The notes under the pieces: generated by a model
The model's input: only the letters and a program-made list of their open reading frames with translations
Database searches by the model: none
What the model was told of the DNA's origin: nothing
Made by a program: the position numbers and the translations under genes
Shown here: positions 1 through 64,000 of the stretch, in pieces
Numbering within the stretch: position 1 is the stretch's first letter
Layout: the number at the start of each line of letters is the position of its first letter
Source of the DNA: Candidatus Omnitrophota bacterium
GTDB taxonomy: Bacteria; Omnitrophota; Gorgyraeia; Gorgyraeales; Gorgyraeaceae
Direction: 5' to 3'
Assembly: GCA_018819285.1 (NCBI GenBank)
Contig: JAHJQM010000029.1
Coordinates: 280 to 64,279 of the forward strand
DNA length: 64,000 nt

Positions 1-3000
1 ATAAGTATCTTTACTTAGCGTGTAAGTCTTGCTTGTAGCGCTTGCCTTATTTATTCTTGTCCCTTGGACATATGCAGTGCCTAAGGATATATCGCTTGTG
101 AGATTGGCTGATGTTGCAGGCTGTAATCCAGTTTCCACATATTCTGCGAAGTTTTCATAAAATCTTGTGGATGGAGAGATTACCAGTTGAGAATCGAGTA
201 TGCCCGCAGTTGCTGAAATATCAGCTGTTGTAATAGTGCCATCCGTTATCTCGGCTGATTCTATTGTCTGGCCTAATTTAGTAACAGTTGCTGATAAGGC
301 TGTATCTGCGACTTTACCTGCTGTTGCGATCTGGGACAGCTTTGTATCCGCAATGGCTGCATTTGCGTTGATATCCGCATCTACGATAGTGCCGTCACTG
401 ATCTCTCCTGATTCTATGGTTGCGCCTAAGGGTGTATTCGCAGTAGGAATTACACCTGCGCCTACAGGGATATTAGCAAGGTTTGTCAAGCTAGCACCAG
501 AAACTTTACCTGCTGTAGCAATCTGGCTAAGCTCTGAATCCGGCAAGGTTGTGGCTAAATCTAAAGAATTAGCATAGACATCCCCTTCTGAATCAACTGA
601 GAAGTTTGTCGCGCCTGCGCCTGTGGCCTGCATGTCAAAGAGTTTTGTATTAGCAACTGGGCTGGAAGAAGGTTTTATTAGTACAGGCGAAGCAACAGTA
701 TCTGTAAAGGTATTGGTTGAATTCTTCAGGACAACATTGCTAGAAAGCGCTGAGTCAGAAACCTTGCCTGCTGTTGCGATAGTAGCTAATTTTGTGTCAA
801 CTATACCTGCGTCGGCTGCCACTTCAGTATTTGTAATTGCCAGGTTAAGTTTTGACTGGGCTATTGCTGCGGTGTTAGAAACATCTGCATCTACAATTGT
901 TCCATCCAGAATCTTCGCTGATGTTATTGACGAATCAGCAATCTGGCCTCCTCCAATAGAACCAGCTTTTACCGCTAATTTATTTGAGACAATCCCAATA
1001 GTAGCGTCATCATAATCCACTGACATGCCATTTGCGCCTTTAGTAATACCCTGATTAGCGCTAAGTTTTACATCTAAGGCATTATCAGTAATTGCAAGCC
1101 CTGGATTTGTTGCAGCAAGATTTACCTGAATACCTGAATTATTTGTAATCGCACCTGCTGCATTAAGCTGCACTGCTGTACCAGCGACTTTATTGGCTGT
1201 TGTAATCTGATTTAACGAACTGTCAGATATGCCCTGAATAGTATTATTTGCGCCGTTGATAGTTTTATTAGTGAGTATCTGGCTGCCTGCCAAAGTAGCA
1301 ACAACAGTATTATCTACGCTTATTATTGTACCGCTATTTGTAAGGCCTGTGCCCCATGTATAAGCTGTGGCGCCTGAAAATGCGACCCAGCTTGCGCCAT
1401 TATAAACATAGCCTGCATTATCTGCCCTGTTAAATACTGCATAGCTTTGCAGGGGCGCTGTGAAATCCCATGTTGAACCATTATAAACAGCAATTTTGTT
1501 ATCTTGTCCGTTCCATACGTCTATACCAGTTGACTTAACTATGTATCTCGCTCCATTTGCAGGGCTTGCCGGAGGAGTTGTTTGTATCGCTATTACAGGA
1601 TCTTTCCAGTGAAGACCTGCTATAGCGTTATCAACATATGTCTTGTTAGCTGCATCACCGCCTTGATTAGGGACGCCCAAATCTGTTACCTTATTGCCTC
1701 CCATCTGAATATCCGCAGCCATGATGCCAAGGGTTGTATCTGTTCCCTGGGTATGACTTTTTGTTATAGCGTCATTTATATTTGCGCTGTCTAATAATTT
1801 TGAGGTCTGAATCCCTGCTGTTCCAGAAACCATTGCATCTGTAAGGCCGCCAACCGGGATAATGCCTGCTGTACCAGCGCCTGCTGTAGGTAAATCAGTC
1901 GCTGAATGGCTATGCGAAAAATTGGCTGCGCCTATATCACCGGCTGATAAATTATTAGCGCCTATTTTATATTTTGCGCCGCCTGGGATATTGACGCCTG
2001 CAAAAGTATCTGTTGCGCCAGCCTGCCCTGCAATATTTAAATAATTGCCGGTGGTATCATAAGTGATGTTAACATTGCCGGAACCTCCGCCACCTATGAT
2101 ATAGCCTGATCCCTGCGCTGGTTCTGTTACGCCTCCTGTCAAGCCTGTATTAACTCCAAATGTAGCGTTTGAAGTGCCGCTCGTGGATGTAGGGCCAATC
2201 AGATTTGCTGCGGTCAATGTGCCTGCAATATTCACACTACTAGAGAAGTCAAATTGATTAAGGGTCTTGTTCCATTTGAGAAATTTATCATTAGGGGATA
2301 CCCCATTCCCAAAACTCAGCTTAATATCATTATCAGCAGGGCTTAAAATAGACGCTATTGCAAAATCTTGAGAAGTTGTGCCAGGCGCGCCCAATAACCC
2401 TCCGTCTTCATCATTTCCGTGATGATGGGGCGCGATATTTCCAACGATAGTTGGAGACGCAAAAAATCTCCAGCGTTCATATTGAAACACGTCTCCTGTG
2501 GCAGGAAATTTAATATCTATGCCTATATCCTGGCCGGTTGAAGATATCAGTGAAACTGTTGAACCCCTGCTCATATCCTGTCCCCAGTTGCCATACCAGT
2601 TATAAGTACCGGCAGTAGCAGAATTGGGATTCCACATAATGCTCCATCCGAATTTCGTAGGAGGAAGAATAGGATTGCCTTCATTATCAAACGTGACTTC
2701 TGTCCAGATTTCAACATTCTGCGCAGAAGAAAATAGCGCAGAGCTCAATTCTCCGCTCATCGTAATATTAAGAGTGCCCTGATTGTTTGGATCGCGCATA
2801 GGAGGCGAGATATAAGCCTTTGATCTTTGCCCTATAATTTCTGAAAGTTTGATTATACCTGTGTTTGAATCCACAAAAGTCAATTCACCTGTCACGGGAT
2901 CTTTGAATATACGAGCCTCGCTGGGTTTATATGACGCCTCCTTATTGAAACTGTTATAGGTGGACTGTTCAGGAGACATGCCATATGCCTTAAATTCCCA

Positions 3001-6000
3001 CTGGTCTCCGCCTTTAAACCCTGTAGTATCGCTAAATCTTATCTTTATGCCAAAATTCAGATCAGTATCATTTGCGGAGATTGTCAGTCCTGGGCTAGCA
3101 GGATACCATGTTTCAGTCCATGGCTGCCAGGAAGTAGAAGCCCATTCATTCATAGGGTCAATACATTCCACATAACGATATTTAATGTAAGGCGATGGGG
3201 TGTCATAAGCACCCATGACTCTTACCTGGAATTTTCTCATAACCCTTTCTACGTAGTTTCCGCTCACATCCATCTTTACAGAGCCTGGATTAAGCGGAGC
3301 TGCTTGGGTAGAATGAATATTGATAAAGTCGTATGGCACTCGGTCAACTGTGCCGCTTCCGCCTGCTGTTCCGCTCATGCCAGGATCTTCTGAAAAGAAA
3401 TCTATACCTCTTGTCCTTACAAACTGATCAACTGAAAGAATTCCGCCTCTGCCATCAGCAGAACGGCCGATTTTCATTGTTCCATATATTGACTGATCTC
3501 CTGTATCAATTATTGAAGTTGGAGAATATTTCGGCAAAACTTTTCCTTCTACTAATTGCACAGCGTCAAACCGCGCAAACTCAGTATCATTAGCACCGCT
3601 GGTCTGCTGGCAAAGTAAAAAGATATCGACATCTGAACCAATGCCATCTGTTTTAAAAGAACCTTTATTTTCAACAAAAGTAGAGCTCGAACTTACCAAT
3701 GGTTTAAACGTACCTCTTACAACTGCATTATTTGCATGGTTGGCAGCTGTAGTATTATTAATACCTCGCATAACGTTTGTAAATGAGATATCTGTTTTTC
3801 CTGTGTAATTAAATAATTCATCGTCTATTAATATTGTGCCACCTTGGGGAAAATTTGAAGTGCTTGTCACTAAGATAGTAGCTGTAGAGCTCCCGTCCAA
3901 AGTAGCGCTTGCGCTTACTCCTGATGTTATAGTTGTGCTTGGCACATAGTGGCCTGAGATATCAAGTATTGCCTTTGTAGTAACAGGATTAGTGCTCATT
4001 AAAGCAGCGCCTATAGAATACCATGTATTTGGTTCAAGGCCTGTCATTGTCTGTTTTATGCCTGCGTCATTACCGCTACCAGGCGCCCCTATTAAATAAT
4101 TTAAACCTCTTTTACCAACCCATTCATTTATTGCAACTGCGGATTTACCGTCAAAAAAGTCTGTGTTAAATGTTCCTGTATTGCCGGTTCCTGTCTTAAA
4201 AAGAGCTGGGGAGTGCTGGGCAATCTTTCCTTCTACCCATATCCATTCATCAGGCGCAAAGTTACTCCATCCGCCCCTATACCCTGTAGTAGTGTCATTA
4301 TAAACTCCTGTCTGAGCATAAGATGGGTCATATCCTGCAAATTTTTCAAACCCGGAAAACGCCTCAAATGAACCATTTTTTATTGCATTTCTAAAATCAT
4401 GCGCGAGCCTTCCGCCTGCTTCTATCTGAAATACTGCATCGCCTACTGTCGGGTCATATATATTAAAAGAACCATCTGAAGAGATATCAAAAAGCGCTTT
4501 TTCGTATTTAGCGAAGTCAACGCCTGGCTGAGGAATACTGACCACGCTGAATTTTTGTTTAGAGTAGCTGGCATCGTTCAATACATCAGGATCTAATTTA
4601 ATCGCATAATACTGGTTATATCTTCCTGTATTTACATCCCTATTCACTCCAAAGTTTAAATATGCAGGAGATGCGGTTGGTATGACTGCCTGGTCTGAAA
4701 AAATAAATGCGCCTAAACCATCTGTCCCTGCGTCTGTATCATACCAGAGGTACTGATAATTACCCTCGTTGATACCAAGCTTTAGGACGCCGTCTGAATC
4801 AGAATCTGCGCCGCCGCCTAGCTTAGCAGTATTTGTAGCTATTGCAAGCGATGCGCTTGCATTTGATTGTGTAATGGATGAAAGCGCGTCTCCGCCGCTT
4901 GTATCGATCTGCACATCGCCATCTGCTTCTACTGTCAGATGCGAAAGCGCTGTAGAATCTTGGATCTCGAGAAGGTTTGCGGTCTGTCCTCCCATGCCTT
5001 TTAAAATTAAAGGCGTTGCTGTGGTGTCAGCTGCTGTGATAGTCTGGGTTGATGCAGGAGCGAGCACGGGCACGCCTGTTAATACGAAATCTAATTTGCC
5101 TCCGGCATCATCATAAGTCACGTCAATATTAGTTTCAGTATTGCCAGTTACCATGCCTCCCGCGTAATCTTCAACCTGTTCCTGGTTAAGCACAGTATCT
5201 ACGTACGAAGAAGTTATTGTTATTGTATTTGCTCCATCATCTGGCGTAATAGTAACATTTGGACCTGCTACCAGGTCTATGTTCCCGCCGTCATTTGTAA
5301 CGCTATTTATGGAAGACACGACATTTACATTTAAATCAGCTGCTGTCAAAGAGTCGTTTACCACGGAAGCAGAGTTCACTGAAGCAGTACTTACAAGGCC
5401 TACGTTATCCACGCTAAATTTGGATGAGCCTCCTACCTGAAGGTCTAAAAGTTTATTGCCTGCTCCTGGCGCTGAGGTTTCTGTAACGTTTAATTTTATA
5501 CCTGTGTAATCGCCTGAAGTGGCTTTATTAATCGTAGCTGCTAAATCATACGCCGATTCATCCCCTGTTGCGGCCGAACGCGTTACTGTCGAAGTTACGC
5601 CATAGCCTGATGCTGGAGACAGGTCAAGGTTTATACCACTTGTAACAATACTTGTACCTGCAGTGCTTAAAGTTATATCCCCTGTCACTGTCCCGCCTGC
5701 CAATGGCAGATAATTTGATGCGGTAATATCATTTGCCACTTCATCATCAGCCCATGGATGAGCTGTATTATCCCAGTCTCCTGTAATAGTTTCCGTGGAA
5801 TTTAGTTTCGGAATATTTGATGAATCTGAAAGATCGCTTGAAGCTATTTGAGAACCGTTGATTTTATAGTTTGCGCCTGCAGGAATATTTATGCCGCCAG
5901 TGACCCCTGCTATATCCAGATTACTTGTACCAGAATTAACTTTGATAGTAACGTCGCTGCCTGTGCCGCCTTCAATAACAAGGCCTGCTCCGTTTGCAGC

Positions 6001-8076
6001 AGCTAAACCAGCATTGTCTGAGTCTATCGTAAATGTAAGATTTGTAGTAGAGACTTCATCGCCTGAAGCGCTTGAGGCAAAAGTTATAGTATTGGCAGTG
6101 TCATTTGGCGTAATTGTCATATTTGCGCCTTCCACAAAATCTATATCACCACCGTCATTGGTTACGCCGTCTATTGAAGAAACTACATTGCCTGAAAGCG
6201 TCCCCACTGCATGGGTATGAAGGCTATCAGCGTTGGAAACAGCGCCTGCTGTAAGCGTAGTAAGATTAGCAGCTGTAACTCCTGCGCCTGCGCTGGCTAG
6301 TTTATTCAGTTCGGCTGCTGTTGAAGTAACCTGCGTATCGCCTATATAAAAAGTTGTGGTATTTATAGCGCCAGAAACATTAAGTTTATACGTATCTGTT
6401 GTAGTTGTGCCTATCCCTACGTTATCTGTAATGGTCAAGAGATATATTCCTGTGCCGCCATCTGTCCAGCCACCTGCTGTTGCTGGCGTAACATTATCCG
6501 CGTATGCCTTTGTTACTGCATGACTAGCAGCAGTAGGGGTTGCTACTGATACTGTGCCTGCGAATGACGCGTTCCCTGAATTATCTACATAGAAGGCTTG
6601 TGTTGTACCGTCTAGGCCTGCATACGCGTCTATCAGGTAATTATCTCCTGTTGGAAGGCTTGTTTCTGTGGCTTGAATTTTTAGAGCAGTGTAAGAACCA
6701 GTTTTTGTAGCGCCTGTATAATTTACAGTTGGAGCAACATTTAAACCAATCGCAGTGGTTGTTGAATTTATTCCGCCATCTTGAAATGTTGGCTGAATAC
6801 TGGCTAAAGTTGGTGTTCCTGACGTGGAAGAATCTGTCTTTGAGACAGCAAAATTATCTGCAACAGTTAATACGCCTGTAGAATTAGAAACATTCCCTTT
6901 TAAGTCAGAAGCGCCTGTTACAGTAAGGCTGGCTAAAGTTGTATCGCCTAAAGACGTAGTGCCGCTTGAAGAGATATCCCCATAGATAGTACCGTCAACT
7001 TCTAAATCGCCCTGCACATACAGTTCCCCTGTAGAAAGCGCATATGCATTTGATGCCTCGCTCGCGCCTATTATTACTCTCTGACCTGCAAATTGCGCAG
7101 CAGGGCCTGTGGACGCCTGGTTTATATCCAGGGCGGCTGATGTGCCTGAATAATCCAAGTCAATATTTGAATTCATGTCGAGAGCGCTATTCAACATAGC
7201 TGCGCCGCTAACTGTTAAAGCGCCTGTTACATCCAAGCCATTGTTTGCGTCTACATTACCTCCGAATGTAACCTGGTTACTAGCGCCGATCTGAGTCAAC
7301 GCATCTGCTATAGTAACTGCTCCGCTTGAATTAGAAATATTTCCGCGTAAATCAGAAGTGTTTGTTACTACAATGCTTGAAAACGTGCTGTTGCCGCCGG
7401 TAGAAGCAATTGTGCCATAGATAGTCCCTGCAACTGTTAAATCATTTGACATGTTAACATTTCCAGTATCATTATCGACCAGCAAAAAGTTAGTTGTGCC
7501 GTCTGTGATTTTAAAATCGCCTGAAGTGGAATCAATAGTTATGACTACATCCCCTGTTCCTGTAGGATTTACTTCTATGTTTTGATTCGGCCCTCCTGTA
7601 AGAGACAATGCGCCTGTTGGAGCGCTGGCCAAAAAATCAGACGCGTCATAGCCATCCAGCTTATCTGCGTTTATAGCATACGCTACTGATGTAAGCCGCT
7701 GTCTGGGCGTCATTTCGCCATCTGACTCTACTTCCACAGAATACCAGTAAGGCGCATTAAAATCCAAGCTATCCAATACCTCGCTATTTCCAAGTAATAT
7801 ACTGAATATACCCCTGGTAACAGTAGCCGATTGAGTCTCTGTCCATAGCTTAATACCGCCTGATTCTGCGTCATATATCCTGATAGTGATACTAACATCA
7901 CCTGTGACAGGATCATCATTGGCATCTGTGAGCTTGCCTTGATAATTAATAAACCTGGGTATTTGAGCTTGCGCCCCAGGCGGCGCAATCGCTATAAACG
8001 ATAACATAAAGATCAGCACCAAAATATGCCAAAATCTCATTCCTCTTAAAATCCTTTTCATTGTCATGGTAATCAT
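1..8076 (-). CDS. giant secreted repeat protein, N-terminal >=2,690 codons (3' end runs off the window start)
   Basis: Own minus-strand translation. AGGAGG (rc of 8085-8090) lies 8 nt upstream of ATG at 8076. N-terminus MITMTMKRILRGMRFWHILVLIFMLSFIAIAPPGAQA is signal-peptide-like, followed by QIPRFINYQGKLTDANDDPVTGDVSITIRIYDAESGGIKLWTETQ. Spot checks keep the frame open: 4020-3961 gives YSIGAALMSTNPVTTKAILD, 1020-961 gives VDYDDATIGIVSNKLAVKAG, 60-1 gives TRINKASATSKTYTLSKDTY. It is absent from the ORF track presumably because no stop falls inside the window. Plus-strand ORFs 200..6220 are low-complexity antisense shadows. Confidence 0.75.
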   Translation of the reverse strand, partial: MITMTMKRILRGMRFWHILVLIFMLSFIAIAPPGAQAQIPRFINYQGKLTDANDDPVTGDVSITIRIYDAESGGIKLWTETQSATVTRGIFSILLGNSEVLDSLDFNAPYWYSVEVESDGEMTPRQRLTSVAYAINADKLDGYDASDFLASAPTGALSLTGGPNQNIEVNPTGTGDVVITIDSTSGDFKITDGTTNFLLVDNDTGNVNMSNDLTVAGTIYGTIASTGGNSTFSSIVVTNTSDLRGNISNSSGAVTIADALTQIGASNQVTFGGNVDANNGLDVTGALTVSGAAMLNSALDMNSNIDLDYSGTSAALDINQASTGPAAQFAGQRVIIGASEASNAYALSTGELYVQGDLEVDGTIYGDISSSGTTSLGDTTLASLTVTGASDLKGNVSNSTGVLTVADNFAVSKTDSSTSGTPTLASIQPTFQDGGINSTTTAIGLNVAPTVNYTGATKTGSYTALKIQATETSLPTGDNYLIDAYAGLDGTTQAFYVDNSGNASFAGTVSVATPTAASHAVTKAYADNVTPATAGGWTDGGTGIYLLTITDNVGIGTTTTDTYKLNVSGAINTTTFYIGDTQVTSTAAELNKLASAGAGVTAANLTTLTAGAVSNADSLHTHAVGTLSGNVVSSIDGVTNDGGDIDFVEGANMTITPNDTANTITFASSASGDEVSTTNLTFTIDSDNAGLAAANGAGLVIEGGTGSDVTIKVNSGTSNLDIAGVTGGINIPAGANYKINGSQIASSDLSDSSNIPKLNSTETITGDWDNTAHPWADDEVANDITASNYLPLAGGTVTGDITLSTAGTSIVTSGINLDLSPASGYGVTSTVTRSAATGDESAYDLAATINKATSGDYTGIKLNVTETSAPGAGNKLLDLQVGGSSKFSVDNVGLVSTASVNSASVVNDSLTAADLNVNVVSSINSVTNDGGNIDLVAGPNVTITPDDGANTITITSSYVDTVLNQEQVEDYAGGMVTGNTETNIDVTYDDAGGKLDFVLTGVPVLAPASTQTITAADTTATPLILKGMGGQTANLLEIQDSTALSHLTVEADGDVQIDTSGGDALSSITQSNASASLAIATNTAKLGGGADSDSDGVLKLGINEGNYQYLWYDTDAGTDGLGAFIFSDQAVIPTASPAYLNFGVNRDVNTGRYNQYYAIKLDPDVLNDASYSKQKFSVVSIPQPGVDFAKYEKALFDISSDGSFNIYDPTVGDAVFQIEAGGRLAHDFRNAIKNGSFEAFSGFEKFAGYDPSYAQTGVYNDTTTGYRGGWSNFAPDEWIWVEGKIAQHSPALFKTGTGNTGTFNTDFFDGKSAVAINEWVGKRGLNYLIGAPGSGNDAGIKQTMTGLEPNTWYSIGAALMSTNPVTTKAILDISGHYVPSTTITSGVSASATLDGSSTATILVTSTSNFPQGGTILIDDELFNYTGKTDISFTNVMRGINNTTAANHANNAVVRGTFKPLVSSSSTFVENKGSFKTDGIGSDVDIFLLCQQTSGANDTEFARFDAVQLVEGKVLPKYSPTSIIDTGDQSIYGTMKIGRSADGRGGILSVDQFVRTRGIDFFSEDPGMSGTAGGSGTVDRVPYDFINIHSTQAAPLNPGSVKMDVSGNYVERVMRKFQVRVMGAYDTPSPYIKYRYVECIDPMNEWASTSWQPWTETWYPASPGLTISANDTDLNFGIKIRFSDTTGFKGGDQWEFKAYGMSPEQSTYNSFNKEASYKPSEARIFKDPVTGELTFVDSNTGIIKLSEIIGQRSKAYISPPMRDPNNQGTLNITMSGELSSALFSSAQNVEIWTEVTFDNEGNPILPPTKFGWSIMWNPNSATAGTYNWYGNWGQDMSRGSTVSLISSTGQDIGIDIKFPATGDVFQYERWRFFASPTIVGNIAPHHHGNDEDGGLLGAPGTTSQDFAIASILSPADNDIKLSFGNGVSPNDKFLKWNKTLNQFDFSSSVNIAGTLTAANLIGPTSTSGTSNATFGVNTGLTGGVTEPAQGSGYIIGGGGSGNVNITYDTTGNYLNIAGQAGATDTFAGVNIPGGAKYKIGANNLSAGDIGAANFSHSHSATDLPTAGAGTAGIIPVGGLTDAMVSGTAGIQTSKLLDSANINDAITKSHTQGTDTTLGIMAADIQMGGNKVTDLGVPNQGGDAANKTYVDNAIAGLHWKDPVIAIQTTPPASPANGARYIVKSTGIDVWNGQDNKIAVYNGSTWDFTAPLQSYAVFNRADNAGYVYNGASWVAFSGATAYTWGTGLTNSGTIISVDNTVVATLAGSQILTNKTINGANNTIQGISDSSLNQITTANKVAGTAVQLNAAGAITNNSGIQVNLAATNPGLAITDNALDVKLSANQGITKGANGMSVDYDDATIGIVSNKLAVKAGSIGGGQIADSSITSAKILDGTIVDADVSNTAAIAQSKLNLAITNTEVAADAGIVDTKLATIATAGKVSDSALSSNVVLKNSTNTFTDTVASPVLIKPSSSPVANTKLFDMQATGAGATNFSVDSEGDVYANSLDLATTLPDSELSQIATAGKVSGASLTNLANIPVGAGVIPTANTPLGATIESGEISDGTIVDADINANAAIADTKLSQIATAGKVADTALSATVTKLGQTIESAEITDGTITTADISATAGILDSQLVISPSTRFYENFAEYVETGLQPATSANLTSDISLGTAYVQGTRINKASATSKTYTLSKDTY

Positions 8077-8084
8077 TTTAACCG

Positions 8085-8100
8085 CCTCCTTTTTAGGAGG
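8085..8100 (-). promoter_or_regulatory. SD/anti-SD hairpin (CCUCCU-AAAA-AGGAGG) at the RBS of the giant gene
   Basis: The plus strand reads cctcctttttaggagg. On the mRNA this is CCUCCUAAAAAGGAGG immediately followed by CGGUUAAA-AUG, so the SD could be sequestered in a 6-bp stem. Confidence 0.4.
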
Positions 8101-8148
8101 TAACTGCAGAGCTCGCTCCATATAGAGCAAGCGCTGTAGTTACACCCG

Positions 8149-8763
8149 TCAAAGCTCTTTGCTATTTTTCTCTTCACCTGTCTTTCCACTGGAAAGCACA
8201 GGAATATTTCCAGGAATAACCTTCCATTTCTTGCTCATCATTTCACCGTTACTTACAGGAGTAGCAGAGCGAACGCCAGTAAACTCCGCGCCAGAATTCG
8301 ATATCAATTTTGCAACCTGTTTTATATTTTTATTATTCGTATAAACCACAAATATAGCAGTTACCAAAACAAATACGGAAATAAAAGATAAAACCGCAAG
8401 GTCATATCTAAATCTCTTAGGTGCGCCAGAAGGAATACTGGCAACCTCGGCATCAATATTGTTCGAGCGGTCAGGAGAGTATGCTGCGGAAGCAGAGTCG
8501 AGAACCTTCTGTCCTAGTATTATCTTTTCCAATTCTTCCAGCCCTTCAAAATTTTTATTCAACTTGTAATATTTTAAATTGGCCTCTTCTTCAGTAATCA
8601 AAATTCCAATATTAGTTAATTTCATAAGCTGCCTTCTCAGTGGGCTTAATGATTCCTCTAATAATCTTTCTAGCTCTCTTAGATAATATCTATCATCTAT
8701 ATTAGAGAGAAATAATTTGAGAATTTTCAATCTGGTCTTTGAATTTACCAATTTCTCAATCAT
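8149..8763 (-). CDS. membrane-anchored winged-HTH transcriptional regulator (ArsR/PadR-like N-terminus, one TM helix, C-terminal extracytoplasmic tail)
   Basis: 204-aa ORF. The N-terminus KTRLKILKLFLSNIDDRYYLRELERLL...RRQLMKLTNIGIL resembles a wHTH. The hydrophobic segment LAVLSFISVFVLVTAIFVVY is a likely TM helix. SD AAGGAGGG precedes the ATG at 8763. It lies directly upstream of, and co-directional with, the giant gene. Confidence 0.55.
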   Translation of the reverse strand: MIEKLVNSKTRLKILKLFLSNIDDRYYLRELERLLEESLSPLRRQLMKLTNIGILITEEEANLKYYKLNKNFEGLEELEKIILGQKVLDSASAAYSPDRSNNIDAEVASIPSGAPKRFRYDLAVLSFISVFVLVTAIFVVYTNNKNIKQVAKLISNSGAEFTGVRSATPVSNGEMMSKKWKVIPGNIPVLSSGKTGEEKNSKEL

Positions 8764-8892
8764 TTCTCCCTCCTTTCCGCCTGAAACATCTGTGCCCTTT
8801 TAGGGCACATTTAAGACAACAAGAAAATCGCCTTCGGCGATGACCTTCTGCGATTTTCAGTGGTTGGGAAAGTGTTTTATACTTTCCCAACC

Positions 8893-8929
8893 ATAAAAAA
8901 AGCTCATTTTTCCATCGAAAAATGAGCTA
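8893..8929 (-). terminator. candidate intrinsic terminator (11-bp stem AGCTCATTTTT/AAAAATGAGCT followed by a U tract on the minus strand)
   Basis: Plus strand 8901-8929 reads agctcatttttccatcgaaaaatgagct and is preceded by aaaaaa at 8895-8900. On the minus strand this is a hairpin followed by UUUUUU. The stem is AT-rich, so strength is uncertain. Confidence 0.35.
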
Positions 8930-9225
8930 CTTTAAAACCTTTTATCTTATCCTTTTGGCAGCTGACAACCATGAGTCCCTCCGGACTATTAGGCTCTAAA
9001 GCTTTGCGCCCCATTCTTTCGAATGGTTTACCCTTATCAATGAGATTTTTTTTATTCCAACTTCTCTCTCTACTCAAAAGTATACCACATATTAGACCTC
9101 TAGTCAAGATGTGTCCCCTCTCGAGTGAAAAAATACCTTTTTAAACGACTTTAACTAGTTTCAAGTATACCACCTCAAAAAATACTTGTCAATATATTGT
9201 GGATATTTTTTCTTAACCCACTATA

Positions 9226-9255
9226 AGTATAATACATTTCAATATGTTGTGTCAA
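9226..9255 (-). promoter_or_regulatory. candidate sigma70-like promoter (TTGACA-18-TATACT) on the minus strand
   Basis: The minus strand reads TTGACAcaacatattgaaatgtatTATACT. It could drive a roughly 330-nt unit that ends at the 8893-8929 terminator and contains the 67-aa ORF 8904..9107. Confidence 0.35.
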
Positions 9256-9340
9256 TAAAAATTATGCACACAATTAGCATTCTACGGCCTATTAACTCTA
9301 TTCTACGCCTTTATGCTCTAAGTAACTCCCGGTAACTCGT

Positions 9341-9375
9341 AAGTTGACACTCTAACAATGTTAGAGTGTCAACTT
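9341..9375. repeat. REP-A palindrome copy 1 (aagttgacactctaacaatgttagagtgtcaactt, perfect 17-bp arms)
   Basis: 35-nt perfect inverted repeat 10 nt after the rluD stop (9385-9387). It is the consensus member of a dispersed family. Confidence 0.9.
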
Positions 9376-9384
9376 GTTTGAGTT

Positions 9385-10404
9385 TTAGGCAAAAAATTGT
9401 TTTATATCTGATGGGATTTCTGCGGAAAATTCGACTTGAATATTTTTGGAAGGATGGATAAAGCTTATTGATTTTGCATGAAGAGCTTGTCTTGATAATC
9501 CTTGGATACTAGGGCCCTTGTAAAGCGCATCTCCTAAAATCGGATGGCCTATATGCGAGAAATGTATGCGGATTTGATGAGTCCTGCCTGTCTTCGGAGC
9601 CACTTCAAGAATTGTAAAATTTTTTTCTTTATTCCTGGCAATTACTTTATAATGCGTTACTGCTTCTTTTCCAAAATATCTATCAACCACCATTCTCATT
9701 CTATTTTTTTTATCATGATTAACGGGCAGATCTATTATCCCTTCTTCTAGATCAATAATACCTTTTGCAATCGCAATGTAAGTTTTAGCAATGGTCCTAT
9801 TTTTTAACTGGCTTGAAAGTTTGCGTAACGCAACGCCTGTTTTCGCGACAAGCATCACGCCTGATGTATCCTTATCTAACCTGTGAACTATCCCGGGCCT
9901 CAAAACATGTTTTTCGTCTTTTGTTTCACGCGGCTTGTTAAATTCCGTAAGAAAACCTTTGTAGTTTAAGAGCGCGTTTACCAAAGTCCCTGAATAATTT
10001 CCGCATGCCGGATGCACCACCATTCCAGCTGGTTTATTAATTACTAAGATATCTTCGTCCTCATAAATAATATTCAGCGGTAATTTTTCAGCCTTTGGTA
10101 TTTTTTTATCACACACTATAAGGCTTTCTTTTTCCAGTTTTTCTAAATCTATTTCTATTTTATCGCCCGCATTTACTTTGTGGCCCACTTTCACTGCTTT
10201 ACCTTTCAATAAAATTTCACCTTTTTGTATCATCTCCTGGACAATAGTCCTGGATATCTCAAGCTCTGGCTTCATTCCCACCAGATGCTTTAAGCTGACA
10301 TTATCTATCCGTTTGCCGGTATCTTCTAATACTACTTCAAAAGTATACATTTCTATTATTTGCCCTTTCTTAATCAGCCTAACTTTACAAATGGTGCCTG
10401 GCAC
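9385..10404 (-). CDS. rluD: 23S rRNA pseudouridine synthase, RluA/RluD family, with N-terminal S4-like domain
   Basis: Carries IIYEDEDILVINKPAGMVVHP and the catalytic motif HRLDKDTSGVMLVAKT. The true start may be the internal MYTFE. Confidence 0.85.
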   Translation of the reverse strand: MPGTICKVRLIKKGQIIEMYTFEVVLEDTGKRIDNVSLKHLVGMKPELEISRTIVQEMIQKGEILLKGKAVKVGHKVNAGDKIEIDLEKLEKESLIVCDKKIPKAEKLPLNIIYEDEDILVINKPAGMVVHPACGNYSGTLVNALLNYKGFLTEFNKPRETKDEKHVLRPGIVHRLDKDTSGVMLVAKTGVALRKLSSQLKNRTIAKTYIAIAKGIIDLEEGIIDLPVNHDKKNRMRMVVDRYFGKEAVTHYKVIARNKEKNFTILEVAPKTGRTHQIRIHFSHIGHPILGDALYKGPSIQGLSRQALHAKSISFIHPSKNIQVEFSAEIPSDIKQFFA

Positions 10405-10426
10405 GAATTGTAAAGTTAGGGATATT

Positions 10427-13400
10427 TTATACTATGGCTCTTAAGAAAGCTATAAGAAATTTCAGAGAGACTCGTATAAATAATTTAACAAGGGGCTTAT
10501 CTTTTATTAATTCTGCTATTGGCGGGCTAAAACGGTAATAGAGATTAACGAATTCTTTACCCAGTTTTGATTTTAATAGGCACTGATCTCTGAATTCGCG
10601 CAAGGCTACCACTTCTTTAGCATCAGTAGAGCCAAATGCTGCGGTAGCGATGAAACAACTACCGCCGCCACCGCCACTACTATCTTGCTGTCCAGGATTC
10701 TCAGGCTGAGCAACATTTTCATTATTTTTTTCAGCGCCTGCGATTCCGAATATAGTAAAATGGCTTGTCTTTACTGTAACTATATTTTCTTTTGGAAATA
10801 CAAAACTGCCTGAAAGAATTTTCCATTCAACATTTTTTTCATCATACCAGTATACCTCCAAGGTTAACTCATCAATATTTTTATCATCTACAATACCATC
10901 TCCGTTTTCGTCAATATATGGTATAGATATAATCATTTCCTTATTAAAAGGGCCTTTGTGGTTTTCAAATTGATATTCCCGGTATTCTCCTATAGGCTTA
11001 TTTTGGTTAATATTGATTTCTCTCTGAATCTGGCTTGATTCCAATCTTTTTATATTAACAATGTCATCTTGCTCCAATATATCTGCCGGCATAACTAAAG
11101 ATGTTTTATCTGATAATTCTATTCTGCCTATTTTATACTTATATACATTATTTGGCGAGACGATTGGCTTTTTATCATTATTTTTTCCATTTGAAACATA
11201 GATAGTTTCTTGGCACGACATAATAACACGGCCTATTGTCCTGACATCAAGATTTGTCATGTAGGTTCCTGAATCATTATATGTAAATTCCGCCTGAGGA
11301 ACCAGAGTTACGAGGTCAATTATCCCATCATTGTCAAAATCCCATAAATATTCCACATCGCTTATTTCATCTTCAATTTCAAAGGAAAATCTTACTGCAA
11401 GGGGTGCATTGCCCTTTTGCGGATTGATAATAATTTTGCCTTTTTTAATATCCTCTGGATCAAAAATCCCGAATCTAATTTCTGATTTGGCCTGGTTGGA
11501 TAAATTGTTTGAGTCTGTAACGCGTACAGTAGGCGTGTAAACGCCTGGCTCGCAATAAGTGTGTTTAATTATGCCAGGGCTTAATGAAGTATAATCGAAT
11601 ACGCCATCGCCTTCAAAATCCCATTGATATTTTTGGATTAAATTGCTGCTATTTACAGCAGCTTCAAAATTTATTTCCAGAGGGACATTTCCTGTAACAG
11701 GCGATACTGAGGAACTAACGCTCAAAACTTTAGGGTCTTCTATCTCAATTAAAGCCTTCTCTGAGCCAGTTAATCCGTCAAAGCTGGTAACCCTGAACTC
11801 CGCATTATATTTTCCTGGAAGGGCATAGGTTTTAACAACCTCCCCTGATTCAGATGAATTAGCTTCAAAAACGCCGTCACCATCGAAATCCCATTCATAT
11901 TTCGATACGCCTTGAGGGCAAAATGCATCGCCTTTAAAAAATACCTTGCAAGGCGCAACGCCTTCTAAAGGAAACGCATTTAAATAGACGCCTGGCGCGT
12001 CAGGATTTTTAGCTACATTAATAGTAACTGTATAGGTATTCGTGATTCCGTTTTTATCTGTTACGCGTAACTTTGCAGGAAAGCTGCCTTCGCCTGTATA
12101 TATAAAAACAACCTCCCCTGATTCAGGCGAACTGAAATCATATATGCCTTTGCCATCAAAATCCCATTCGTATTTAACTATTCTTTTGAACTTACTGATA
12201 GCTTCTGACTTAAAATGCACTTCGAGCGGGGCCATGCCATTTAAAGGTTCAGCCAGCGACTTTGCTTCCAAGATTATAGGCAAAGAATCGGAAACTATTA
12301 TTTTAACTTTTTCTGAGGCCTTGACTTTGCCATCGCTGACAATAAATGTTACAAAATATTCTCCTGTTTGATTTTCTACCGGCTTCCAGAAAAATCTTTT
12401 TACCCATGGATCAAAACTGGCTCCGCGAGGAAGCGTTTCTGCAGAATAAATAAGCAAATCTCCGTCTATATCAACGGCTTCAACAAAAAATTCTAAACTA
12501 TCTCCTGCTATTATTTCTTTTTCGCCTATAGTAAATAAAACGGGCTCGTGATTTTTCTTTGGAATTTCTTTTTCGCCCACGTCAAAAAATATTGAACCCT
12601 GGCCGATCTCTCCAAATTTATACATAACCCTGTAAATCCCATGCCTGTCTAATTCAGGAGAGACTATTTTTTCGAATTTATTGACGCCTTTTTGCAGATT
12701 TACGTCTTCTTCAATGATATTCACGGCATCTGAATCCGGCTTTATTAAATACGCGCTTAACTTGATAGAACATGCTTCGCCTGATTCAATCTTCCAATTA
12801 AGAGCCACGTTTTCGCCGTCTTCGTAAATATCCTTATCGCATCCCGCTTTAATGATTTTAATGGAAGATGTTTCCGGCTTTTCCCCGTTTATTAAATAAG
12901 AATTTAAATAAAGGGATTTTCCGGATTCAAAATATATCCCATAATAAATTTTCTCATTGTCGTTCAGGCCGGGGATATTGAATTCGAGATCCTTTTCTTC
13001 ATTCAGGACAAAATCTATCTTCTTTTCATAATCACTGCATCTGGCCTCTGCAAAAAGCTTCAAGCCCTTCGCTGAGCTTAAATTTTTAACATTGAGCTTA
13101 AAGATACCGGCCTCTGCCTCAGCCTCAGCTTCAACCTTTACGCCTATTATTTTAAAATTTACCTTATGCGTCTCGTCTTTAAATTTATACTCTGCTTCAT
13201 AATTCCCTTCATCCGCATCTTCCGGGATTAAAAATTCGAACGCTATTTCTTTATCCTTGCCAGATCCTAATAATTCTGATCGCGTTTCATTGATTAGATC
13301 CTGGGATTTAAAATTTACTTCGCATTTTCCCTGCGCCTCGCCTTCATTTATAATCCTAAATCTAAATTTGGCTTTTTCTCCTGCGTTAAAACTAAGGCCT

Positions 13401-16400
13401 TCGTCTTCCAAATAGAAAACCTTAAAAATTGGCGCGCTAATTTTTTCGCCTATATAAAAGGCTTTTACGAACTTAACTGTTTCCTGAAAAATAGGGGATT
13501 TTAATGTTGCCTCTATGTAATATTTTCCTTTTCCCGCAATAGCCGGAATTTCAAAATTAATCACTGATTCATTTTCTATATTAGAAATTTCCTCGCGCTT
13601 TTGAAAGCATGCAAAATCGCTGCCAGAATATTCATCGCCAGAAGTATAAACTGCGAGAAGCTTATATCTTAAAAAAGAACTCTCGCTATTATATCTGTCG
13701 TAGACCTGGATATAATAATTAGACGGGTTAGCGGTTTCAAATTCCATTGTAACATCTTCGCCTGAGGCGCCGCCTTTTATGTCAATGTTCTGGCCAGACT
13801 CTTTATAAAGTTTCATATAAGGCCTTACATTGACCGGCATGTCTTTTAAATAAACAGTTATTTTGCCGGCGTCTGGTATAGATAATTTATAAAAATCGGA
13901 ATCTGCTTTGGTCGCAACTGTGGCAAAGTAATTTTTACCAAAATCAATAAGCCTTGCAGCCTCTTTTGTTTCATTGGGCTCGTATTCATCCAGGGTTTTT
14001 ATAAAATTAAAATTCAGGGAGTAGCTATTTAGCGAAGAGACATTTCCATACCAGTCTCTTACTAAAAGATAATAAAGGCCGGGTTTGTCAAATTCTGTCT
14101 CAAGGATTACATTTTCATTGGCTGAGCCGCCTTTCATTGAGATTACTTTGCCTGATGTATCATAAATTTTTATAGAAGGCCTCAGGCCTTGCGGCACTTC
14201 GTACATTTTTATATATAAAACGCCCTTTTCCTGGATATTGAATTTAAAAAAGTCTTCATCTCCGGTACTATAGATTTTACCGTGTATTCTTGAATCCACA
14301 TCTATCTCGTTTGCGTTTGTAAAAGCGCTGTTAGGCTCTATCTCCTCAGAATCCTGATATATAGCCGGGTCCAATGTATCATTAAAAATATTTTCGCCTT
14401 CGTTTATCTGTATATTTTTTGATATATTGCCAGGCGACGCAGTTAAAAGATAATTTCCAACAGGCACATAGATAAATTTAAACAGGCTATCGCCTGAAGT
14501 TACGGCAAATCTAGTTGAGGTATTCGAACTGGCAACGTTCACAGGTTCCAGCGTAATGGTCGAACCTATTGAATTTTCAATAACGCCTGACAGATTTCCA
14601 TATTTTGACGGCGTTAAATTTATATCCAGATTGTTGTCTCCTGGAAAAATTTCAATATCTTTTGAAACAGTGTCGAAAGCCGGGGCTTTTATACTGATAA
14701 CTCTATGACCTTTATCAAGGCCTTTTAACCTGTATTTGCCGTCTTTATTTGTATAAATGCCTTCTATTATGGCGCCTTTTATAACAGCGCCGTTATCATC
14801 TCTTACTGTCCCATATAAATCCCATGAATTCAATTCCGGAAAAACTCTAATATCAAGATAACCTTTTTCTATTATTTCTCCGATATTTTTAATTTTAACG
14901 CTCGCAGATATAAGCTGATTCTTCGGATAATTATTTTCCATATTTACAATTAAATCCACGTTCAGGCCAGGGATACTGTAAGATTCTGTAGCGATTTCTG
15001 TATCTTCGCCATCACTTAAAGGCTTTGGGCCTTCGAAACATATGCTTTTAAATCCAATAAGCCTGGAATTCGAAAATGTGCTAAGTTTAGCTTTGCATGT
15101 TCCTCTTGAAATATCCTCTGGTATAGCGAAACTCTGAGGCCAGGACCCGGAGCCAAGCTCTGCTAATTTGATCTCCGAGGAACAATAATAAATTTGTTTG
15201 TTGCTAGAGTCGGTTATATCCAGGATGGTCAGGATATTAAGCGAGACGCTGGTTTTATTTTTAAAATTTACGTTTATTGAGGCTATTTCGCCAGGCAAAT
15301 ACTGCTCTTTATCACTAGACATATCTATATCCAAGCTTGGCTCAAAGACATTAATGCCCCGCTCTGCCTTGCCTATAAAAACATTCTGCGAAGAATAAAA
15401 ATAAGAACTCAACAGGTCTGTTGAGCTAGCGATTATTTCCTTATCGAATGAAATTGTTTTGCCGGCAGGAACTACGACTATGTCATTATATTCTATTTTA
15501 TGATGCGGGAGTATTGCTTTATATTTTATCGACTCATCCCTGGCAGTATTATTTCTCATGTGAAATGTAAACGTGGCAACGTTGCCAGAGATATAATTTT
15601 CACTGTCGCTTGTTATGTCAAAGGTAAAATCCGGGTTTTGTGAAGCGTCTGGCGGTGGCTTGGCAAAAGAAAAATAAATTCCTTCTGCTTGAGGCTGGAT
15701 GGCTTTAGAATCAATGTCGTAAAGAATGTAGTCCACAGAATAGATTCCTGGTTTTTCCAGGGCCTGGCCTAACTTATACGCCGCTTCGTTTGAAATATTC
15801 CTCTCTAAAACCTCACCTTCAGGCGACTTTAATATCATTTCTATCTTGTTAAAATCAAGGTTTGTCTGTATTGGGATTTCAAAACTCTCGCCAGTTTTAT
15901 ATTCTGGCAAGTTTTTGCCGGACTTTGCCCATCGAAGGAGATCTCTTACGAGATTAATCTCTGAAGAACTTGCCTGGCCATTTAAATAGCCCCAGTCTGA
16001 ATACATAGAAGCTACTATGACGACGCCTTTTCCGAAATTATACAAAAGCATTGCAGGCATCTGGTTTTTTGACCTTCTAAGTAAAATTGCGGCGCCATCC
16101 GGATAATCCGTAAAATATCCGTCCAGTTTTATATCAGGGTATAATTCATTTTGCGAACTAAGTACCTGGTGGAAATTTTCAATATAGGCGGCTTTTGTAT
16201 GACAGGACGCATCTTCCTGCCAGCCGTATGCATTTAGTCTTTCTCCTGGAAGGGCGTTAAAATCATAGCCATATTGCTGGGAAAAACATATAATAGCGCC
16301 TCCATTTTTTACATACTCTGAAAGTTTATTTTTGAATATCGCTGAATGCGAAAGGCCTGAAAGCCCGCCCGTAGGAATTACCAGGACCTTTTGTTCGTCA

Positions 16401-17821
16401 AGTATATAAGGCTCGAACGTATGGTCTATAATCCTGACCGGCTCTCCGACTTTTTCTATTATTAACTTTCTCATCTCATTGTAATAACCATTTGCCAATA
16501 CAGCTATATCAGGAGATTCAAGGTATTCCCTGGACGCATATATATAATAATCATGGAGAAGTTTATTTTTCTGGCCCAGGGCTTCTTCCCATTCATTGAT
16601 AATATTATCTACGTTAGCGCCTGTTGAAATTTCCAATTGAGCGTCTTCAAATAGAGTTAATATTTCCCAGTATTTCATTAGATATGCCTTATTTTTCCTG
16701 ACCGCAATCCTGAGATATAAATCAAAAAGCTTCCTGGGGCTCATATCTATGCCTTTGGCAAAATCTACTGTATCGAATGTATCATCAGGATGGTCTATGC
16801 CAGGGCCTGATAAAAATGCCAACTGTTTATTCTTATAAGGCTTCAACCTCTTGAAAAAAATGCTTTCTCCGCCTTTTTCCAGTTTATCAAGCATGACTGC
16901 TAAAACTGTTTCACTATTGCAGAAATTAAAATGATTCACGCCCAAAAAATACTCATACCCTATGTCTTCTCTTTTTTCTATAACAGGGCTCCAGTCGCCT
17001 ACTATCAAGTCTTCGCTGCCGATTGCAATAAATGTCTTTATGCGCTTATCAGGCCCAAGATCCTGTATGCTTTTTAAGAACATGCTGTCCGGAGATAGTT
17101 CTTTTCTCAAGGCTTCGGATTCCATGCGGCTGCCAGGTATCCATATTTTATTATCAGCTACTTCCAATGCATATTGGCAGGCAGTCATGCTCTGGGCAAA
17201 AACCGATGGAATTACGCCCAGGATATTTTTGATATTTGCTACAAGGCTTGTAGAGCCGTTGTTGGGCGGGGCAAGTTCTATTATTGTCTCTATATTGTCT
17301 CTATAAGGGACTAAACCGAGCGAGCGCGAATACGCTGTTACCGCAAGACCTCCTGTAGAGTGGGTTATTACATCTGCCTTTTTATAATTTCTATCCGGGA
17401 GATTCTTATTTAGATAATCTATCCCTTCTTTTAACGCTACGCCTACATCATCGCCTAAATCCCTTACACCATAACCCCATGAATTGCCAATCATAGGCGC
17501 GTCTATCTTATGATCTCCATTTGTATCAACCGCATTTCCGCGCATATCAACGACAATTACATCGTAGCCGCGCTCAGTTAATTTTTTTACATAATTCTTA
17601 TTCTTATCACTCCAAACTTCTCCGCTAGAGTTAAAGCCGTGGACTAATAATATAGGCCTTTCTTTAATATCATTTGCAGCGTTTTCGTAACAATAAAAAT
17701 TTATTTTTGCGCCTTTGGTGCTCTCAACAGTAAAAGGCTTGGCAGGCTCATCCAATGCAAAAATATTATTTGCAAAAAAGATGAAAAATATGCCTGATAT
17801 TAAATGAATGATCAGCTTCAT
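10427..17821 (-). CDS. giant (2,464 aa) secreted multidomain protein with lipase/esterase, GATase1/ThuA-like, CARDB/Ig-like, four PPC, carboxypeptidase-regulatory-like and four PKD domains, and a C-terminal CFI-box-like putative sorting domain
   Basis: Signal peptide MKLIIHLISGIFFIFFANNIFA. Lipase-like nucleophile VITHSTGG around aa 155 (compare B. subtilis LipA AHSMGG). VLVIPTGG...GGAIICF matches a GATase1/ThuA-like domain. Repeated ...DxDFYKL / DEDFFKF PPC-like modules. An EAEAEAEA linker. Four PKD signatures: YEWDFDGKG, YEWDFDGDG, YQWDFEGDG, YLWDFDNDG. C-terminus is GGGGGSCFIATAAFGS...REFRD...YYRFSPPIAELI, read at 10621-10680. Confidence 0.85.
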   Translation of the reverse strand: MKLIIHLISGIFFIFFANNIFALDEPAKPFTVESTKGAKINFYCYENAANDIKERPILLVHGFNSSGEVWSDKNKNYVKKLTERGYDVIVVDMRGNAVDTNGDHKIDAPMIGNSWGYGVRDLGDDVGVALKEGIDYLNKNLPDRNYKKADVITHSTGGLAVTAYSRSLGLVPYRDNIETIIELAPPNNGSTSLVANIKNILGVIPSVFAQSMTACQYALEVADNKIWIPGSRMESEALRKELSPDSMFLKSIQDLGPDKRIKTFIAIGSEDLIVGDWSPVIEKREDIGYEYFLGVNHFNFCNSETVLAVMLDKLEKGGESIFFKRLKPYKNKQLAFLSGPGIDHPDDTFDTVDFAKGIDMSPRKLFDLYLRIAVRKNKAYLMKYWEILTLFEDAQLEISTGANVDNIINEWEEALGQKNKLLHDYYIYASREYLESPDIAVLANGYYNEMRKLIIEKVGEPVRIIDHTFEPYILDEQKVLVIPTGGLSGLSHSAIFKNKLSEYVKNGGAIICFSQQYGYDFNALPGERLNAYGWQEDASCHTKAAYIENFHQVLSSQNELYPDIKLDGYFTDYPDGAAILLRRSKNQMPAMLLYNFGKGVVIVASMYSDWGYLNGQASSSEINLVRDLLRWAKSGKNLPEYKTGESFEIPIQTNLDFNKIEMILKSPEGEVLERNISNEAAYKLGQALEKPGIYSVDYILYDIDSKAIQPQAEGIYFSFAKPPPDASQNPDFTFDITSDSENYISGNVATFTFHMRNNTARDESIKYKAILPHHKIEYNDIVVVPAGKTISFDKEIIASSTDLLSSYFYSSQNVFIGKAERGINVFEPSLDIDMSSDKEQYLPGEIASINVNFKNKTSVSLNILTILDITDSSNKQIYYCSSEIKLAELGSGSWPQSFAIPEDISRGTCKAKLSTFSNSRLIGFKSICFEGPKPLSDGEDTEIATESYSIPGLNVDLIVNMENNYPKNQLISASVKIKNIGEIIEKGYLDIRVFPELNSWDLYGTVRDDNGAVIKGAIIEGIYTNKDGKYRLKGLDKGHRVISIKAPAFDTVSKDIEIFPGDNNLDINLTPSKYGNLSGVIENSIGSTITLEPVNVASSNTSTRFAVTSGDSLFKFIYVPVGNYLLTASPGNISKNIQINEGENIFNDTLDPAIYQDSEEIEPNSAFTNANEIDVDSRIHGKIYSTGDEDFFKFNIQEKGVLYIKMYEVPQGLRPSIKIYDTSGKVISMKGGSANENVILETEFDKPGLYYLLVRDWYGNVSSLNSYSLNFNFIKTLDEYEPNETKEAARLIDFGKNYFATVATKADSDFYKLSIPDAGKITVYLKDMPVNVRPYMKLYKESGQNIDIKGGASGEDVTMEFETANPSNYYIQVYDRYNSESSFLRYKLLAVYTSGDEYSGSDFACFQKREEISNIENESVINFEIPAIAGKGKYYIEATLKSPIFQETVKFVKAFYIGEKISAPIFKVFYLEDEGLSFNAGEKAKFRFRIINEGEAQGKCEVNFKSQDLINETRSELLGSGKDKEIAFEFLIPEDADEGNYEAEYKFKDETHKVNFKIIGVKVEAEAEAEAGIFKLNVKNLSSAKGLKLFAEARCSDYEKKIDFVLNEEKDLEFNIPGLNDNEKIYYGIYFESGKSLYLNSYLINGEKPETSSIKIIKAGCDKDIYEDGENVALNWKIESGEACSIKLSAYLIKPDSDAVNIIEEDVNLQKGVNKFEKIVSPELDRHGIYRVMYKFGEIGQGSIFFDVGEKEIPKKNHEPVLFTIGEKEIIAGDSLEFFVEAVDIDGDLLIYSAETLPRGASFDPWVKRFFWKPVENQTGEYFVTFIVSDGKVKASEKVKIIVSDSLPIILEAKSLAEPLNGMAPLEVHFKSEAISKFKRIVKYEWDFDGKGIYDFSSPESGEVVFIYTGEGSFPAKLRVTDKNGITNTYTVTINVAKNPDAPGVYLNAFPLEGVAPCKVFFKGDAFCPQGVSKYEWDFDGDGVFEANSSESGEVVKTYALPGKYNAEFRVTSFDGLTGSEKALIEIEDPKVLSVSSSVSPVTGNVPLEINFEAAVNSSNLIQKYQWDFEGDGVFDYTSLSPGIIKHTYCEPGVYTPTVRVTDSNNLSNQAKSEIRFGIFDPEDIKKGKIIINPQKGNAPLAVRFSFEIEDEISDVEYLWDFDNDGIIDLVTLVPQAEFTYNDSGTYMTNLDVRTIGRVIMSCQETIYVSNGKNNDKKPIVSPNNVYKYKIGRIELSDKTSLVMPADILEQDDIVNIKRLESSQIQREININQNKPIGEYREYQFENHKGPFNKEMIISIPYIDENGDGIVDDKNIDELTLEVYWYDEKNVEWKILSGSFVFPKENIVTVKTSHFTIFGIAGAEKNNENVAQPENPGQQDSSGGGGGSCFIATAAFGSTDAKEVVALREFRDQCLLKSKLGKEFVNLYYRFSPPIAELIKDKPLVKLFIRVSLKFLIAFLRAIV

Positions 17822-17889
17822 AAAATAATCTTTATGTCATTGCGAGGAGTCCCGATTTATCGGAACGACGAAGCAATTAAGCATACCTT

Positions 17890-18486
17890 TTATTGAATTA
17901 ATCTTTCAAGGCTTGTTTCTTCGTCTTTTAGAGTCCAAAGGAAGTCGTTCTTTAGCAGGATCGTTATTTTGTACTTTTCTGACCGTTCTGAAAATTTAAA
18001 TTTATTTATAAGGGTAGGTTGGCGTTTTCTTATAATTTTATCTGAGTCCAGTTGCAGTTTTTTATCTGCGCCGTTATTGGGATTAATTGTCCAATATCTT
18101 CTGCTGACAGTACGTACGCTCCATGCGTCGGACTTTGATAGCTGCTGGCAAAATACTATCCTTCCTTCATTAGTCCATTCGGGATAACGCATATCTATTT
18201 CAAAAAAATTTCTCCAACGATATTTTTTAAAAAATTTAGCTGTGCGATTTATAAGTGAACGGTCCTGAAAGGTAAGTTTTTTGAGGTTTTTGCCGTCTAT
18301 ATCTACTACCCAGATATCAAGATTCCCGACTGGAGTTATTGCAGAGAATGCAATTTTTGATTCATCCGGCGAAAGTTCAAAATCTATAATCTTTACTATA
18401 TCGCTTTTACTATGATTTACTGCGCCGCCGCAACTTCCCATAGCTATTCCAAGAAAAATAATCCCCAGCACCATCCTAGGCATCAT
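17890..18486 (-). CDS. lipoprotein with TolB/PD40-like beta-propeller repeat
   Basis: Lipobox LGIAMGSC. SPDESKIAFSAITPVGNLDIWVVDIDGKNLKKLT is PD40-like. SD GAAGGGGG precedes the ATG. It lies immediately upstream of the 2,464-aa gene on the same strand. Confidence 0.55.
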   Translation of the reverse strand: MMPRMVLGIIFLGIAMGSCGGAVNHSKSDIVKIIDFELSPDESKIAFSAITPVGNLDIWVVDIDGKNLKKLTFQDRSLINRTAKFFKKYRWRNFFEIDMRYPEWTNEGRIVFCQQLSKSDAWSVRTVSRRYWTINPNNGADKKLQLDSDKIIRKRQPTLINKFKFSERSEKYKITILLKNDFLWTLKDEETSLERLIQ

Positions 18487-18496
18487 GCCCCCTTCA

Positions 18497-18533
18497 AAGT
18501 TGACACTTCTGTCATTGTCAGAAGCGTCAACTT
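18497..18533. repeat. REP-A copy 2 (aagttgacacttctgtcattgtcagaagcgtcaactt; 2 mismatches in arms)
   Basis: Lies between the XRE stop (18543-18545) and the SD of the lipoprotein gene. Confidence 0.85.
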
Positions 18534-18542
18534 TGACTTAAG

Positions 18543-18896
18543 CTATCTCCTATTTCTTGATTTTCTGCGCTCTTTATACAATGTATTGATTACTGGATAA
18601 TAAATGTTTACAGCGGCAGAGCTAGACTCTTTAACTATATTGATTATTTTCTTTTTCTTGTAGTCAGATGAGTTTAGTTTTTCATCATTTAATAAAAGTT
18701 CGTAGATATCTACTTCTAAGGCCTCTGCAATGCGGGAAATCATATAAAAGGTAGGGAGTTTTTTGCAGCTTTCAATTCTGCTTATATATGTAGGATGAAC
18801 ATTTACTTCTTCTGCTAATCTTAACTGCGTCCAACCTTTGGAGTTTCGAATTGTCCTGATTCTATTGGCTAGAATACTGCTATCATTTGCTATGCT
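18543..18896 (-). CDS. XRE-family helix-turn-helix transcriptional regulator
   Basis: MSIANDSSILANRIRTIRNSKGWTQLRLAEEVNVHPTYISRIESCKKLPTFYMISRIAEALEVDIYELL is a classic XRE HTH. The track ORF starts at 19031 and overlaps REP-A copy 3, so the likely true start is ATG 18896 (MSIAN) with an AAAGG SD. Confidence 0.7.
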   Translation of the reverse strand, partial: SIANDSSILANRIRTIRNSKGWTQLRLAEEVNVHPTYISRIESCKKLPTFYMISRIAEALEVDIYELLLNDEKLNSSDYKKKKIINIVKESSSAAVNIYYPVINTLYKERRKSRNRR

Positions 18897-19013
18897 CATA
18901 AAATTACCTTTCATTATAAATAGACAGAGTGATAGAGTGAATAAAAATAAGGTCATATAATAATGTCTATTGGACACACTGTTATGATATGTTAAAAAAT
19001 ATGGCCGGCTTCT

Positions 19014-19048
19014 AAGTTGACACTCTGACAATGTTAGAGTGTCAACTT
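19014..19048. repeat. REP-A copy 3 (aagttgacactctgacaatgttagagtgtcaactt); contains the RAYT stop codon
   Basis: The RAYT ORF ends ...CCA AGT TGA, with TGA being rc of tca at 19042-19044 inside the palindrome arm. Confidence 0.85.
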
Positions 19049-19938
19049 GGCGTATAGCTAGACTGAAGCTTATAAATGGCCTGACGGGTCAAATTTAACT
19101 TTTCTGCAATTTCAGAAACATGAAAACCTCTTGATTTTAACTGTTCTATCAAAAACATTCTTGCCTTAATCTCTTGAGGATTAGTAAGTCTTCCTTTTTT
19201 CCTTAATTGCTCTATCCGCTTTTCAATATCGTAATCGTCTGGAAGATTGCGCTCTATGCGCCATTCTTTATTTTTTTCTCTCAACATCCTTGCCATCGCA
19301 TCCAGGGCATCAGGTTTTTCAAATACATTACTTATCCTGCCGACATTAAATCCTTTTAACAGATTTCTATATTTCATCTTGGCGCGACATATATCATTAT
19401 CCAATATTTCAAGAATAAATTTATAATCCACAAACGTCTCCTTTTCTGCATCGTCTAAAAATAATGCGCACGAAGACCATCTGTAATCAACAGGATTATT
19501 AGCCAATTCTGCTTTTGCAGGATTTACATGTATATACAATGATGATGCTAAAAGATAACTATCATCAAAACACAATGCCGATCTATATGCTCCGCAAAAT
19601 ACGTGCCCTTTTCTCTGGTATTTTTTATTGAAATATACAGCATATCGTTGCAACAGCTTTTTCATTATATCCGACATATTTGATCCAAGAAACTTTAATA
19701 GTAAATGAAGATGATTTGACATAAGCACAAAACTTAATACATTACACTTAAACTTACAGAGAACTTCTTTTATCAAATGAAGCATATAAAGATAATCTGC
19801 GTCTTCTAAAAATAGGGGCTCTGTTCCTGATGCATGCTGAGTAATATGACTTATAGCGCCTTCAAAACAATATTTATTTCTAGCCCTGAAGTAACGCTTC
19901 ACCTCCCCCCGCTCTATCAATTCAATTATATCTGCCAC
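19042..19938 (-). CDS. IS200/IS605-like Y1 HuH transposase, REP-associated tyrosine transposase (RAYT)-like, with a C-terminal ~120-aa HTH-containing extension
   Basis: LFLEDADYLYMLHLIKEVLCKFKCNVLSFVLMSNHLHLLLKF is the HuH motif NHLHLLL. ...LQRYAVYFNKKYQRKGHVFCGAYRSALCFDDSYLLASSLYIHVNPAKAELANNPVDYRWSSCALF matches the Y1_Tnp fold, with a catalytic Tyr candidate in RYAVYFNKKY. The C-terminal GFHVSEIAEKLNLTRQAIYKL is HTH-like. Likely start is GTG at 19938 after AGGAGG (rc of 19945-19950). The track start at 19962 is a TTG inside REP-A copy 4. Flanked by REP-A copies 3, 4 and 5. Confidence 0.8.
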   Translation of the reverse strand: MADIIELIERGEVKRYFRARNKYCFEGAISHITQHASGTEPLFLEDADYLYMLHLIKEVLCKFKCNVLSFVLMSNHLHLLLKFLGSNMSDIMKKLLQRYAVYFNKKYQRKGHVFCGAYRSALCFDDSYLLASSLYIHVNPAKAELANNPVDYRWSSCALFLDDAEKETFVDYKFILEILDNDICRAKMKYRNLLKGFNVGRISNVFEKPDALDAMARMLREKNKEWRIERNLPDDYDIEKRIEQLRKKGRLTNPQEIKARMFLIEQLKSRGFHVSEIAEKLNLTRQAIYKLQSSYTPS

Positions 19939-19960
19939 AATACACCTCCTCTGGTTAAAC

Positions 19961-19995
19961 AAGTTGACAAACTAACATTGTAAGAGTGTCAACTT
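19961..19995. repeat. REP-A copy 4 (aagttgacaaactaacattgtaagagtgtcaactt)
   Basis: Upstream of the RAYT start. Confidence 0.85.
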
Positions 19996-20077
19996 ATCTG
20001 GGTTTCTATCATATATGACACATTTGGAAACCGTTTTCTTTCAATTTTTTTAAAGTTTTTAATTACATAGCTTGCAT

Positions 20078-20112
20078 AAGTTGACAAACTAACATTGTAA
20101 GAGTGTCAACTT
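20078..20112. repeat. REP-A copy 5, identical to copy 4
   Basis: Ends 8 nt after the thrC stop (20120-20122). Confidence 0.85.
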
Positions 20113-20119
20113 ACAGAGA

Positions 20120-21172
20120 TTAGAGAGAGATTTGAGATAAGACTGATTGGAGATTTGCGGGAACGACTTTGGGTTCTTTGATGGATTTTATGGCGCGGTC
20201 AGGGTCTTTGAGGCCATGGCCGGTAAGGATGCAGACGAGTTTTGGATTCTTGAAGTTTTTGAAATAACCTTTTTTGGCAAGCTTCATTACACCTGCTACT
20301 GAAGCGGCTGACGCGGGTTCTACAAATACGCCTTCTTTTGACGCGAGAAATTTATACGCTTCCAGTATTTCATCGTCGGAAACCATATCTATGAGACCTT
20401 TGGATTCATCTCTGGCAACTTCGGCCATTTTCCAGCTGGCAGGGTTTCCTATGCGGATAGCGGTAGCAATGGTCTCAGGTTTTTCTATAATCTTGCCTCT
20501 CACTATAGGGGCTGCGCCTTCTGCCTGAAAACCAAGCATTACAGGGAGATTCTTTATCTTCTTTTTTTCTTTATATTCTTTATAGCCTTTCCAGTAGGCA
20601 GTGATATTGCCTGCGTTTCCCACTGGGATAGCGTGAAAATCAGGCGCTGAACCAAGCTGGTCGCATATCTCAAATGAACCTGTTTTCTGGCCTTCTATTC
20701 TGTAAGGATTTATAGAATTTACAAGCTGGATATGTTGCTTGGCAGTGATTTCTTTTACAAGATTAAGCGCGTCATCAAAATTTCCATCAACTGCAATAAC
20801 CTGGGCTCCATGTATAAGCGCCTGGGCAAGCTTACCAAGCGCTATAGCGCCTTTTGGAATTAAAACAATACATTTAATCCCGGCTTTTGCCGAATATGCC
20901 GCCGCTGAGGCAGAGGTATTACCGGTAGAAGCGCACATAACCGCGACATGCTTTTCTTCCAATGCCTTTGAAATAGCAAGAGTCATGCCTCTATCTTTAA
21001 AAGAACCGGTTGGGTTAAGGCCTTCGTATTTTAAATACACTTCGCCAGTGATTAATTTTGAAAGATGGGAAGAATATATAAGAGGGGTATTACCTTCATT
21101 AAGAGTAATTATAGGCGTAGATTCATTAACTGGCAAAAAATCCTTGTATTTATCTACAATACCATTCCACAT
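20120..21172 (-). CDS. thrC: threonine synthase
   Basis: PLP-lysine motif GSFKDRGMT. 350 aa. Adjacent to homoserine dehydrogenase. Confidence 0.85.
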
Positions 21173-21176
21173 AAAA

Positions 21177-22484
21177 TTATTTTTCTAACCTTATAACTAC
21201 ACTTTTCTTTTTTATGGCAGGTAGTTTATTGATCCTGGATAATGCGGCCTGCATGTCCAGCTCTTTTGCCTCATGGGTAAGCATAACTATGGGGACAATA
21301 TGCGCCTCGCGGCGCTCTTTCTGCACAACGCTCGCGATGCTGATATTATGCCTGCCTAAAAGGTCCGCTATGTTCGCGAGGACGCCCGGCTTATCTATAG
21401 CAGAAAAATGCGCGTAGTATCTGGTAATAACCTCGTCCATTTTTCTAAGTTTTTTTATTTCACTATCTTTAGGGATTATCTGCTTCACTGAATTTTTTCC
21501 GCAGACAATATTATGACCAGCATCTACTATGTCGCTTATGACAGCGCTTACGGTAGGCAATTTGCCTGCGCCCTGACCATAGAATAACTGTTTGCCAACC
21601 AGATCAGCTTCTATAAATATCGCGTTATATGCGCCGGAAACAGATGAAAGCAGATGTTCTAAAGGTAAAAGAGTGGGATGTACTCTGGCTTCCAATTCAT
21701 CCCCATGGCATTTTGCTATTGCAAGAAGTTTTATTCCATAACCAAACTCTTTGGCATATTGGATATCTAAATTAGATATATCCTCAATACCTTCGACATA
21801 AATATCATCTAAATCCACTCTTTTTCCAAAAGCCAGAAGCGAAAGTATCGCAAGCTTATGGCTGGAATCCAGGCCTTTTATATCCAAAGAAGGGTCTTTT
21901 TCGGCATAGCCTTTTGACTGCGCTTCCTTAAGAGCAGTTTTAAAGCTTGAGTCCTCACTTGACATGCTGGATAATATGTAATTTGAAGTGCCGTTCAGAA
22001 TCCCGAATACGCTGGAAAATCTATTGCTTACCATGCCTTCGCGTATCGCTTTTATAATAGGGATTCCTCCTGCAACACTTGCCTCAAAATATATTTCTCT
22101 ATTTGAAATTTTGGCCTTCTGGAAAATTTCTTCGCCTTCAGCCGCAAGAAGCAATTTATTCGCAGTAACCACATGCTTGCCTTTTGACAATGCTTTTATC
22201 ACAATCTCTTTTGCAGGATGGATACCGCCTATTAATTCGATAATAATATGAATATCAGGGTCATTGATCACTTTACCAGCGTCTTTAGTAAGCATGCCCT
22301 TAGGGAGATTCACGTCTCTTTTTAAAGACAGGTCCTTGTCGCAGACTAATGAAAGATTAAAATCTATCCCGGTGCGTTTTAATAATAGGCCCTTCCTGGT
22401 CATTAGAAACTTTGCGACGCCAGATCCTATAGTTCCAAAACCTATCAAGCCGATATTTATCTTACTCTGCGATTTTTTATTCAT
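21177..22484 (-). CDS. hom: homoserine dehydrogenase with C-terminal ACT domain
   Basis: N-terminal [13 protein letters not shown] is a Rossmann motif. [11 protein letters not shown] is the HSD signature. Confidence 0.85.
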
Positions 22485-22845
22485 GATCCACCAATTTTCT
22501 TATAGCCTCTCTTACCTTTTCTTCCACCTCTATAAATCTTGCTCTCGTTTCATACATGATAACTTTTACCCGTTTTATTGAATCAATAACTTGCACTTGC
22601 ACTATAACATAATCCGAAAATTCAGGCAACCTAAGTTTCATCTTCAGCACAACATCCTTTTCAAATTTTCTGTCAGAGATAAACAACATCCCATCTTCAC
22701 ATATATTTTTAGTCTGAGATATGTCGAATTTTAACTCTTCGCTTTTTATAGGCGCATATGAAACAATATAGCTTCCGTTTATCCTCTTAAATCTTCTCCG
22801 CTCAAACTGGATATTGCCAGGCTGGGATTCCTGTTTATTGTCCAA
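22477..22845 (-). CDS. PilZ-domain protein
   Basis: ERRRFKRI together with DISQTKNICEDGMLFIS gives the RxxxR...D/NxSxxG c-di-GMP binding pattern. Confidence 0.5.
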   Translation of the reverse strand: MDNKQESQPGNIQFERRRFKRINGSYIVSYAPIKSEELKFDISQTKNICEDGMLFISDRKFEKDVVLKMKLRLPEFSDYVIVQVQVIDSIKRVKVIMYETRARFIEVEEKVREAIRKLVDHE

Positions 22846-22868
22846 GATAACACCGCCTTTTATATTAA

Positions 22869-22945
22869 TGGTCGGGACGGCTGGATTTGAACCAGCGGCC
22901 CCCTGAACCCCATTCAGGTGCGCTAGCCAGCTGCGCCACGCCCCG
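22869..22945 (-). tRNA. tRNA-Pro (anticodon GGG), CCA encoded
   Basis: Hand-folded minus-strand sequence. Acceptor CGGGGCG pairs with CGTCCCG (one G-U) and has C1-G72. U8. D-stem GCGC/GCGC with an AGCTGGCTA loop. Anticodon stem CCTGA/TCAGG, loop AUGGGGU, G37. T-stem GCTGG/CCAGC with a TTCAAAT loop. A73 then CCA. C1-G72 plus A73 is the bacterial tRNA-Pro identity. Confidence 0.8.
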
Positions 22946-22996
22946 AGCTAAATTCCATGTTTAAAAATTATACCATATATAAAGCGCAGGTTCAAA

Positions 22997-23986
22997 TCAT
23001 TCGGATTTCGGCTCTCTTGTCATTAATTCATTGACTGCTAAAAGAGGCGATTTATTTTCAAATAAAACAGCATGCACCTGCTGGGTAATAGGTAATTCTA
23101 TATTATAAATTTTTCCAAGTTTCACTGCTGCGGCCGAAGTCCATACGCCTTCTATTTCCATGACGCTTTTATTGAGAAGAAGCTCCGGTTTTTTTCCCTT
23201 TCCGATCTCTTCGCCAAATTTATGATTTCTGCCTTCTGAACTAACGCAAGTAGTAATCATATCTCCAAGGCCGCTTAAGCCCTGAAAAGTATCTCTGGAA
23301 CCGCCCATTGCCAAGCCAAGACGAGTCATTTCTATCAGGCCTCTTGTAAGTATGGCTGCTTTTGTATTTGCACCGAAACCCAGGCCATCTGAGATACCTG
23401 ACGCGATCGCTATTATATTTTTAAAAGCTCCTCCCAGCTCAACGCCCGTCACATCTTTATTGGTATAAACCCTGAAACGTTCCGCCCTGAATATATCGCT
23501 AACCTTCCTGGCAAAAATCTCATCCTCTGAAGCCACTACTACAGCTGTTGGAATTCCGCGGCTAACTTCAGGCGCTATACTTGGCCCGGATAAAACAGCT
23601 ATCTCTATATCCCCCAATACCTCTTTAGCGACCTCGCTCATTCTCTTCAGAGACTTCTCTTCTATGCCTTTTACTACGCTTACAAAACCTACCTGCGATT
23701 CTTTTAATATTGTCCTATTTTTCGTGATTACATCCCGTAAAAAACGCGATGGGATCGCAAGGGTTATAATATTAGTGCCTTCGCACGCAGCATACATTTC
23801 ACTTGTAAGCTGGATGCTTTTGGGAATCTTAAAACCAGGTAGAAATTTTTTATTCTCTCCGGCCTTCTTTATAGCTTCTATATCTTCTTTGAAAGCGCCC
23901 CAGAGCGATACATCAAACCCTTTATTTTTCAATAAAATGGCTAACGCAGTGCCCCAACCGCCATTGCCTAAAACTGTTATTTTCAA
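22997..23986 (-). CDS. gpsA: NAD(P)H-dependent glycerol-3-phosphate dehydrogenase
   Basis: ITVLGNGGWGTALAILL. TTG start at 23986 preceded by an AGGGGG SD. Confidence 0.85.
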   Translation of the reverse strand: MKITVLGNGGWGTALAILLKNKGFDVSLWGAFKEDIEAIKKAGENKKFLPGFKIPKSIQLTSEMYAACEGTNIITLAIPSRFLRDVITKNRTILKESQVGFVSVVKGIEEKSLKRMSEVAKEVLGDIEIAVLSGPSIAPEVSRGIPTAVVVASEDEIFARKVSDIFRAERFRVYTNKDVTGVELGGAFKNIIAIASGISDGLGFGANTKAAILTRGLIEMTRLGLAMGGSRDTFQGLSGLGDMITTCVSSEGRNHKFGEEIGKGKKPELLLNKSVMEIEGVWTSAAAVKLGKIYNIELPITQQVHAVLFENKSPLLAVNELMTREPKSE

Positions 23987-24008
23987 TCTAGCCCCCTAAA
24001 TTGATTAA

Positions 24009-24037
24009 AGTTTATCATATGCCGATAAGCTAGTCAA
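24009..24037 (-). promoter_or_regulatory. candidate sigma70-like promoter for gpsA (TTGACT-17-TAAACT)
   Basis: Minus strand reads TTGACTagcttatcggcatatgaTAAACT, ending about 22 nt upstream of the gpsA SD. Confidence 0.45.
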
Positions 24038-24054
24038 TATATGATTATCATTAA

Positions 24055-24089
24055 TACTTGAGATGCTCCTATTCGTCGCATCTCGAGTA
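24055..24089 (-). other. 12-bp hairpin (tacttgagatgc...gcatctcgagta, one G-U, 11-nt loop)
   Basis: Inverted repeat read directly. It is the third of three consecutive stem-loops between gene 24229..24588 and gpsA. Confidence 0.5.
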
Positions 24090-24102
24090 TTAATTCGCAC
24101 TT

Positions 24103-24137
24103 ATCGTTTACGAATTTCAAAAAAATTCGTAAACGAT
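24103..24137. promoter_or_regulatory. perfect 14-15-bp inverted repeat ATCGTTTACGAATT-N7-AATTCGTAAACGAT (operator-like or hairpin)
   Basis: Read directly. About 70 bp upstream of the gpsA -35. Its symmetry fits a dimeric regulator site or an RNA hairpin. Confidence 0.45.
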
Positions 24138-24144
24138 GTGCTCA

Positions 24145-24186
24145 TTAAAAAACCCCGGCCTTTTAACTATCAAAAAGGTCGGGGTT
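24145..24186 (-). terminator. rho-independent terminator for gene 24229..24588 (GC-rich stem AACCCCGACC...GGCCGGGGTT followed by UUUUUU)
   Basis: Minus strand reads GGTAACCCCGACCTTTTTGATAGTTAAAAGGCCGGGGTTTTTTAATG. An SD/anti-SD pair AAGGAGG...CTCCTT lies between the stop codon and this stem. Confidence 0.7.
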
Positions 24187-24228
24187 ACCAAGGAGTAAAG
24201 ATTGAAACTATAGAACCACCTCCTTATA

Positions 24229-24588
24229 TTAAGGTTGTGTGTATAGAAAATCCATTTCGAAAGAATGCTTAAATGCTACTGAATAAATATCACATCCAGA
24301 TACTGCATAAAACCTGCCAACAACATCACATATAAATATATCTTTATTAAGCTTTGTATCGCGTTTTTTAACGATAAAGATATGCCTTTTATTGGCATTC
24401 AGGCCAATAGTCTTTTTCCATTCTGCCAGCTCTTTCAGGGTTTTAAATTCATTACAAGCTCCTAGTATATAAGTAGAATGCCTCTGAGTTTTAGTAGTAA
24501 CCCCGTTTTTATCAATTGTTTCAGAGACATAGAGGTCTTTTCTTTTTTTATCCCCTGAAATTATGTTTTTGAATAATAACTCTCTCAT
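24229..24588 (-). CDS. hypothetical protein (119 aa)
   Basis: ORF with its own terminator. No recognisable motif. Confidence 0.4.
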   Translation of the reverse strand: MRELLFKNIISGDKKRKDLYVSETIDKNGVTTKTQRHSTYILGACNEFKTLKELAEWKKTIGLNANKRHIFIVKKRDTKLNKDIFICDVVGRFYAVSGCDIYSVAFKHSFEMDFLYTQP

Positions 24589-24671
24589 TTTGGCCTCTTA
24601 ATTTAAAACTTTTTAAATCTATTTACCATAATAGCAAAAAAAATAATCTTCTTTTTCTTACTTAAAGTATA

Positions 24672-25184
24672 TCATACGTTTAAATTTTTGTCAAATTTGG
24701 CAAAAGAAATAATAAATAACGCAGTTCCTATTGTAATTGAGGAATCTGCGATATTGAAAACTGGCCATATTCTAAAATCAATAAAATCAATAACATACCG
24801 CAAGTTAACCCTATCTATCAGATTACCGAGTGCTCCTGATATTATAAGGACCAGGCTAAAATTGCAAAGAAAATTATCCAGGAAGCTGCCTTTTCTGATA
24901 GCCTTTACAAGAATAGCTCCTATCATTATCACTGCAATTACTGATACCACAATAAAAAAATAGGTGCTGTTTTTAAAAATCCCGAAAGCTGCGCCTGTAT
25001 TTTTTACAAACGTGATATGCAAAATATCTTTTATTATAGGTATGGATTGGCCGACGTATAACTTTGAAGAAATAGCTGCCTTGGAAACCTGGTCTATTAA
25101 TAGGAGTAAAAAAATGGAAAGAATGCTTATGGCGCTACTTATTCTTTTCTTCTTTCGACTTGCATTGTATGCAATATTTGGCAT
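24672..25184 (-). CDS. lspA: lipoprotein signal peptidase II
   Basis: NTGAAFG and FNIADSSITIG are conserved LspA motifs. The start is uncertain and the ORF overlaps the 3' end of the upstream gene. Confidence 0.8.
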   Translation of the reverse strand: MPNIAYNASRKKKRISSAISILSIFLLLLIDQVSKAAISSKLYVGQSIPIIKDILHITFVKNTGAAFGIFKNSTYFFIVVSVIAVIMIGAILVKAIRKGSFLDNFLCNFSLVLIISGALGNLIDRVNLRYVIDFIDFRIWPVFNIADSSITIGTALFIISFAKFDKNLNV

Positions 25185-25506
25185 ATGGGACGGCACTAAG
25201 GCGTTTCTGAGGTATTTTTTTTTCGCAGGAAATACATTTTCCGAATTTACCCTCTTCTATACGCTTCAACGCCTCATCAATTTCGTATACAATCTCCTGC
25301 TCTCCGCCGGCAATATTCAGGCTCAACTCTCTGTCATAGCTGTCGCTTGCCATATCTGCCATATGGAAACTATATCCGGAAAGATCGCCTGACGATTCCT
25401 TCTGAGACTTATGGCTCTCTTTGGTTATATGGTTTATATCGCCTGCGATGTCTTCTCTCACTTTTATCAAAAGTTTCTTGTATTTTGCCAGCTCTTGTTT
25501 CATCAT
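25135..25506 (-). CDS. DksA/TraR-family C4 zinc-finger protein (YlyA-like)
   Basis: CISCEKKIP...YCIQC gives the CxxC-x17-CxxC finger. Its position between ileS and lspA mirrors the B. subtilis ileS-ylyA-lspA-rluD arrangement. Confidence 0.7.
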   Translation of the reverse strand: MMKQELAKYKKLLIKVREDIAGDINHITKESHKSQKESSGDLSGYSFHMADMASDSYDRELSLNIAGGEQEIVYEIDEALKRIEEGKFGKCISCEKKIPQKRLSAVPYAKYCIQCKSKEEKNK

Positions 25507-28241
25507 TATATTTTATCCCCTGTTACAACACCAGCGCATCTCTCACAAAGTGTTGGATTATTCTCATTTTTTCCGACTAACGCGCTCCAGTTCCAACAAC
25601 GGCTGCATTTTTTACCGTCTGCCTTAGTGACCTGGATATCTAATTTATCTCCTTTTATAAGCTCTACCTGTGAAACTATAAATATGTAACGTAAGGTCTC
25701 CAGGTATTTATTTAAAAATTCGTATTCTTCCTTGCCACTCGCAACAAGCGCCACCTTTGCTTCAAGGGGGCTACCTATTAATTTAGCGATCCTTTTTTCC
25801 TCAAGGGCTTTTAAAACTTCCTCTCTTAAATTTATTAACCGCTGCCATCTGGCCTCAAGTTCAAAGTCAATTAAATCGTCTTCGACTTTCGGCCAGTCTG
25901 CCAGATGTACTGAGCCCTCTTTATTAAAATATCCCCATATCTCTTCTGCTGTAAACGGAGTTATGGGAGCCATAAGCCTGGTAAGAACGCTCAATATTTT
26001 ATAAAGAACTGTCTGGCCGGATCTCCTAGCCTTTGACCTAGCTCCAAAAGTATACAGCCTATCCTTTAAAATATCAAGATAAAAATTCGACATGTCAAGA
26101 ATGCAAAATTTATAGGTGGCGCTAGCAACTTCATGAAACATGAAGCGTTCAAAGGAATCTGTTACTTCTTTAAGCACAGAATTCAGCCTGGAAAGAGCCC
26201 ATCTATCAATCTCCAAGAGATCTTTATCGGATATTGAGTCTTTTTCCGGGTCAAAATCATAGAGATTTCCAAGAAGATATTTTGCAGTATTCCTGAATTT
26301 ACGATACGCCTCTACGGTACGGTCCAAAATTTCTTCTGAGACTCTCACGTCGTCAAAATAAGACGATGAACTCGCCCAGAGCCTCAGGACATCTGCGCCT
26401 TTTTTCGAAATCACTTCCTGCGGGCTCACTACATTGCCGGCTGATTTGGACATCTTTTTGCCAGCACCATCCACCACAAAACCGTGAGTAAGCACATTTT
26501 TAAATGGGGACTTCTTTTCAACTCCCATGCCAATTAGAATAGAACTCTGGAACCAGCCCCTATGCTGGTCGCTGCCTTCAAGGTATAAATCCGCAGGAAA
26601 GCCAAGGTCTTTATTTATTCTCAGGACCCCTTGATGGCTTGCGCCTGATTCAAACCATACATCAAGGATATCTGTTTCTTTGTTAAATTCTTCATTGCCG
26701 CATTTTTTACATTTAAAACCATCTGGCGCAAAACTCTTTGCAGGCTTTGAAAACCATGAATCAGAACCGCTTGAACCAAAAGTCTCTTCTATCTTTTTCA
26801 TCACTTCGCTATCTATTATTTCCGAATTACAAGAGGCGCAATATAATATAGGTATAGGCACGCCCCAGTAACGCTGCCTGGAAAGGCACCAATCAGGCCG
26901 CAGTTCTATCATGCTGGAAATGCGCTTCTCGCCTATATCAGGCACCCATTTTATCTCTTTTATCTCGTTAAGGGTTTTTTGCCTGAGGCCATTCCTATCC
27001 ACCCCCAGGAACCATTGTTTTGTGGCGCGAAATAAAAGCGGCGAATGGCAGCGCCAGCAATACGGATATGAATGAGTTGTCTTTAAGGATATTAAAAGCG
27101 CCTTTTTATCTGAAAGGATTTTAAGGATAATGTCATTGGCTTCCAATATCGGCTTACAGACTATTTCATCAGGAACTTCAAAAGAATCTATTTTTTTAAA
27201 CCTGCCCTTTTCATCAACAGGCATAATGACTGGCAGATTATACTTAAGGCCTACTTCATAGTCTTCTTGGCCATGGCCAGGCGCGATATGGACACAGCCT
27301 GTGCCGTCTTCATTTGAAACATAATCCGCCAGGACAACTTTTGAAGGCCGGTTTAAAAACGGGTGGCTGGCAATCATCCCTTCCAAATCTTTACCCTTTA
27401 CAGTTTTTGTGATATCTCCGGCTACGCCGAGTTTTTTTAACACAGTTTCCATAAGGTCTTCGGCTAATATCAGAGTGCCAAAGCTATCGGTCTTAATAAA
27501 CACATATTTCAGATCCGGGTGGACCGCTATTGCTACGTTTGAAACTAATGTCCACGGCGTAGTAGTCCACACGAGAAACGCCAGCGGCTCATTTTTTATT
27601 TCAAACCTGACATAAATAGACGGTGAAATATGTTCTTCATATTCAACCTCGGCTTCCGCGAGAGCGGTTTCGCATTTTGAGCACCAGTTTATCGGCTTAA
27701 GGCCTCTGTAGATAAAACCGTCTTTTGCGAGCTTATTGAAACTTGCCACTACTTGTTTTTCGTATTCCGGTTTCAAAGTCAAGTATGGGTTGTCCCAATC
27801 GCCAAAAATACCCAGTCTTTCGAATTCAACCTTCTGGATCTCTACAAATTTCATCGCGAATTCATGGGCCATTTTTCTGAATTCTACCTGGTTCACGTCA
27901 TGTTTTGTCTTTTTTATATCCTTAAAAAGCTGATGTTCTATCGGCATGCCATGGCAATCCCAGCCAGGGACATAAGGCGCGTCAAAACCCTGCATTGTTT
28001 TAAATTTAATAACAATGTCTTTCAAGGTTTTATTCAACGCATGGCCTATGTGGATATTCCCATTTGCGTATGGCGGGCCGTCGTGGAGTATGTATCTAGG
28101 CTTGCCTTTCTGTTTCTGGCGTATCTTTTGATAGATATCCATCTTCTCCCATTTTTCTAGAATGACAGGCTCTTTATCAGACAGATTGGCCTTCATTGGA
28201 AAATCAGTCTTGGGTAGGTTTAAGGTATTTTTATATTCCAT
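25506..28241 (-). CDS. ileS: isoleucine--tRNA ligase
   Basis: HIGH motif PPYANGNIHIGH and KMSKS motif KKMSKSAGN. C-terminal Zn ribbon CSRCWNWS...CERC. Confidence 0.95.
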   Translation of the reverse strand: MEYKNTLNLPKTDFPMKANLSDKEPVILEKWEKMDIYQKIRQKQKGKPRYILHDGPPYANGNIHIGHALNKTLKDIVIKFKTMQGFDAPYVPGWDCHGMPIEHQLFKDIKKTKHDVNQVEFRKMAHEFAMKFVEIQKVEFERLGIFGDWDNPYLTLKPEYEKQVVASFNKLAKDGFIYRGLKPINWCSKCETALAEAEVEYEEHISPSIYVRFEIKNEPLAFLVWTTTPWTLVSNVAIAVHPDLKYVFIKTDSFGTLILAEDLMETVLKKLGVAGDITKTVKGKDLEGMIASHPFLNRPSKVVLADYVSNEDGTGCVHIAPGHGQEDYEVGLKYNLPVIMPVDEKGRFKKIDSFEVPDEIVCKPILEANDIILKILSDKKALLISLKTTHSYPYCWRCHSPLLFRATKQWFLGVDRNGLRQKTLNEIKEIKWVPDIGEKRISSMIELRPDWCLSRQRYWGVPIPILYCASCNSEIIDSEVMKKIEETFGSSGSDSWFSKPAKSFAPDGFKCKKCGNEEFNKETDILDVWFESGASHQGVLRINKDLGFPADLYLEGSDQHRGWFQSSILIGMGVEKKSPFKNVLTHGFVVDGAGKKMSKSAGNVVSPQEVISKKGADVLRLWASSSSYFDDVRVSEEILDRTVEAYRKFRNTAKYLLGNLYDFDPEKDSISDKDLLEIDRWALSRLNSVLKEVTDSFERFMFHEVASATYKFCILDMSNFYLDILKDRLYTFGARSKARRSGQTVLYKILSVLTRLMAPITPFTAEEIWGYFNKEGSVHLADWPKVEDDLIDFELEARWQRLINLREEVLKALEEKRIAKLIGSPLEAKVALVASGKEEYEFLNKYLETLRYIFIVSQVELIKGDKLDIQVTKADGKKCSRCWNWSALVGKNENNPTLCERCAGVVTGDKI

Positions 28242-28242
28242 A

Positions 28243-29094
28243 TCACATATATTTCCCTATTATTATGTCCAGCTTTTCTTTTATGCGTTCGGGTATAAGT
28301 TTTTTGTCAGTCACTATAGCGTATTTAAGGGCGTCCCTGCAAGCGCATTTTCTTTCATCTTTAAGCTGGGGCAATACTTCTTTTATTAATTTTTTTGCTG
28401 TATCTACATTTTTCAGTAAATTTCCTATTACCATTTCAATGTTCACTTCTTCCTCATACCAGCAGTCATAATCAGTTACAAGAGCGATTGTCGCAAAACA
28501 CATTTCCGCCTCTCTTGCAAGCCTTGCCTCAGGCATATTAGTCATCCCTATAATATCCATACCCCAGCTTTTGTATAGATGAGACTCTGCCCTTGTAGAA
28601 AAAGCCGGGCCTTCCATATTAAGGTATATGCCTTTGTCGTGCATTGTAATCCCTGATTTTTTGCCTGTATCGTAAATTATTTTCCTTAGATGGCTGCACA
28701 CGGGATCTGCGAAACTTACGTGGGCGACTATGCCCTGTCCGAAAAATGTAGTTTTGCGGCCCTGATTGGTCCTGTCTACAAACTGATCAGGAAGCACTAT
28801 ATCCAGAGGCTTCAATTCTTTTTTAAAACTTCCTACCGCTGATATAGATAGCAGCTGTTCTACGCCAAGTTTTTTCATAGCGTATATATTTGCCCTGTAA
28901 TTGAGCTCTGTAGGTAAAATCGTATGGCCCCTTTTGTGCCGGGCTAGAAATACTACCTCCACGCCTTCGAGATTTCCGATAATAAAATTATCAGACGGCT
29001 CGCCAAAAGGCGTTTCCACTGTAATTTCCTTTATGTCTTTTAATACATCTATCTGATATAACCCGCTACCGCCAATAATCCCTACCTTCGGCAT
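28243..29094 (-). CDS. mtnP: S-methyl-5'-thioadenosine phosphorylase / purine nucleoside phosphorylase
   Basis: MPKVGIIGGSGLY. The track start is a TTG at 29118 that abuts REP-A copy 6. ATG 29094 with an AGGAGG SD (rc of 29099-29104) is more likely. Confidence 0.8.
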   Translation of the reverse strand: MPKVGIIGGSGLYQIDVLKDIKEITVETPFGEPSDNFIIGNLEGVEVVFLARHKRGHTILPTELNYRANIYAMKKLGVEQLLSISAVGSFKKELKPLDIVLPDQFVDRTNQGRKTTFFGQGIVAHVSFADPVCSHLRKIIYDTGKKSGITMHDKGIYLNMEGPAFSTRAESHLYKSWGMDIIGMTNMPEARLAREAEMCFATIALVTDYDCWYEEEVNIEMVIGNLLKNVDTAKKLIKEVLPQLKDERKCACRDALKYAIVTDKKLIPERIKEKLDIIIGKYM

Positions 29095-29119
29095 ACTTCC
29101 TCCTATCCTATAACCCAAT

Positions 29120-29154
29120 AAGTTGACACTCTAACATTGTCATGTTGTCAACTT
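29120..29154. repeat. REP-A copy 6 (aagttgacactctaacattgtcatgttgtcaactt; inner part diverged)
   Basis: The proC stop TGA (29140-29142) lies in the centre of the element. Confidence 0.8.
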
Positions 29155-29907
29155 GCTGGAGCGGTGGGCTGCGTGCTTAACCGCCTTTTTTAAGATTGCT
29201 TCTAATTTTTCCTGCTTAAACACCTTCAGGGCGGCTTCGGTGGTGCCGCCTTTGGAGGCAACCTTTTTTACCAGATCTTCTATGGGTAAATTTTTGGATT
29301 TAATAACCTCTGCTGCTCCGATAAATGTAGCCTTGGCTAATTTTAAGGCAAGGTCTTTTTTAAAACCTTGCGCCTCAGCTGCTTTGGCCAATAAATACGT
29401 GAATAAGAAATAATACGCAGGGCCTGAGCCGCTTACAGCAGTAACAGCGTCCATCATCTTCTCTTTAACCTCTACAATCTCGCCAAGATTTGAAAAAATC
29501 CTGTCCGCTATTTTAAAATCTTCTGCTTTAGCGAATCTACCGCGGCTTATGGCAGAAATGCCTTTTCCGACCATGGCAGGCATATTGGGCATAACCCTGA
29601 TTACCTTTATTCTGCCCAAAACCTTTTCTATAAAGAGCGTGGTTACGCCCGCAGCTATGGAAATAATAAGCTTTTCTTTTGCGTAAGGCTTTATGTCTTC
29701 TAAAACGCCTCTTATATCCTGCGGCTTTACAGCCAGGATGATAATATTTGACTGCCTGGCTAAATCAATATTATTACGAGCTATAGAAATATTTTTATAT
29801 TTAATGTTGCGTAATTTAGATATATCCGAGTCGCTAACGAGCACCTTCTCTTTAATGCCTAACGCTATTATCATTCCCATATTGCCTGCGCCGATAATGC
29901 TGATCAT
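29140..29907 (-). CDS. proC: pyrroline-5-carboxylate reductase
   Basis: MISIIGAGNMG Rossmann motif and P5CR C-terminal domain. Confidence 0.85.
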   Translation of the reverse strand: MISIIGAGNMGMIIALGIKEKVLVSDSDISKLRNIKYKNISIARNNIDLARQSNIIILAVKPQDIRGVLEDIKPYAKEKLIISIAAGVTTLFIEKVLGRIKVIRVMPNMPAMVGKGISAISRGRFAKAEDFKIADRIFSNLGEIVEVKEKMMDAVTAVSGSGPAYYFLFTYLLAKAAEAQGFKKDLALKLAKATFIGAAEVIKSKNLPIEDLVKKVASKGGTTEAALKVFKQEKLEAILKKAVKHAAHRSSKLTT

Positions 29908-29917
29908 ATTTTACCTC

Positions 29918-31063
29918 TTAGAAATACTCTGAAATAACAGATTTTATCTTTGTTATAAATCTACCCGCGAAGCCTATTGGCCCTGGCATGGATGCGTTGG
30001 GCCTTGTCGCAGCAATTAGTTTTTTTACCCCATGCTTCATAAGGCCGAGCGAGCACGCAAATGTTATATCATTGATCTTACCTTCAGATTTAAGGCTCCC
30101 TATGTTTACCGGCATCTTGAATACCTTTTCTATAGCTTCAATAAAGCCGTCCATCTTCGCAACGCCTCCTACCACGCTTACGTGCGGCAGGCTTTTTTTA
30201 TTCTTAAGGAACGGCTCCAGTTTTTTATGAATATCCTCTAATACTGCCTCTACCATTGGCGATAATAGATTTGTGATTTCGCTTTTTGTAACAAGTCCGT
30301 ATTTTATTTTCATGTCTTCTGCTTCGTCAAACATGATTTTAAGATTATCCTGCAGGGCCTGGGTAAGGTCGTCTCCGCCGAACGGAAAAGTAAAAGAGTC
30401 CAATATCTTTCCATCTATGAAAAGCGACGCCTCTGTGATCTCTTTACCCACATCTATAAGCACAGCTCCGTTCATGAGCTCCTCTTCTTTAAAAATAGCC
30501 AACCCTGTGCCTGCGCCTGAAACTATCAGCTCATCCGCTTCATATCCTGCCAGGTTTATTGCCTTTGTGATATTCTGTAAAACAGTAACAAGAGATGTAA
30601 TTATATTAAGGTCCACATCAAGCTTTGAACCGAACAAGCCTAGCGGGTCATTGATCTCCATTTTGTCGTCTATGAAAAACCTCACCGGCACCAGATGCAC
30701 TGCTTCCCTATCCAGAGACATAGCGATAACCTTGGCAGATTCTATGCACCTTTTTATGTCATCCTTCGTGATCTCGCTGGGCCTGTCAGAGATATGCACA
30801 GAGCCGCGGCTCTGAAATGTCCTTATGTGCACGCCTGAAACATTGGTTATAACCTTCCGCACCTTGACTTTGGCCATTTCTTCCGCTTTCATGACGCTAG
30901 TCTCTATTGCATCTGACAATAACCCGAGATTTGAAACCACGCTTTTAGAAAATCCCTTAGTAGGAGCCTGGCCAAATCCAAGCACATTCTGGTCAGAGTT
31001 TGCAATCAATACCCTGACATTAGAAGCGCCGATGTCTAAACCGCAGATTATATCTCTATTCAT
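29918..31063 (-). CDS. ftsA: cell division protein FtsA
   Basis: Actin-like ATPase with CGLDIGASNVR and the FtsA family. It is the last dcw gene here and no ftsZ follows. Confidence 0.85.
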   Translation of the reverse strand: MNRDIICGLDIGASNVRVLIANSDQNVLGFGQAPTKGFSKSVVSNLGLLSDAIETSVMKAEEMAKVKVRKVITNVSGVHIRTFQSRGSVHISDRPSEITKDDIKRCIESAKVIAMSLDREAVHLVPVRFFIDDKMEINDPLGLFGSKLDVDLNIITSLVTVLQNITKAINLAGYEADELIVSGAGTGLAIFKEEELMNGAVLIDVGKEITEASLFIDGKILDSFTFPFGGDDLTQALQDNLKIMFDEAEDMKIKYGLVTKSEITNLLSPMVEAVLEDIHKKLEPFLKNKKSLPHVSVVGGVAKMDGFIEAIEKVFKMPVNIGSLKSEGKINDITFACSLGLMKHGVKKLIAATRPNASMPGPIGFAGRFITKIKSVISEYF

Positions 31064-31074
31064 ATAAATAATTG

Positions 31075-31902
31075 TTATCTAGGCCCCACTATCGGGTCCT
31101 CAAAACGTAAATCTATATATTTCACTCTTTCTATATCATGACCCAGTTGTTCCAGCACTGTAGCGAGCACATCCAGCCTTTTATTAAACTCGCCTTCTCC
31201 TATCTTTATCTCAACCTTTTCAGCATTCTTAGCTGAAAGAAAAAAAGATATATTGCGGCTGTCAGCTATATCTATTGTTTTTATCTGGTATTTTGAAAGT
31301 TTTTTATTCATTGACAGCGCGCCTATAAGGAATAAGGCCTTGTTAATCTTCTCTTTCTGGGCCACGCTGCTCCTGAAAGGGCCGGCTACCCTGATACCTG
31401 AAATAATAGGGATATCTTCTCCCACAGAACTACTTGCATAGGGAAGAAAAACTCCGTCTTTATCTATAAAATACGGCTTGTCGTCATAAACTTGAGCTAC
31501 GGCCAGTCTTTGCCTTGCCTGAATAATTAATCTATTCGGCAATTCCCTTCTAATAACTATATCTCTTAATTCAGGGTGACTAGCCTCTATTTTTTCTTTA
31601 AAATTCTTCAGGTCCACCAGAAATATATTGGCGCCCAAAACATCCAAGGCATCAATGTCGCTGAAGTTTGTCCTCTGTAATACACCTTTCTGGTCATAAA
31701 ACCTTACATCCAGGCCTTTTACATTGAACAAATCAGAATCCACAAACATATATTGAAACGTCACGATGCCTACGCCAACGCCTGCCACAAGGATCGTCCA
31801 GAAAATAAATTTAAAGACTCCTTTAAAATTACGCCTAGGCCTAGATTGAGCTTCCTTCTTCTTTTTGTGTGAACGGACTTTTTGTCTTTTTATTTTTACC
31901 AT
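31075..31902 (-). CDS. ftsQ: cell division protein FtsQ/DivIB (POTRA)
   Basis: Basic N-terminus, single TM helix FIFWTILVAGVGVGIV, POTRA-like domain. Confidence 0.7.
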   Translation of the reverse strand: MVKIKRQKVRSHKKKKEAQSRPRRNFKGVFKFIFWTILVAGVGVGIVTFQYMFVDSDLFNVKGLDVRFYDQKGVLQRTNFSDIDALDVLGANIFLVDLKNFKEKIEASHPELRDIVIRRELPNRLIIQARQRLAVAQVYDDKPYFIDKDGVFLPYASSSVGEDIPIISGIRVAGPFRSSVAQKEKINKALFLIGALSMNKKLSKYQIKTIDIADSRNISFFLSAKNAEKVEIKIGEGEFNKRLDVLATVLEQLGHDIERVKYIDLRFEDPIVGPR

Positions 31903-32843
31903 GACGCTGACTCTAAAATTTTAAGGCAGAGGTCTTCAAATTCCATGCCGATGGCTCTAGCAGCCTTTGGAAGAAGACTTGTTTCTGTAAGGCCAGGTAT
32001 GGTATTTACCTCCAATACCACAGGCCCTTTCTTTTTATTCAATATAATATCTACGCGCGAAAACGACCGCGCCGAAAGAGCTTTATGAGCCCTAAGGCCT
32101 ATATCCTGGCACTTTTTATAAATGGCAATTTCTATCTTAGCAGGCACAATATATTCGGTAAGGCTGTTTTGGTATTTTGCAGTAAAATCAAAAAATTTTC
32201 TTTTTGGCAAAATCTCTACGATAGGCAAGGCCATGTCTTCTATTATGCCAACTGTAATTTCCCTGCCAGGGATGTATTCTTCAATTATCAATCTATTATC
32301 GTATTTAAATGCGTCTTCGATCGCAGCCTTCAGGCCTTTTCTGCTGCTGACTATATTCAGGCCTATGCTGGAGCCGCCGTTGGAAGGTTTAACAACAAGA
32401 CTGGACCCTAAATTTTTAAAATACACGCCTATATCGCAGCCTTTGTTGAAATTGTCCTTGGCTAGAATTTCATGCCTGGCAATCGGTATATCTTTTGATT
32501 TAAACATCTCTTTTGCAGCGATTTTATTCATTGCCACTCTGGATGCAGAAGATGAGCTGCCAGTATAAGGTATCTTCATTTTTTCAAGAAGCCCTTGCAC
32601 TGTGCCGTCTTCTCCAAATTCTCCGTGAAGCGCAACAAATGCCACGTCTATTCTCAGCAAAGCAAGCTTTTTAGCTACAGATTCTTTATAACCGTTTATA
32701 TTAGGTCCTGGCATAAGCTCTACAGGAACATAATCTATCCGCTTTGCTTCAAGCGCCTTGCAGACTGCCTTGCCTGATTTTATAGAAATCTCCCTCTCGG
32801 AAGATGGCCCGCCCATTAATACGCCGACTCTTTTATTTTTCAT
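31896..32843 (-). CDS. ddl: D-alanine--D-alanine ligase
   Basis: VGVLMGGPSSEREISIKSG with ATP-grasp. Confidence 0.9.
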   Translation of the reverse strand: MKNKRVGVLMGGPSSEREISIKSGKAVCKALEAKRIDYVPVELMPGPNINGYKESVAKKLALLRIDVAFVALHGEFGEDGTVQGLLEKMKIPYTGSSSSASRVAMNKIAAKEMFKSKDIPIARHEILAKDNFNKGCDIGVYFKNLGSSLVVKPSNGGSSIGLNIVSSRKGLKAAIEDAFKYDNRLIIEEYIPGREITVGIIEDMALPIVEILPKRKFFDFTAKYQNSLTEYIVPAKIEIAIYKKCQDIGLRAHKALSARSFSRVDIILNKKKGPVVLEVNTIPGLTETSLLPKAARAIGMEFEDLCLKILESASW

Positions 32844-33754
32844 ATTATCTTTAATTCAAGTTCCAGGTTTATGTCGAATTTCTGCTTAACGCCTGCCCTG
32901 GCTAAATCTATCAGGCCCAAGACATCATTTGCTGTTGCTTTGCCAAGGTTCACTATAATATTTGCGTGAACTTTAGAGATCTCCGCGTCGCCTATCCTTT
33001 TGCCTTTCAAGCCGCAGGATTCTATCAACATTCCCGCTGACTTATAAGGGCTGGGATTTTTAAATATACTGCCTGCATTTGGAAAACCTATTTTAGCAAG
33101 CCAATCTCGTTTTTTATTAAACGCCTTGATCCTATCCTGGATATTAATTTTATTGTCTTTTTCGAGCTTTAGCCTTGCGCCTAAAATAATCTTTCTTTCC
33201 AGGCCTGAAGAGCGGTATTTAAAATCTATATCTCTTTTGTCCAGGGTTTTTATTTTCCTATCCTTAAGATCTAAAATTTCCACGTCTAATATTATATCTT
33301 TTATCTCAATAAATTCAGCCGGGCATTCCAGGCTTCGAACGCCTGCGTTCATAAAAATCGCGCCGCAGAGATTTCCTGGCAGCCCTGCTAGAAATTCGCA
33401 ACCTGCCAGGCTATTATCAAAAGCATATTTTGTTAATCTTGCCAGACTGAGCCCGGCGCCTGCTTTTATTATGACTTCTTTTTCTGTTTCTATTTTTTCA
33501 AAACCTTTGGCCAGGTGTATTATTGCCCCGTTAAAACCTTCGTCTTTAACTAACAGGTTTGTGCCCTTGCCTAGTATGATAAATTTTTTATTTTTAGCCT
33601 CTATAAAATTAATCGCTTCTAAAATGCCGTCTGAATTTTCAGGCTCTATCCAGCAATACGCAGGGCCCCCGATCTTAAAACTTGTATGCCGGGATAGCGG
33701 CTCATTGTATATTATCATGTACATTAGCATTAATTTCTTCCAGGGTCTTGGCAA
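32840..33754 (-). CDS. murB: UDP-N-acetylenolpyruvoylglucosamine reductase
   Basis: FAD-binding PCMH domain HTSFKIGGPA. Confidence 0.85.
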   Translation of the reverse strand: MPRPWKKLMLMYMIIYNEPLSRHTSFKIGGPAYCWIEPENSDGILEAINFIEAKNKKFIILGKGTNLLVKDEGFNGAIIHLAKGFEKIETEKEVIIKAGAGLSLARLTKYAFDNSLAGCEFLAGLPGNLCGAIFMNAGVRSLECPAEFIEIKDIILDVEILDLKDRKIKTLDKRDIDFKYRSSGLERKIILGARLKLEKDNKINIQDRIKAFNKKRDWLAKIGFPNAGSIFKNPSPYKSAGMLIESCGLKGKRIGDAEISKVHANIIVNLGKATANDVLGLIDLARAGVKQKFDINLELELKII

Positions 33755-35096
33755 TCTTGAAAGGCAATTCCCCTATATCGCCCGCCCCTAATAAAAATAC
33801 CGCGTCGCCCGGTTTTACCACATCTATCAAATGTTTTATTATATCACTTCTTGAAACAAAATGCGCATCTTTATGGCCGCATTTTATGGCGCTATCGCAT
33901 ACATCTCTCCCGCTTACGCCTTCAATAGGCTTCTCATTCGCGGAATATATATCAGTCACCACCAAGTGGTCCACCATGTCAAAGCATTCACCAAACTGAT
34001 CTTTCAGATCCTTGGTCCTGGAAAACCTGTGCGGCTGAAAAACAGCTACCAAGCGCCTGCCTGAGTCCTCCATTGATTTGAGGGTAGCCTTTATCTCCGT
34101 AGGATGATGGGCGTAATCGTCTATAACAAGGATATCGGAACCCAGCTGGGTTATCCTGAACCGCCTGTCAGCGCCTTTAAATTCCCCGATTATATCTTTT
34201 ATAATATTAAAATTCAAGCCCAGCTCCATTGCCACTCCTATGGCAGCCAAGCTGTTTACTACGTTATGCACCCCTGGTATTGAAAGCTTTATCCTGCCCA
34301 GTTTCGCGCCTTTATATCTTAAATCAAATTCAGAACCGCTTAAGTTCATTAATTTTATATTTTCCGCTTTTATGTCCGCGTAATCAGAGATCCCGTATTT
34401 TAAAATCCTTTTTTCGGACTGGCGCGCTATATTTTTTAAATACTCGTCTTCAGCGCATATAAAAGCGCAGCCTTCGTCCTTTGTATTGCTGATAAACTGT
34501 TTATAGGCGCTCAGGACATTCTCCATCGTGCCGTAATAATCCATATGTTCCCTGTCTATATTGGTGCTGACAGAATATAACGGGTTAAGCAATACAAAAG
34601 AGCCGTCTGACTCGTCAGCTTCTGTAACCATGATATCGCTTTGGCCATACCTTGCGTTGCCTTTCAAAAAATGCACGTCAGCCCCTATAAATATAGTAGG
34701 GTCAAGCCCGGCATTTAGCAATAGAATGGAGACAAGCGACGTAGTGGTAGTCTTGCCGTGCGCGCCTGAAATAGCTATTGCCTTTTTATCCTGCATCAGC
34801 ATTGCCAGCGCTTCCATGCGTTTCAGTATGGGCAGGCCCTTGAGCTTAGCGGCCATGTACTCCGGATTAGTGTCTTTTATGCACGAAGAATATATGATAA
34901 AATCAGCGCCGTCTATATTTTCCGACCGATGGCCTATTTTAATATTTACGCCCATCTTTTCAAGCCTGTCAGTGGACCTTGAATTCCTCAAATCAGATCC
35001 CTGTACCGAATAACCGTAACAATGAAACACCTCTGCGAGACCGCTCATGCCTATGCCGCCTATTCCTATAAAATGCACAGTCTTCCCTTTTATCAT
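33702..35096 (-). CDS. murC: UDP-N-acetylmuramate--L-alanine ligase
   Basis: HFIGIGGIGMSGLA and Mur ligase P-loop GAHGKTTTTS. Confidence 0.9.
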   Translation of the reverse strand: MIKGKTVHFIGIGGIGMSGLAEVFHCYGYSVQGSDLRNSRSTDRLEKMGVNIKIGHRSENIDGADFIIYSSCIKDTNPEYMAAKLKGLPILKRMEALAMLMQDKKAIAISGAHGKTTTTSLVSILLLNAGLDPTIFIGADVHFLKGNARYGQSDIMVTEADESDGSFVLLNPLYSVSTNIDREHMDYYGTMENVLSAYKQFISNTKDEGCAFICAEDEYLKNIARQSEKRILKYGISDYADIKAENIKLMNLSGSEFDLRYKGAKLGRIKLSIPGVHNVVNSLAAIGVAMELGLNFNIIKDIIGEFKGADRRFRITQLGSDILVIDDYAHHPTEIKATLKSMEDSGRRLVAVFQPHRFSRTKDLKDQFGECFDMVDHLVVTDIYSANEKPIEGVSGRDVCDSAIKCGHKDAHFVSRSDIIKHLIDVVKPGDAVFLLGAGDIGELPFKIAKTLEEINANVHDNIQ

Positions 35097-36154
35097 CTAT
35101 AAAGCTCCTTTATTAAAATTTTACACGCGTCTGGTTTGTCAATGCGTTTCGCCCTGTCCGACATGTCTCTCAAAATATCCCTATCCATTAATTTCAATAT
35201 AGCGTCCCGCATGGCGCAAGGAGTCAAATTTTTCTCTTCCAGCAATACGCCGGAGCCTATTTTTTCAAGGACCATTGCGTTAAGTTTCTGATGGCCGCCT
35301 GCATACGGGTAAGGCACCAGTATCGCCGGTATCTCAAGCGTCAATAATTCAGATACTGTCATAGCACCTGCCCTAGAAATTACAAAATCGCATTCATTAT
35401 AAAGCCTCTCCATATGTCCTGTAAAGGAAAATACCCTGTTTTTTATTCCTACTTTTTCGTAAGATTTTTCCACCTCTTCCAAATCGTTTTTCCCTGCAAT
35501 ATGAATAAAATTCAGCATATTTCTATTGTCTTTCTCTATAAGGCCTGCTGCCTCAGGCACCATAGCGTTCAATTTATGAGCGCCCTGACTGCCTCCTATT
35601 ATAAGCACGTTAAAAGAATCCGCAGCCTTTAGCCTGTTATCCTTTTTAAGCCCCTCTCTTAGCGGATTTCCCGAGAAAATAATCTTTGATTCAAAGCTTT
35701 TCAAATAGCTTTTTGCATCTAGAAAACCTATGGCGATTTTATTTACAAATCTAGCCAGAATCCTGTTTGCTTTGCCAGGGCATACATTCTGCTCATGTAT
35801 AATTGTCCTTACGCCTGAAAGACTTGCCAGTAAAACTATGGGGCCTGAAACATATCCTCCGAAACCCACCACGGTATCAGGCTTAAATTTCAAAAGTAAG
35901 TACAGAGATTCTATTGTTCCTATAAAAAGTCTTGCTAAAAAATTTAATACGCTAAAGATATTTTTAGATTGAAGTGATCTTATAGGTAAAGTTGTGAAAT
36001 CTACGCCTTTCCCAGAGATAATTTCTCTGTCCTGTTTTCTGGAAGATATTACAAATAAAACCTGCCCGATATTTCTTATTTTTATATCCCTGGCTAACAC
36101 TAGAGCCGGCAATATATGCCCGCCTGTCCCCCCTGCGACTATCAATACCTTCAT
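35093..36154 (-). CDS. murG: UDP-GlcNAc:undecaprenyl-PP-MurNAc-pentapeptide GlcNAc transferase
   Basis: GT28: IVAGGTGGHILPAL. Confidence 0.9.
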   Translation of the reverse strand: MKVLIVAGGTGGHILPALVLARDIKIRNIGQVLFVISSRKQDREIISGKGVDFTTLPIRSLQSKNIFSVLNFLARLFIGTIESLYLLLKFKPDTVVGFGGYVSGPIVLLASLSGVRTIIHEQNVCPGKANRILARFVNKIAIGFLDAKSYLKSFESKIIFSGNPLREGLKKDNRLKAADSFNVLIIGGSQGAHKLNAMVPEAAGLIEKDNRNMLNFIHIAGKNDLEEVEKSYEKVGIKNRVFSFTGHMERLYNECDFVISRAGAMTVSELLTLEIPAILVPYPYAGGHQKLNAMVLEKIGSGVLLEEKNLTPCAMRDAILKLMDRDILRDMSDRAKRIDKPDACKILIKELYR

Positions 36155-36165
36155 AAAACCCTCCT

Positions 36166-36200
36166 AAGTTGACACTCTAACAATGTTAGAATGTCAACTT
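36166..36200. repeat. REP-A copy 7 (aagttgacactctaacaatgttagaatgtcaactt; 1 mismatch)
   Basis: Sits in the 48-bp ftsW-murG intergenic space, 3 nt after the ftsW stop and just before the murG SD. Confidence 0.85.
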
Positions 36201-36202
36201 AG

Positions 36203-37297
36203 CTAAGAATTAGAGATGTTGATTAGCATGGCAACGGCGATGATGTTAAAAATCAACGCTGTGCCGCCATAGCTAATAAAAGGCAAAGGCAGCCCCTTTG
36301 TGGGTATTGCTCCTGTTGAAACAGCTATATTTATGACTGCCTTCAAGCCAATGCTAGTGGTTATGCCAAGACCGAGAAGCCTGCCGAATAAATCCTTCGC
36401 CTTTATTGAAATTTGTATGCCGATCCACACAAACGCCACGAATAACGCTACGACCGACAAGGTTCCTATAAGCCCTGCTTCTTCTCCTATTATTGAAAAT
36501 ATAAAATCTGTGTGCGCCTGAGGCAGGTAAAAAAGTTTTTGTTTTGAACAACCCAGGCCAAGCCCAAAAATACCGCCTGAACCAAGCGCAAGAAATGACT
36601 GTATTATCTGAAAACCAGCTCCTTGAGTATCACTCCAAGGGTCAAGATAACTTGCGATACGCCGCAGCCTGTATGCGACTTTAAATATCAGAAAATAAAA
36701 AATTGGGATTATCAGGATTAAAAAAGGCAAAAAATACACCATATTGACTCCTGAAACAAACATCATGATAAGGCCTACCGCAAGGATGCAAACAGAACTC
36801 CCTAAGTCAGGCTGCAAAAGTATCAATAAAACTGAAAAACCAAGTACCATTAAAGGCGGCATGAAACCCTGCATGAAATTTCTTATTACAGGCTGTTTTC
36901 TGTCTAGAATATCTGCTATGTAAACTATAAGGAAAAACCCAGCAAATTCTGAAGGCTGGAACCCTATAAAACCAAGCTTTACCCACCTTTTTGCGCCGCC
37001 TGCTTCACGGCCTATGCCAGGAAGAAGTGTCAATATAAGACCTATTATTGAAATTGCAAGAAATAGTTTAGTGTATTTCTTTAAATTTTTATAATCATTC
37101 TTTAAGAAAAACATTGCGAGTAAAAGGCCTAAGGTAAAATGCATTAGATGCCTTTTTAAATAATATGCGCTGTCATTATACTGCTCGTACGCATAACAAC
37201 TAGAGGCAGAGTATATCATTACTATGCCTATGCACAAAAGTATTGTGGCTATTATTAAAAGATTCTGGCTGTCTTTATTTAGATTTTCTAATTTCAT
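36203..37297 (-). CDS. ftsW: peptidoglycan glycosyltransferase FtsW (SEDS family)
   Basis: Polytopic FtsW/RodA/SpoVE family. Confidence 0.85.
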   Translation of the reverse strand: MKLENLNKDSQNLLIIATILLCIGIVMIYSASSCYAYEQYNDSAYYLKRHLMHFTLGLLLAMFFLKNDYKNLKKYTKLFLAISIIGLILTLLPGIGREAGGAKRWVKLGFIGFQPSEFAGFFLIVYIADILDRKQPVIRNFMQGFMPPLMVLGFSVLLILLQPDLGSSVCILAVGLIMMFVSGVNMVYFLPFLILIIPIFYFLIFKVAYRLRRIASYLDPWSDTQGAGFQIIQSFLALGSGGIFGLGLGCSKQKLFYLPQAHTDFIFSIIGEEAGLIGTLSVVALFVAFVWIGIQISIKAKDLFGRLLGLGITTSIGLKAVINIAVSTGAIPTKGLPLPFISYGGTALIFNIIAVAMLINISNS

Positions 37298-38558
37298 TTA
37301 TAAGTTCCTTGAAAATTTTGCCGCGCTCTTCGTAACTTTTGAACATATCAAAGCTGGAGCACCCGGGAGAAAGTAAAACCCTGCCTCCTTTTTTAGCCCT
37401 TTTGAACCCTTTAGATACAGCCTGACTGAAGGAGTCTGCTTCAAATATAGGTTTTACTCCGCCTAAGCCTTTTTTAATCTGAAGTCTGGCCTCGCCTATT
37501 GAAATTATATAATCCACCTTTTTTTCGACTAGAGGCTTTAATAAACCGAAGTCGCCTCCTTTATATCTTCCGCCTATGATAAGGATAATATTTTTTTCCA
37601 GAGACTCTAGCGCCCATCCCACGCTTGAAACAGTCGTGGCCTTTGAATCATTTATAAACTCAACGCCATTTATATTGGCAACATGTTCCAATCTGTGTTC
37701 TATGCCTTTAAAATTCCTAATCACTTCCAGCATTTTATTTTCATCTACGCCCATAATGGAAGCTGCTGACATAGCTGCAAGAAAATCTTCATTCAATATG
37801 CTGTGTCTTTGGCCAAAATCTTTATATTCATTAAAAAATTCAACCTGCGGCCCTTTTACCGCGGCCGCAATTTCCCTTAAATATTCGTCATTTTTATTTA
37901 AAAAAAGTACGTCTTTTGTATCCTGATTTAGAAAAATCCTGCATTTGGCAGAGATATACTCATGCATATCCTTATGCCTGTCCAGATGATTGTCAGAAAT
38001 ATTCAACATTATACTTACCTTTGGTTTGAATTTATCGATAAGTTCCAGCTGGAAAGAACTCACTTCCAGAACCACTATAGAATCTTTTTTTATCCGATTT
38101 ATCTCTCCGGAGAAAGGGTTGCCGATATTGCCGCATACGATTGCGTCAAGCCCTGAGCTTTTAAGCATCTGGCCTATAAGGGTTGCAGTGGTGGTTTTGC
38201 CGCTAGTGCCTGTTACGGCAATTATAGACGTAGACGCGGGGCACATTGTATAGGCTAATTCCAATTCGGTTATTACAGGAATTTTCTTCGCTTCAGCTAA
38301 TTTAATGGGCAGGCTATCGCGTCGAACCCCAGGGCTTACTACCATGTAGTCTGATTTTTTTATAAATTTATCCGAATGAGCGCCCAGTTCTATATTTTCC
38401 GGCTTAATTACGCCTTCCTTAATCAATAAATCTCTGGATTTTTTTGCAGCTTTGTCATTTTTAAGCTCTGTGATAAAGACAGTATTTTTGCGGTTTGCAA
38501 GAAGCCGAGCTGCCTCAATCCCGCTCTTTGCCAGACCAACTATCACCACTTTTGCCAT
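37275..38558 (-). CDS. murD: UDP-N-acetylmuramoylalanine--D-glutamate ligase
   Basis: Mur ligase P-loop GTSGKTTTA. Confidence 0.9.
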   Translation of the reverse strand: MAKVVIVGLAKSGIEAARLLANRKNTVFITELKNDKAAKKSRDLLIKEGVIKPENIELGAHSDKFIKKSDYMVVSPGVRRDSLPIKLAEAKKIPVITELELAYTMCPASTSIIAVTGTSGKTTTATLIGQMLKSSGLDAIVCGNIGNPFSGEINRIKKDSIVVLEVSSFQLELIDKFKPKVSIMLNISDNHLDRHKDMHEYISAKCRIFLNQDTKDVLFLNKNDEYLREIAAAVKGPQVEFFNEYKDFGQRHSILNEDFLAAMSAASIMGVDENKMLEVIRNFKGIEHRLEHVANINGVEFINDSKATTVSSVGWALESLEKNIILIIGGRYKGGDFGLLKPLVEKKVDYIISIGEARLQIKKGLGGVKPIFEADSFSQAVSKGFKRAKKGGRVLLSPGCSSFDMFKSYEERGKIFKELINEIRKSK

Positions 38559-38577
38559 ACTTCATCTTCTCCTTAAG

Positions 38578-38616
38578 CAACTTTACACAAGCGGCATTGT
38601 CGGTTGTGTAAAGTTG
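38578..38616. repeat. REP-A variant (caactttacacaaGCGGCATTGTCGGttgtgtaaagttg; 13-bp perfect arms)
   Basis: Arms AACTTTACAC versus AAGTTGACAC of the main family share the ACAATGT/ACATTGT core. Ends 8 nt after the mraY stop. Confidence 0.75.
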
Positions 38617-38623
38617 TTACATA

Positions 38624-39724
38624 TTAACGCAACTTTAATGTAGAAAAACTGAGCAAAACTAATATTATTGCGATTATCCAGAATCTTACTGTGACCTTTG
38701 ACTCAGGCCAGCCGCACATTTCAAAATGATGATGTATGGGCGCTATTTTAAATATCCTTTTTCCGGTTGTCCTGAAAGAAATCATCTGTAATAGCACTGA
38801 CAATGCCTCTACCACAAATATCCCGCCTACTAAGAATAACAACATCTCCTTTTTTATAAAAACAGCTACTGTGCCTATTGCGCCTCCGAGCGCCAGGGCG
38901 CCTGTATCGCCCATAAATATCGTAGCAGGGTATGAGTTATACCATAAAAATCCAAGGCCAGCGCCTATTATTGACGCGCAGAAAACAGTCAGTTCCGCTG
39001 CTTCAGGAAGATAATAGATGCCAAGATACTCAGCAAACTTCACATGGCCTGTTACATAACTCATGCCTGTATAAGTGACTGCTGTCATTATTATTGTTCC
39101 TATTGCAAGGCCGTCCAGGCCGTCTGTGATATTCACAGCATTTGAACATGCGGTAATCACAAGTATTACAAAAGGTATATAAAAAATCCCCAGATCTATT
39201 ACAATATTTTTGAAAAATGGAAATTCAAGCGCCCTGGTATTGTCAGGATTCCAATATAAAAACAACGCTACCATAAGCCCTATGAGAACCTGAAAAAAAA
39301 GTTTTGTCCTTTTATTAAGGCCACGTTTACCTGACTTTGTTTTTTTGTATACTAACTTTCTATAGTCATCTATAAAGCCTAAAATGCCCATATAAAGCGT
39401 AACAAAAAGCGCAAGAAGCAAATAAGAATTGTCCAATTTAGCCCATAGCAAAGTAGACGCAAATATGCCTATTAAAACCAATATGCCGCCCATTGTAGGC
39501 GTACCTTGCTTATTCTTATGCTTTTCGTAGAGGTTAGGGCATTCCTCATGCCTTACGTTTTCGCCTATCTTTAGAGCCGCCAGTTTCCTTATTATAGGCG
39601 GCGCAAAAATAACTGTTATTAAAAATGCGGTGATGCTGGCAAACGCTGCCCTGAAAGTGATATACTTAAAAACATTAAAGATCGTAAAATATTCTCTGAG
39701 CGGATAAAGCAAGTAATATAGCAT
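38624..39724 (-). CDS. mraY: phospho-N-acetylmuramoyl-pentapeptide transferase
   Basis: MraY family with the conserved PTMGG/DDxxD region. Confidence 0.9.
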   Translation of the reverse strand: MLYYLLYPLREYFTIFNVFKYITFRAAFASITAFLITVIFAPPIIRKLAALKIGENVRHEECPNLYEKHKNKQGTPTMGGILVLIGIFASTLLWAKLDNSYLLLALFVTLYMGILGFIDDYRKLVYKKTKSGKRGLNKRTKLFFQVLIGLMVALFLYWNPDNTRALEFPFFKNIVIDLGIFYIPFVILVITACSNAVNITDGLDGLAIGTIIMTAVTYTGMSYVTGHVKFAEYLGIYYLPEAAELTVFCASIIGAGLGFLWYNSYPATIFMGDTGALALGGAIGTVAVFIKKEMLLFLVGGIFVVEALSVLLQMISFRTTGKRIFKIAPIHHHFEMCGWPESKVTVRFWIIAIILVLLSFSTLKLR

Positions 39725-39749
39725 TTATTTTCCCTTTCCGTACCTACGT

Positions 39750-39784
39750 AAGTTGACACTCTAACAATGTCACAGTGTCAACTT
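39750..39784. repeat. REP-A copy 8 (aagttgacactctaacaatgtcacagtgtcaactt); contains the murF stop
   Basis: murF ends ...ATA AGT TGA with TGA at 39778-39780 inside the arm. Confidence 0.85.
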
Positions 39785-41157
39785 ATCTTAAATTGAGATT
39801 CTAGATCGCCTACGATTTCTTCCATTCTCATCGCACGGGAGCCTTTTACGAGAATTGTATCGCCTTTTTTAATCAGGGTGGCGACTTTTTCCCGGGCATC
39901 TTTCATAACTGCGCAGAGTTTTATTTTCCTATTGCTCATGCCTGCTTCCTGCGCGCCTTTTCCGACATGCTCCGCAAGTTTTCCAACAGCTACTATAAGG
40001 TCTATCCCTGATTCTGCCGCTTGTTTACCAACCAGATGATGAAACCTGCTTGAAAATGTGCCGAGTTCAAGCATGTCGCCTGCTATGAGTATTTTTCTGC
40101 CCTCTGTGGTCATATCCCTCAATGCCTCTATTGCCTGTTTCATTGACTGAGGATTGGCGTTATAGGTGTCGTTTATTATTTTTATATCTCCGAATCTCTT
40201 GACCTCCATCCTCATATTAGGCACTCTGAATTCTTTTAAAGCATCTTTTATCTCATCTATAGATATGCCAAAATCCCAGGCGCAGGCTATAGCGCTAAGG
40301 GCGTTATAAACATTATGCCTGCCAAGCACACCGAGCGATATGTCCCATTTTCCATTTAGCCTGAAATTTATACCATCAGGCTCCAGGTTTATCTTATCAG
40401 CATAAAAATCAGCCTCTTTATCAAAACCGAACCAGACGGTCTTGAGATTTGTTTTTATTTTTTTGAGGTATTCATCATCGGCATTTAAAATAAGTTTTGC
40501 ATCCTTATCCATATGTTCCAGTATTTCCACTTTTGCCTTAAGGACAGTATCTACGTCTTCCAAGTATTCCAGGTGCGAATGCCCTATATTTGTAATAATA
40601 GCTACTGTGGGCCTGGCTATTTCTGAAAGCCATCTTATCTCGCCCAAATGATTCATGCCCATCTCTAGAACCGCTATATTGTGCTCGCTATTTAAGCGCA
40701 TCAAAGTAAGCGGTACGCCTATATTATTATTCTCTGTGCCGAAATTTTTTAAAGCATTAAATTTTTTGCTCAGTATGACTGCTGTCATTTCTTTGGTGGT
40801 GGTTTTGCCATTTGAGCCAGTAATGCCTATTATAGGTATGGTAAATCTAGACCTGTGGAAATTTCCAATATTTCCAAGCGCCTTTACGCTGTCATTGACC
40901 GAGATAAAGGAAACATCCGGCAATTTAAAATTTGCATTTGTAATGCCACCTTCCTGGACCAAGACGCCTCCAGCGCCTTTAGAAACAGCGTCCAAGATAA
41001 AACTATGGCCGTCAAACCTATCGCCTTTTATAGCCAGGAAAAGTTCGCCTTTTTTTATCTTGCGCGTATCAGTGGATACGCCTGTCAGTATCTCTTCCAT
41101 ATTCCCTGACAAAAGCTTTCCTTTTACTGCAGTTAAGACATCTCTGACTGTAAACAT
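39778..41157 (-). CDS. murF: UDP-MurNAc-tripeptide--D-Ala-D-Ala ligase
   Basis: P-loop GITGSNGKTTTKE. Confidence 0.85.
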   Translation of the reverse strand: MFTVRDVLTAVKGKLLSGNMEEILTGVSTDTRKIKKGELFLAIKGDRFDGHSFILDAVSKGAGGVLVQEGGITNANFKLPDVSFISVNDSVKALGNIGNFHRSRFTIPIIGITGSNGKTTTKEMTAVILSKKFNALKNFGTENNNIGVPLTLMRLNSEHNIAVLEMGMNHLGEIRWLSEIARPTVAIITNIGHSHLEYLEDVDTVLKAKVEILEHMDKDAKLILNADDEYLKKIKTNLKTVWFGFDKEADFYADKINLEPDGINFRLNGKWDISLGVLGRHNVYNALSAIACAWDFGISIDEIKDALKEFRVPNMRMEVKRFGDIKIINDTYNANPQSMKQAIEALRDMTTEGRKILIAGDMLELGTFSSRFHHLVGKQAAESGIDLIVAVGKLAEHVGKGAQEAGMSNRKIKLCAVMKDAREKVATLIKKGDTILVKGSRAMRMEEIVGDLESQFKIS

Positions 41158-42635
41158 AGCCCCGCCTCCTTTAAAATCCTTTTTACAACCTCCCTATCGT
41201 CAAAGGGAATAGTAGTGTCCTTGAATATCTGGTATGTCTCATGGCCTTTGCCGGCAATTAACACTATATCGCCTTCATGGGCCTCAACCAAGGCCTTTTT
41301 AATAGCGTTAAATCTGTCCGGCTCGATTGCATAATTATCTTTTTGAGGGCTTATGCCCTTAATAATCTCGTTTATTATATCTATCGGCTCTTCGGTCCTG
41401 GGATTATCGCTTGTAATAAAAACAATGTCTGAAAGTTCTGTTGAAATCTTTCCCATGGCCGGCCTTTTAGTTCTGTCGCGATTTCCCCCGCAGCCGAATA
41501 CTGAAATAAGCCTGCGCGGTTTTAATTCCCTCAGGGATTCAAGCACATTGGTAAACCCGTCTTCTGTATGAGCATAATCAACGTAAACTGAAAAATTTTG
41601 GCCGCAGCCAACGCTTTCGAGCCTTCCAGGAAGGCTTTTTAGCGCTTCAACGCCAATCTTTATATCTTTTAAATCCATTCCAATAGCAAGGCTGGCGCCA
41701 ATACTGGCTAGGATATTATAGATATTATGGCGGCCGATTAAATTTGATTTAATTTCAATTGTGCCTTTAGGGCTATAAAGCTTGAATTCTAAACCGTTAC
41801 AGGAAAGTCGCAAGTCTCTGGCTGTAATATCTGCTTCGCGGTCGATGCTGTATGTAATTATAGCTGCCTTGCTTTCAGATTTAACCTTCTCTATAATTTT
41901 TTCTGAAGCAGGGTCGTCTATGTTTACTATTGCAAAGCCGCCTTTTTTTATTTTCTCGAATAATTTAAGCTTTGCGTTCAAATAATCATCCATATTTTTG
42001 TGAAAATCCAGATGTTCTCTGGTAAGATTTGTAAATATAGCCACGTCAAATTGCAATGTCTCCACCCTTCTCTGTTCCAAAGAATGCGAGGAGATTTCCA
42101 TTATACAATAATTTAACTTTTCTTTTTGCATGTTTGATAAAAGAGAGTAAAGCTCTAATGCCCCTGGCGTAGTATTTATGCTGGGGATGGAGCGCTGGCC
42201 AAATCTATAATTCACAGTGCCTATTACTCCCACGCCCTCATTCCTGGACTTAAGTATGCTTTCCATGAGATATGTAATCGTGGTTTTGCCATTAGTGCCG
42301 GTAACGCCTATAAGGCTCATTTTACTAGAGATATCGCCAAAATAAGCCTGAGAAGCCTGAGCAAGGCCGTACTTGGCGTCTTCCACATATATAAAGGTAT
42401 TGCCTCTTTTAAATATACCTGCGCTATCATCATCTAATAAAATCGCATTAGCGCCTCTATCTATTGCCTCATCAATAAAATCCGCGCCATTTACTCTTGA
42501 TCCTTTTAAGGCAATAAACATATAGCCAGGTTTAACTGCCTTTGAATCGCAGGCAATACCTGTTATTTCCAGGTTTGTTTTGCCATCAACCTTCACTGTT
42601 CCGCTTAAATTATCTATTATTTTTTTTAATTTCAT
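41133..42635 (-). CDS. murE: UDP-MurNAc-L-Ala-D-Glu--2,6-diaminopimelate (or L-Lys) ligase
   Basis: P-loop GVTGTNGKTT and MurE family. Confidence 0.9.
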   Translation of the reverse strand: MKLKKIIDNLSGTVKVDGKTNLEITGIACDSKAVKPGYMFIALKGSRVNGADFIDEAIDRGANAILLDDDSAGIFKRGNTFIYVEDAKYGLAQASQAYFGDISSKMSLIGVTGTNGKTTITYLMESILKSRNEGVGVIGTVNYRFGQRSIPSINTTPGALELYSLLSNMQKEKLNYCIMEISSHSLEQRRVETLQFDVAIFTNLTREHLDFHKNMDDYLNAKLKLFEKIKKGGFAIVNIDDPASEKIIEKVKSESKAAIITYSIDREADITARDLRLSCNGLEFKLYSPKGTIEIKSNLIGRHNIYNILASIGASLAIGMDLKDIKIGVEALKSLPGRLESVGCGQNFSVYVDYAHTEDGFTNVLESLRELKPRRLISVFGCGGNRDRTKRPAMGKISTELSDIVFITSDNPRTEEPIDIINEIIKGISPQKDNYAIEPDRFNAIKKALVEAHEGDIVLIAGKGHETYQIFKDTTIPFDDREVVKRILKEAGLCLQSEMS

Positions 42636-42651
42636 ATATACCTATCTTAAC

Positions 42652-42688
42652 AACTTGACACTTTTGACATTGTCAGAAGTGTCAACTT
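42652..42688. repeat. REP-A copy 9 (aacttgacacttttgacattgtcagaagtgtcaactt); contains the ftsI stop
   Basis: ftsI ends ...GCA AGT TGA with TGA at 42682-42684. The inner sequence is close to copy 2. Confidence 0.85.
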
Positions 42689-44400
42689 GCTGGCTTTTTA
42701 TTATTTTTCTCTGCCACTTTTTTGTCTTTTGGCCAGATCTTGTAGTAGCTCATGAGCTCTGCGGCTACTTTTTTAAATACAGGCGCACAGACTACTCCTC
42801 CATAGTAAATCGGCCGCGGCTCGTCCATTATTACAACTATAACAAACTTTGGATTATCGGACGGCACAAAGCCTATAAATGAGGCTGTAAATTTGCTATG
42901 CGAATAAGTGCCGTTAGACTCTACTTTTTGGGCTGTGCCTGTTTTACCTGCAGGAAAATATCCTTCAACCTCTGCAAGTTTTGCTGTGCCGCTATCGACA
43001 ACGCTTCTTAATATAGTTCTCATTTCTCTGGCAGTTTCTTCTGAAATCACCCTCTGGGGTTTCTTTGGCTCAAATTTCTGTATAACATTACCTGTGCAGT
43101 CCTGTATCATATCAACTATTCTTGGCTTTACGAGATTGCCTCCGTTTGCAAGGGTTGACATTGCGCAGGCAAGCTGAAGAGCTGTTACGGTCACTTCCTG
43201 GCCCATTGAAATACTGCAGAGAGAAAGTTTTGACCAGGTATTGGGATGAGTAGTGATGCCATTTACTTCTCCTGGAAGTTCGATGCCTGTCTTTTCTCCA
43301 AATCCAAACTTCTTTATATATTTATACAGCCTGTCTTTTCCGAGCCGCTGGGCTGCTTTCATTGTGCCGATATTAGAAGAATATTTGATCACATCTCTAA
43401 ATTCCAGCCAGCCATGAGGTTTATGATCATGATATTTATGGCCGCACCATTTATATTCGCCGTTCTCGCAGAAAAACTTGTCGCTGGGCTGAACTGCCTT
43501 TTCTTCAAGGAGGCTGGAGGCTGTTATTATTTTAAAACTTGAGCCAGGTTCAAAAAAATCGCATATGGCTCTATTTCTTCTAGAGTCAGGGGGTTCAGCC
43601 TTGGCATTATTCGGGTCAAAATTAGGCCTATTGCTAAGCGCAAGTATATCTCCTGTGAAAGGGTCCATTACAATGATACACGCGCCCTTGGCGTGATATT
43701 TTTTAAAACCATTTTCCAGTTCGCGTTCTGCAAACGACTGGATTAAACTGTCTATGGTGAGTACAAGATTATCTCCGTCAATCGGCTGTATTTCCTTATA
43801 TTCATACCCAGGGACTTCGCGTTGCTTGGCGTCTCTTATCGCATATCTATAGCCTATAACGCCTTTTAAATATTTATCGAATTTCAGTTCCAGGCCTTCA
43901 AGGCCGTTATTATCTATGTCTGTAAAACCAAGGATATGGCTTGCGATTACACCATTAGGATAGGCCCTATGGGGCTCTTTGATAAAATCTATACCTTTAA
44001 TATTAAGGGCGCGGATAACCCTAGCAGTATCCTGGGAAACCTTACGGCCCAACCAAACAAAACCTCTTTTCTGGTTGAGTTTCTTATATATCTCATCCTG
44101 GCTTAGACCAAGGATAGACGCAAGTTTCTGGCTGTCTATGCCTTTATCTTTTACCTTGAAAGGTTCGGCAAATATTGAAACCAGATTTATGTTTATAGCG
44201 AGTTCTTTTAGGTTACGGTCGTAAATTACGCCGCGTTTAGGGAGAAGCGGCACCAAAAGCCTATATTGATTTGAAGCAATATTTGACAGGGATCTTGCTG
44301 CGCCTAGCTGTACAAAAACTAGCCTGACACATAGAAGCACGAACGCTATGATTAAAGTATATAGGACTTTCCTTATACGGGAAGGGGTTCCTTTGTACAC
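42682..44400 (-). CDS. ftsI: penicillin-binding protein (FtsI-type transpeptidase)
   Basis: N-terminal TM helix, SSFK (SxxK), SSN and KTGTA motifs. Confidence 0.85.
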   Translation of the reverse strand: MYKGTPSRIRKVLYTLIIAFVLLCVRLVFVQLGAARSLSNIASNQYRLLVPLLPKRGVIYDRNLKELAININLVSIFAEPFKVKDKGIDSQKLASILGLSQDEIYKKLNQKRGFVWLGRKVSQDTARVIRALNIKGIDFIKEPHRAYPNGVIASHILGFTDIDNNGLEGLELKFDKYLKGVIGYRYAIRDAKQREVPGYEYKEIQPIDGDNLVLTIDSLIQSFAERELENGFKKYHAKGACIIVMDPFTGDILALSNRPNFDPNNAKAEPPDSRRNRAICDFFEPGSSFKIITASSLLEEKAVQPSDKFFCENGEYKWCGHKYHDHKPHGWLEFRDVIKYSSNIGTMKAAQRLGKDRLYKYIKKFGFGEKTGIELPGEVNGITTHPNTWSKLSLCSISMGQEVTVTALQLACAMSTLANGGNLVKPRIVDMIQDCTGNVIQKFEPKKPQRVISEETAREMRTILRSVVDSGTAKLAEVEGYFPAGKTGTAQKVESNGTYSHSKFTASFIGFVPSDNPKFVIVVIMDEPRPIYYGGVVCAPVFKKVAAELMSYYKIWPKDKKVAEKNNKKPAS

Positions 44401-44416
44401 AATTCTTACCTATTTT

Positions 44417-44779
44417 TTAACGGCCGCTCACAAACAGATTGGCTAAAGGGCTTTTCTTTGCTAAATTTTTATAATTTAAAACAAGCTTTTTGGGGGAATG
44501 ATCAATCTTCACCACCTGCCATTTGGAAGGCATGGATAACTCTACTTCCTTGGCTAAGAGTCTTCTCTCAAGAGCGACAGGTGACCTCAAATTTAAAACA
44601 TTATATACCAGAATTTTGTTGTGGTCAACCAACTTTGCATATACATCATTATTTTGTTTCACTTTCAGGCCCATTTGATATATCAAGGCCTGCTGATTCA
44701 CATACATAACTGCTACAAAAGTCACCATCAAGATAGTTGCGAGAATTTTAGGGCAGTAATTGTTGGGGTTTTTATTCAT
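44417..44779 (-). CDS. ftsL: FtsL-like small bitopic division protein
   Basis: 120 aa with one TM helix ILATILMVTFVAVMYV. Located between rsmH and ftsI. Confidence 0.5.
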   Translation of the reverse strand: MNKNPNNYCPKILATILMVTFVAVMYVNQQALIYQMGLKVKQNNDVYAKLVDHNKILVYNVLNLRSPVALERRLLAKEVELSMPSKWQVVKIDHSPKKLVLNYKNLAKKSPLANLFVSGR

Positions 44780-44782
44780 TTT

Positions 44783-45679
44783 TTACAGCCTTTCTCCGAC
44801 TCGAAGCTTGGCGCTTCTGGAACGCGGATTCGCAATCACTTCGTTTTCATCCGCCACAATAGGTTTTTTGGTAAGGATATTAAAAATGCCTTCGGCCTTA
44901 AACTTTTTGAAAGTATGCTTTGCGATTCTGTCTTCCAAAGAATGAAATGATATAACGCAAGCCCTGGCGCCTTTTTCAAGGGCCTCTGGTAATTCCATCA
45001 AGGCCTCGCTTATTGAATCTAATTCATCGTTAGTCTTTATGCGAAGGGCTTGGAACGTCCTGGTAGCAGGGTGAATCTTGTATTTATTGTTAACGTAAGG
45101 AAGGCTGCGTAAAATTACTTCAGTCAACTCAGCTGTTGTAGAGATTTCTTTTTTCCTTCTTTCTTCAACAATACGCCTGGCTATCCTTCCATGAAACCTC
45201 TCTTCCCCTAAATCTTTTATAATAATAGAGAGTTCCCTTTCGCTCAGGCCATTCACCAGGTCCTTTGCAGTAAGGCGCTGGTTGCGGTCCATGCGCATAT
45301 CTAAAGGGCCGTCCATTTTTATGCTGAATCCTCTTTGCCATGCCTCCATTTGGATACTAGATATGCCCATATCAAATATAATCCCATTGGCTTTACTGAC
45401 TCCTATGTCTTTAAGTATTTCTTTTAGATACTTAAAATTTTTGTTTATCAATTTAAATGACCCCTCGAAAGGCCTCAGTCTTTCAGATGCCAGTCTCAAT
45501 GTTTCTTCATCCCTATCGATCCCTATCAGCATGCCGCCAGGTGTGATTTTATGAAGGATTTGCTCGCTATGCCCTGCGCCACCTATCGTAGCATCTACTA
45601 TTATCTCGCCCGGCGCAGGATTTAAAAAACTAATTACCTCTCTCGCCAATACTGGATTATGCAAATAGCTTTTTTCCAT
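44783..45679 (-). CDS. rsmH: 16S rRNA (cytosine1402-N4)-methyltransferase
   Basis: VDATIGGAGHS and DIGVSS are MraW motifs. Confidence 0.9.
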   Translation of the reverse strand: MEKSYLHNPVLAREVISFLNPAPGEIIVDATIGGAGHSEQILHKITPGGMLIGIDRDEETLRLASERLRPFEGSFKLINKNFKYLKEILKDIGVSKANGIIFDMGISSIQMEAWQRGFSIKMDGPLDMRMDRNQRLTAKDLVNGLSERELSIIIKDLGEERFHGRIARRIVEERRKKEISTTAELTEVILRSLPYVNNKYKIHPATRTFQALRIKTNDELDSISEALMELPEALEKGARACVISFHSLEDRIAKHTFKKFKAEGIFNILTKKPIVADENEVIANPRSRSAKLRVGERL

Positions 45680-45866
45680 TATTGCTTTTCAGTATCTTAT
45701 AAATCTCCTCACTAGCCGCAAGACACTTTGGGTCAATATTCAAAGACCGGGTTCTGCGTATACATTCAACAGGAATATCAAAAAAATTTGTTTCACAAAC
45801 TTTACATTTTACAACTACTCTGGAATTATGATTGCGTAACATAAGACCTCCTTTGCTATTCCTCAA
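45657..45866 (-). CDS. possible small Cys-rich (CxxC...C...C) protein between mraZ and rsmH
   Basis: 69-aa ORF with KCKVCETNFFDIPVECIRR...C. It fills the 176-nt mraZ-rsmH gap and overlaps both neighbours slightly. May be spurious. Confidence 0.25.
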   Translation of the reverse strand: MRNSKGGLMLRNHNSRVVVKCKVCETNFFDIPVECIRRTRSLNIDPKCLAASEEIYKILKSNNGKKLFA

Positions 45867-46293
45867 TAAGTTTTTCAGCTACATCTTCGAACGTATCTTT
45901 GGACTTGGAATAATATTCTTCCCAAAGTTCATGGCTCCATATTTCGATACGGTTTGATACGCCGATAATATACACCTCCTTCTTTATTTCTGCGTAATCT
46001 TTCAAGTACGACGGAATAAGTATCCTGCCCTGTTTATCAGGAACCATTTCCGAGGCGCCTGAAAAATAAAGCCTGTTGAATTTTCTGGATTCTCGTTTCG
46101 TAAATGACATTGATTTAAATTTCTGCTCCTGGACCTTCCATTCATCCTCAGCAAACATAAAAAGGCATTTATCCAAGCCGCGGGTAATAAAAAAGCGCTC
46201 GACATAATGCTCCTTGAGCGCGTCCCTGAATTTAGCGGGAATGATAATGCGTTGTTTTCTGTCCAGCGTATGCTTGAATTCTCCGTAAAACAT
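45856..46293 (-). CDS. mraZ: transcriptional regulator MraZ
   Basis: Tandem MraZ/SpoVT-AbrB-like halves and first position in the dcw cluster. Confidence 0.85.
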   Translation of the reverse strand: MFYGEFKHTLDRKQRIIIPAKFRDALKEHYVERFFITRGLDKCLFMFAEDEWKVQEQKFKSMSFTKRESRKFNRLYFSGASEMVPDKQGRILIPSYLKDYAEIKKEVYIIGVSNRIEIWSHELWEEYYSKSKDTFEDVAEKLIEE

Positions 46294-46301
46294 ATGTTAC
46301 T

Positions 46302-46328
46302 CCACTTTACTCCACTTTGTACCACTTT
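46302..46328 (-). promoter_or_regulatory. MraZ operator: three direct AAAGTGG repeats at 10-bp periodicity
   Basis: Plus strand reads ccacttt at 46302-08, 46312-18 and 46322-28. On the minus strand this is AAAGTGGtacAAAGTGGagtAAAGTGGagtaacatATG. It matches the reported MraZ-box consensus AAAGTG[G/T] x3, and the last box overlaps the GGAG SD. Confidence 0.7.
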
Positions 46329-46336
46329 GTAATCAA

Positions 46337-46365
46337 AGTTTACCCTAACAGAGTTTTTATGTCAA
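46337..46365 (-). promoter_or_regulatory. candidate dcw promoter Pmra (TTGACA-17-TAAACT)
   Basis: Minus strand reads TTGACAtaaaaactctgttagggTAAACT, immediately upstream of the MraZ boxes. Confidence 0.5.
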
Positions 46366-46438
46366 GTAAAAATTCTAACTTTTTTGGGATAATACTATAT
46401 ACGGGATATATTGTTATTTATAGACACTAAATATAGTG

Positions 46439-46477
46439 CAACTTTACACAACCGACAATGTCACTTGTGTAAAGTTG
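46439..46477. repeat. REP-A variant (caactttacacaaCCGACAATGTCACttgtgtaaagttg), inverted orientation relative to copy 38578-38616
   Basis: Same arms as the 38578 copy, with the inner 13-mer being its reverse complement plus 2 mismatches. Ends 2 nt after the ribF stop. Confidence 0.75.
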
Positions 46478-46478
46478 T

Positions 46479-47345
46479 TTAGAGGGCGCGTAGAATGTCT
46501 TGTTGGATTTGACGCTTGAGGGCTTCGAGGGATTTGAATTTCTTTTCGTCTCTTATCTTTTTCTTAAATATAACTTCTATATCTCTTCCGTAGATATCTT
46601 TATTAAAATTAAATATATGGGCTTCTATTATTTTGTGGGCGCTTATATTTAATATACCGCCGTAGAGCTTCCCATCCCTATCCAACGCTACGTCAACGCT
46701 ATAAACGCCACTCGAAGGAATGGATTCATGGTGCGGGTCAATATTCGCCGTAGGAAAACCTATTTTTCTGCCGAGCCTTTTACCTTTTACAACAGTGCCT
46801 AAAATTGTTACCGGACGGCCTAATAATTTTGAAGCAAGCAACAGGTCCCCTCTTTCAATCGCTTTTCTGATTCTTGTGCTGGAGACATAGTCTCCTTCTA
46901 TTTTTATAGGCGTGATGCTGCATAATTTAAAATTGTAAAGCTTGCTTAATCTTTTTAACAGCCTTACATCGCCTTTTTCTTTGAAGCCGAATAAAAAGTT
47001 CTCGCCTGTTACAAGCGCTTTGAGATTTAATTTATCTATCAGGATATTCTTTATGAAACCTTCCGGGCTGAGCTTTGAAAAACTTTTCGTAAATCTCTCG
47101 ACAAAAAAATAATCTACGCCCATTTTTTTTATTAATCTGCCTCTATGTTCCAGAGACATTAAAAGCGGGATTTCGGCGCTAGGATTAAGGACGTTTACAG
47201 GATGCGGATTAAACGTAATGACTACGCTTTTGAGGCGCGATCTTTTTGCCTCTTCCAAGACCTTTTTCAAGATCACCTGATGGCCTTTATGGACGCCGTC
47301 AAATATGCCTATCGTAACTGCTGTAGGATATGATATCTTTTTCAT
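46479..47345 (-). CDS. ribF: bifunctional riboflavin kinase / FMN adenylyltransferase
   Basis: IGIFDGVHKGH in the FAD synthetase domain and a riboflavin kinase C-terminal half. Confidence 0.85.
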   Translation of the reverse strand: MKKISYPTAVTIGIFDGVHKGHQVILKKVLEEAKRSRLKSVVITFNPHPVNVLNPSAEIPLLMSLEHRGRLIKKMGVDYFFVERFTKSFSKLSPEGFIKNILIDKLNLKALVTGENFLFGFKEKGDVRLLKRLSKLYNFKLCSITPIKIEGDYVSSTRIRKAIERGDLLLASKLLGRPVTILGTVVKGKRLGRKIGFPTANIDPHHESIPSSGVYSVDVALDRDGKLYGGILNISAHKIIEAHIFNFNKDIYGRDIEVIFKKKIRDEKKFKSLEALKRQIQQDILRAL

Positions 47346-48024
47346 TTACCTCATCCAGGGTCTTTGAATCTTCTAATAAAAAATCTCCTGACGCGCTTCT
47401 TACCAGGCTTGACATGTGGCTCGGAACTCCCAGCGATTTACCAATATCTTCGCATAAGGTTCTCACGTAAGTGCCTTTGGAACACCTAACTCTAAAGGTC
47501 ATTTCCGGAAAATTAAAATCAAGTATTTCAATATCGCTGATTTTTATTTTGCGTGAGCTTCTTTCTACTGTCTTGCCAGACCTTGCAAGCTGATAAAGTT
47601 TTTTGCCTTTATATTTTATTGCGGATACCATTGGAGGGATCTGCTCTATTTCTCCTTTAAAATTATCAAGCGCTTTTTTTATAGCCTCTATATCCAGGCT
47701 CTCGATCTTTGTCTCTTCAATAACTTTGCCTTGACTATCCTGCGTATCGGTCTTTTTCCCAAAAAAGACTTTTGCGACATAAACTTTGTCATCGCTCGTG
47801 AATGTATTTGATAATTTTGTGGCTTTTCCCAGGAGCATCACAAGGACTCCTGTCGCCATCGGATCCAGGGTGCCTGCATGGCCAACGCGTTTTATATCGA
47901 ATTTCCGCCTGATAAAATCTACCACATCGTGGGAGGTAATGCCTGAGGGCTTATTGACTATCAAAATTCCATCCAGTTGCATTGCTCGCCTCTGAATTTT
48001 GCAGATTGCAAAAATAATCTGCAA
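47299..48024 (-). CDS. truB: tRNA pseudouridine(55) synthase
   Basis: GHAGTLDPMATGVL catalytic Asp motif. Confidence 0.85.
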   Translation of the reverse strand: MQIIFAICKIQRRAMQLDGILIVNKPSGITSHDVVDFIRRKFDIKRVGHAGTLDPMATGVLVMLLGKATKLSNTFTSDDKVYVAKVFFGKKTDTQDSQGKVIEETKIESLDIEAIKKALDNFKGEIEQIPPMVSAIKYKGKKLYQLARSGKTVERSSRKIKISDIEILDFNFPEMTFRVRCSKGTYVRTLCEDIGKSLGVPSHMSSLVRSASGDFLLEDSKTLDEVNEKDIISYSSYDRHI

Positions 48025-48030
48025 AATTGG

Positions 48031-49011
48031 TTAATGAATACACGATTTATCGTTAACCGCTTCTTTTGCTTTTTCCAGGACTTTTTTTTCTACATCTTCT
48101 ATTTTACCGAATACAGTGCAGCCGCTTGCGGTAGGATGGCCTCCGCCGCCAAATAACCCTGCGAGTTTATTTACATCCACTTTGCCTTTAGAGCGAAAAC
48201 TCGCCTTTACCCTGTCTTCAGTGCCGGTTTCTCTAAATAGAATCGCTATCTCTACTCCGTCTATCGACCGTGCAAAGTTTATGATGCCTTCCGTGCCTTC
48301 CAGAGACGCCTTTGTCTTTTTTAACATCTCTTTTGTAACCCATAGCCATGCGATTTTTCCATCCTCTGTAAGCTTCATTGTCTGAAGGGCTTCTCCCAGA
48401 AGATTTGTATCCTGCACGCTGCTTGTTTCGTAAATCTTAGTATGCATCTCGTACGGCTGGACGCCTATATCTATCAATTCTGCGACTACCCTGTGGGTCT
48501 TTGAAGATGTGTTAGAATACCTGAAAGATCCCGTATCAGTCATAATCGCGGCGTATAAAGCGATTGCATCGTCCAAATCTATCTTCACCTTAAACGCCTT
48601 GAATAAATCGTAAACCATTTCTCCCGCGCTTGAAAATTCCGGCTCTACCCAGTTGAATTTTCCGAAATTTATATTTGAGATGTGGTGGTCGATATTTATT
48701 ATTACCGCATCTTTTTTGATATATTCACTGACTCGCCCTATCCTGGCCAAGTCCGGAGAATCCAGGATAATAATCGCCTGATAATCAAAATCATGCGGCA
48801 TTTCTTTTGATATTTTCTCAGTGCCTTTTATAAATTGCAGCAGGCTAGGCACAGGACTGTCATCCAACATCACAGCAACCTTCCCTAATTTCCTAAGTAA
48901 AAATACCATTGCCACCTGGCTGCCTATTGCGTCAGCCTCTGGATTTATATGGCTTGTTATAAGAAATTTATTAAACTTCTTTATCGCCGCTTTGACTCTC
49001 CTTATGCTCAT
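48031..49011 (-). CDS. nrnA: DHH/DHHA1 phosphoesterase (NrnA-like bifunctional oligoribonuclease/pAp phosphatase)
   Basis: DHH motif NIDHHISN with a GGGH DHHA1-like C-terminal domain. Confidence 0.75.
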   Translation of the reverse strand: MSIRRVKAAIKKFNKFLITSHINPEADAIGSQVAMVFLLRKLGKVAVMLDDSPVPSLLQFIKGTEKISKEMPHDFDYQAIIILDSPDLARIGRVSEYIKKDAVIINIDHHISNINFGKFNWVEPEFSSAGEMVYDLFKAFKVKIDLDDAIALYAAIMTDTGSFRYSNTSSKTHRVVAELIDIGVQPYEMHTKIYETSSVQDTNLLGEALQTMKLTEDGKIAWLWVTKEMLKKTKASLEGTEGIINFARSIDGVEIAILFRETGTEDRVKASFRSKGKVDVNKLAGLFGGGGHPTASGCTVFGKIEDVEKKVLEKAKEAVNDKSCIH

Positions 49012-49345
49012 TTTTTATCCTTTCGAAGGTCTTTTCCAGGTTTATGCTATATTCTATTGAATTGTCCAATGTAAAATGAAGTTCTGGCACATACCTAAGA
49101 TTTATTCTTTCTGCGATGAGTTTTCTTATAAAGCCTTTGGCGCTTGTTATGCCTTTCAAGCCCTCTTTTTTAACCAAATCATCGCCCATGATGCTGAAAT
49201 AAATCCTAGCATACCTCAGGTCGCCAGTAAGCTCAATTCTAGTGATAGTTACAAAACCTATGCGCGGATCCTTCAGATCTTCCTGTAATATTTTTGAGAT
49301 TTCTTTTTTTAACTGGCCTTCCACTCTTTTTGATCGTATTCCCAT
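48971..49345 (-). CDS. rbfA: 30S ribosome-binding factor A
   Basis: RbfA KH-like fold: RIGFVTITRIELTGDLRYARIYFSIMG. Confidence 0.8.
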   Translation of the reverse strand: MGIRSKRVEGQLKKEISKILQEDLKDPRIGFVTITRIELTGDLRYARIYFSIMGDDLVKKEGLKGITSAKGFIRKLIAERINLRYVPELHFTLDNSIEYSINLEKTFERIKNEHKESQSGDKEV

Positions 49346-49361
49346 TTCCGCTCCTTATTTC

Positions 49362-50081
49362 TTATTCAAGACCAGGCCTTGGTCGCAAATTACTGTGCTC
49401 AAGACCTGGTCTTGAGCATACTAGTTTGCTGAATGTTTCCAAACATTTCTTAGGGTTTTTCTCTTTTAGGAATAGCTCTATCTCTTTTCTAATCCTGCCT
49501 ACATTCACTTCGCCTAGAAATCCACCTAGCACCGCTTCTTTCATGAGTTTTTTTGTGTGCGGCTCTATTTTAAAACCAAACCTCACTGAAAACCTCACAG
49601 CCCTGAAAATCCTGGTCGGGTCATCCATAAAACTTTTATCATGCAATACTCTTATCACGCCCTTTGTTAAATCTTTTTGGCCGCCGTAGAAATCCACTAA
49701 TCTGCCAAAGCCTTTTTTACCTATGGCCAAAGCCATTGCATTTATTGTAAAATCCCTTCTGAAGAGATCATCCTTTATCTTGCCAGGCTTTACAGTAGGA
49801 TACGCTGCCGGATATTTGTAAGTCTCTTTGCGCGCCGTAACAATATCTATTCTTTTCCCTTTAAGCTCTATGGTTGCTGTGCCAAACGCCTTGTATGTTA
49901 TTAATCTGCCCTTTAATTTTTTATTCAAAACTTCTGCAAACTTAATCCCATCCCCTTCTACTACAAAATCCAGGTCATAATTAGACATACCTAGCAGCTT
50001 ATCCCTCACAGGCCCGCCTACAATATACGCCTTTATCTTTAATCTATCCGCAATTTTTCCGACAATTTGCGTGACATCCAT
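49362..50081 (-). CDS. cca: CCA-adding / poly(A) polymerase head-domain protein, apparently truncated (239 aa); last 19 codons encoded by a REP-C palindrome
   Basis: YIVGGPVRDKLLG...DLDFVVEGD head motif and RRDFTINAMA neck motif are present, but the body and tail domains are absent. The C-terminus ...LVCSRPGLEHSNLRPRPGLE* is the translation of the palindrome at 49395-49418. Confidence 0.7.
   Translation of the reverse strand: MDVTQIVGKIADRLKIKAYIVGGPVRDKLLGMSNYDLDFVVEGDGIKFAEVLNKKLKGRLITYKAFGTATIELKGKRIDIVTARKETYKYPAAYPTVKPGKIKDDLFRRDFTINAMALAIGKKGFGRLVDFYGGQKDLTKGVIRVLHDKSFMDDPTRIFRAVRFSVRFGFKIEPHTKKLMKEAVLGGFLGEVNVGRIRKEIELFLKEKNPKKCLETFSKLVCSRPGLEHSNLRPRPGLE
49395..49418. repeat. REP-C palindrome copy 1 (gtgctcaagacctggtcttgagca), preceded by a half-copy tcaagaccagg at 49366-49376
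   Basis: 12-bp arms. Translated as part of the cca ORF. Confidence 0.75.
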
Positions 50082-50118
50082 AATTCACAATCTCTCAATT
50101 TTTTCAAACCTATCATAT

Positions 50119-50153
50119 AAGTTGACAAACTAACAATGTCAGTTTGTCAACTT
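50119..50153. repeat. REP-A copy 10 (aagttgacaaactaacaatgtcagtttgtcaactt); contains the stop of glycosyltransferase gene 50147..51283
   Basis: The gene ends ...GCA AGT TGA with TGA at 50147-50149. Confidence 0.85.
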
Positions 50154-51283
50154 GCTTGCGCCCGTGCTGTTACAAATTCTGCGATATTTTTAGCGGCATC
50201 GGGGTACCGGAGAAGCTTTATCCTGGTCCTGGTGCCTATTATTTTTTCAGGAGAAGTAGCAAATTCTTCTATCAACTCGCAAACCTCCCTGGTATTTTTT
50301 GCCTTTACAGCAGTCCCATATCCTGTTAAAATTTTGCAATTTCTTGTTTCCTGGCCAAGTATCGGCTGGACTATTATCATTGGCAAGATCTTTGAAAGCG
50401 CCTCCGAGATAGTCAGGCCGCCCGGCTTTGTAATTATTATATCGCTTACTTCCATAAATTCATCCACATTATTCATATAACCAAAGGCCTTTAACTTTAC
50501 TTTGAGGCCCTGAGTCATTTTTCTTAACTCATGAAACAAAAGTTCGTTTTTGCCGCAGATCGCGATTAATTGCATATTGTCCCTTGTTTCAGGATCCAGA
50601 TCGTTTATCTCTGTAACTATTTCCTTCATAGGCCCTGTGCCGAATCCCCCGCTCATTATAAGCACATTGAAAAATCCAGGCTCTATGCCCAACTGCTTTA
50701 TTAAATTTTCCCTGCCCTTTGAAATGCTGAACACAGGGTCGCATGGAATGCCCATAATCCTGATCTTTTCTTCAGGCACACCGCGCTTTAAAAGATCTTT
50801 CTTGGTCCTCTGAATAGCCCCTATGAAATAATCGCTGGACCTGGCCATCCAGAAAGAATGCGCTATAAAATCCGTCACCACATTTACCAGTTTTCCTCTG
50901 AACTCTCCGCTTTCTTTAAGCCCGGAAATAATCTCACTCGGCATAAAATGCGTTGAAACTATCACGTCAGGGTTTTCAGCTTTTACAAACTCTATAAATT
51001 TTTTGCAATTCAGCCTATGTATAAACTTTCTCAATGGCGCCATGAAGAAATCCACAACCCTGGCGTCCAATAAATAATAAAACAGCCCCCACAGAGTAGG
51101 CGTCTTATTTATAAGAAATAAGTAGACGCCGGGATAAGAGGCCTTAAAAAAATCATTAGTATAATCCAGGACGTCTATATTCTTAACCTTGACATTCGGA
51201 ACGCTAGCCAAAGCTTTTTCTATCGCCAGGGCTGCTTTTTTATGCCCCACTCCCGCATATGCGTATGTAATAAGTATTTTCAT
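50147..51283 (-). CDS. GT28-family glycolipid synthase (MGDG synthase / UgtP-like)
   Basis: MKILITYAYAGVGHKKAALAIEKAL at the N-terminus and a GT-B C-terminal half. Confidence 0.7.
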   Translation of the reverse strand: MKILITYAYAGVGHKKAALAIEKALASVPNVKVKNIDVLDYTNDFFKASYPGVYLFLINKTPTLWGLFYYLLDARVVDFFMAPLRKFIHRLNCKKFIEFVKAENPDVIVSTHFMPSEIISGLKESGEFRGKLVNVVTDFIAHSFWMARSSDYFIGAIQRTKKDLLKRGVPEEKIRIMGIPCDPVFSISKGRENLIKQLGIEPGFFNVLIMSGGFGTGPMKEIVTEINDLDPETRDNMQLIAICGKNELLFHELRKMTQGLKVKLKAFGYMNNVDEFMEVSDIIITKPGGLTISEALSKILPMIIVQPILGQETRNCKILTGYGTAVKAKNTREVCELIEEFATSPEKIIGTRTRIKLLRYPDAAKNIAEFVTARAQAS

Positions 51284-51293
51284 ATATTATTTT

Positions 51294-51962
51294 CTATTCC
51301 AATAGCTTTTGGGATAAACTATGCAATTCTGTATTAGCCAAAGCTAATATCTTCTTTTTCACAGCTCTGGAAAAATATTCTTTTTCAGTTTTGGTTAACT
51401 TTTCCTTTTTTAATTTTTTAAAAAATAATTCTTTCTGCTTGGGGGAAAATACCTGGGATAAAGCATATTCAAGCCCTAACTCATTTTTAACTGCTACTAA
51501 TTCTTTCAATCTTGCTTGCGATTGACTAAAATAATTAGTAAACACCGCCTTTAGCCTATGCGTAGACATTCTATAGTTACCAACCTGCAGTTCATCAGAA
51601 TTTTTTAAACTATCTAAAAACCTTTCTGATTCTTTTTTGCTAGCACCTGCGAGAGATTTATACAATCCATCAGTCCATGTAAATTTTAAATTAAAGAATT
51701 TATATAGCGCAAGCGACAGCACTAATAACTTTGCCAGACATGATTTATCGACAGGTTCTTTTAAATACAGGCTGGCCTTTTTATAATCAAATAATCCTTT
51801 TTCTGCACTATTGGCTAACACAACCGGAAATCCTTCCCACAGTCGAAGGTCTTTTGTTTTAACCATGTCTGCCAAGGTTAAATTTACCTTTTTATCCTCT
51901 TCCGCTTCAAAAAGCGGAAAGCCTAAATCACCGACTCTCTTTAAAAGATTATCGTTTTTCAT
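51294..51962 (-). CDS. hypothetical protein, downstream partner of the nucleotidyltransferase-fold gene
   Basis: 222-aa ORF. Only 2 nt from the upstream gene, suggesting co-translation. Confidence 0.4.
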   Translation of the reverse strand: MKNDNLLKRVGDLGFPLFEAEEDKKVNLTLADMVKTKDLRLWEGFPVVLANSAEKGLFDYKKASLYLKEPVDKSCLAKLLVLSLALYKFFNLKFTWTDGLYKSLAGASKKESERFLDSLKNSDELQVGNYRMSTHRLKAVFTNYFSQSQARLKELVAVKNELGLEYALSQVFSPKQKELFFKKLKKEKLTKTEKEYFSRAVKKKILALANTELHSLSQKLLE

Positions 51963-51964
51963 TA

Positions 51965-52540
51965 TTATCTCTCTTCTTTAACAGTCTTTAAAAAATGCTC
52001 CAAATTTTTATTTACCCTATCTTCTGAAACGTCAAAAGAAGCTGTTTCTTTAAAGCGTTTTTCTAAATGCTTTATATCTATCTCGTTCTTTTTGCTTCTC
52101 AATAACATAAGACAGTCTTCTATATCTACGCTAGTAGCCCTGAAAAGTTTGGTTATTATAATGTCATAATAATTTAAAACACCTAAATAGATTCTATCGA
52201 ACTCCTTTACTAAAATATGTTTATCTTTACTCAAAGGGCTTTCCAATAATTCTGTAGTATGCACAAACTTCCCCCTAAACAAATCAAAAATAAAGCCATC
52301 TTCTCTTGACCAACCAGAACCACTAGCAGATTTATAACCAAGCTGTTTTAAAATATCTATAAGATAATCATGTTCGTTTAAATCAGGAACTATTAAATCT
52401 ATATCCTTGGTGGATGCCTTTACCCCTAAAAGCGTCAAGGCAGTTCCTCCACAAGCAATTAAACGAACATCTCTCTTAAGAAACCCACTCCATGTGCTGA
52501 GACTATCCATTAAACCTTGCTTATCTATTCTATATTCCAT
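51965..52540 (-). CDS. nucleotidyltransferase-fold protein (AbiEii/DUF1814-like GGTAL...DIDL motif)
   Basis: IACGGTALTLLGVKASTKDIDLIV is a Pol-beta-type NTase signature. May form a toxin-antitoxin or Abi-like pair with 51294..51962. Confidence 0.45.
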   Translation of the reverse strand: MEYRIDKQGLMDSLSTWSGFLKRDVRLIACGGTALTLLGVKASTKDIDLIVPDLNEHDYLIDILKQLGYKSASGSGWSREDGFIFDLFRGKFVHTTELLESPLSKDKHILVKEFDRIYLGVLNYYDIIITKLFRATSVDIEDCLMLLRSKKNEIDIKHLEKRFKETASFDVSEDRVNKNLEHFLKTVKEER

Positions 52541-52751
52541 ACAATTATTTGTATATATTTATACAATTCTCTGTATTAAAGTATACAATATATATCCTTA
52601 TTTGTCAATAGCTATTAAAATAATGCGTAAATAAACGGCGCGACTGCTGATGACTGAGTAAAGAATATTAACAGGCCTAATAACAAAAGCACTATTACTA
52701 TCGGCATCATCCACCAGAGTTTCCTCTGCCAAAGAAACCTAAAAAGCTCTC

Positions 52752-53306
52752 CTAAGATTTTTGTTCGTCCTTTAATACCCATTTTACAGCCTCCGTCAGG
52801 TTATTCATTATAAAATCAGGTTTGTGTTGCCATATCTTCGCGTCTTCCTGGGTTTCTTTGCCTGTAAGAAGTAAAATCGTTTTACAGCCCATATTTTTGC
52901 CTGCGCCCACATCAAGCCTTGAGTCGCCTATAAAATACGCCTTTTTAAAATCTATATCCAGGCCTTTTGTAACATTTTTTATCTGGCCTGTATTGGGTTT
53001 CCTGCAGTCGCATCCTGCATTGCTAGCGTGAGTGCAATATGAAATTGACCGGATTTTTCCGCCTTTTGCATTAATCTCCTTAAGCATATTCGCGGTAATC
53101 TCATCCAGCGACTCTTTTGAAAAAAGCCCTCTTGCCACGCCTGCCTGGTTGGATATTACAAATATCTCGTAGCCATGTTCATTGAGGAGTTTTATGGCAT
53201 CTATCGCGCCTGGCAGAAATTCAAATTCCGCCCAAGATTTTATATAATCCCCAAACCCGGGATCTCTATTTATTACGCCGTCTCTATCTAAAAAAATAGC
53301 TTTCAT
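52752..53306 (-). CDS. gmhB: D,D-heptose 1,7-bisphosphate phosphatase (HAD-IIIA)
   Basis: FLDRDGVIN, the Zn site CTHASNAGCDCRKP and GDSRLD. Confidence 0.75.
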   Translation of the reverse strand: MKAIFLDRDGVINRDPGFGDYIKSWAEFEFLPGAIDAIKLLNEHGYEIFVISNQAGVARGLFSKESLDEITANMLKEINAKGGKIRSISYCTHASNAGCDCRKPNTGQIKNVTKGLDIDFKKAYFIGDSRLDVGAGKNMGCKTILLLTGKETQEDAKIWQHKPDFIMNNLTEAVKWVLKDEQKS

Positions 53307-54343
53307 ATAAAAAATTTATTGTTAGCGCCTACCCATTCTATTAATTTCTCGAGCCCCTTCTCTACAGTAACGCCTGGTTTCCAACTCAAAGTCTTCGAGA
53401 CCTTGGAGATATCTGAGATATACACTTTCTGGTCGCTCGGCCTCCAGGATTTATATTCTATTTTCCTGAATTTAATGCCGGTTTTCTGTTCCACAAGGCC
53501 AATAAACTCCAGAAGCGACGTGGTGTTCCTGGGGCCTCCGCCGATATTAAACACGTCATGTTTTATATCGCTATTTATAAATTTATCATACGCCTCCACC
53601 AAATCGTCTACATACAATAAATCCCTTACCTGTTTTCCGTCTCCATAAATAATAATATCCTGCCCTGTGAGATTTGCTATGACAAACCACGCCACCCAGC
53701 CCTGGTCTTCAAAGCCAAACTGCCTTGTGCCGTAGATACACGACATGCGGAATACAGCTGTCTTCATGCCATACATATGGCCGTATTCCTGGGTATAAAT
53801 ATCGCCTGTATATTTTGAAGCGCCATAAGGCGTATGGCCTGTCAGATCTACGCTCAATTCCTCAGAAACGCCTTTTTTGCTCTTATACACATATCTCGTC
53901 TCTTCTTCCTCTAATGAAATTTGATCTACATTTTCTCCGTAAATTTTATTTGTAGAACAATATATAAACGCCGCTTTAGGGCAAACCTTTCTCACACACT
54001 CCAGGACATTTAATGTACCATACGCATTTATGCTAAAATCTTCTTTCGGGATTTTCATGGAAAGGGGCACTCCTGGCTGGCCCGCGGTATGTATTACAGC
54101 ATCCACGCCATTTCCCAAGGCCTTCATTATATCCTGCTCTTCTCTAACATCTCCTTTTATACGTTTTATATTGTCAAACTGCGCCAGATAGTTCCAGTTA
54201 AACTCCACGCTGTCTTTATTGTATCCGAACAAGCTTGAGCGCATAAGATTATCCAGCACAATAACCTCATCGCCTTTTTTAGCGTAATATTCCGCTGCAT
54301 GCGAACCTACTAAACCCGCGCCGCCTGTCACTAAGATTTTCAT
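53303..54343 (-). CDS. NAD-dependent sugar epimerase/dehydratase (extended SDR)
   Basis: MKILVTGGAGLVGSH and YxxxK. Confidence 0.75.
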   Translation of the reverse strand: MKILVTGGAGLVGSHAAEYYAKKGDEVIVLDNLMRSSLFGYNKDSVEFNWNYLAQFDNIKRIKGDVREEQDIMKALGNGVDAVIHTAGQPGVPLSMKIPKEDFSINAYGTLNVLECVRKVCPKAAFIYCSTNKIYGENVDQISLEEEETRYVYKSKKGVSEELSVDLTGHTPYGASKYTGDIYTQEYGHMYGMKTAVFRMSCIYGTRQFGFEDQGWVAWFVIANLTGQDIIIYGDGKQVRDLLYVDDLVEAYDKFINSDIKHDVFNIGGGPRNTTSLLEFIGLVEQKTGIKFRKIEYKSWRPSDQKVYISDISKVSKTLSWKPGVTVEKGLEKLIEWVGANNKFFI

Positions 54344-54360
54344 TTTTCTCCCTTCAAGAT

Positions 54361-55692
54361 CTAATTGCGCCTGGCCATATAAATACAGCCTTCTGTTTTT
54401 ACAAATCGTATTGTTTTACTATTTGTTATTTCATCTACTGCCTTTTTCACATCAGGTTCATCTCTGTAATCATGAAAGCACACAAAGCCATTCTTTTTTA
54501 CTAGGGGTATCCAGTCCTGGATATCCCGGGTTACGCCTTTGTAAGAATGATCCCCGTCGATCCATAAGAAATCTATTTTTCTATGTTCCGGCCAACCCTT
54601 CCGCACATCATAAGAATAACCCCTTAAAGGCGTTATTTTATTCTTATAAGGCTCTATGTTTTTTAAAAAATCCGGAAATACATCCTGCCTTTCGCCTCCC
54701 ATGCAGTCATTAAACCAGGTATCTACTGTATAAAAACTGCAATTCTTGGCGCGGATCCCTTCAGCTATAAAACAGGTTGATTTCCCCTTAAAAGCTCCGA
54801 TTTCAAGTATGACTGAATTATCTTTAAGAGATTTGGCTATATTGAAGACCAGATAGCCTTCATTTAATCCAAAATGCCCGTCTATTTTATCTATTTCTTT
54901 CATCCTCTTGCGGCCACGTCCAGGTAATCTGTTCTTGAGCTCCCGGTATTTTACATAGCTGAAGATCTGATAAAGCGCGCTGTTCATAGCTACTACAAAA
55001 CCTACTAAGCCGTCTTTATAGCCTTTTTTTCCAATATAAGTCCTGAAAAATCTGTCGGTTGTTTTCCAGAGTATCAGGCCTGCGCACACTTTACGGCCTT
55101 CATTAAACCATTTTTGCGCCTCTAAAGTAGTCTGGCCATTAAGACCTCTGAATAGCTCTGCGAAATCCTCATAACCTTTATGGATAATATCGCTATTCAA
55201 CCTGCCGCATCTGCCTTTATAAAAAACTCTTGGATGCACGCCAACTTCTTCATATTTAAATTCATCTTTCTTGAAAAGCCTGTCTTTTCTTCCGGGATAC
55301 CAGCCACCGTGCCTTACCCAGTAATTTCCTATATAAGTCCTTAATGGTACATTGTAAACCACGTGATCATCTGATTGAATCGCGACGTTAATCTCTTCTT
55401 TTAACTCAGGAGTCACTTCTTCGTCCGCGTCCAGGCTCAATACCCATTCATTTTTCGCCCTTTGATATGCCCAGTTTCTGTGGACGCCTTCTATGTCCAT
55501 GTGGCGCTGAAATACAATAGCGCCATTAGCCTTGGCAATCTCCACAGTCTTATCGGTACTAAAATCATCCACCACTATATGCTCGTCTGCCCAGCCTTTC
55601 GCGCTATTGATACACGCGGCAATATTGGCTTCTTCGTTCTTCGCGATTGTGACCACTGAAAGTTTTTTTAACATATACGCTCCCGCTCTCAA
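54361..55692 (-). CDS. fusion protein: N-terminal GT2 glycosyltransferase + C-terminal TylF/macrocin-O-methyltransferase-like SAM methyltransferase
   Basis: LSVVTIAKNEEANI...VVDDFSTDKT is GT2. EIGAFKGKST...WIDGDHSYKGVTRD is TylF-like. Confidence 0.7.
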   Translation of the reverse strand: MRAGAYMLKKLSVVTIAKNEEANIAACINSAKGWADEHIVVDDFSTDKTVEIAKANGAIVFQRHMDIEGVHRNWAYQRAKNEWVLSLDADEEVTPELKEEINVAIQSDDHVVYNVPLRTYIGNYWVRHGGWYPGRKDRLFKKDEFKYEEVGVHPRVFYKGRCGRLNSDIIHKGYEDFAELFRGLNGQTTLEAQKWFNEGRKVCAGLILWKTTDRFFRTYIGKKGYKDGLVGFVVAMNSALYQIFSYVKYRELKNRLPGRGRKRMKEIDKIDGHFGLNEGYLVFNIAKSLKDNSVILEIGAFKGKSTCFIAEGIRAKNCSFYTVDTWFNDCMGGERQDVFPDFLKNIEPYKNKITPLRGYSYDVRKGWPEHRKIDFLWIDGDHSYKGVTRDIQDWIPLVKKNGFVCFHDYRDEPDVKKAVDEITNSKTIRFVKTEGCIYMARRN

Positions 55693-55722
55693 ACAACTAT
55701 AAAAACTACAATGCTGAAATGT

Positions 55723-57360
55723 CTACTTTTTTTCAAGAATGTTAACTGTTGAAAAAGACTTTTTTATTTCGTAATCTTCCTGCAAAAATTGATCCATTGC
55801 TTTAAGATACTTGCCAATGGTAGACGCGTATGGTTTCAGCCTTGCATATTCTTTGGCACAGATTATAAACCTGGGCCTTGCGCTTTTTAGCTCCGCAAGC
55901 ATTCCTTCAAACCATCCCACGTCCATGAAAGACAGTTCAGCGCAATAAAATCTTCCTACCGAAGGCCTGTCAGTAAGAAAATTATAAGCCCCTAAATCCG
56001 TAAAAGTAAAAACCGGCTCTCTGCTCCGAGCGTGAGAAACAATATACTCCACTACGCTGTCTATTTCCATGGCCTGGGATCCGGGCGCTATTATGCCTCT
56101 GGCGCGGACTGATTTAAGAGGCGCTGGATTCGGATCTGCGTAGGGTATTGGAGCGTGCTTATTATACAATATCATGCTTTTAAATTCTTTAAAAATAAAA
56201 AACCTCCTGGTGTACTTGCTTACAGAAAAACCCAAGGCATATGCCGGCAAAACAAATAAAAGAAGAATAATCAACGCTTTCTTTAAACCCTGCGCCCCTT
56301 GTTTCAGATCCCTGCAGCGCATATAAAATCGCTCCAGATAAAAAAACATCACTAATAATAAAGGCTGGAGCGCCATCCTGTAAGGAGGACCTTCTATGCT
56401 CCTGAACGCGCCTTTGTACAACAGGGACCCATAAATCGCTATCGCCAATATTGAGCTATCAAAAACATCGAATTTTCTTTTTACAAATCTTCGGAATAAA
56501 TAAACGCCTACCATAACATAGAAGAAAAATGGCAGCGTATATTTAAAATTATGGCTTAACGGAGAAAGCGCCATGAGAAACTCCTTTAAATTCATCGGCG
56601 TCTCAAAACTAAGCGCAGGATTAAACACCTTCACCATTTTCGTCAAAACCACGCGTACTCCATCCGCATAAAGGAAAAAAGCATTATTCAAAAATAAATA
56701 TAGGATAAACGGAAGCGACGCGGTAATGTTTCCAGCGATATAAATTAAAATATGCCTGAAAGCGGCCTTTGTATCTTTCGTTACCGCATATCCATGCAAA
56801 AGAAGCGCGATTATAATAGAAATAAAACTGAAAACCCCCATCTCTGAACTTGTCCAGAAGGCAAAGCTGGTTAATATCCCTGAAAGTAAAAGCTGTACAG
56901 GTTTTTTGTTTCTCAGAAAATTTACAGCCAATAATATCCCGAATATACCAAACCCGAACCTTATTCCGCCCCATACGTTAAAACAGGACCACGGAAAAGT
57001 TCTGGCTATTAAAACCAGCGTAAAAAGATAAACAAAACCTCTTGTCCTGTATAGCCTCAGCGCAAAAAGCGCATATATAAAAAGGGTTACTACTGTCCCA
57101 AAATAAAAATATGCGTTCAGCGCGCCTATATGCATCCCGAAAAACCTCATTAAGAAAGCTGGCATGAATATTTCAAGCGGCCCTCTTAAAATAAAGATAT
57201 CTCTGCACAGAATCTTCCCATGAAATAACTCGTTAATCTGAGGCAGGTATAGCCCTATCTCAAATAAATTTATCCCCCCATGCATAAAATACGGCTCGAG
57301 CGTGACAAACGACACTAAAACCGCCAGCAAAGAGATGTCTAATGCGCTATATTTTTTCAA
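55723..57360 (-). CDS. polytopic membrane protein, possibly GT-C-type glycosyltransferase or glycan polymerase
   Basis: More than 10 predicted TM segments with a soluble C-terminal domain. No specific motif recognised. Confidence 0.45.
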   Translation of the reverse strand: MKKYSALDISLLAVLVSFVTLEPYFMHGGINLFEIGLYLPQINELFHGKILCRDIFILRGPLEIFMPAFLMRFFGMHIGALNAYFYFGTVVTLFIYALFALRLYRTRGFVYLFTLVLIARTFPWSCFNVWGGIRFGFGIFGILLAVNFLRNKKPVQLLLSGILTSFAFWTSSEMGVFSFISIIIALLLHGYAVTKDTKAAFRHILIYIAGNITASLPFILYLFLNNAFFLYADGVRVVLTKMVKVFNPALSFETPMNLKEFLMALSPLSHNFKYTLPFFFYVMVGVYLFRRFVKRKFDVFDSSILAIAIYGSLLYKGAFRSIEGPPYRMALQPLLLVMFFYLERFYMRCRDLKQGAQGLKKALIILLLFVLPAYALGFSVSKYTRRFFIFKEFKSMILYNKHAPIPYADPNPAPLKSVRARGIIAPGSQAMEIDSVVEYIVSHARSREPVFTFTDLGAYNFLTDRPSVGRFYCAELSFMDVGWFEGMLAELKSARPRFIICAKEYARLKPYASTIGKYLKAMDQFLQEDYEIKKSFSTVNILEKK

Positions 57361-57370
57361 AACCTGACCC

Positions 57371-58111
57371 TCAATTTTTTACGCAGTCCGCCATAAAATC
57401 TATGCATGCGGCCAGATCTTTCTCTCTCCACGTAAAATCATTTATCGTTATTCTCTTATAATAATTATCCACTATGTTTAGCCTTGGAGGAAAAAATTTA
57501 AAGATGCCTATTTTCTTCAGCCTTTCGTAAAATTTTAACTTCGCTGTATAAAAAAGCCCATGTATCCGGCAGTCTTCAAAAACCAGCCTGAGTGTTGAAT
57601 CAAATTCTTTATACGTAAATTCTTTTACGTGAAAAGGGTTTTTGGGGTAAGGCCTGTTGGGTTTTTTGTTTTTGTCTAGGTTAAGCGTAGAGATAAAAGC
57701 CCTTCCGCCTTTCTTCAAAACCCTTTTCATGGATTCCAGATATCCGGCGATTTCGTCTTCAGGTATGTGCTCTATTACCTGAAAGCTCACGACAGCATCA
57801 AAAGAGTTATCTGGAAATTCAGAATATGCGTTGTCAGTTTTCTTAAACTCCAGATTTTTCTTTTTATACTTACCTGCGGCCAGCGCCACATTCTTTTCAA
57901 GGATATCCGCAGCTTTTACAGACCTGGCATGATCCGCCAAAAAATTAGCTCCATACCCGTCCCCAAAACCAATCTCCAGTATATCTTTGCCTTTAATATA
58001 AGGAAGTGCGAAATAATACGCGCTTAAATGCCTTGCAAAAAACTTTGGCGGAGTCTCTTCAGGCAATATGCCAGAGCCGCCCGGCCTTAGATTATCAATG
58101 TCATTAACCAT
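57371..58111 (-). CDS. class I SAM-dependent methyltransferase
   Basis: ILEIGFGDGYGANFLA. Confidence 0.7.
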   Translation of the reverse strand: MVNDIDNLRPGGSGILPEETPPKFFARHLSAYYFALPYIKGKDILEIGFGDGYGANFLADHARSVKAADILEKNVALAAGKYKKKNLEFKKTDNAYSEFPDNSFDAVVSFQVIEHIPEDEIAGYLESMKRVLKKGGRAFISTLNLDKNKKPNRPYPKNPFHVKEFTYKEFDSTLRLVFEDCRIHGLFYTAKLKFYERLKKIGIFKFFPPRLNIVDNYYKRITINDFTWREKDLAACIDFMADCVKN

Positions 58112-58964
58112 GCAGTTTAAACCTGTCTTTTATAATATCCACTATTTCCGTGGCCCTGTGCATATATGTGTGTTTTTCAATAACAAGTCTGTGGCCGTTT
58201 TCCGCTATAGCTTCCCTTTCTTCCCTGTGCTTTAAATAATATTCTATCAGCTCAAACATATCTTTTGGCCTGTCAAATATTACCAAGTGCTTCCTGTCCT
58301 CGAACCCAAGTTTTTCCGCGCTATCATCCCTCAGCCTTTTCATTAAAAGCATTGCCCCGCAAGACAAGATTTCATAATTTCTCATTGTAAAACATTCGCC
58401 GCGTATAGGGAGACTGAATCCGATCTTGCAGGAACTGTATGTCCTTGCCATTTCCCTGTAATCAGCCGGGCCGATCAAGCTTTTGGGATACCGCTCCAAA
58501 ATCTCCTGAAGAAAAAACTTCCTCGGCACTCCTCCATCTGTTCCTACGAAACCTATATCGTAAATCCTGTCCATATTAAGCCTTTTATGAGTTTCCGGGT
58601 CGCATCCGACATTCATCCATATAATCTCTACAGGAGAAACATTCTGGAGCATGGATATTTCTTTGCGCATGGGGCAGAATACAAGGTCATAAGCCTTTTT
58701 TATTATATGTTTTTTTATCTTCTTAAAAGGCCCTTTTAAATGGACATCCGAAACATAATAAATCCTCGGGAATAGCTCCTTGGGCATAACATAATCGTAA
58801 TAACCATCGTCTATACGAAAATAAAAATCAAATTCCGGCTTGATTTTATCTATATCCTTCGGCCAGAAATGCCCCACATCATGGCCCAGATGCCTCAACG
58901 CCCTTTCAAAATAAACACCCATTGTATCCGGGCGCTCTTTGCCGAATATTATAGCTATTTTCAT
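58104..58964 (-). CDS. CgeB-like / GT1-related glycosyltransferase
   Basis: Resembles the DUF3880 plus Glyco_trans_1_2 layout. Low certainty. Confidence 0.45.
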   Translation of the reverse strand: MKIAIIFGKERPDTMGVYFERALRHLGHDVGHFWPKDIDKIKPEFDFYFRIDDGYYDYVMPKELFPRIYYVSDVHLKGPFKKIKKHIIKKAYDLVFCPMRKEISMLQNVSPVEIIWMNVGCDPETHKRLNMDRIYDIGFVGTDGGVPRKFFLQEILERYPKSLIGPADYREMARTYSSCKIGFSLPIRGECFTMRNYEILSCGAMLLMKRLRDDSAEKLGFEDRKHLVIFDRPKDMFELIEYYLKHREEREAIAENGHRLVIEKHTYMHRATEIVDIIKDRFKLHG

Positions 58965-59299
58965 TTTTTAATATGTATCTTCTCTAATTGAAACTTAGCG
59001 GATATCTTTTTAAACCCTGCCAGCATCTTTTCTGTTTTCCCTTTATTGTAAAATACCTCTAATTCTTTTCCGAATAAGATGCCTGAAAAAACATATAAGA
59101 ACACAAAAACCGCAAAAAATTTATCCGGAATAAATATATTACTGATCAGCTTATGCCTTGAGATCATCTGTCTCGCTTCTTTTTCAGGCCTGCCTTTTAT
59201 AAGAACCGACACTGGTATATTTTTACGGTCCAATTCCAGGGACAGCTCTCTTGCGTTATGCCAGCCCGCCTCACATAAAATAACATGCTTTTTAGACAT
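58961..59299 (-). CDS. hypothetical small protein
   Basis: 112-aa ORF fitting between neighbours with 4- and 8-nt overlaps. Confidence 0.3.
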   Translation of the reverse strand: MSKKHVILCEAGWHNARELSLELDRKNIPVSVLIKGRPEKEARQMISRHKLISNIFIPDKFFAVFVFLYVFSGILFGKELEVFYNKGKTEKMLAGFKKISAKFQLEKIHIKK

Positions 59300-59951
59300 A
59301 AGAAATCTTATCTTTTGTTTTGATTACCCTGGCCGGGTTTCCAAGAAGATACTTATTGGACGGGACATCGCCTAACACCAGGCTTCCTGCGCCTATTGCA
59401 ACATGCTTTCCCAGAGTAGCTTTGACAATAGTAGCGCCTATGCCTAAAAAAGAATTATCGCCTATTTTCACATAACCTGCGGTTGCTACGCCAGGCGCTA
59501 TAAAGACATTCTTTCCTATCACATTGTCATGCTCTATTATAGAGCCTGACCATATCACGCTATTATCGCCTATCCTGGCGCCGGGATTTATAACAACTCT
59601 CGGTCCTATATAAATACCGCTGCCTATTTTAACAGATTTGGAAATTACAGCAGTTGGGTGAATCGCATTTATAAACTTTAGATTTTTTCTTTTAGCAATA
59701 TCTTTACAATAAAACAACCTTTCTTTTAAAAAATAATAACCAAACGCTATAATGGCGTTTTCTATTTTCAATTTTTTAAAAATAGCCGCATAACCGGAGC
59801 ATTTGCCCAGAATTGGATATCCTAGGAATTTGCCTTTTTTACCATCGTCCAGAAAGCCTGCCACCTCACAAGAACCCTCCAGCTCAATAGCCTCACATAT
59901 TACCTTAGCCAGCCCGCCTACGCCGAATATGATAACCTTCATCTTTACCAC
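59292..59951 (-). CDS. sugar O-acyltransferase, hexapeptide-repeat (NeuD/PglD-like)
   Basis: N-terminal Rossmann-like VIIFGVGGLAK and left-handed beta-helix repeats IGDNSVIWSGSIIEHDNVIGKNVFIAPG. Confidence 0.75.
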   Translation of the reverse strand: MVKMKVIIFGVGGLAKVICEAIELEGSCEVAGFLDDGKKGKFLGYPILGKCSGYAAIFKKLKIENAIIAFGYYFLKERLFYCKDIAKRKNLKFINAIHPTAVISKSVKIGSGIYIGPRVVINPGARIGDNSVIWSGSIIEHDNVIGKNVFIAPGVATAGYVKIGDNSFLGIGATIVKATLGKHVAIGAGSLVLGDVPSNKYLLGNPARVIKTKDKISYV

Positions 59952-60913
59952 CCCTTCTTTTTTCTATAATATTCTATTGTCTTTTTCAATCCTTTTTCGA
60001 AAGAAGTTTTGGGTTTCCAGTCAATGTATTGCCTGATTTTCTTGGTATCAGGGATACGCCTTGGTATATCCTCATATCCTTCGCCAAACACCTTTTTATG
60101 CTCTATAAATTTTATTTCCGACTTAAAGCCGCCTGCCTTTTTCATAAACTTAGCCAGCTCATGCATAGTATATTCTTTTGAAGTGCCTATATTAAAAACA
60201 TTATTTTCCGCTCTTTTACAGAATGCGAGTTTTATTATAGCGTCTATCGCGTCATCCACATAGATAAATGTCCTGGTCTGCTTGCCATCCCCATGCACCG
60301 TAATATCCTCTCCGTTTAAAAACTGTTTGAGGAAAATAGGCATTACCCTTCCATGGCCCAGGTCATCAAGCTTCGGCCCGTATACATTAAAAAACCTGTA
60401 GATAACAAACGGAAGTTTTTCCTGTTTTCCCAGCGCAAACAGGTAATGTTCACAGGCTGCTTTTGACGTAGAATAGCACCATCTGTGGATATTAGTTGCG
60501 CCCAACACCCTATCGTCATCCTCTTTCCACGGCACATTTTTATTTCTCCCAAAAACCTCAGAGGTTGAAGAAAAAATTACCTTGGTCTTGTTTTCCGCAG
60601 CTATCTTAAAGATATTTATGCCTGCCAAGAGGTCTACTTCCATGACATTCAAAGGATTAGTCACATATTTAAGCGGGTCTGCTATAGCGGCAAGATGGAA
60701 TATCATGGCGATATCCTTCATCTCATGCTTCATTAAAGACAGGTCGCAGACAGAGCCCTGCACAAACCTGAAGTTTTTATGCGATAAAAGATGGGCTATC
60801 TTTTCCCCATCTGACATATCAAGGGCTGTAACCCCATAACCCTTGTCCAGCAGTTTTTCGCATATGTAGGACCCCAGAAACCCGGCGCCTCCTGTAACTA
60901 AAATCTTCTTCAT
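59945..60913 (-). CDS. NAD-dependent nucleotide-sugar epimerase/dehydratase
   Basis: MKKILVTGGAGFLGSY and YxxxK (YSTSK). Confidence 0.8.
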   Translation of the reverse strand: MKKILVTGGAGFLGSYICEKLLDKGYGVTALDMSDGEKIAHLLSHKNFRFVQGSVCDLSLMKHEMKDIAMIFHLAAIADPLKYVTNPLNVMEVDLLAGINIFKIAAENKTKVIFSSTSEVFGRNKNVPWKEDDDRVLGATNIHRWCYSTSKAACEHYLFALGKQEKLPFVIYRFFNVYGPKLDDLGHGRVMPIFLKQFLNGEDITVHGDGKQTRTFIYVDDAIDAIIKLAFCKRAENNVFNIGTSKEYTMHELAKFMKKAGGFKSEIKFIEHKKVFGEGYEDIPRRIPDTKKIRQYIDWKPKTSFEKGLKKTIEYYRKKKGW

Positions 60914-60972
60914 CCCACCCTCTCTTTCCTCAAATATTAGTCCTATCTACTTATTCCTTATTCTCCCACAAC

Positions 60973-60997
60973 TGTGCTCAAGACCTGGTCTTGAGCA
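60973..60997. repeat. REP-C palindrome copy 2 (gtgctcaagacctggtcttgagcac; extended arms caact.../...ggttg)
   Basis: Perfect 12-bp arms around a central T. Located in the divergent promoter region between 59945..60913 (-) and 61092..61811 (+). Confidence 0.75.
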
Positions 60998-61091
60998 CGG
61001 TTGTATTCTTTGGATTTTAGCATAAAACCACATCTTAGGCAATTTTAATCTTGCGGTTTGGTTAACAATATGCTAACTTATTCTAAACATT

Positions 61092-61811
61092 ATGCTAATA
61101 ACGATAGTGATACCCGCATACAATGAGGAAAAAAGGATAATACCAACGCTAAAAAGCATAGTCTCTTACTTTTCCGATAAAAAAATACCCCATGAAATAA
61201 TCATATCAGATGACGGCTCAAGCGATAATACGGTAAAAATCGCAACAGACCTGAAAACCAGCTATCCTCAAATCTCTGTATTCAGCCTGAATAAAAATTC
61301 CGGCAAAGGAAAAGCTGTAAGAGAAGGCATGATCAGGGGAAAAGGCGACTATATCCTGTTTATGGACGCGGACAGCTCAACATCTATAGAAGAATTCGAA
61401 AAATTCATGCCTTTGATCTATCGAAGCAAGGATATTATAATGGGCACGAGAAAAAGCAAGGGCGCCCAGATAATAGAGCACCAGCCTTTCTTAAGAGAAT
61501 TTTTAGGAAAAGGATTCACCTGGTTTTCAAATATAATGACGGGGGCACATGTATCTGACTTTACATGCGGGTTTAAATGTTTTTCCAAAAAAGCCGTGAA
61601 CGATATATTTAAAAAAGCCCTTATAGACGACTGGTCGTTTGACGCGGAGATATTATTTCTGGCTAAAAGAATGGGCTATGAAATTATAGAAGTGCCTGTA
61701 GTATGGAAAAATGACAGGGCGACCAAGGTAAGGCTCGTCCGCGACACCCTGCATTCGCTAAGGGGGCTCGTCCGCATAAGGCGCCAAGCCTTAAAGGGCT
61801 CCTACCGGTAA
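61092..61811 (+). CDS. GT2 glycosyltransferase, Dpm1/polyprenyl-phosphate sugar synthase-like
   Basis: ITIVIPAYNEEKRI...ISDDGSSDNT...FMDADSS. It is the only confident plus-strand gene in the window. Confidence 0.8.
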   Translation: MLITIVIPAYNEEKRIIPTLKSIVSYFSDKKIPHEIIISDDGSSDNTVKIATDLKTSYPQISVFSLNKNSGKGKAVREGMIRGKGDYILFMDADSSTSIEEFEKFMPLIYRSKDIIMGTRKSKGAQIIEHQPFLREFLGKGFTWFSNIMTGAHVSDFTCGFKCFSKKAVNDIFKKALIDDWSFDAEILFLAKRMGYEIIEVPVVWKNDRATKVRLVRDTLHSLRGLVRIRRQALKGSYR

Positions 61812-63244
61812 AAAATCCTCTCAAAAAACAAGAAGAAGAACTGCTTTCTGAAGCGAAGCTTCGCTATGGGATGATACAGAAAAAAGATTATCTTCAGGTA
61901 TAACCTTGTGAATTTATAGCTGACGTTTTGATTCGCGAAATACGAAACAAAGCTCAGGGCTTCTAACTTTTTTATTTGCTTACCATTCAACCAGCTGGGA
62001 TATTTTTCAAGCCACCTGTCCAGCGTAAGATGCCTCCATCCCTCCAGGGAATCTGGTTTTTTGAACCCGTACTCAAGGGCCAGCGTAAAAAATTCCGTCC
62101 CGAATACAGGCGCAAAGACAAAGAACAGCGTGTATGCATTTTTATTTTCCACGCACAATTTAATGGCAAAATCCACGCTATCCTTAACCTCAACTTCAGT
62201 CTCTGTAGGAAAACCTACCATAAAAGTATATTTGGCCTTTATGGGATAAAGCGACAGCTTCCTGTTTGCCTCTCTAATAAGGTCCAGGCTCTCGTCTTTT
62301 TTTATGAACTTATTTACCCGCGGATTCCCAGACTCAACCCCGATATCCAGATTATGGCATCCGCTTTCAAAAACAACTCGGATATCTTCTTCGGTCAATT
62401 TACAAATAGCGTCTGCCCTGATTCCCAGGGTCCCCCATTGGATTTTTTTATCCATGGAAGCCAGCTGGGAAACAAGATCCTTGAACCTGGACAGGCTGCC
62501 TGCCAGGTTATCGTCTTGAAAATATATATTGGAAACACTATATCTCTCCTGGAGAAGCCTTACGTTATCCATTACCCTTTTTACTGAAAACGCCCTCCAG
62601 GTAGGGCTTGCGACAGGAGACGCGCAGAATTTACACCTGTAAGGACAACCCCTGCTGGTAAAAACAGTAGCAGACCTGCCTTTACCTATCTCAAAAGTGC
62701 TGTACTTATCCATCGAAAGCAGTTCGTAAGGCGGCATGGGCAAGATATCGAGATCTTTGATAGGCTCTCTCTTTCCCGTATAGACCACGCTGCCGGATTC
62801 TTTAAAATATACGCCCTTTACATTATTGAGGCTCTTTTTTTCGTATAAATTTTCCGCTATCTCATAAAGCGTAAAATCGCCCTCGCCCTGGCACACTATA
62901 TCGACAAGCGGGTGCATTACAGATTGTTCAGGTAAAAGCGTGGCGTGAATTCCGCCAAGGACCGTAGGCACAGAAGAAATCCCCTTGATAAATCCAAGGA
63001 TATCAAGCATATGGCCTATCTGCTCTCCTGTCATGGAAGTTACCCCCACAAGGACAGGCTCTCTGGCAAGAAGTTTAACCAGGGTGGCTTTCCATTGTCT
63101 ATCCAGGCGCTGATCCAGAAGATCAACCTCATACCCTTTTGCCCTGGGCACTGCTGCCACAGCCAAGAGGGATTCAGGAAAACGCATTGACATCGCGTCC
63201 CATGAACCTGTTCTGGGCTGAATCAATAGTATTCTTTTTTTCAT
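61802..63244 (-). CDS. B12-binding-domain radical SAM protein
   Basis: N-terminal cobalamin-binding-like domain and radical SAM CxxxCxxC (RGCPYRCKFC). Confidence 0.8.
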   Translation of the reverse strand: MKKRILLIQPRTGSWDAMSMRFPESLLAVAAVPRAKGYEVDLLDQRLDRQWKATLVKLLAREPVLVGVTSMTGEQIGHMLDILGFIKGISSVPTVLGGIHATLLPEQSVMHPLVDIVCQGEGDFTLYEIAENLYEKKSLNNVKGVYFKESGSVVYTGKREPIKDLDILPMPPYELLSMDKYSTFEIGKGRSATVFTSRGCPYRCKFCASPVASPTWRAFSVKRVMDNVRLLQERYSVSNIYFQDDNLAGSLSRFKDLVSQLASMDKKIQWGTLGIRADAICKLTEEDIRVVFESGCHNLDIGVESGNPRVNKFIKKDESLDLIREANRKLSLYPIKAKYTFMVGFPTETEVEVKDSVDFAIKLCVENKNAYTLFFVFAPVFGTEFFTLALEYGFKKPDSLEGWRHLTLDRWLEKYPSWLNGKQIKKLEALSFVSYFANQNVSYKFTRLYLKIIFFLYHPIAKLRFRKQFFFLFFERIFYR

Positions 63245-63999
63245 ATATCCGCCCGCTTCTCAGCCATAACCAGGAGAAAAGGCAAAAACCTTTTCAGGAC
63301 TGGGATCTTTTCCGCTAGCCTTTCGAATTTTAGCACAGAGCCGAAACGATTGATTATCTGCGGCGGGAAAAATCCAAAATTCTTAAAAGTAATATCCTTA
63401 TAGCAAGCTAGAGATAACGCTTCTTTAAGAAGTTTCCGCGATAATTTGAACGTGCCCATCTCCGAACGAAGATCCATATCCTTTTGGAAAACATATTGGA
63501 AAAAAAATAACGGATTCAGCCTGTTTGGCTCCAGGAAACATATCCTGCCGCCGGGCTTAAGTAGTTTCAGGAATTCTGAGAAATACGCCTTCAGGTTATC
63601 CGTATCCAGATGATGCAGTATGAAAAAACCTATTATAGCGTCGTAATGATCCTCTGCGCTGCACGACATGTCTTCTATGGGCATGCAATGCACTTTTAAT
63701 TTATCCGCAGGGATGCCCGCCTTCCTTGAATCCTCCTCGAGGCGCTTAAGCTGCACCTCTGAAAGGTCCACGCAAGTGACTTTAAACCCTTTCTTTAGCA
63801 AATGAATCGTAAACCTTCCGGCTCCAGAGCCTATTTCAAGTATATTGCTGCTCCGGCTGAGATTAGCGAAATCAAGCAGATAACTTGTTAGATTTTTAGC
63901 ATACAGGTCTTCGGCCCGGTACCTTAAATAAACATGTTCTTTCTCGGCAGAATAATATTCTTTCTGCAGTTCTTTTCTGGTAATCATATCCCCTTTCAC
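63241..63999 (-). CDS. class I SAM-dependent methyltransferase
   Basis: LEIGSGAGRFTIHLLKKGFKVTCVDLS. Confidence 0.7.
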   Translation of the reverse strand: MKGDMITRKELQKEYYSAEKEHVYLRYRAEDLYAKNLTSYLLDFANLSRSSNILEIGSGAGRFTIHLLKKGFKVTCVDLSEVQLKRLEEDSRKAGIPADKLKVHCMPIEDMSCSAEDHYDAIIGFFILHHLDTDNLKAYFSEFLKLLKPGGRICFLEPNRLNPLFFFQYVFQKDMDLRSEMGTFKLSRKLLKEALSLACYKDITFKNFGFFPPQIINRFGSVLKFERLAEKIPVLKRFLPFLLVMAEKRADI

Positions 64000-64000
64000 T

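Follow-up and report, generated by a model that had tools for sequence, protein, structure and literature searches.

Organization of the locus

The window, that is the whole 64,000-nt stretch that was analyzed, begins with a giant gene on the minus strand, preceded by a small gene and a riboswitch leader. Listed from upstream to downstream, the features were:

9079..9255, minus strand: three tandem sigma-70-like promoter matches (TTGACA/TTGACT, N17-18, TATACT; 11/12, 11/12 and 10/12 positions)
8954..9042, minus strand: c-di-GMP-I (GEMM-I) riboswitch aptamer (RF01051)
8894..8928, minus strand: predicted intrinsic terminator, a 12-bp stem (hairpin 8928..8901) then a seven-U run, the putative riboswitch expression platform
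8791..8809, minus strand: conserved palindrome TGTGCCCTAAAAGGGCACA, recognized by leader comparison, between the terminator and the ribosome-binding site of the small ORF
8149..8763, minus strand: 204-aa ORF with an N-terminal winged-helix-like domain and one TM segment (~aa 118-144), a conserved neighbour of the giant gene
8077..8148, minus strand: intercistronic stem-loop and a small CCUCC/GGAGG hairpin over the Shine-Dalgarno of the giant gene, with no U-run after it
1..8076, minus strand: giant ORF of 2,692 codons, its 3' end cut by the window edge with probably ~330 codons missing

The giant gene is real. A sequence-only reading of this DNA had proposed a minus-strand ORF open from ATG 8076 to position 1, and six-frame translation bore this out, with 2,692 codons and no in-frame stop. 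The chance of such a stop-free run is ~10^-72.6 given the strand's own base composition, while the other five frames of 1..8076 contained 82-229 stops each and no open run longer than 152 codons. GC content at codon positions 1/2/3 was 0.49/0.49/0.33, typical of coding DNA, and GGAGG 8 nt upstream of the ATG marked a complete 5' end. The protein was 67% identical over its whole length to P0001, a 'DUF2793 domain-containing protein' from an Omnitrophota MAG. Stop-codon statistics and conservation across genomes thus rule out an artefact or a non-coding low-complexity ORF. The gene had been described as unlisted, among only short plus-strand ORFs, because the ORF listing leaves out frames that run off an end. 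The same reading had placed a second giant gene 2.3 kb away, in agreement with an ORF at 10427..17821 (distance 2,351 nt), but its estimate that the two genes fill ~28% of the window was too high, the actual figure being 15,471 of 64,000 nt (24%).

Relatives of the protein run 331 aa beyond the point where the window cuts it, suggesting a full length of ~3,020 aa (roughly 3,000) and a gene of ~9.1 kb, of which 8.1 kb are present. The stop codon was not found on the only contig with an identical small ORF (ENA ERZ27247117 k141_38198), which ends at about window position 70, nor by a metagenome scan, which returned only a mosaic relative (L043) that has just the last 136 aa in common, at 81% identity; among the GTDB species representatives the best match was 73%. 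The protein is large and Thr/Gly/Ala/Ser-rich, with only two cysteines, and ~90% of it falls into no recognizable family. NCBIfam gave no match, and nothing meaningful was found among PDB relatives by phmmer with the whole protein or by profile searches with A1 and A3.

In the window, the gene neighbours were rluD-like, ileS, ftsA, the dcw cluster and hom/thrC. On the upstream side of the giant gene lay the riboswitch, the rluD-like gene and a PKD giant, and the order PKD giant, rluD, riboswitch, small ORF, giant recurred in other contigs. Genes downstream of the giant gene in relatives were further giant ORFs, with T2SSE ATPases in L009.

The riboswitch leader

The aptamer matched RF01051 over model positions 1-87 of 87 with 71.2 bits (gathering score 35; E 5.7e-12), and those of related loci scored 66-77.5 bits. 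All 20 related loci carried it: 17 were intact class I aptamers, one of which bears a 68-nt insertion, one was cut 5' by a contig end, and two, in the distant loci L008 and L009, were of the c-di-GMP-I-GGC variant. Neither 17 unrelated loci nor the remainder of the 64-kb window contained it. In an alignment that was fitted to the model, 98.5% of cells were paired and double (compensatory) changes occurred in 10 of 21 pairs; none of 500 shuffles reached the observed values, and slid controls were far lower. Structural selection acts on the aptamer, a bona fide GEMM-I element. Its tetraloop hairpin has a GAAA loop, and the cmscan alignment contains the G before the GU/GC pair, the first A of GCAAAGC and the second C of GCUGCC, which we take to be the ligand-contacting nucleotides G20, A47 and C92 of Vc2. 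The Rfam model and these putative contact positions point to c-di-GMP as the probable ligand.

The terminator lies 25 nt downstream of the aptamer, with which it does not overlap, and an equivalent hairpin and U-run with compensatory stem changes was found in related leaders. A clear anti-terminator was seen in only some of them. In constrained folds of L002 and L003 the 5' half of the terminator paired with the first hairpin of the aptamer, which would imply an OFF switch. In L007 it paired upstream of the aptamer, which stayed folded. The pairing with the first hairpin was not seen in the folds of the window and L004, where a spacer segment paired with the 5' strand of the second hairpin and the terminator still formed. 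Neither an ON nor an OFF direction was assigned to the switch.

Most related loci had two to three copies of TTGAC-N17-20-TAYACT at the position of the tandem promoters. The palindrome was found in 15 of 19 leaders by a regular expression with shortened arms, 13 of them with the full TGTGCCC-N5-GGGCACA; it was degenerate in L016 and L018 and absent from the GGC-variant loci. The riboswitch and the small gene lie just outside the coordinates given by the sequence-only reading and had been missed there.

The small winged-helix gene and its link to the giant gene

In every Omnitrophota locus examined the small ORF immediately preceded the giant gene, with 24-73% identity and a conserved C-terminal motif, EM.S.KWK..PGN.PVLSSGE. 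The two genes were never separated in 20 loci, and they overlap in L008 and L009. The triad of riboswitch, small ORF and giant gene was invariant, being present in 20/20 related Omnitrophota loci. Winged-helix-only relatives in other phyla (L024-L039) were without aptamer or giant partner and were left out of the cassette count.

The 72 nt between the two genes contained no called terminator or promoter. The intercistronic fold had an energy of -34.7 kcal/mol (z=-4.3), and long hairpins of unrelated sequence occupied the same position in most related loci.

Domain architecture of the giant protein

The following parts of the giant protein were distinguished, from the N-terminus onward:

7966..8076, minus strand: predicted signal peptide, aa 1-37 (n-region K7/R8/R11/R14, hydrophobic core, site between AQA and Q), read from the sequence
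7672..7965, minus strand: N-terminal beta-sandwich domain, ~aa 38-135, motif IPRFINYQGKLTD...EMTPRQRL.SVAYA, with a confident structure model
6187..8076, minus strand: conserved N-terminal module, aa 1 to ~630, beta-sandwich plus Gly/Thr/Ser/Asn-rich fibre-like repeats
2647..4491, minus strand: second conserved module, aa 1196-1810, motifs RN..KN.SFE.FS and DTGDQ.IYG..R.GR..D..GGIL.VD, from the homologue alignment
1183..1833, minus strand: phage-tail-fibre-related module, aa 2082-2298 (DUF2793, PHROG, tblastn)
1384..1584, minus strand: DUF2793 (PF10983), aa 2165-2231 (Pfam)
1003..1173, minus strand: Adenovirus-fibre-shaft-like repeat, aa 2302-2358 (PF06536)
1..999, minus strand: C-terminal tandem repeats of ~60 aa, aa 2360-2692 (...ITSAKILDGTIVDADVSNTAAIAQSKL...), recognized as internal repeats and cut by the window edge

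The N-terminus, MITMTMKRILRGMRFWHILVLIFMLSFIAIAPPGAQA followed by QIPRF, combines a basic n-region, a hydrophobic core and an AxA site. This segment was the sole Kyte-Doolittle peak and the sole hydrophobic 19-mer in the protein, and the same layout was found in 51 homologues. The giant protein therefore has a predicted signal peptide of the cleavable type (Sec, SPase I) and no second TM segment. Of two structure models, covering the N-terminal domain and the mid-module, only that of the N-terminal domain was confident. Its profile matched 92,276 cluster representatives at E<=1e-3, and the domain has no family in the Pfam copy used. The N-terminal ~600 aa were 60-72% identical in ~17 Omnitrophota proteins, with downstream parts aligning only in subsets. 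The N-terminal module also contains internal duplications and a bactofilin-like beta-helix repeat at ~aa 349-381 (29.1 bits on the segment). Short secreted proteins headed by the same domain end in H-lectin/gp53-like tips or in a tail-collar-like motif.

Signal layout, domain model and profile matches uphold the earlier claim of an N-terminal signal peptide and a conserved N-terminal domain. The suggestion that this module resembles large surface proteins of uncultivated small-genome bacteria also fits, the closest relatives being large proteins of uncultivated ultra-small Omnitrophota. As to the label 'surface protein', export is predicted, but the 64-kb window showed no outer-membrane anchor, no sorting signal and no dedicated secretion system. 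Attachment to the surface is therefore proposed by analogy, and the protein could equally be released. Pfam and NCBIfam detected no RTX/LapA-type T1SS, trimeric autotransporter, LPXTG or T9SS family in it, and the soluble, beta-rich tip of complete homologues has neither a hydrophobic nor a sorting segment.

The second conserved module aligned with 16 homologues with 70 invariant columns, and had no Pfam match and no PDB relative by profile searches. Its AlphaFold model was weak (pLDDT 57); on this model the best Foldseek matches were CBM16 and other CBMs (prob 0.99-1.0, E ~1e-3 to 1e-2), hinting at a possible carbohydrate-binding-like jelly-roll. A paralogue (P0003) has CBM_4_9 (PF02018) in another module.

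Further toward the C-terminus, DUF2793 passed its threshold with 51 bits on the whole protein and 55.9 on the segment (gathering cut-off 27). The protein also matched phrog_7049 'tail fiber protein' (1.7e-10), and aa 2082-2298 had ~30% identity to virion or tail-fibre proteins of 69 phages (tblastn). With PF06536 the segment reached 28.9 bits (cut-off 22.7) and the whole protein 22 bits. The C-terminal repeats matched phrog_2012 'minor tail protein' (2.2e-11), phrog_13518 and phrog_35419 'tail fiber protein' (2.9e-4). They also gave 48-60% matches to a cyanopodovirus protein (1,072 aa) which has tail-fibre PHROG matches of its own. The tandem tail-fibre-like repeats noted from the letters alone are thus recovered, both in the PHROG matches of the quoted C-terminal repeats and in the phage matches of the DUF2793 region. 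Phage-like stretches make up only ~20% of the protein length. Modules were rearranged among homologues, and a C-terminal tip of ~220 aa was conserved in many relatives. On sequence comparison, the interior of the giant protein is a mosaic that includes two modules common to phage tail fibres.

Comparison with known systems

Riboswitch-regulated adhesins and large Omnitrophota surface proteins are already known kinds, and the locus described here is a variant of them. In B. thuringiensis, cap/cbpA (collagen adhesion protein) is preceded by the c-di-GMP-I riboswitch Bc2, a proven ON switch (PMC4933901; PMC7423583). In both systems the 5' leader has a class I aptamer followed by an intrinsic terminator, the gene encodes a large exported protein of adhesion type, and regulation is by transcription read-through, which for the Omnitrophota locus is proposed from the leader sequence. 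However, Omnitrophota are another phylum and a diderm lineage, their protein is unrelated, with tail-fibre-like modules and neither LPXTG nor collagen-binding domains, and the leader is separated from the giant gene by a membrane winged-helix gene. In C. difficile, class I c-di-GMP riboswitches control surface-structure genes, adhesin genes among them; examples are Cdi-1-2, upstream of a calcium-binding putative adhesin, and that of the flgB leader (PMC6200980). The Omnitrophota leader shares the GEMM-I aptamer, and its order of aptamer, spacer and terminator, without overlap, is similar to that of C. difficile OFF switches; yet the regulated proteins are not homologous, and the Omnitrophota leaders add conserved tandem promoters and the post-terminator palindrome.

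Giant genes of the Archaeovorin and Dockerin types have been described in Omnitrophota (West-Roberts et al. bioRxiv 10.1101/2023.11.21.568195; Seymour et al. PMC10066038; bioRxiv 10.64898/2026.06.07.730766), and their products were proposed to mediate adhesion to other cells, with pilZ and GGDEF noted nearby (bioRxiv 10.1101/2023.11.21.568195; PMC10066038). The gene studied here resembles them in belonging to the same phylum, in encoding a very long, poorly annotated, signal-peptide-bearing protein, and in a hint of c-di-GMP, given there by pilZ/GGDEF. At ~9 kb (~3,000 aa) it is nevertheless below their 20-25 kb definitions, and its product is without TM bundle, dockerin, SecA or C39 domains. 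The reported context of the giant genes is a conserved T2SS-like locus upstream and pilZ/transport genes downstream (PMC10066038; bioRxiv 10.1101/2023.11.21.568195); no T2SS was seen in the window upstream of the present gene. The words 'riboswitch' and 'DUF2793' are not mentioned in bioRxiv 10.1101/2023.11.21.568195, PMC10066038 or bioRxiv 10.64898/2026.06.07.730766.

Phage tail fibres and the RcGTA tail-fibre protein (PMC5026251) also carry DUF2793 (~30% identity), and cyanopodovirus and actinophage tail fibres contain the C-terminal repeat family. The mosaic plan, a conserved proximal end with exchangeable distal modules, is likewise that of phage tail fibres. Unlike these, the Omnitrophota protein is cell-encoded, has a predicted Sec signal peptide, lies outside any phage cluster and is 3-10 times longer, with most of its length having no phage counterpart. 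The small ORF, with its N-terminal winged-helix-like domain, one TM segment and short extracytoplasmic tail, recalls ToxR/CadC-type regulators in architecture only; it has no significant OmpR/ToxR-type or other HTH match, and its weak matches were to ArsR (HTH_5), GntR and similar families.

A proposed c-di-GMP-gated adhesive fibre and its alternatives

Omnitrophota are abundant uncultivated nanobacteria thought to be attached to, or to prey on, other cells, and their very large proteins are suspected adhesion factors. To our knowledge, nothing is known about the timing of production of these proteins. The best explanation of the locus, to which a probability of about 0.6 is given, is that window 9255..1 on the minus strand is one chromosomal operon for a c-di-GMP-gated, mosaic adhesive fibre. 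Transcription would start at the tandem promoters, pass the riboswitch and terminator, and continue through the gene for the small membrane-anchored winged-helix protein into that for the giant exported protein of ~3,000 aa. Binding of c-di-GMP to the leader would decide whether transcription passes the terminator, so that production of the fibre and its partner protein would be coupled to the second-messenger state of the cell. The giant protein would be exported by Sec and assemble as an elongated, probably oligomeric fibre, with its conserved N-terminal module cell-proximal. Binding to a glycan or surface of a host, prey cell or particle might be the task of the variable distal modules (the possible CBM-like jelly-roll, DUF2793, the tail-fibre repeats and the C-terminal tip). 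For the membrane winged-helix protein, a role as a ToxR-like co-regulator is conceivable, possibly at the conserved palindrome.

The single operon is suggested by the short gap without called terminator or promoter, the overlap in L008 and L009 and the constant adjacency of the two genes. It is quite unlikely that the riboswitch controls the small winged-helix/TM gene only and that the giant gene is expressed independently. The strong stem-loop between the genes would be in keeping with this, as would the CCUCC/GGAGG hairpin, which could separately limit translation of the giant gene, but the hairpin lacks a U-run, no promoter was called in the 72-nt gap, and the pair overlaps in distant relatives and is unbroken in 20 loci. 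A tail fibre of a prophage, gene transfer agent or tailocin within the chromosome is extremely improbable, even though phage fibres and the tail-fibre protein of RcGTA contain DUF2793 (PMC5026251) and phage virion proteins and PHROG tail families were matched. Against it stand the N-terminal Sec signal peptide, the lack of capsid, terminase, baseplate and sheath genes in the 64 kb, the same housekeeping synteny in many genomes, the small phage-like share (~20%) and the cellular style of a riboswitch-plus-regulator operon; a prophage origin of the gene was rejected on gene context.

The fibre and adhesin reading is suggested by DUF2793, the PHROG tail matches, the Adenovirus-fibre and bactofilin repeats, the weak CBM-like fold and the mosaicism. 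The same protein could instead be mainly a secreted, tailspike-like effector that degrades polysaccharide or attacks cell walls, its modules targeting prey or host glycan for digestion. Omnitrophota giant proteins were proposed to degrade prey cell walls (bioRxiv 10.1101/2023.11.21.568195), and DUF2793 is sometimes found with tailspike peptidase domains (PMC5026251). The weak carbohydrate-binding-like fold of the mid-module, a weak 'Cap_depo' Pfam match in a short protein with the same N-terminal domain and the Peptidase_S74-containing giant that adjoins relatives would also agree with this role. It is unlikely, however, as the 2,692 aa matched no catalytic family, be it glycoside hydrolase, lyase, peptidase or another (E<=0.01 on the whole protein, E<=0.5 on segments), and PDB sequence searches were empty. 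Shuffled distal modules on a conserved N-terminal base typify receptor-binding fibres rather than lattice proteins, which argues against a structural envelope component (S-layer, sheath or coat) whose abundance, not specific binding, is tuned by c-di-GMP. Such a role is improbable, even for a large, exported, Thr/Gly/Ala/Ser-rich protein with two cysteines: no S-layer family was detected in it, and its homologous modules are of tail-fibre types. Velamenicoccus giant proteins were nonetheless proposed to form a coat (PMC10066038), and the neighbouring giant ORF in the window had a weak S-layer-family match.

The operon for a c-di-GMP-gated adhesive fibre can be extended to a host- or prey-capture device, a tentative proposal. 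Phage-tail-fibre modules would be mounted on the conserved N-terminal base, mosaic distal modules would set partner specificity, and the ToxR-like protein would sense fibre export or engagement and feed back via the palindrome. If true, attachment in uncultivated Omnitrophota would have its first defined regulatory switch, and aptamer, small ORF and INYQG domain together would serve as a sequence marker for metagenomes and metatranscriptomes.

The locus links a conserved family of large, tail-fibre-like, predicted exported proteins to a recognizable second-messenger sensor. As the association of the triad holds in every genome examined, the hypothesis that c-di-GMP level decides fibre production can be tested without cultivation. 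The mosaic structure with its phage-derived modules may serve as a model of the way in which specificity for a partner could diversify. Structural work on the N-terminal domain would be worthwhile, because this domain has no family in the Pfam copy used and matched >90,000 protein clusters.

Extent of the giant open reading frame

Translation of the minus strand from the ATG at position 8076 to the window edge at position 1 gave 2,692 codons with no in-frame stop, as the sequence-only reading had claimed. The remaining five frames over the same 8 kb held 82–229 stops, with a longest open stretch of 152 codons, and a stop-free run of 2,692 codons would arise by chance with a probability of about 10^-72.6, given the strand's own base composition. 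GC content at codon positions 1, 2 and 3 was 0.49, 0.49 and 0.33, and a GGAGG motif lay 8 nt upstream of the start codon. An artefactual ORF was excluded; only short plus-strand ORFs had been listed at this locus because the ORF listing drops ORFs running off an end. Together with a second giant gene, the ORF occupies 24% of the window (8,076 + 7,395 nt), a correction of the 28% first estimated.

In nearly all contigs carrying a family member (L011–L023, L002 and the window, with all 11 new GTDB loci among them), the giant gene ran off the contig end, and the ENA contig ended at about window position 70. These breaks inside the gene suggest that repeats or strain-level variation break the assemblies. 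No contig extends the exact gene. In a relative, the metagenome locus L043, a stretch 81% identical to the final 136 aa encoded in the window was followed by 331 aa to a stop (...LTLKGNW*). One of the nearest relatives of the giant protein (P0001, 67% identity across the whole query, named 'DUF2793 domain-containing protein' at NCBI) was collinear in alignment with both the window ORF and L043. On these alignments, the complete protein probably measures about 3,020 aa, the last ~220 of which form a C-terminal tip common to P0002, P0011, P0013, P0014, P0017 and other homologues. Complete homologues had no hydrophobic or sorting segment at the C-terminus.

Modular composition of the giant protein

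Residues 1–37 were predicted to resemble a Sec signal peptide, with basic residues K7, R8, R11 and R14, a hydrophobic core and then AQA|Q. This layout was repeated in 51 aligned homologues, in agreement with the signal peptide proposed by the sequence-only reading, and a hydrophobicity scan found the segment to be the sole hydrophobic 19-mer of the protein. The following N-terminal domain (aa 38 to ~135) was modeled as a beta-sandwich with a pLDDT of 93–98, and had neither a family in the Pfam version searched nor a sequence relative in the PDB. Its profile matched 92,276 cluster representatives at E ≤ 1e-3, a count possibly inflated as the profile includes some Gly/Thr-rich fiber sequence, and 17,093 at E ≤ 1e-30, almost always at the extreme N-terminus. 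The same domain begins short secreted proteins of about 250–300 aa (P0046, P0058, P0062, P0069, and P0070), whose C-termini were H-lectin/gp53-like or carried an LPPYY..AFI motif, which we take to be phage-tail-collar-like; another short protein (P0051) had a weak 'Cap_depo' match. These observations hint at a general role of the domain as a base for tail-fiber-like tips encoded by cells.

The nearest relatives of the giant protein were proteins from MAGs and SAGs of Candidatus Omnitrophota. The conserved N-terminal domain that had been claimed was recovered as ~600 N-terminal aa at 60–72% identity across ~17 Omnitrophota proteins, beyond which alignment was limited to subsets of homologues and module order shifted. 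A mid-module (aa 1196–1810) was common to 16 homologues, with 70 invariant columns; it was modeled poorly (pLDDT 57), with a better-modeled core weakly resembling a CBM16-type jelly roll.

Toward the C-terminus, aa 2082–2298 held DUF2793 (51–56 bits vs. a cut-off of 27), matched phrog_7049 'tail fiber protein' and were ~30% identical to virion and tail proteins of 69 phages, while aa 2302–2358 matched an adenovirus fiber repeat. Tandem repeats of ~60 aa each made up aa 2360–2692, and matched phrog_2012 'minor tail protein' (2.2e-11), phrog_35419 'tail fiber protein', and a cyanopodovirus protein itself placed in tail-fiber PHROGs. The earlier description of tail-fiber-like repeats thus stands for this region, phage counterparts covering only about one fifth of the protein. 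Outside the last 136 aa, L043 and the window protein had no further shared part at comparable identity, and this limitation of sharing to one end shows recombinational mosaicism. The giant protein has conserved ends and a mosaic interior composed partly of tail-fiber modules, with a signal-peptide-type segment and no other transmembrane (TM) segment.

A cassette with a c-di-GMP-I aptamer

The giant gene is preceded on the same strand by a riboswitch leader and a small ORF.

Features of the leader and small ORF
9255..9079, minus strand: three tandem near-consensus promoter matches (TTGACA/TTGACT, N17-18, TATACT), ~63–85 nt apart
9042..8954, minus strand: c-di-GMP-I aptamer, Rfam RF01051, full length, 71.2 bits vs. 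35
8928..8894, minus strand: terminator, 12-bp hairpin and U-run, 25 nt after the aptamer
8827..8841 and 8862..8892, minus strand: two extra hairpins, after the main terminator and before the palindrome
8809..8791, minus strand: palindrome TGTGCCCTAAAAGGGCACA, between the terminator and the small ORF
8763..8149, minus strand: small ORF, 204 aa, weakly ArsR/GntR-like winged-helix N-terminus, one TM segment, conserved C-terminal motif
8077..8148, minus strand: intercistronic stem-loop in the 72-nt gap, -34.7 kcal/mol, z=-4.3

Comparison covered the window, eight loci reached via giant-protein homologues and 11 loci from species-representative genomes reached independently via the small ORF. The order of aptamer, small ORF and giant ORF opening with a signal peptide and IPRYINYQGKLTDA was found at 19/19 loci and in the window. 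The 17 intact RF01051 matches scored 65.9–77.5 bits, except for L006 at 40.6 bits, in which an insertion of ~68 nt splits the Rfam match into two weaker ones (1539..1703); this aptamer may represent a naturally occurring GEMM-I variant with an insertion. The match at L005 (41.7 bits) lay where the contig end cuts the aptamer 5' end. In the most distant loci, L008 (5027..5101) and L009 (5202..5277), the c-di-GMP-I-GGC variant (RF03167, ~60 bits) replaces canonical class I. A model built from the cassette aptamers gave exactly one match per locus in 20/20 loci, and zero matches in 17 unrelated loci or elsewhere in the window. In the aptamer alignment, which was fitted to the model and so favors pairing, 98.5% of cells paired and 10/21 pairs had compensatory double changes, values reached by 0/500 shuffles and by no slid control. 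The locus of a Bacteroidota protein sharing the N-terminal domain only had neither riboswitch nor small ORF. By sequence and covariation, the leader combines a terminator with a GEMM-I aptamer under structural constraint, and the three-part cassette is invariant among the 20 loci.

The tandem promoter motif and the palindrome were kept in most close relatives, with two or three copies of TTGAC-N17-20-TAYACT at the same position in most related loci. The palindrome had a relaxed pattern in 15/19 leaders and its full form in 13, with near-constant arms and only the central TAAAA/TTTTA flipping; it was not found in the two GGC-variant loci. It could function as an RNA element or be an operator, e.g., one bound by the winged-helix protein encoded next to it. 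One of the extra hairpins of the window leader was terminator-like (ATCGCCGAAGGCGAT and a T-rich tail), and these hairpins were missing from most relatives.

The small ORF was 73% identical to its counterpart in Omnitrophota UBA10183. Together with the relatives of the giant protein, this makes a chromosome of an Omnitrophota bacterium the very probable source of the window. The gap between the small ORF and the giant gene had no U-run and no promoter match, and a CCUCC-N5-GGAGG mini-hairpin after the stem-loop was predicted to mask the giant gene's Shine-Dalgarno sequence. Most relatives had, at this position, a long hairpin unrelated in sequence, and the modeled stem-loop may play a part in processing or stability, or gate translation.

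Proposed switching and function

In L002 and L003, folding with the terminator 3' half blocked paired the 5' half with the first hairpin of the aptamer, a pairing that suggests an OFF switch in these models. The same folding of L007 paired the terminator 5' half instead with sequence upstream of the aptamer. For the window and L004, the alternative structure joined a spacer to the second hairpin, the terminator still forming. Both directions are known among class I switches, Bc2-cap being an ON switch (PMC4933901) and those of Clostridium difficile being mostly OFF (PMC6200980). By analogy with these riboswitch-controlled adhesin genes, the cassette would work likewise, with c-di-GMP occupancy of the leader setting read-through into the operon. 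The giant product would be exported and form an elongated, probably oligomeric fiber, in which the conserved N-terminal module would be proximal and the variable distal modules would bind a glycan or the surface of a partner cell or particle. Such oligomerization would also account for the low confidence of the monomer models beyond the N-terminal domain. More speculatively, the membrane winged-helix protein might regulate by feedback in a ToxR-like manner, with the palindrome as its site of action.

Other readings appear less compelling than a riboswitch-controlled surface fiber. A tailspike-like degradative effector could be accommodated by the 90% of the giant protein that is unannotated, yet no catalytic family was found and we consider it unlikely. 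An S-layer or coat component fits poorly with the mosaic distal modules and is somewhat less likely still. Control of the small gene only deserves equally little weight, since the small and giant genes overlap in L008 and L009 and the gap in the window is without terminator or promoter. A fiber of a prophage, GTA or tailocin is very improbable; the protein carries a signal peptide, its synteny is with housekeeping genes and phage genes were absent from the 64,000-nt window, so that by gene context it is not a phage tail fiber.

Biologically, the protein belongs with the large adhesion-type proteins of Omnitrophota. It falls outside the published 'giant gene' classes of the phylum, being too short and without their hallmark domains or neighbors. 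One of the main Omnitrophota publications noted pilZ genes and GGDEF domains in the vicinity of giant genes; neither 'riboswitch' nor 'DUF2793' occurs in the text of these publications, and a literature search for 'riboswitch' with 'Omnitroph' returned unrelated work only. Within the limits of the literature searched, the cassette appears undescribed. A giant ORF by itself is ordinary for Omnitrophota, and what gives the finding its value is the mosaic of phage modules, along with the invariant tie to a c-di-GMP sensor.

Genomic neighborhood

Sizeable genes of the window were all on the minus strand, except 61092..61811 (plus strand). Ordinary chromosomal genes included an RluD-like pseudouridine synthase, IleRS, FtsA, PBP/FtsW and the rest of a dcw-type cluster, along with hom/thrC-type genes, gpsA, ribF, truB and tRNA-Pro.

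Other features of the window
10427..17821, minus strand: second giant ORF, 2,464 aa, signal-like N-terminus, alpha/beta-hydrolase, CarboxypepD_reg, He_PIG and three PKD domains
18543..19962, minus strand: IS200-like Y1 transposase-domain ORF (306 aa, C-terminal HTH) and Cro/C1-type HTH ORF (162 aa), adjoining the surface-protein region
53303..64000, including 61092..61811 on the plus strand: glycan-modification/biosynthesis cluster

The second giant ORF ended in a CFI-box-CTERM sorting-type domain (NF041770, 89.8 bits), of which no mention was found in the literature searched, and a final hydrophobic segment. It was syntenic in L003, L004, and L007, and lies upstream of rluD, not behind the riboswitch. 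A Y1_Tnp gene was also seen directly downstream of the giant gene in L009. The glycan cluster encoded two NAD-dependent epimerase/dehydratases, a PglD-like acetyltransferase, GT2 and GT1-like transferases, three methyltransferase domains and a B12-binding radical SAM enzyme, and could modify surface structures. A group II intron (L026 1954..4172; RF02005, 131.6 bits) in an unrelated Syntrophales locus, reached via the winged-helix domain, is irrelevant to the finding.

Further very large ORFs followed the giant gene in relatives (L005 12504..18438, L008 20098..25326, L004 14733..18673, and L006 12754..17079), among them a 1,361-aa Laminin_G_3 protein followed by an 8,691-aa protein, and a 3,588-aa protein, covered only in part by the locus sequence, with Peptidase_S74, an intramolecular chaperone domain of tail fibers. 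The window edge may therefore fall where a larger island of surface proteins begins.

Follow-up and report, generated by a model that had tools for sequence, protein, structure and literature searches.

The window, i.e. the whole 64-kb stretch of Omnitrophota DNA analysed here, carries 13 copies of one palindrome family, each 35-43 nt long, together with a gene for a RAYT-like HUH/Y1 transposase and a neighbouring XRE-type HTH_3 gene (Table 1). Ten of the copies have the AAGTTGACA...TGTCAACTT form and three the AACTTTACA form; the preliminary description had the ten main copies right, and its total of 12 fell short as it listed only two variants, the one at 10378-10420 having been missed. The pattern AAGTTGACA-N15-19-TGTCAACTT gave eight exact matches in the window, each of 35 nt (0.00 matches in 100 shuffles of the sequence), and an inverted-repeat scan added two copies of 37 nt, with arms at 18494-18536 and 42651-42689, as well as the three AACTTTACA-type copies. 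A covariance model based on 32 copies and searched without filters returned precisely the 13 window sites and no others up to E=1. Solo arms were absent from the window, each exact AAGTTGACA 9-mer belonging to a palindrome. With 13 elements per 64 kb, about 12 of the ca. 21 window spacers of at least 30 nt were occupied.

Table 1. Palindromes and associated genes in the window. Core, first base of the AAG...CTT core; offset, distance of the core in nt from the final base of the upstream gene's stop codon (value for core 18497 taken straight from coordinates).
Feature	Coordinates	Strand	Core	Offset	Context
Copy 1, perfect 17+17 palindrome	9341..9375		9341	+9	past rluD-like stop (9385-9387)
Diverged AACTTTACA-type copy	10378..10420		10381	+9	between stop of 2464-aa ORF (10427-10429) and rluD
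37-nt-core copy AAGTTGACACTTCTGTCA.TGTCAGAAGCGTCAACTT	18494..18536		18497	+9	past HTH_3 gene stop, next ATG 7 nt on
XRE-type HTH_3 gene	18543..18896	-			neighbour of transposase gene
Copy	19014..19048		19014	-7	overlaps transposase gene 3' end; TGA stop (19042-19044) is TGA of AAGTTGACA foot
RAYT-like HUH/Y1 transposase gene, C-terminal HTH	19042..19938	-			298 aa
Copy	19961..19995		19961	+124	22 nt before transposase start; proximal (second) member of pair in thrC-transposase spacer
Copy	20078..20112		20078	+7	distal upstream copy, past thrC-like stop
Copy	29120..29154		29120	-15	proC-pnp junction
Copy	36166..36200		36166	+2	ftsW-murG junction; murG ATG 11 nt further
AACTTTACA-type copy	38578..38616		38579	+8	mraY-murD junction
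Copy	39750..39784		39750	-7	murF-mraY junction; foot TGA is murF stop
37-nt-core hybrid copy AACTTGACA...TGTCAACTT	42651..42689		42652	-7	ftsI-murE junction; ftsI stop within foot
AACTTTACA-type copy	46439..46477		46440	+2	right behind ribF stop, upstream of mraZ
Copy	50119..50153		50119	-7	past MGDG-synthase-like gene, whose stop is within foot

The preliminary description placed every copy 0-10 nt past a stop codon or overlapping it, which holds for 12 of the 13: measured from the stop of the gene that runs into each, their offsets span -15 to +9 nt, the exception being the copy at 19961. In five cases the element itself supplies the stop of the upstream gene, e.g. at 29120, where the TGA within the inner TGACA motif closes the proC frame (protein tail ..SKLTT*). 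Six copies had been assigned to the dcw operon. Four of them do stand between dcw genes (ftsI-murE, murF-mraY, mraY-murD and ftsW-murG), while one is located behind ribF upstream of mraZ and one behind proC downstream of ftsA. About 300 nt downstream of the copy at 9341 is a c-di-GMP riboswitch.

Conserved outer 9 bp, varied inner arms and preserved palindromy, as well as the perfect arms of copy 1, were described correctly. Of the cells in the alignment of 32 copies, 91% were paired, both sides had changed in 10 of 18 pairs, and none of 500 shuffles attained the observed score, so that the covariation of the inner arms is real in a test that is biased towards structure, the copies having been found partly by their palindromy. 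The copy at 50119 has, for instance, a compensated AAC/GTT inner arm, and the 35-nt cores of the copies at 19961 and 20078 are identical. Each 35-bp palindrome contains four T(G/A)ACA motifs, and stop codons are built into all three frames on either strand, provided by TAA with flanking T, by TGA in TTGACA, and by TAA or TGA in the inner TRACA motif. The window copies are too symmetric for an orientation to be defined, and neither a GTAG (GT[AG]G) nor a CGTC tag occurs in the elements.

The Y1 transposase gene and its flanking palindromes

The transposase ORF begins with GTG behind AGGAGG, encodes the motifs HLH, YIHVNP and RWSS, and matches Pfam Y1_Tnp (E=1.4e-9) as well as NCBIfam REP_Tyr_transpos over the full model, at 57.8 bits and thus short of the cutoff of 80. 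Among 57 homologues HuH, Y...NP and WSS were invariant, and the family consensus includes the RAYT-specific T and NPVKAxL (the motif criteria are those of PMC2817692 and PMC6006769). For the AlphaFold model (pLDDT 79.7), the best PDB structural match was 4ER8_A, the E. coli RAYT-REP complex, with a target-normalised TM of 0.71 and an rmsd of 2.3 Å over 142 columns, followed by IS200, IS608 and ISDra2 TnpA; a PDB sequence search with the transposase did not reach 4ER8. Judged by domain make-up alone (Y1 with HTH_23/HTH_28), the enzyme resembles TnpA-Y1 subclass 2.1 (TIRYT), for which no REP-like sequences were described (Quentin et al.).

Two copies lie upstream of the gene and one over its stop in a REPtron-like layout, and the cognate transposase suggested by the preliminary description is therefore well founded in the Y1_Tnp match, the fold, and copies on both sides of the gene. 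The same layout recurs in relatives L114 and L118, while L112 has three upstream copies, with the flanking copies oppositely oriented. The spacer between the two upstream copies is conserved, and an independent 971-bp assembly of the transposase gene breaks within both flanking palindromes. The HTH_3 gene holds its place beside the transposase in relatives, and it may belong to the unit, because it is behind this gene that L114 has the inverted counterpart of its upstream palindromes. The order thrC-transposase-HTH-Tricorn_N-giant ORF-rluD is common to three other genomes, with transposase identity of 63% vs 88-96% for the neighbouring housekeeping proteins; rapid evolution of rayt has been described (PMC2817692). 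To judge from sequence comparison, the transposase behaves as a vertically inherited, single-copy gene.

Shared, empty and altered sites in related genomes

Further copies, whose absence would have refuted the preliminary description, occurred in at least seven Omnitrophota MAGs, likewise beside stop codons. In relatives with a transposase of 64-70% identity the feet were AACTTGACA/AACTTTACA, and other long palindromes (TAATGAAACAAAA, AATGMGACATAT, TTACCCAAA, AAATCTGACAT) flanked those of relatives at 52% and 40-47% identity. The palindromes adjoining the Collinsella and Alkalibaculum homologues (27-35% identity) share an identical AAGTTGACA foot. Across the Omnitrophota relatives, the palindrome sequence changes along with the transposase.

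At six shared sites the window and a relative of 94% identity differ in one and the same way, a foot base pair being flipped (G-C to C-G). This speaks against independent mutations and in favour of replacement or conversion, by which the elements would be homogenised within genomes. A single recombination event could, however, account for four of the six, which adjoin the hypervariable transposase region. Element identity between the window and a close relative was 62-100% and that of adjacent non-coding DNA 50-68%; as this divergence is similar, several shared copies could be due to plain vertical descent. The copy behind ribF is identical to its same-site counterpart in L198 (39/39).

Five junctions (ribF-mraZ, ftsI-murE, mraY-murD, ftsW-murG and proC-pnp) were occupied also in four related genomes. 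At ftsI-murE only half an arm is present in L199, and ftsI of L200 runs through its palindrome copy in frame. The murF-mraY site is empty in L199 and L200. The hom-thrC site is empty in the window and in L112, and in L114 it has another palindrome directly behind the TAA. Spacers of empty sites were 4-18 nt long, with the SD immediately 3' of the stop, and comparison of filled with empty sites revealed no target-site duplication.

Readings of the conserved hairpin

RNA folding, as suggested earlier, confirmed stable hairpins at -12.7 to -27.1 kcal/mol (-4 to -7 for shuffles), with the next start codon 11-37 nt on. Stems of such stability, paired through changes on both sides and kept at the five junctions occupied in four related genomes, could indicate host-selected RNA punctuation, in which a stem past the stop protects the upstream cistron against 3' exonucleases, directs processing or slows terminating ribosomes. 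Operons such as dcw would then be tuned by the palindromes, and the link to the transposase would be secondary. In E. coli, REPs confer stability on the mRNA upstream of them, and those at most 15 nt from a stop reportedly stall terminating ribosomes and lower expression via trans-translation (tmRNA). We regard this account as possible but rather doubtful. Counted on the mRNA sense strand, mismatches are G-U more often than A-C (16 vs 7), as it would have them, but the bias is weak (two-sided p ~0.09) and the central base has no bias with respect to transcription direction (T 15, A 13). Moreover, a simple hairpin could do without a conserved foot of 9 nt on each side and without a sequence that is homogenised within genomes and tracks the transposase allele, and some junctions are empty in relatives with no visible substitute. 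As an added function, RNA punctuation is compatible with the REP/transposase reading.

That the palindromes are duplex-DNA sites for a dimeric or tetrameric protein, such as the transposase HTH or the adjacent XRE-type regulator, with a role in regulation or chromosome organisation, seems very unlikely. The foot is conserved in sequence and includes TTGACA, both neighbouring genes encode HTH domains, and two copies bracket the conserved spacer upstream of the transposase; yet the divergent (promoter) spacers of the window contain no copies, which lie instead past stops inside operons. The inner arms, free to vary if paired, point to a folded single strand and not to duplex read-out, and the class of the catalytic partner acts on ssDNA hairpins.

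The stable stems at gene 3' ends might suggest intrinsic terminators or attenuators, a role to be given hardly any credence: the hairpins are without a U tract at every copy and the terminator scan flagged none, which makes intrinsic termination unlikely, and four copies stand between essential co-directional dcw genes in spacers of 46-65 nt with scant promoter room. MITEs of a DDE-type insertion sequence independent of the Y1 gene, although likewise dispersed, palindromic and intergenic, are extremely improbable, since the elements are only 35-43 nt long with nothing internal between the arms, lack a target-site duplication, and flank Y1 genes in many lineages, the Y1 gene being also the sole transposase gene among the window ORFs checked.

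On the direct evidence of the family and its positions, the fold and motifs of the transposase, the layout of copies around its gene, enzyme-element co-variation and sites shared across species, the palindromes are probably a REP-type non-autonomous hairpin family, whose copying or replacement is most likely the work of the Y1 transposase at 19042-19938(-). Of the preliminary assignment to REP/REPIN-type elements, the REP-type part is thus retained, and the REPIN part is not: the elements are single long hairpins without the tag, and doublets are not demonstrable.

Relation to known systems and proposed mechanism

As in proteobacterial REP/RAYT systems (E. coli yafM with Y/Z2 REPs; Pseudomonas and Stenotrophomonas REPtrons; PMC2817692, PMC3733652), short imperfect palindromes are present in many dispersed copies, mostly past genes, with palindromy maintained by compensatory changes, and one apparently vertically inherited Y1 gene is flanked by copies, with an element over its 3' end. 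The enzyme-element co-variation, the evolution of rayt faster than that of housekeeping genes, and 4ER8 as closest fold match of the window transposase belong to the same likeness. Canonical REPs are, however, defined by a GT[AG]G or CGTC tag (PMC3733652, PMC6006769), whereas the window elements have no GT[AG]G head and carry the foot AAGTTGACA on both sides; their stem is long and nearly perfect with a loop of ~3 nt, where that of REPs is bulged. The enzyme also differs, with ~300 aa and a C-terminal HTH vs 165 aa in E. coli RayT and a score under the NCBIfam RAYT cutoff, as do the Omnitrophota host and the three-frame stops of the element.

With TIRYT/TIRtrons (Di Nocera 2013; TnpA-Y1 subclass 2.1 of Quentin 2018) the window shares a long Y1 protein with a Y...NP motif, a conserved serine motif past the tyrosine and, at the C-terminus, an HTH_23/HTH_28-like domain. 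Self-complementarity is found in some TIRs, which occur as families of moderate abundance, and TIRs can overlap the 3' end of the gene (Di Nocera 2013). The common TIR motif GGGGWSAS is, however, absent from the window elements, and the flanking repeats are dense hairpins, whereas Quentin et al. detected no REP-like hairpins in the vicinity of subclass 2.1 genes. The 'double-foot' REPs of subclass 2.4 (Cyanobacteria, Bacteroidetes) similarly have a motif and its reverse complement at the ends of one long hairpin and can sit in unbroken reading frames, as in ftsI of L200, but their foot is GT[AG]G...C[TC]AC and their enzyme has a longer HuH-Y spacing and no C-terminal HTH.

The HUH/Y1 fold is common to IS200/IS605 elements (IS608, ISDra2), and by analogy recognition of a subterminal ssDNA hairpin and insertion beside a short, specific motif with no duplication of the target may be so too. 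The target of ISDra2 is TTGAT, which recalls the TTGA at element/stop-codon junctions in the window. In contrast to IS200/IS605, the transposase gene lies outside the dispersed element, single-copy and syntenic, and the dispersed units are bare hairpins. Finally, stop-proximal REPs of E. coli (Liang, Rudd and Deutscher 2015) likewise place a hairpin within ~15 nt of the stop; only a subset of REPs lies so close in E. coli, whereas nearly all window copies do, and about half overlap the stop.

A mechanism modelled on E. coli TnpA-REP and IS608/ISDra2 would proceed as follows. In single-stranded DNA, e.g. at a replication fork, each element would fold into a 16-19-bp hairpin, which the transposase would recognise together with the conserved foot AAGTTGACA. 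Its tyrosine would cleave and the strand be rejoined, so that the element is copied or a resident copy replaced; such catalysis, and any ongoing mobility, are assumed from the analogy. Copies would survive on or just past stop codons because this is the only place in tightly packed operons that spares both coding sequence and the next ribosome-binding site, and because the element carries its own stops in all frames. In operon mRNAs, the stable hairpins without U tract would probably block 3' exonucleases, mark sites of processing or hinder ribosomes, and not serve as terminators. The 'selection on a hairpin' of the preliminary description could be acting on transposability, i.e. ssDNA recognition, and not on a host function. 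The palindromes would then represent a known kind of system in a new phylum, Omnitrophota, with an unusual type of transposase and built-in stop codons.

Copy number and hairpin structure of the palindromes

The palindrome pattern gave eight exact 35-nt matches in the window and none in shuffled sequence, and an inverted-repeat scan added two copies of 37 nt and three of the AACTTTACA variant. The resulting 13 copies per 64 kb window exceed the 12 of the preliminary description, which had recognised the family and overlooked the AACTTTACA-variant copy at 10378-10420. When the window was searched, with filters off, by a covariance model trained on 32 copies, the same 13 sites were returned and no others up to E = 1. 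All exact AAGTTGACA 9-mers in the window lay within palindromes, with no solo arms, and about 12 of the approximately 21 spacers of at least 30 nt were occupied. The copies were 0.1-10 kb apart at gene junctions, which rules out a CRISPR array (regular direct repeats with 25-50 nt spacers), as had been stated before.

Further copies, for which a genome-wide search had been proposed, were found by a palindrome pattern scan of 185,579 species genomes (ca. 43 chance matches expected by our own estimate): at least seven metagenome-assembled genomes (MAGs) of Omnitrophota had several matches each, located near stop codons as in the window. Many matches outside Omnitrophota were unrelated hairpins sharing the 9-mer foot, or chance; among the non-Omnitrophota matches listed, only those of Collinsella and Alkalibaculum were tied to a homologous transposase. 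An Rfam search of the elements matched no family, and seven matches in a viral-contig scan were all unrelated.

The elements were 35-43 nt in size, with arms of 17-21 nt that were 82-100% complementary and separated by 1 nt, and with the conserved foot AAGTTGACA, AACTTGACA or AACTTTACA at both stem ends. In size and shape they correspond to the 20-40-bp imperfect palindrome forming a stem-loop that defines REPs, and the GT[AG]G / CGTC tag of REPs was absent from the foot of every copy. The arm AAGTTGACACTCTAACA contained no internal palindrome. As the central base, 15 copies had T and 13 had A; orientation in relation to transcription was uninformative.

Folded as RNA in the mRNA sense, as had been suggested, every copy formed a single stable hairpin of -12.7 to -27.1 kcal/mol, in comparison to -4 to -7 for shuffles. 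On the basis of 32 aligned copies, 91% of the cells were paired and 10 of the 18 pairs were altered on both sides, a degree of covariation equalled by no shuffle; when the alignment was slid out of register, pairing fell to 26-40%. Palindromy is thus retained through covarying arms, as first proposed, with the covariation being supportive rather than independent because the copies were partly found via palindromy. The numbers of G-U and A-C mismatches (16 versus 7) are suggestive only. T runs within 20 nt after the copies were absent, except for T6 located 10 nt past copy 19014, and the terminator scan flagged none of the copies, which makes an intrinsic terminator with GC-rich stem and U tract unlikely. 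Readings of the palindromes as MITEs or operators were also rejected.

The window also contained another palindrome family (..TGTGCTCAAGACC.GGTCTTGAGCA..), unrelated to the first, with one copy within the last ca. 22 codons of a PolyA_pol-like ORF and the other in the spacer from which an epimerase and a glycosyltransferase gene diverge.

Coordinates of features in the window and in loci of other genomes (L-numbers), with strand where assigned
Feature	Location	Strand	Remarks
Giant ORF	1-8139	-	open frame >2713 codons, off left end
ORF with weak ArsR-like HTH match	8149-8763		riboswitch upstream; then giant ORF
c-di-GMP-I riboswitch	8954-9042	-	71 bits
Giant ORF	10427-17821	-	2464 aa; hydrolase, PKD and CarboxypepD_reg domains; C-terminal GGGGGSCFIATAAFGS motif
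Transposase ORF	19042-19938	-	298 aa; GTG start after AGGAGG
Transposase ORF of closest relative	L114 10085-10981
PilZ-domain ORFs	22477-22845
mraZ-rsmH "spacer"	45680-45855	-	176 nt; small ORF of ca. 61 aa (MLRNHNS..CETNFFDIP..)
PolyA_pol-like ORF	49362-50081
Second palindrome family	49385-49429; 60968-61004; 49366-49381 (partial arm)
Palindromes with AAGTTGACA...TGTCAACTT foot, Collinsella and Alkalibaculum loci	L007 7116-7148, 7983-8000; L064 1166-1200; L074 5739-5773; L005 5323-5357
Other palindromic insertions right after stops	L114 8800-8850, 19422-19575; L200 15738-15807, 16751-16804		one with CGTAGG-type foot
Region with solo half-arm	L199 5938-5941		AAGTTTACAAAATGA; at ftsI end, touching murE start

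Position at stop codons and change at shared sites

The transposase and MurD proteins of the window were both recorded, under Candidatus Omnitrophota bacterium, from a single 64,131-bp ENA metagenome contig (ERZ27247117 k141_38198). Nearly all genes of the window were on the minus strand, in the order, from right to left, of nrnA, truB, ribF, the dcw operon from mraZ to ftsA, proC, pnp, ileS, gpsA, tRNA-Pro, hom and thrC, and further leftward the Y1 transposase, an XRE-type HTH gene, a Tricorn_N-like gene, the 2464-aa ORF, rluD, the riboswitch and the second giant ORF. After ftsA, ftsZ was absent both in the window (29140-31063, with ftsA directly followed by proC) and in three related genomes. 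The small ORF between mraZ and rsmH was conserved in relatives, and each of the three related contigs had a gene call for it.

Twelve of the 13 window copies were located -15 to +9 nt from the stop of the gene reading into them (negative values denoting overlap with the stop codon), and together with nearly all copies of the MAG loci the range was -15 to +16 nt. The earlier claim that each copy starts 0-10 nt after a stop codon or overlaps it holds for these 12 and fails for copy 19961, which is the second of a pair ahead of the transposase gene. Divergent spacers contained no family copy, and the location is mainly downstream of coding regions, as for REPs.

For five window copies, and roughly half of those in related genomes, the stop codon was provided by the element itself, at the recurring offsets of -7 (TGA of TTGACA), -2 (TAA made with a flanking T) and -15 (TAA or TGA of the inner TRACA motif). 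Read directly, the element thus has a stop in all three frames, on either strand. A single copy in one MAG (L036) ended two convergent genes, and in L200, one of the related dcw loci, ftsI ran through the copy in the single frame without a stop there.

Unoccupied junctions had either spacers of just 4-18 nt with a Shine-Dalgarno sequence immediately after the stop, or overlapping genes. The only insertions tolerated there are those at the stop or slightly ahead of it, which the built-in stop codons of the element render harmless. Copies were close to the stop even in long spacers, namely the ca. 300 nt after rluD, the 185 nt after ribF and those of several MAG loci, so insertion may show a preference for the region of the stop. 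Between murF and mraY, the empty site ended ...ACAATTTGA, and the filled sites ended ...ACAACTTGA and ...ATAAGTTGA, each continuing with CA.., a comparison of sequences that fits such a preference and, as a single case, proves nothing. Other palindromic insertions right after stops were observed in the relatives, one of them with a CGTAGG-type foot (AACTTCGTAGGTGGC...GCCTCCTACGAAGTT) in the hom-thrC spacer, which in the window is 4 nt.

The dcw region was compared in four genomes: the window, its closest relative (L198, one contig with L114), L199 and L200. These relatives were retrieved via MurD homologues, and none of the pattern-matched MAG loci contained the dcw cluster. The palindrome was present in all four genomes at the ribF-mraZ, mraY-murD, ftsW-murG and proC-pnp junctions. 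At ftsI-murE, three of the four had a full copy and L199 a half-arm, which may represent a remnant of a lost copy; at murF-mraY, two genomes had a copy and the other two none. Shared sites carried in each genome its own subfamily sequence, and the palindrome after rluD was a different one in each of three genomes.

Between the window and its closest relative, one foot base pair was flipped from G-C to C-G, identically, at six shared sites; at three other shared sites that pair was unchanged, and the ftsI-murE copy of the window was a hybrid. Since twelve parallel transversions are implausible, the copies have been homogenised within the genome, via replacement or conversion. A single recombination could have produced four of the six flips, at sites on the flanks of the hypervariable transposase region; the two in the dcw region are independent of it. 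Identity of the elements between the window and L198/L114 was 62-100%, and that of adjacent non-coding spacers 50-68%; accelerated change of the elements can thus not be claimed, and it is the recurrent flip that argues for homogenisation.

The transposase and its association with the palindromes

Housekeeping proteins of the window were 88-96% identical to those of the closest relative, and the transposase just 63%. The Tricorn_N-like gene (64%) and the giant ORF (80%) near the transposase were likewise fast-evolving.

With the most upstream TTG start, a database look-up of the transposase ORF matched nothing, and the GTG start was the right one. The protein matched Pfam Y1_Tnp, and NCBIfam REP_Tyr_transpos (NF047646) over positions 7-146 of 146 with 57.8 bits, which is below the equivalog cutoff of 80 bits. 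It contains the motifs HLH, YIHVNP, HITQ and RWSS, of which H76, H78, Y135, N139 and WSS were invariant across 57 homologue sequences. The family consensus has YIHLNPVKAxL and the RAYT-specific Thr, and the window protein NPAKAE; we judged this to agree with the RAYT motifs (HuH, the Tyr of Y...NP, the N-terminal Thr and NP(L/V)(R/K)xG; PMC2817692, PMC6006769). The C-terminal third is an HTH, matched by HTH_23 in 40 and HTH_28 in 30 of the 57 homologues, and in the window protein weakly by HTH_11, HTH_28 and HTH_8 at residues 261-295.

In its AlphaFold model (pLDDT 79.7), the transposase is predicted to have the fold of E. coli TnpA-REP. The best Foldseek match was 4ER8_A of the E. coli RAYT-REP complex (E = 1.8e-4, target-normalised TM 0.71, rmsd 2.3 A, 142 columns), followed by IS200, IS608 and ISDra2 transposases. 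A phmmer search of PDB with the transposase sequence returned no Y1 structure, which only the fold search reached. The gene was present in one copy in the window, and in the same neighbourhood in the homologous loci L112/L119, L114 and L118; within this set it appears to be single-copy, vertically inherited and syntenic, as is typical of RAYTs.

The window gene had two copies with identical cores upstream and one overlapping its stop, with a further copy after the neighbouring HTH gene. Copies were located on both sides of the gene also in L114, L118 and L112. Upstream and downstream copies were clearly opposite in orientation in L112, and the inverted partner in L114 sits past the HTH gene; the window copies were too symmetric for orientation. 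Judged from L112 and L114, the gene would be flanked by inverted copies in the manner of a REPtron. An independent 971-bp assembly of the transposase gene ended at both sides inside the flanking palindromes, as expected, because repeats break assemblies.

Homologues of 64-70% identity occupied the same syntenic slot with the same layout and AACTTGACA or AACTTTACA feet, which bears out the proposal of a nearby cognate transposase. Homologues of 52% and 40-47% identity had other long palindromes on their flanks, and most of those of 27-37% identity were without flanking palindromes. Among the non-Omnitrophota matches listed, four (Collinsella and three Alkalibaculum species) were a few hundred bases from a transposase homologue (Y1 and HTH, 27-35% identity), with adjoining palindromes of the identical AAGTTGACA...TGTCAACTT foot. 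In Collinsella the palindrome flanks the gene on both sides and has several copies in the genome; in the Alkalibaculum loci L064 and L074 the homologue precedes an mcsA-like gene. The AAGTTGACA foot may be conserved across phyla.

Relation to known systems and significance

The palindromes and transposase work alike with the REP/RAYT systems known as REPtrons (PMC2817692, PMC3733652, PMC5581495), and differ in the missing GT[AG]G tag and in the sub-cutoff NCBIfam score. With its C-terminal HTH and the serine motif (WSS) after the tyrosine, the transposase resembles in domain make-up the TnpA-Y1 subclass 2.1, the TIRYT group, which is defined by a C-terminal Bac_DnaA_C, HTH_23 or HTH_28 domain. 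Quentin et al. (2018) found no REP-like sequences near subclass 2.1 genes in automatic or manual searches, and the flanking inverted repeats described for TIRYTs by Di Nocera et al. contain GGGGWSAS, some being self-complementary and moderately abundant. In contrast, the flanks here are hairpins of the AAGTTGACA type, which are also dispersed. Similar in geometry are the "double-foot" REPs of subclass 2.4. The literature searched contained nothing linking Omnitrophota with REPs or IS200-type enzymes.

The REP/REPIN-type interpretation of the preliminary description was essentially right with respect to REPs, considering the hairpins, the RAYT-like enzyme and the flanking layout. A REPIN, an inverted doublet of palindromic REPs, is ruled out, as the element is one hairpin with arms that are not themselves palindromic. 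Novel here is the pairing, in Omnitrophota, of a RAYT-like enzyme that bears an HTH with a family of hairpin repeats, which is unusually dense, located on stop codons and homogenised within genomes at sites that the species share. The enzyme presumably acts on the palindromes, which would be currently mobile and may have a role at the RNA level.

A bolder and rather unlikely reading is that the hairpins are host-level "gene-end punctuation" of ultra-small Omnitrophota genomes, with a domesticated HUH-HTH enzyme rewriting fixed post-stop sites. Instead of scattering at random, resident hairpins would be swapped in place for the current master sequence, and each module would supply a stop in all three frames and an RNA stem separating cistrons in essential operons. 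Such punctuation would account for four species having the same junctions occupied, each by sequence particular to its genome.

With these findings, REP/RAYT biology reaches a nanobacterial phylum that is uncultured and host-dependent, and a large and poorly understood Y1 branch (the HTH-bearing subclass 2.1 / TIRYT, reported as REP-free) gains dispersed hairpins as a candidate substrate. They also provide a compact test case of elements coexisting with extreme gene packing, inside the essential dcw operon, where they contribute stop codons as well as short protein tails and, with sequence particular to each genome, occupy the same junctions in related species. In-place replacement or a role at the RNA level, if true, would bear on why RAYTs and REPs are maintained.

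Follow-up and report, generated by a model that had tools for sequence, protein, structure and literature searches.

We find that the last 76 residues of a 2,464-aa protein encoded by an uncultured Omnitrophota bacterium are, judged by profile match, a clear member of the CFI-box-CTERM family, a catalogued, very widespread and functionally unexplained group of C-terminal domains to which this protein adds a new member. Our reading, at a probability of roughly 55%, is that Sec exports the protein and the envelope retains it as a hydrolase/adhesin, with the tail serving for retention or sorting. Taken by itself the protein is ordinary, another large, probably exported hydrolase/adhesin from a phylum known for very long surface proteins. 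It is the tail family that is of note, with at least 30,000 sequence clusters from many bacterial phyla, a gapless 70-residue domain and an invariant cysteine. Working out what the tail does would predict localization for thousands of anonymous extracellular proteins and, if an enzyme is involved, would define a new sorting pathway. What the window (the whole 64-kb stretch of DNA that was analyzed) contributes is a clean short-form example of the tail, with no linked partner gene here or at 80 other loci. The features discussed below are listed in window coordinates, from the upstream gene to the C-terminus.

17890..18486 (-), upstream 198-aa putative lipoprotein, beta-propeller-like (N-terminus ...GIAMGS-C; precomputed Tricorn_N match)
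10427..17821 (-), whole ORF, 2,464 aa plus stop codon (single ORF, ATG start)
17756..17821 (-), putative Sec signal peptide, aa 1-22, MKLIIHLISGIFFIFFANNIFA / LDE (inspection and a crude hydrophobicity heuristic, positive)
16892..17674 (-), alpha/beta-hydrolase domain, aa ~50-310 (Abhydrolase_6 and Abhydrolase_1 above cutoff)
15722..16834 (-), lineage-specific region, no assigned fold, aa ~330-700 (no Pfam match at E <= 1)
14822..15724 (-), Ig-like / macroglobulin-like beta modules, aa ~700-1000 (sub-threshold: Arrestin_C 25.6 bits, A2M_BRD 19.5, MG2)
14615..14818 (-), CarboxypepD_reg-like beta-sandwich, aa 1002-1069 (PF13620, 40.1 bits, cutoff 32.3)
13622..14344 (-), two PPC-like (pre-peptidase C-terminal) modules, aa ~1160-1400 (PF04151 and motif)
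12512..13564 (-), beta-rich Ig-like region, no family assigned, aa ~1420-1770 (weak MG2 and DUF4625 matches only)
12293..12508 (-), He_PIG / Big_9 Ig domain, aa 1772-1843 (PF05345, 35.6 bits, cutoff 24)
11177..12229 (-), four tandem PKD domains, aa ~1865-2215 (PKD_4 E = 1.6e-29, 102.2 bits; PKD E = 1e-23)
10700..11176 (-), pre-tail domain, aa ~2216-2374 (common to other large Omnitrophota CFI-box proteins; no Pfam family)
10658..10699 (-), Gly-rich spacer NPGQQDSSGGGGGS, aa 2375-2388 (sequence)
10430..10657 (-), CFI-box-CTERM domain, short form, aa 2389-2464 (NF041770)

The tail is a short-form CFI-box

The extreme C-terminus of the protein reads GGGGGS-CFIATAAFGS...REFRD...YYRFSPPIAELI, with the cysteine at aa 2389 (window nt 10657). 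The NCBI model NF041770 (CFI_box_CTERM) scores 89.8 bits against the whole protein and 96.4 bits against the isolated 98-aa tail, far above its cutoff of 40, and aligns over model positions 1-68 of 69 at aa 2389-2456. This comparison had been set beforehand as the check on a preliminary description of the DNA that named the tail a CFI-box-CTERM, and it bears that identification out. Judged against a position table built from 316 family tails, every invariant position is present (C1, F2, I3, A4, T5, A6, A7, G9, R23, D24, G33, Y40, Y41, S44, P45, A48 and R62), and the spacer before the cysteine, SSGGGGGS-C, is Gly-rich as in the family. Consensus His54 is replaced by Lys and Pro67 by Phe, and the Ser at -1 and Phe8 are not the commonest family residues. 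The short 14-aa motif model NF041763 falls below its cutoff (12.3 versus 15.9 bits, E = 0.11). Absent, too, is a terminal transmembrane (TM) helix followed by a basic (RRRK) cluster, which NF041770 does not require; the tail stops 76 aa after the cysteine.

An AF2 model of a 90-aa tail query places helices at 16-22, 28-41, 45-67 and 69-89 (pLDDT 70-77), with moderate confidence overall (mean pLDDT 67.9, pTM 0.49); the PDB contains no structural analogue from which a function might be guessed. The last helix is amphipathic and basic, with a hydrophobic moment of 0.54 and a borderline best 19-residue KD window of 1.66. Lipobox-type lipidation of the cysteine was considered and set aside, as there is no hydrophobic h-region upstream and no [LVI] at -3.

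The ORF is genuine

Full-length orthologues with conserved surrounding gene order are encoded in two Omnitrophota MAGs, at locus L003 (72% and 68% identity over two BLASTP blocks) and locus L005 (53% and 41% over two blocks), which argues that the ORF is not a chance one. An identical 2,464-aa protein is found on ENA contig ERZ27247117 k141_38198 and in Logan SRR6514730, two independent assemblies. We considered that the ORF might be an assembly or annotation artifact, or the tail match a chance match to a low-complexity hydrophobic end. The source is indeed a metagenome contig, and databases do contain run-on fusions of adjacent CFI-box genes, but an artifact is hard to reconcile with the same protein in two assemblies, with full-length orthologues in conserved gene order, or with multiple independent Pfam domains in one frame, and chance is hard to reconcile with a tail match at E = 7.4e-26 over the full model. 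The NF041770 match, the identical assemblies and the orthologues effectively refute both possibilities, and we conclude that the uncultured Omnitrophota bacterium does encode this protein, which is probably exported.

A predicted hydrolase head on a long modular stalk

By inspection and by a crude hydrophobicity rule, MKLIIHLISGIFFIFFANNIFA followed by LDE looks like a Sec-type signal peptide, in agreement with the preliminary description. The domain that follows is supported as an alpha/beta-hydrolase fold with a conserved Ser-Asp-His set. When aa 1-330 are scanned alone, Abhydrolase_6 (31.2 bits, cutoff 26.3) and Abhydrolase_1 (28.7 bits, cutoff 25.8) both score above cutoff; in the whole-protein scan Abhydrolase_6 is just above (26.8 versus 26.3) and Abhydrolase_1 below (24.0 versus 25.8). 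The HG oxyanion motif LLVHGF lies at aa 58-63, and the expected HSTGG sequence is found in the nucleophile elbow THSTGG at aa 153-158, inside the above-cutoff matches, with Ser155 the predicted nucleophile in T-H-S-T-G. Ser155, Asp271 and His297 are invariant in the homologues that cover those positions (5-6 of 7), the residue preceding Asp271 varying between E and K. This candidate triad is assigned by alignment position rather than by structure, the AF2 model being poor: for aa 1-697, mean pLDDT is 42.7 and the model unusable, with a shallow alignment of 8 close sequences. A profile search of the N-terminal region against the PDB gave haloperoxidase-type alpha/beta-hydrolase matches only, none significant. 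The more specific term lipase goes too far, as Lipase_2 reaches 12.9 bits against a cutoff of 20.3 and only the general fold is supported; in the aa 1-330 scan DUF676 (13.5 versus 20.3) and Palm_thioest (15.2 versus 26.8) are likewise below cutoff.

Beyond the hydrolase, a GATase1/ThuA-like domain had been proposed, and aa 330-700 match no family at E <= 1. A PDB sequence search found no match for the putative GATase1/ThuA stretch (aa ~470-640), where AF2 pLDDT is under 50. The passenger formed by the hydrolase and aa 330-700 has only 7 homologues in 5.8 billion sequences, of which one is named Omnitrophica by NCBI, one is weak (49% identity, 28% coverage) and the others are unnamed metagenome proteins; the named homologue and the genome orthologues are all Omnitrophota.

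The stalk modules agree only in part with what had been described. Four PPC modules reduce to two PPC-like modules, which begin with EPN at aa 1162 and 1281 and both carry D-x-D-F-[FY]-K; PF04151 is above cutoff for the second alone (27.6 versus 25.9), the first being recognized by motif. The CARDB assignment found no counterpart, PF07705 being absent at E <= 1 from aa 700-1000 and 1420-1770 and at E <= 0.01 from the whole protein. The four PKD domains are real: HMMER resolves three stretches, and WDFDGDG-type motifs (W-D/K-F-D/E-G/N-D/K-G, at aa 1886, 1977, 2067 and 2160) count four with a ~90-aa period. Self-BLAST of the whole protein gives no off-diagonal matches at 1e-3, and repeats were counted by motif and HMM. 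Residues ~2239-2464, which take in most of the pre-tail domain and the tail, align by BLASTP to the C-terminal ends of five other proteins (L073, L034, L044, L075 and L025). The secondary domain calls of four PPC, CARDB and lipase were over-read, and that of GATase1/ThuA probably so; the main CFI-box interpretation is supported.

The CFI-box family is widespread and C-terminal

Searched as a profile, the tail matches 30,092 cluster representatives at E <= 1e-3, and the domain is absent from Pfam and the PDB. The CFI-box is a gapless unit of ~70 aa that follows a Gly run and is modeled as four helices. Cys1, Arg23-Asp24 and Tyr40-Tyr41 are invariant in the family; the C, F, I, A, T, A, A and G of the box are each at least 99% conserved among the 316 pattern-selected tails; and positions -1 to -5 are Gly in 76-88% of 320 tails, with Gly in 249 and Ser in 19 of these at -1. 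The near-invariance of the Cys, Arg-Asp and Tyr-Tyr residues suggests a specific interaction or chemistry beyond hydrophobic anchoring.

Two forms of the tail can be told apart. The long form, 55 of 84 sampled tails, ends in a hydrophobic helix (median KD19 2.17) and then RRRK-type residues, a topology that would put the CFI domain outside the cell. The short form (29/84, median KD19 1.06), to which the 2,464-aa protein belongs, has no terminal helix and retains every invariant position of the 70-aa domain.

The cysteine lies 73-124 aa from the stop codon at 78 of 80 genome loci and ~340 aa from it at the other two (L040 and L063). Internal or tandem CFI domains, which might have spoken against a C-terminal role, were rejected as such: on reading, two neighboring CFI-box genes had been run together, and each retained a signal peptide of its own. 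The passengers belong to many kinds of extracellular domain, among them fn3, InlB B-repeat, subtilase S8, SBBP, DUF11 and TIG. By a crude heuristic, signal-peptide-like N-termini occur in 52 of 69 complete CFI-box ORFs versus 124 of 468 neighboring ORFs. The phyla involved include both diderms and monoderms (Omnitrophota, Nitrospirota, Desulfobacterota, Proteobacteria, Planctomycetota, Chloroflexota and Parcubacteria, along with a Syntrophomonas isolate), a breadth that points to the cytoplasmic membrane rather than to an outer-membrane system. Bdellovibrio bacteriovorus s4 and Syntrophomonas palmitatica are among the organisms that have CFI-box proteins. The outcome that would have told against the preliminary description, neither a model match nor other proteins with the motif, is not what was seen: NF041770 matches, and related genomes hold several CFI-boxes. 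There are two within 20 kb at each of two Omnitrophota loci (L027 and L054), and others on three contigs of one Nitrospirales MAG. No second CFI-box occurs within the 64-kb window.

Proposed retention at the envelope

Under our preferred reading, the signal peptide would take the protein across the cytoplasmic membrane via Sec. The N-terminal serine alpha/beta-hydrolase would be the catalytic head, and the ~2,000-residue stalk of Ig-like, CarboxypepD_reg, PPC, He_PIG and PKD modules may space or target it. The 76-residue CFI-box-CTERM is proposed to act as the envelope-retention or sorting module: a flexible Gly run and a compact, predicted helical domain of ~70 aa, opening with the Cys-Phe-Ile-Ala-Thr-Ala-Ala helix, that would sit on the outer face of the cytoplasmic membrane. 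In the long form, the TM helix and Arg/Lys cluster would hold the domain at the membrane; in the short form that task may fall to the final helix, amphipathic and basic, to a partner that binds the conserved face, or to both. Retention at the envelope is what we infer from architecture alone, and since the short form lacks a clear TM segment the protein could instead be released.

Set against retention is also the observation that the cross-phyla invariance of Cys, Arg-Asp and Tyr-Tyr in a gapless 70-aa domain is more than a passive anchor needs.

Gene neighborhood and possible processing of the tail

The gene immediately upstream had been called a PD40 lipoprotein. Its N-terminus is lipoprotein-like and a precomputed Tricorn_N match is on record, but our Pfam scan at E <= 0.1 returned no match. 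Co-transcription with the large gene, also suggested previously, is plausible. The 68-nt gap holds no terminator-like site and the pair is conserved at both orthologous loci, L003, where the two genes overlap by 4 nt, and L005; the two genes probably form one operon.

As the preliminary description had it, no sorting enzyme is encoded in the window: precomputed Pfam annotations, which cover essentially all of it, include no sortase, exosortase, rhomboid or CPBP. The sole signal-processing enzyme is a housekeeping LspA (24672..25196), part of the usual ileS-lspA pair. When 2,099 ORFs from the 80 CFI-box loci and the window were clustered by all-against-all BLASTP, no partner recurred: the largest non-CFI cluster is a PstB-like ABC ATPase at 6 loci. 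In a Pfam scan of 116 immediate neighbors of CFI-box genes no family occurred in more than 4. A linked sorting partner was accordingly rejected, as no gene family recurs beside the 80 loci. The earlier statement that the processing enzyme is unknown also stands within the literature searched, where neither the motif, the name CFI-box nor the model numbers NF041770 and NF041763 are mentioned.

These results bear on a tentative alternative, in which the tail is a processed sorting signal and an unlinked enzyme recognizes Gly-Gly-x-Cys-Phe-Ile-Ala-Thr-Ala-Ala and cleaves or modifies the Cys after export, for example by lipidation or by transfer to a cell-envelope acceptor, the helical domain being discarded or re-used. 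By analogy, the logic would be that of sortase/LPXTG, exosortase/PEP-CTERM, rhombosortase/GlyGly-CTERM and the T9SS C-terminal domain. Such a signal would fit the conservation of the box and of the Gly run, as well as the strictly C-terminal placement of the domain on exported and very diverse passengers with several paralogues per genome. It would also fit the TM helix and basic cluster of most members, and the NCBI model names label the motif a 'putative sorting motif'. It fits poorly with the want of a linked candidate enzyme in the clusters (<= 6/80 loci), neighbor families (<= 4/116) or window. Classical membrane-embedded sorting enzymes work on a motif at the membrane boundary, whereas the CFI motif precedes the TM helix of long forms by ~70 residues, and that helix is missing from short forms. 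The signal would, moreover, be a predicted folded domain of ~70 aa and not a short motif.

Could the tail instead process itself? G/S bonds are cleaved in SEA domains and G/C bonds in Hedgehog/Hint domains. By analogy, strain or catalysis by the helical domain might drive an N-to-S acyl shift at the Gly-Cys bond, ending in autoproteolysis or in passenger transfer to a nucleophile with no dedicated enzyme. An invariant Cys directly after small residues would suit this chemistry, invariant Arg23-Asp24 and Tyr40-Tyr41 could make a catalytic environment, and the lack of a linked partner gene is what an autonomous module would show. The idea is, however, drawn purely from SEA and Hint chemistry, and the predicted fold is all-helical and resembles neither Hint nor SEA nor any PDB entry, in sequence or in structure; we consider self-processing improbable.

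Taking these together, one may speculate that the CFI-box is the handle of an undiscovered, phylum-spanning sorting or self-processing system with covalent chemistry at the Gly-Gly-x-Cys junction, performed by a never-linked enzyme or by the 70-aa helical domain itself and leading to cleavage, lipidation or acceptor transfer. We hold this as a possibility on the doubtful side. Were it true, the TM-less Omnitrophota short form would imply that the helical domain, and not the membrane anchor, is the functional unit.

Comparison with known systems

Compared with the NF041770 family, the tail shares the Gly run, CFIATAA[FY]G[ST], LRxFRD, G-x-x-F-V-x-x-Y-Y-x-x-S-P-P-x-A and the R at 62, as well as its strictly C-terminal position on a multi-domain passenger, here probably exported. 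It differs from the sampled majority (55/84) in lacking the TM helix and basic cluster, and its passenger is set apart by its scarcity in the 5.8-billion-sequence database (7 homologues). With the LPXTG/sortase, PEP-CTERM/exosortase, GlyGly-CTERM/rhombosortase and PGF-CTERM/archaeosortase systems, the CFI-box has in common a C-terminal position, diverse exported passengers and several paralogues per genome; a low-complexity spacer precedes the motif in both, and the long form has the TM helix and basic tail. Unlike these classical tripartite signals, the CFI-box conserves a predicted helical domain of ~70 aa rather than a motif of 3-6 residues abutting the TM segment, has no TM helix in the short form seen here, and has no linked cognate enzyme in the window or at the 80 loci.

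The T9SS CTD (Por_Secre_tail) offers a looser analogy, as a folded C-terminal domain of 70-100 aa that directs localization of large PKD/Ig hydrolases and adhesins, much as the CFI-box might. That domain, a beta-sandwich, is not known outside Bacteroidota-type T9SS, whereas the CFI-box tail is modeled as helical and occurs in phyla without T9SS, monoderms included. Por_Secre_tail signal in the 2,464-aa protein is sub-threshold (13.4-18.9 bits) and internal (aa ~1200-1255), not C-terminal.

T2SS genes (GspE, GspF, secretin) lie near CFI-box genes at 4-5 of the 80 loci. As a separate point against retention, nothing in the window accounts for a 2,464-aa protein crossing the Omnitrophota outer membrane. 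Large and giant surface proteins of Omnitrophota have been described as long, exported and multi-domain, combining adhesion domains with degradative ones, and are read as tools to attach to and digest prey or host cells. The descriptions include TM anchors and type II secretion genes close by, and the CFI-box tail is unmentioned in both preprints (West-Roberts et al. 2023, 10.1101/2023.11.21.568195; 10.64898/2026.06.07.730766). At 2,464 aa and with no T2SS genes in its window, the present protein differs from these and falls far under the giant class of at least 10,000 aa, but it shares with them its phylum and a long, multi-domain build, and is probably exported as they are.

The large protein ends in a CFI-box-CTERM domain

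The C-terminal 76 residues of the large protein belong to a curated family. Over model positions 1-68 of 69, aa 2389-2456 score 89.8 bits with NF041770 (CFI_box_CTERM, NCBIfam), whose curated threshold is 40, and the isolated tail scores 96.4 bits. This supports the preliminary description's interpretation of the tail as a CFI-box-CTERM putative sorting domain. The large protein adds a member to this existing NCBIfam family; NF041763, a separate model of a 14-residue motif, scores 12.3 against the tail, below its cutoff of 15.9. We found no Pfam family for the tail, no sequence relative or structural analogue in the PDB, and no mention of the CFI-box name, motif or model numbers in the literature searched. 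In an AlphaFold model built from 60 sequences, a disordered Gly linker is followed by four helices (FIATAAF, then 28-41, 45-67 and 69-89 of the 90-aa query) with pLDDT of 70-77. Unlike classical tripartite sorting signals, the CFI-box tail is predicted to be a folded helical domain of ~70 aa, and neither its predicted fold nor its phyletic range is that of the T9SS C-terminal domain.

The large gene and its orthologues

The large gene is a single unbroken ORF at 10427..17821 (-), with an ATG start and 2,464 codons, and an identical protein is called in two public assemblies that are independent of each other: ENA ERZ27247117 (contig k141_38198) and Logan SRR6514730. Full-length orthologues occur in two Candidatus Omnitrophota MAGs: identity is 72% (aa 1-1483) and 68% (aa 1525-2454) in JAUSEX01, while JABMRA01 gives 53% and 41% for the matching blocks. 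JAUSEX01 also shares the gene order of the window, namely an HTH regulator, a small lipoprotein, the large gene, an RluD-type pseudouridine synthase, an ArsR-like regulator and a second very large gene. The two orthologues, this conserved order and a partial homologue that NCBI names as of Omnitrophica origin establish that the large gene is real and place its host, almost certainly, in Omnitrophota. An artefactual origin of the large ORF or of the tail match is excluded. Homologues of aa 1-650 number only 7 in a database of 5.8 billion sequences, the others besides the NCBI-named one being unnamed metagenome proteins. The last ~230 residues, comprising a pre-tail domain and the tail, recur in other large proteins (1,000-3,200 aa) of Omnitrophota. 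By coordinate arithmetic, the window reaches ~69 nt (window 1-70) past the end of the 64,131-nt k141_38198, which implies that it was taken from a different and slightly longer assembly of the same organism.

Upstream of the tail, aa ~50-310 match Abhydrolase_6 (31.2 bits vs a cutoff of 26.3) and Abhydrolase_1 (28.7 vs 25.8) in a scan of the aa 1-330 segment alone. This alpha/beta-hydrolase has an HG motif, T-H-Ser155-T-G, Asp271 and His297, and the Ser, Asp and His are conserved among the homologues that cover those positions. The region beyond it includes four PKD domains, two PPC-like modules, one scoring above cutoff, and two further domains.

Further domains of the large protein
aa 1002-1069, CarboxypepD_reg
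aa 1772-1843, He_PIG

The preliminary description was essentially right, with some domain calls over-read. It had counted four PPC modules; its CARDB array has no match at E <= 1 and its GATase1/ThuA-like domain none in aa 330-700, and the lipase-specific assignment falls short (Lipase_2, 12.9 vs 20.3). AlphaFold modeling of aa 1-697 reached a mean pLDDT of 42.7, too low for use.

A large family with two tail forms

The CFI-box family is large. A ten-tail profile run against 1.84 billion cluster representatives retrieved 30,092 proteins at E <= 1e-3, of which 22,275 also pass E <= 1e-10, and scanning a single genome for each species gave at least 600 matches. The matches listed include Omnitrophota, Chloroflexota/Dehalococcoidia, Nitrospirota, Desulfobacterota, Planctomycetota, Gamma- and Betaproteobacteria, Myxococcota, Bdellovibrio, Elusimicrobia, Parcubacteria and a Syntrophomonas isolate. 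Cultivable carriers are Bdellovibrio bacteriovorus s4 (locus L081), Syntrophomonas palmitatica JCM 14374 (L071) and Zhongshania. The passengers are varied extracellular modules (fn3, InlB B-repeat, subtilase, SBBP, DUF11, TIG), and signal-peptide-like N-termini are found in 52/69 complete CFI-box ORFs vs 124/468 neighboring ORFs. The domain is terminal, with 73-124 residues from Cys to stop codon in 78/80 genome loci; the two exceptions, L040 and L063, have ~340 residues after the Cys. Database entries with an 'internal' copy represent two adjoining CFI-box genes fused by read-through, and in several (P0012, P0013, P0015) each neighbor keeps its own signal peptide and tail. Adjoining pairs of CFI-box paralogues are frequent among the genome loci (L026, L027, L028, L036, L054, L077).

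The 70 positions of the domain align gap-free across 316 non-redundant tails, and a Gly run directly precedes them. At least 97% conservation is seen, counting from the CFI Cys, at C1, F2, I3, A4, T5, A6, A7, G9, L19, F22, R23, D24, L27, G33, V37, Y40, Y41, S44, P45, A48 and R62, although the values for positions 1-7 partly reflect selection, because these tails were top search hits, biased to strong matches, chosen by a pattern that demands the Cys and limits the residues allowed at the six positions after it. The tails take two forms. In the long form (55/84) the domain is followed by a hydrophobic helix and an Arg/Lys cluster (median best KD19 2.17), and in these relatives the positive-inside rule would put the domain outside the cell and leave the basic tail inside. 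The short form (29/84) stops after the domain (median KD19 1.06); it includes most Omnitrophota, Planctomycetota and Dehalococcoidia examples and the large protein, whose final, amphipathic helix has a hydrophobic moment of 0.54 and a basic face.

That the box is so highly conserved favors a reading of the tail as a truly processed sorting signal, acted on at Gly-Gly-x-Cys. We regard this as doubtful, since the transmembrane helix is ~70 residues away or absent altogether, and neither the window nor the 80 loci yielded a candidate enzyme. Far more improbable is an autoprocessing module, suggested purely by analogy with acyl-shift domains that act at G↓S or G↓C, to which the tail has no fold similarity. 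We favor, with a probability of roughly 0.55, a model wherein the large protein is exported through Sec and held at the envelope, at the external surface of the cytoplasmic membrane, by its CFI-box domain, with a long stalk of beta-modules that would display the serine hydrolase. Retention of this short-form protein could occur through the amphipathic last helix or through binding to a partner.

No linked sorting enzyme

The precomputed Pfam annotations, which span practically all of the contig, include no sortase, exosortase, rhomboid or CPBP-type gene in the window. The content of the window is housekeeping: an ileS-lspA pair, threonine and homoserine genes, the mra/mur/fts cell-wall cluster and a sugar-modification cluster. 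Within flanks of up to 10 kb, every non-CFI protein cluster is confined to 6 or fewer of the 80 CFI-box loci, and every Pfam family to 4 or fewer of the 116 immediate neighbors. Any processing enzyme must therefore be encoded elsewhere or be non-existent. Type II secretion genes (GspE, GspF, a secretin, a GspC-like ORF) adjoin CFI-box genes in ~5/80 loci, mostly in Omnitrophota-type contexts, too few for us to call a link.

Type II secretion genes beside CFI-box genes
Locus L030, 2769-3545 and 8332-11233
Locus L022, 10331-12292
About three more loci

This adjacency resembles the linkage between T2SS genes and Omnitrophota giant genes reported in two preprints (10.1101/2023.11.21.568195; 10.64898/2026.06.07.730766), which describe surface proteins for attachment and degradation and do not describe the CFI-box tail. 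The large gene is in itself ordinary; it illustrates a large, uncharacterized tail family.

Other features of the window

Other features
1-8139 (-), second very large ORF, at least 2,713 aa, running off the window with its C-terminus outside
8149..8763 (-), ArsR-like HTH ORF
8928-8901 (-), terminator-like hairpin after the riboswitch aptamer
8954-9042 (-), c-di-GMP-I riboswitch aptamer RF01051, 71.2 bits vs a gathering score of 35
18543..19031, XRE-family HTH regulator adjoining the transposase-like ORF
19042-19962 (-), IS200/Y1-type REP-associated tyrosine transposase-like ORF (Y1_Tnp E = 1.4e-9; NF047646 57.8 bits, below the cutoff of 80)
28243-45679 (-), complete division and cell-wall cluster, mraZ-mraW-ftsI-murE-murF-mraY-murD-ftsW-murG-murC-murB-ddl-ftsQ-ftsA

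The riboswitch lies just upstream of the ArsR-like HTH ORF, with the second very large ORF also downstream, which suggests that c-di-GMP controls that surface-protein operon. The second very large ORF has a signal-peptide-like start (MKRILRGMRFWHILVLIFMLSFIAIAPPGAQAQ) and a syntenic counterpart in JAUSEX01 (72% identity). DUF2793 scores above cutoff (51 bits), Av_adeno_fibre (22.0 vs 22.7) and Bactofilin (18.2) are sub-threshold, and the visible part has no NCBIfam match. The transposase-like ORF lies two genes upstream of the large gene. The division and cell-wall cluster agrees with the intact peptidoglycan synthesis reported for Omnitrophota.
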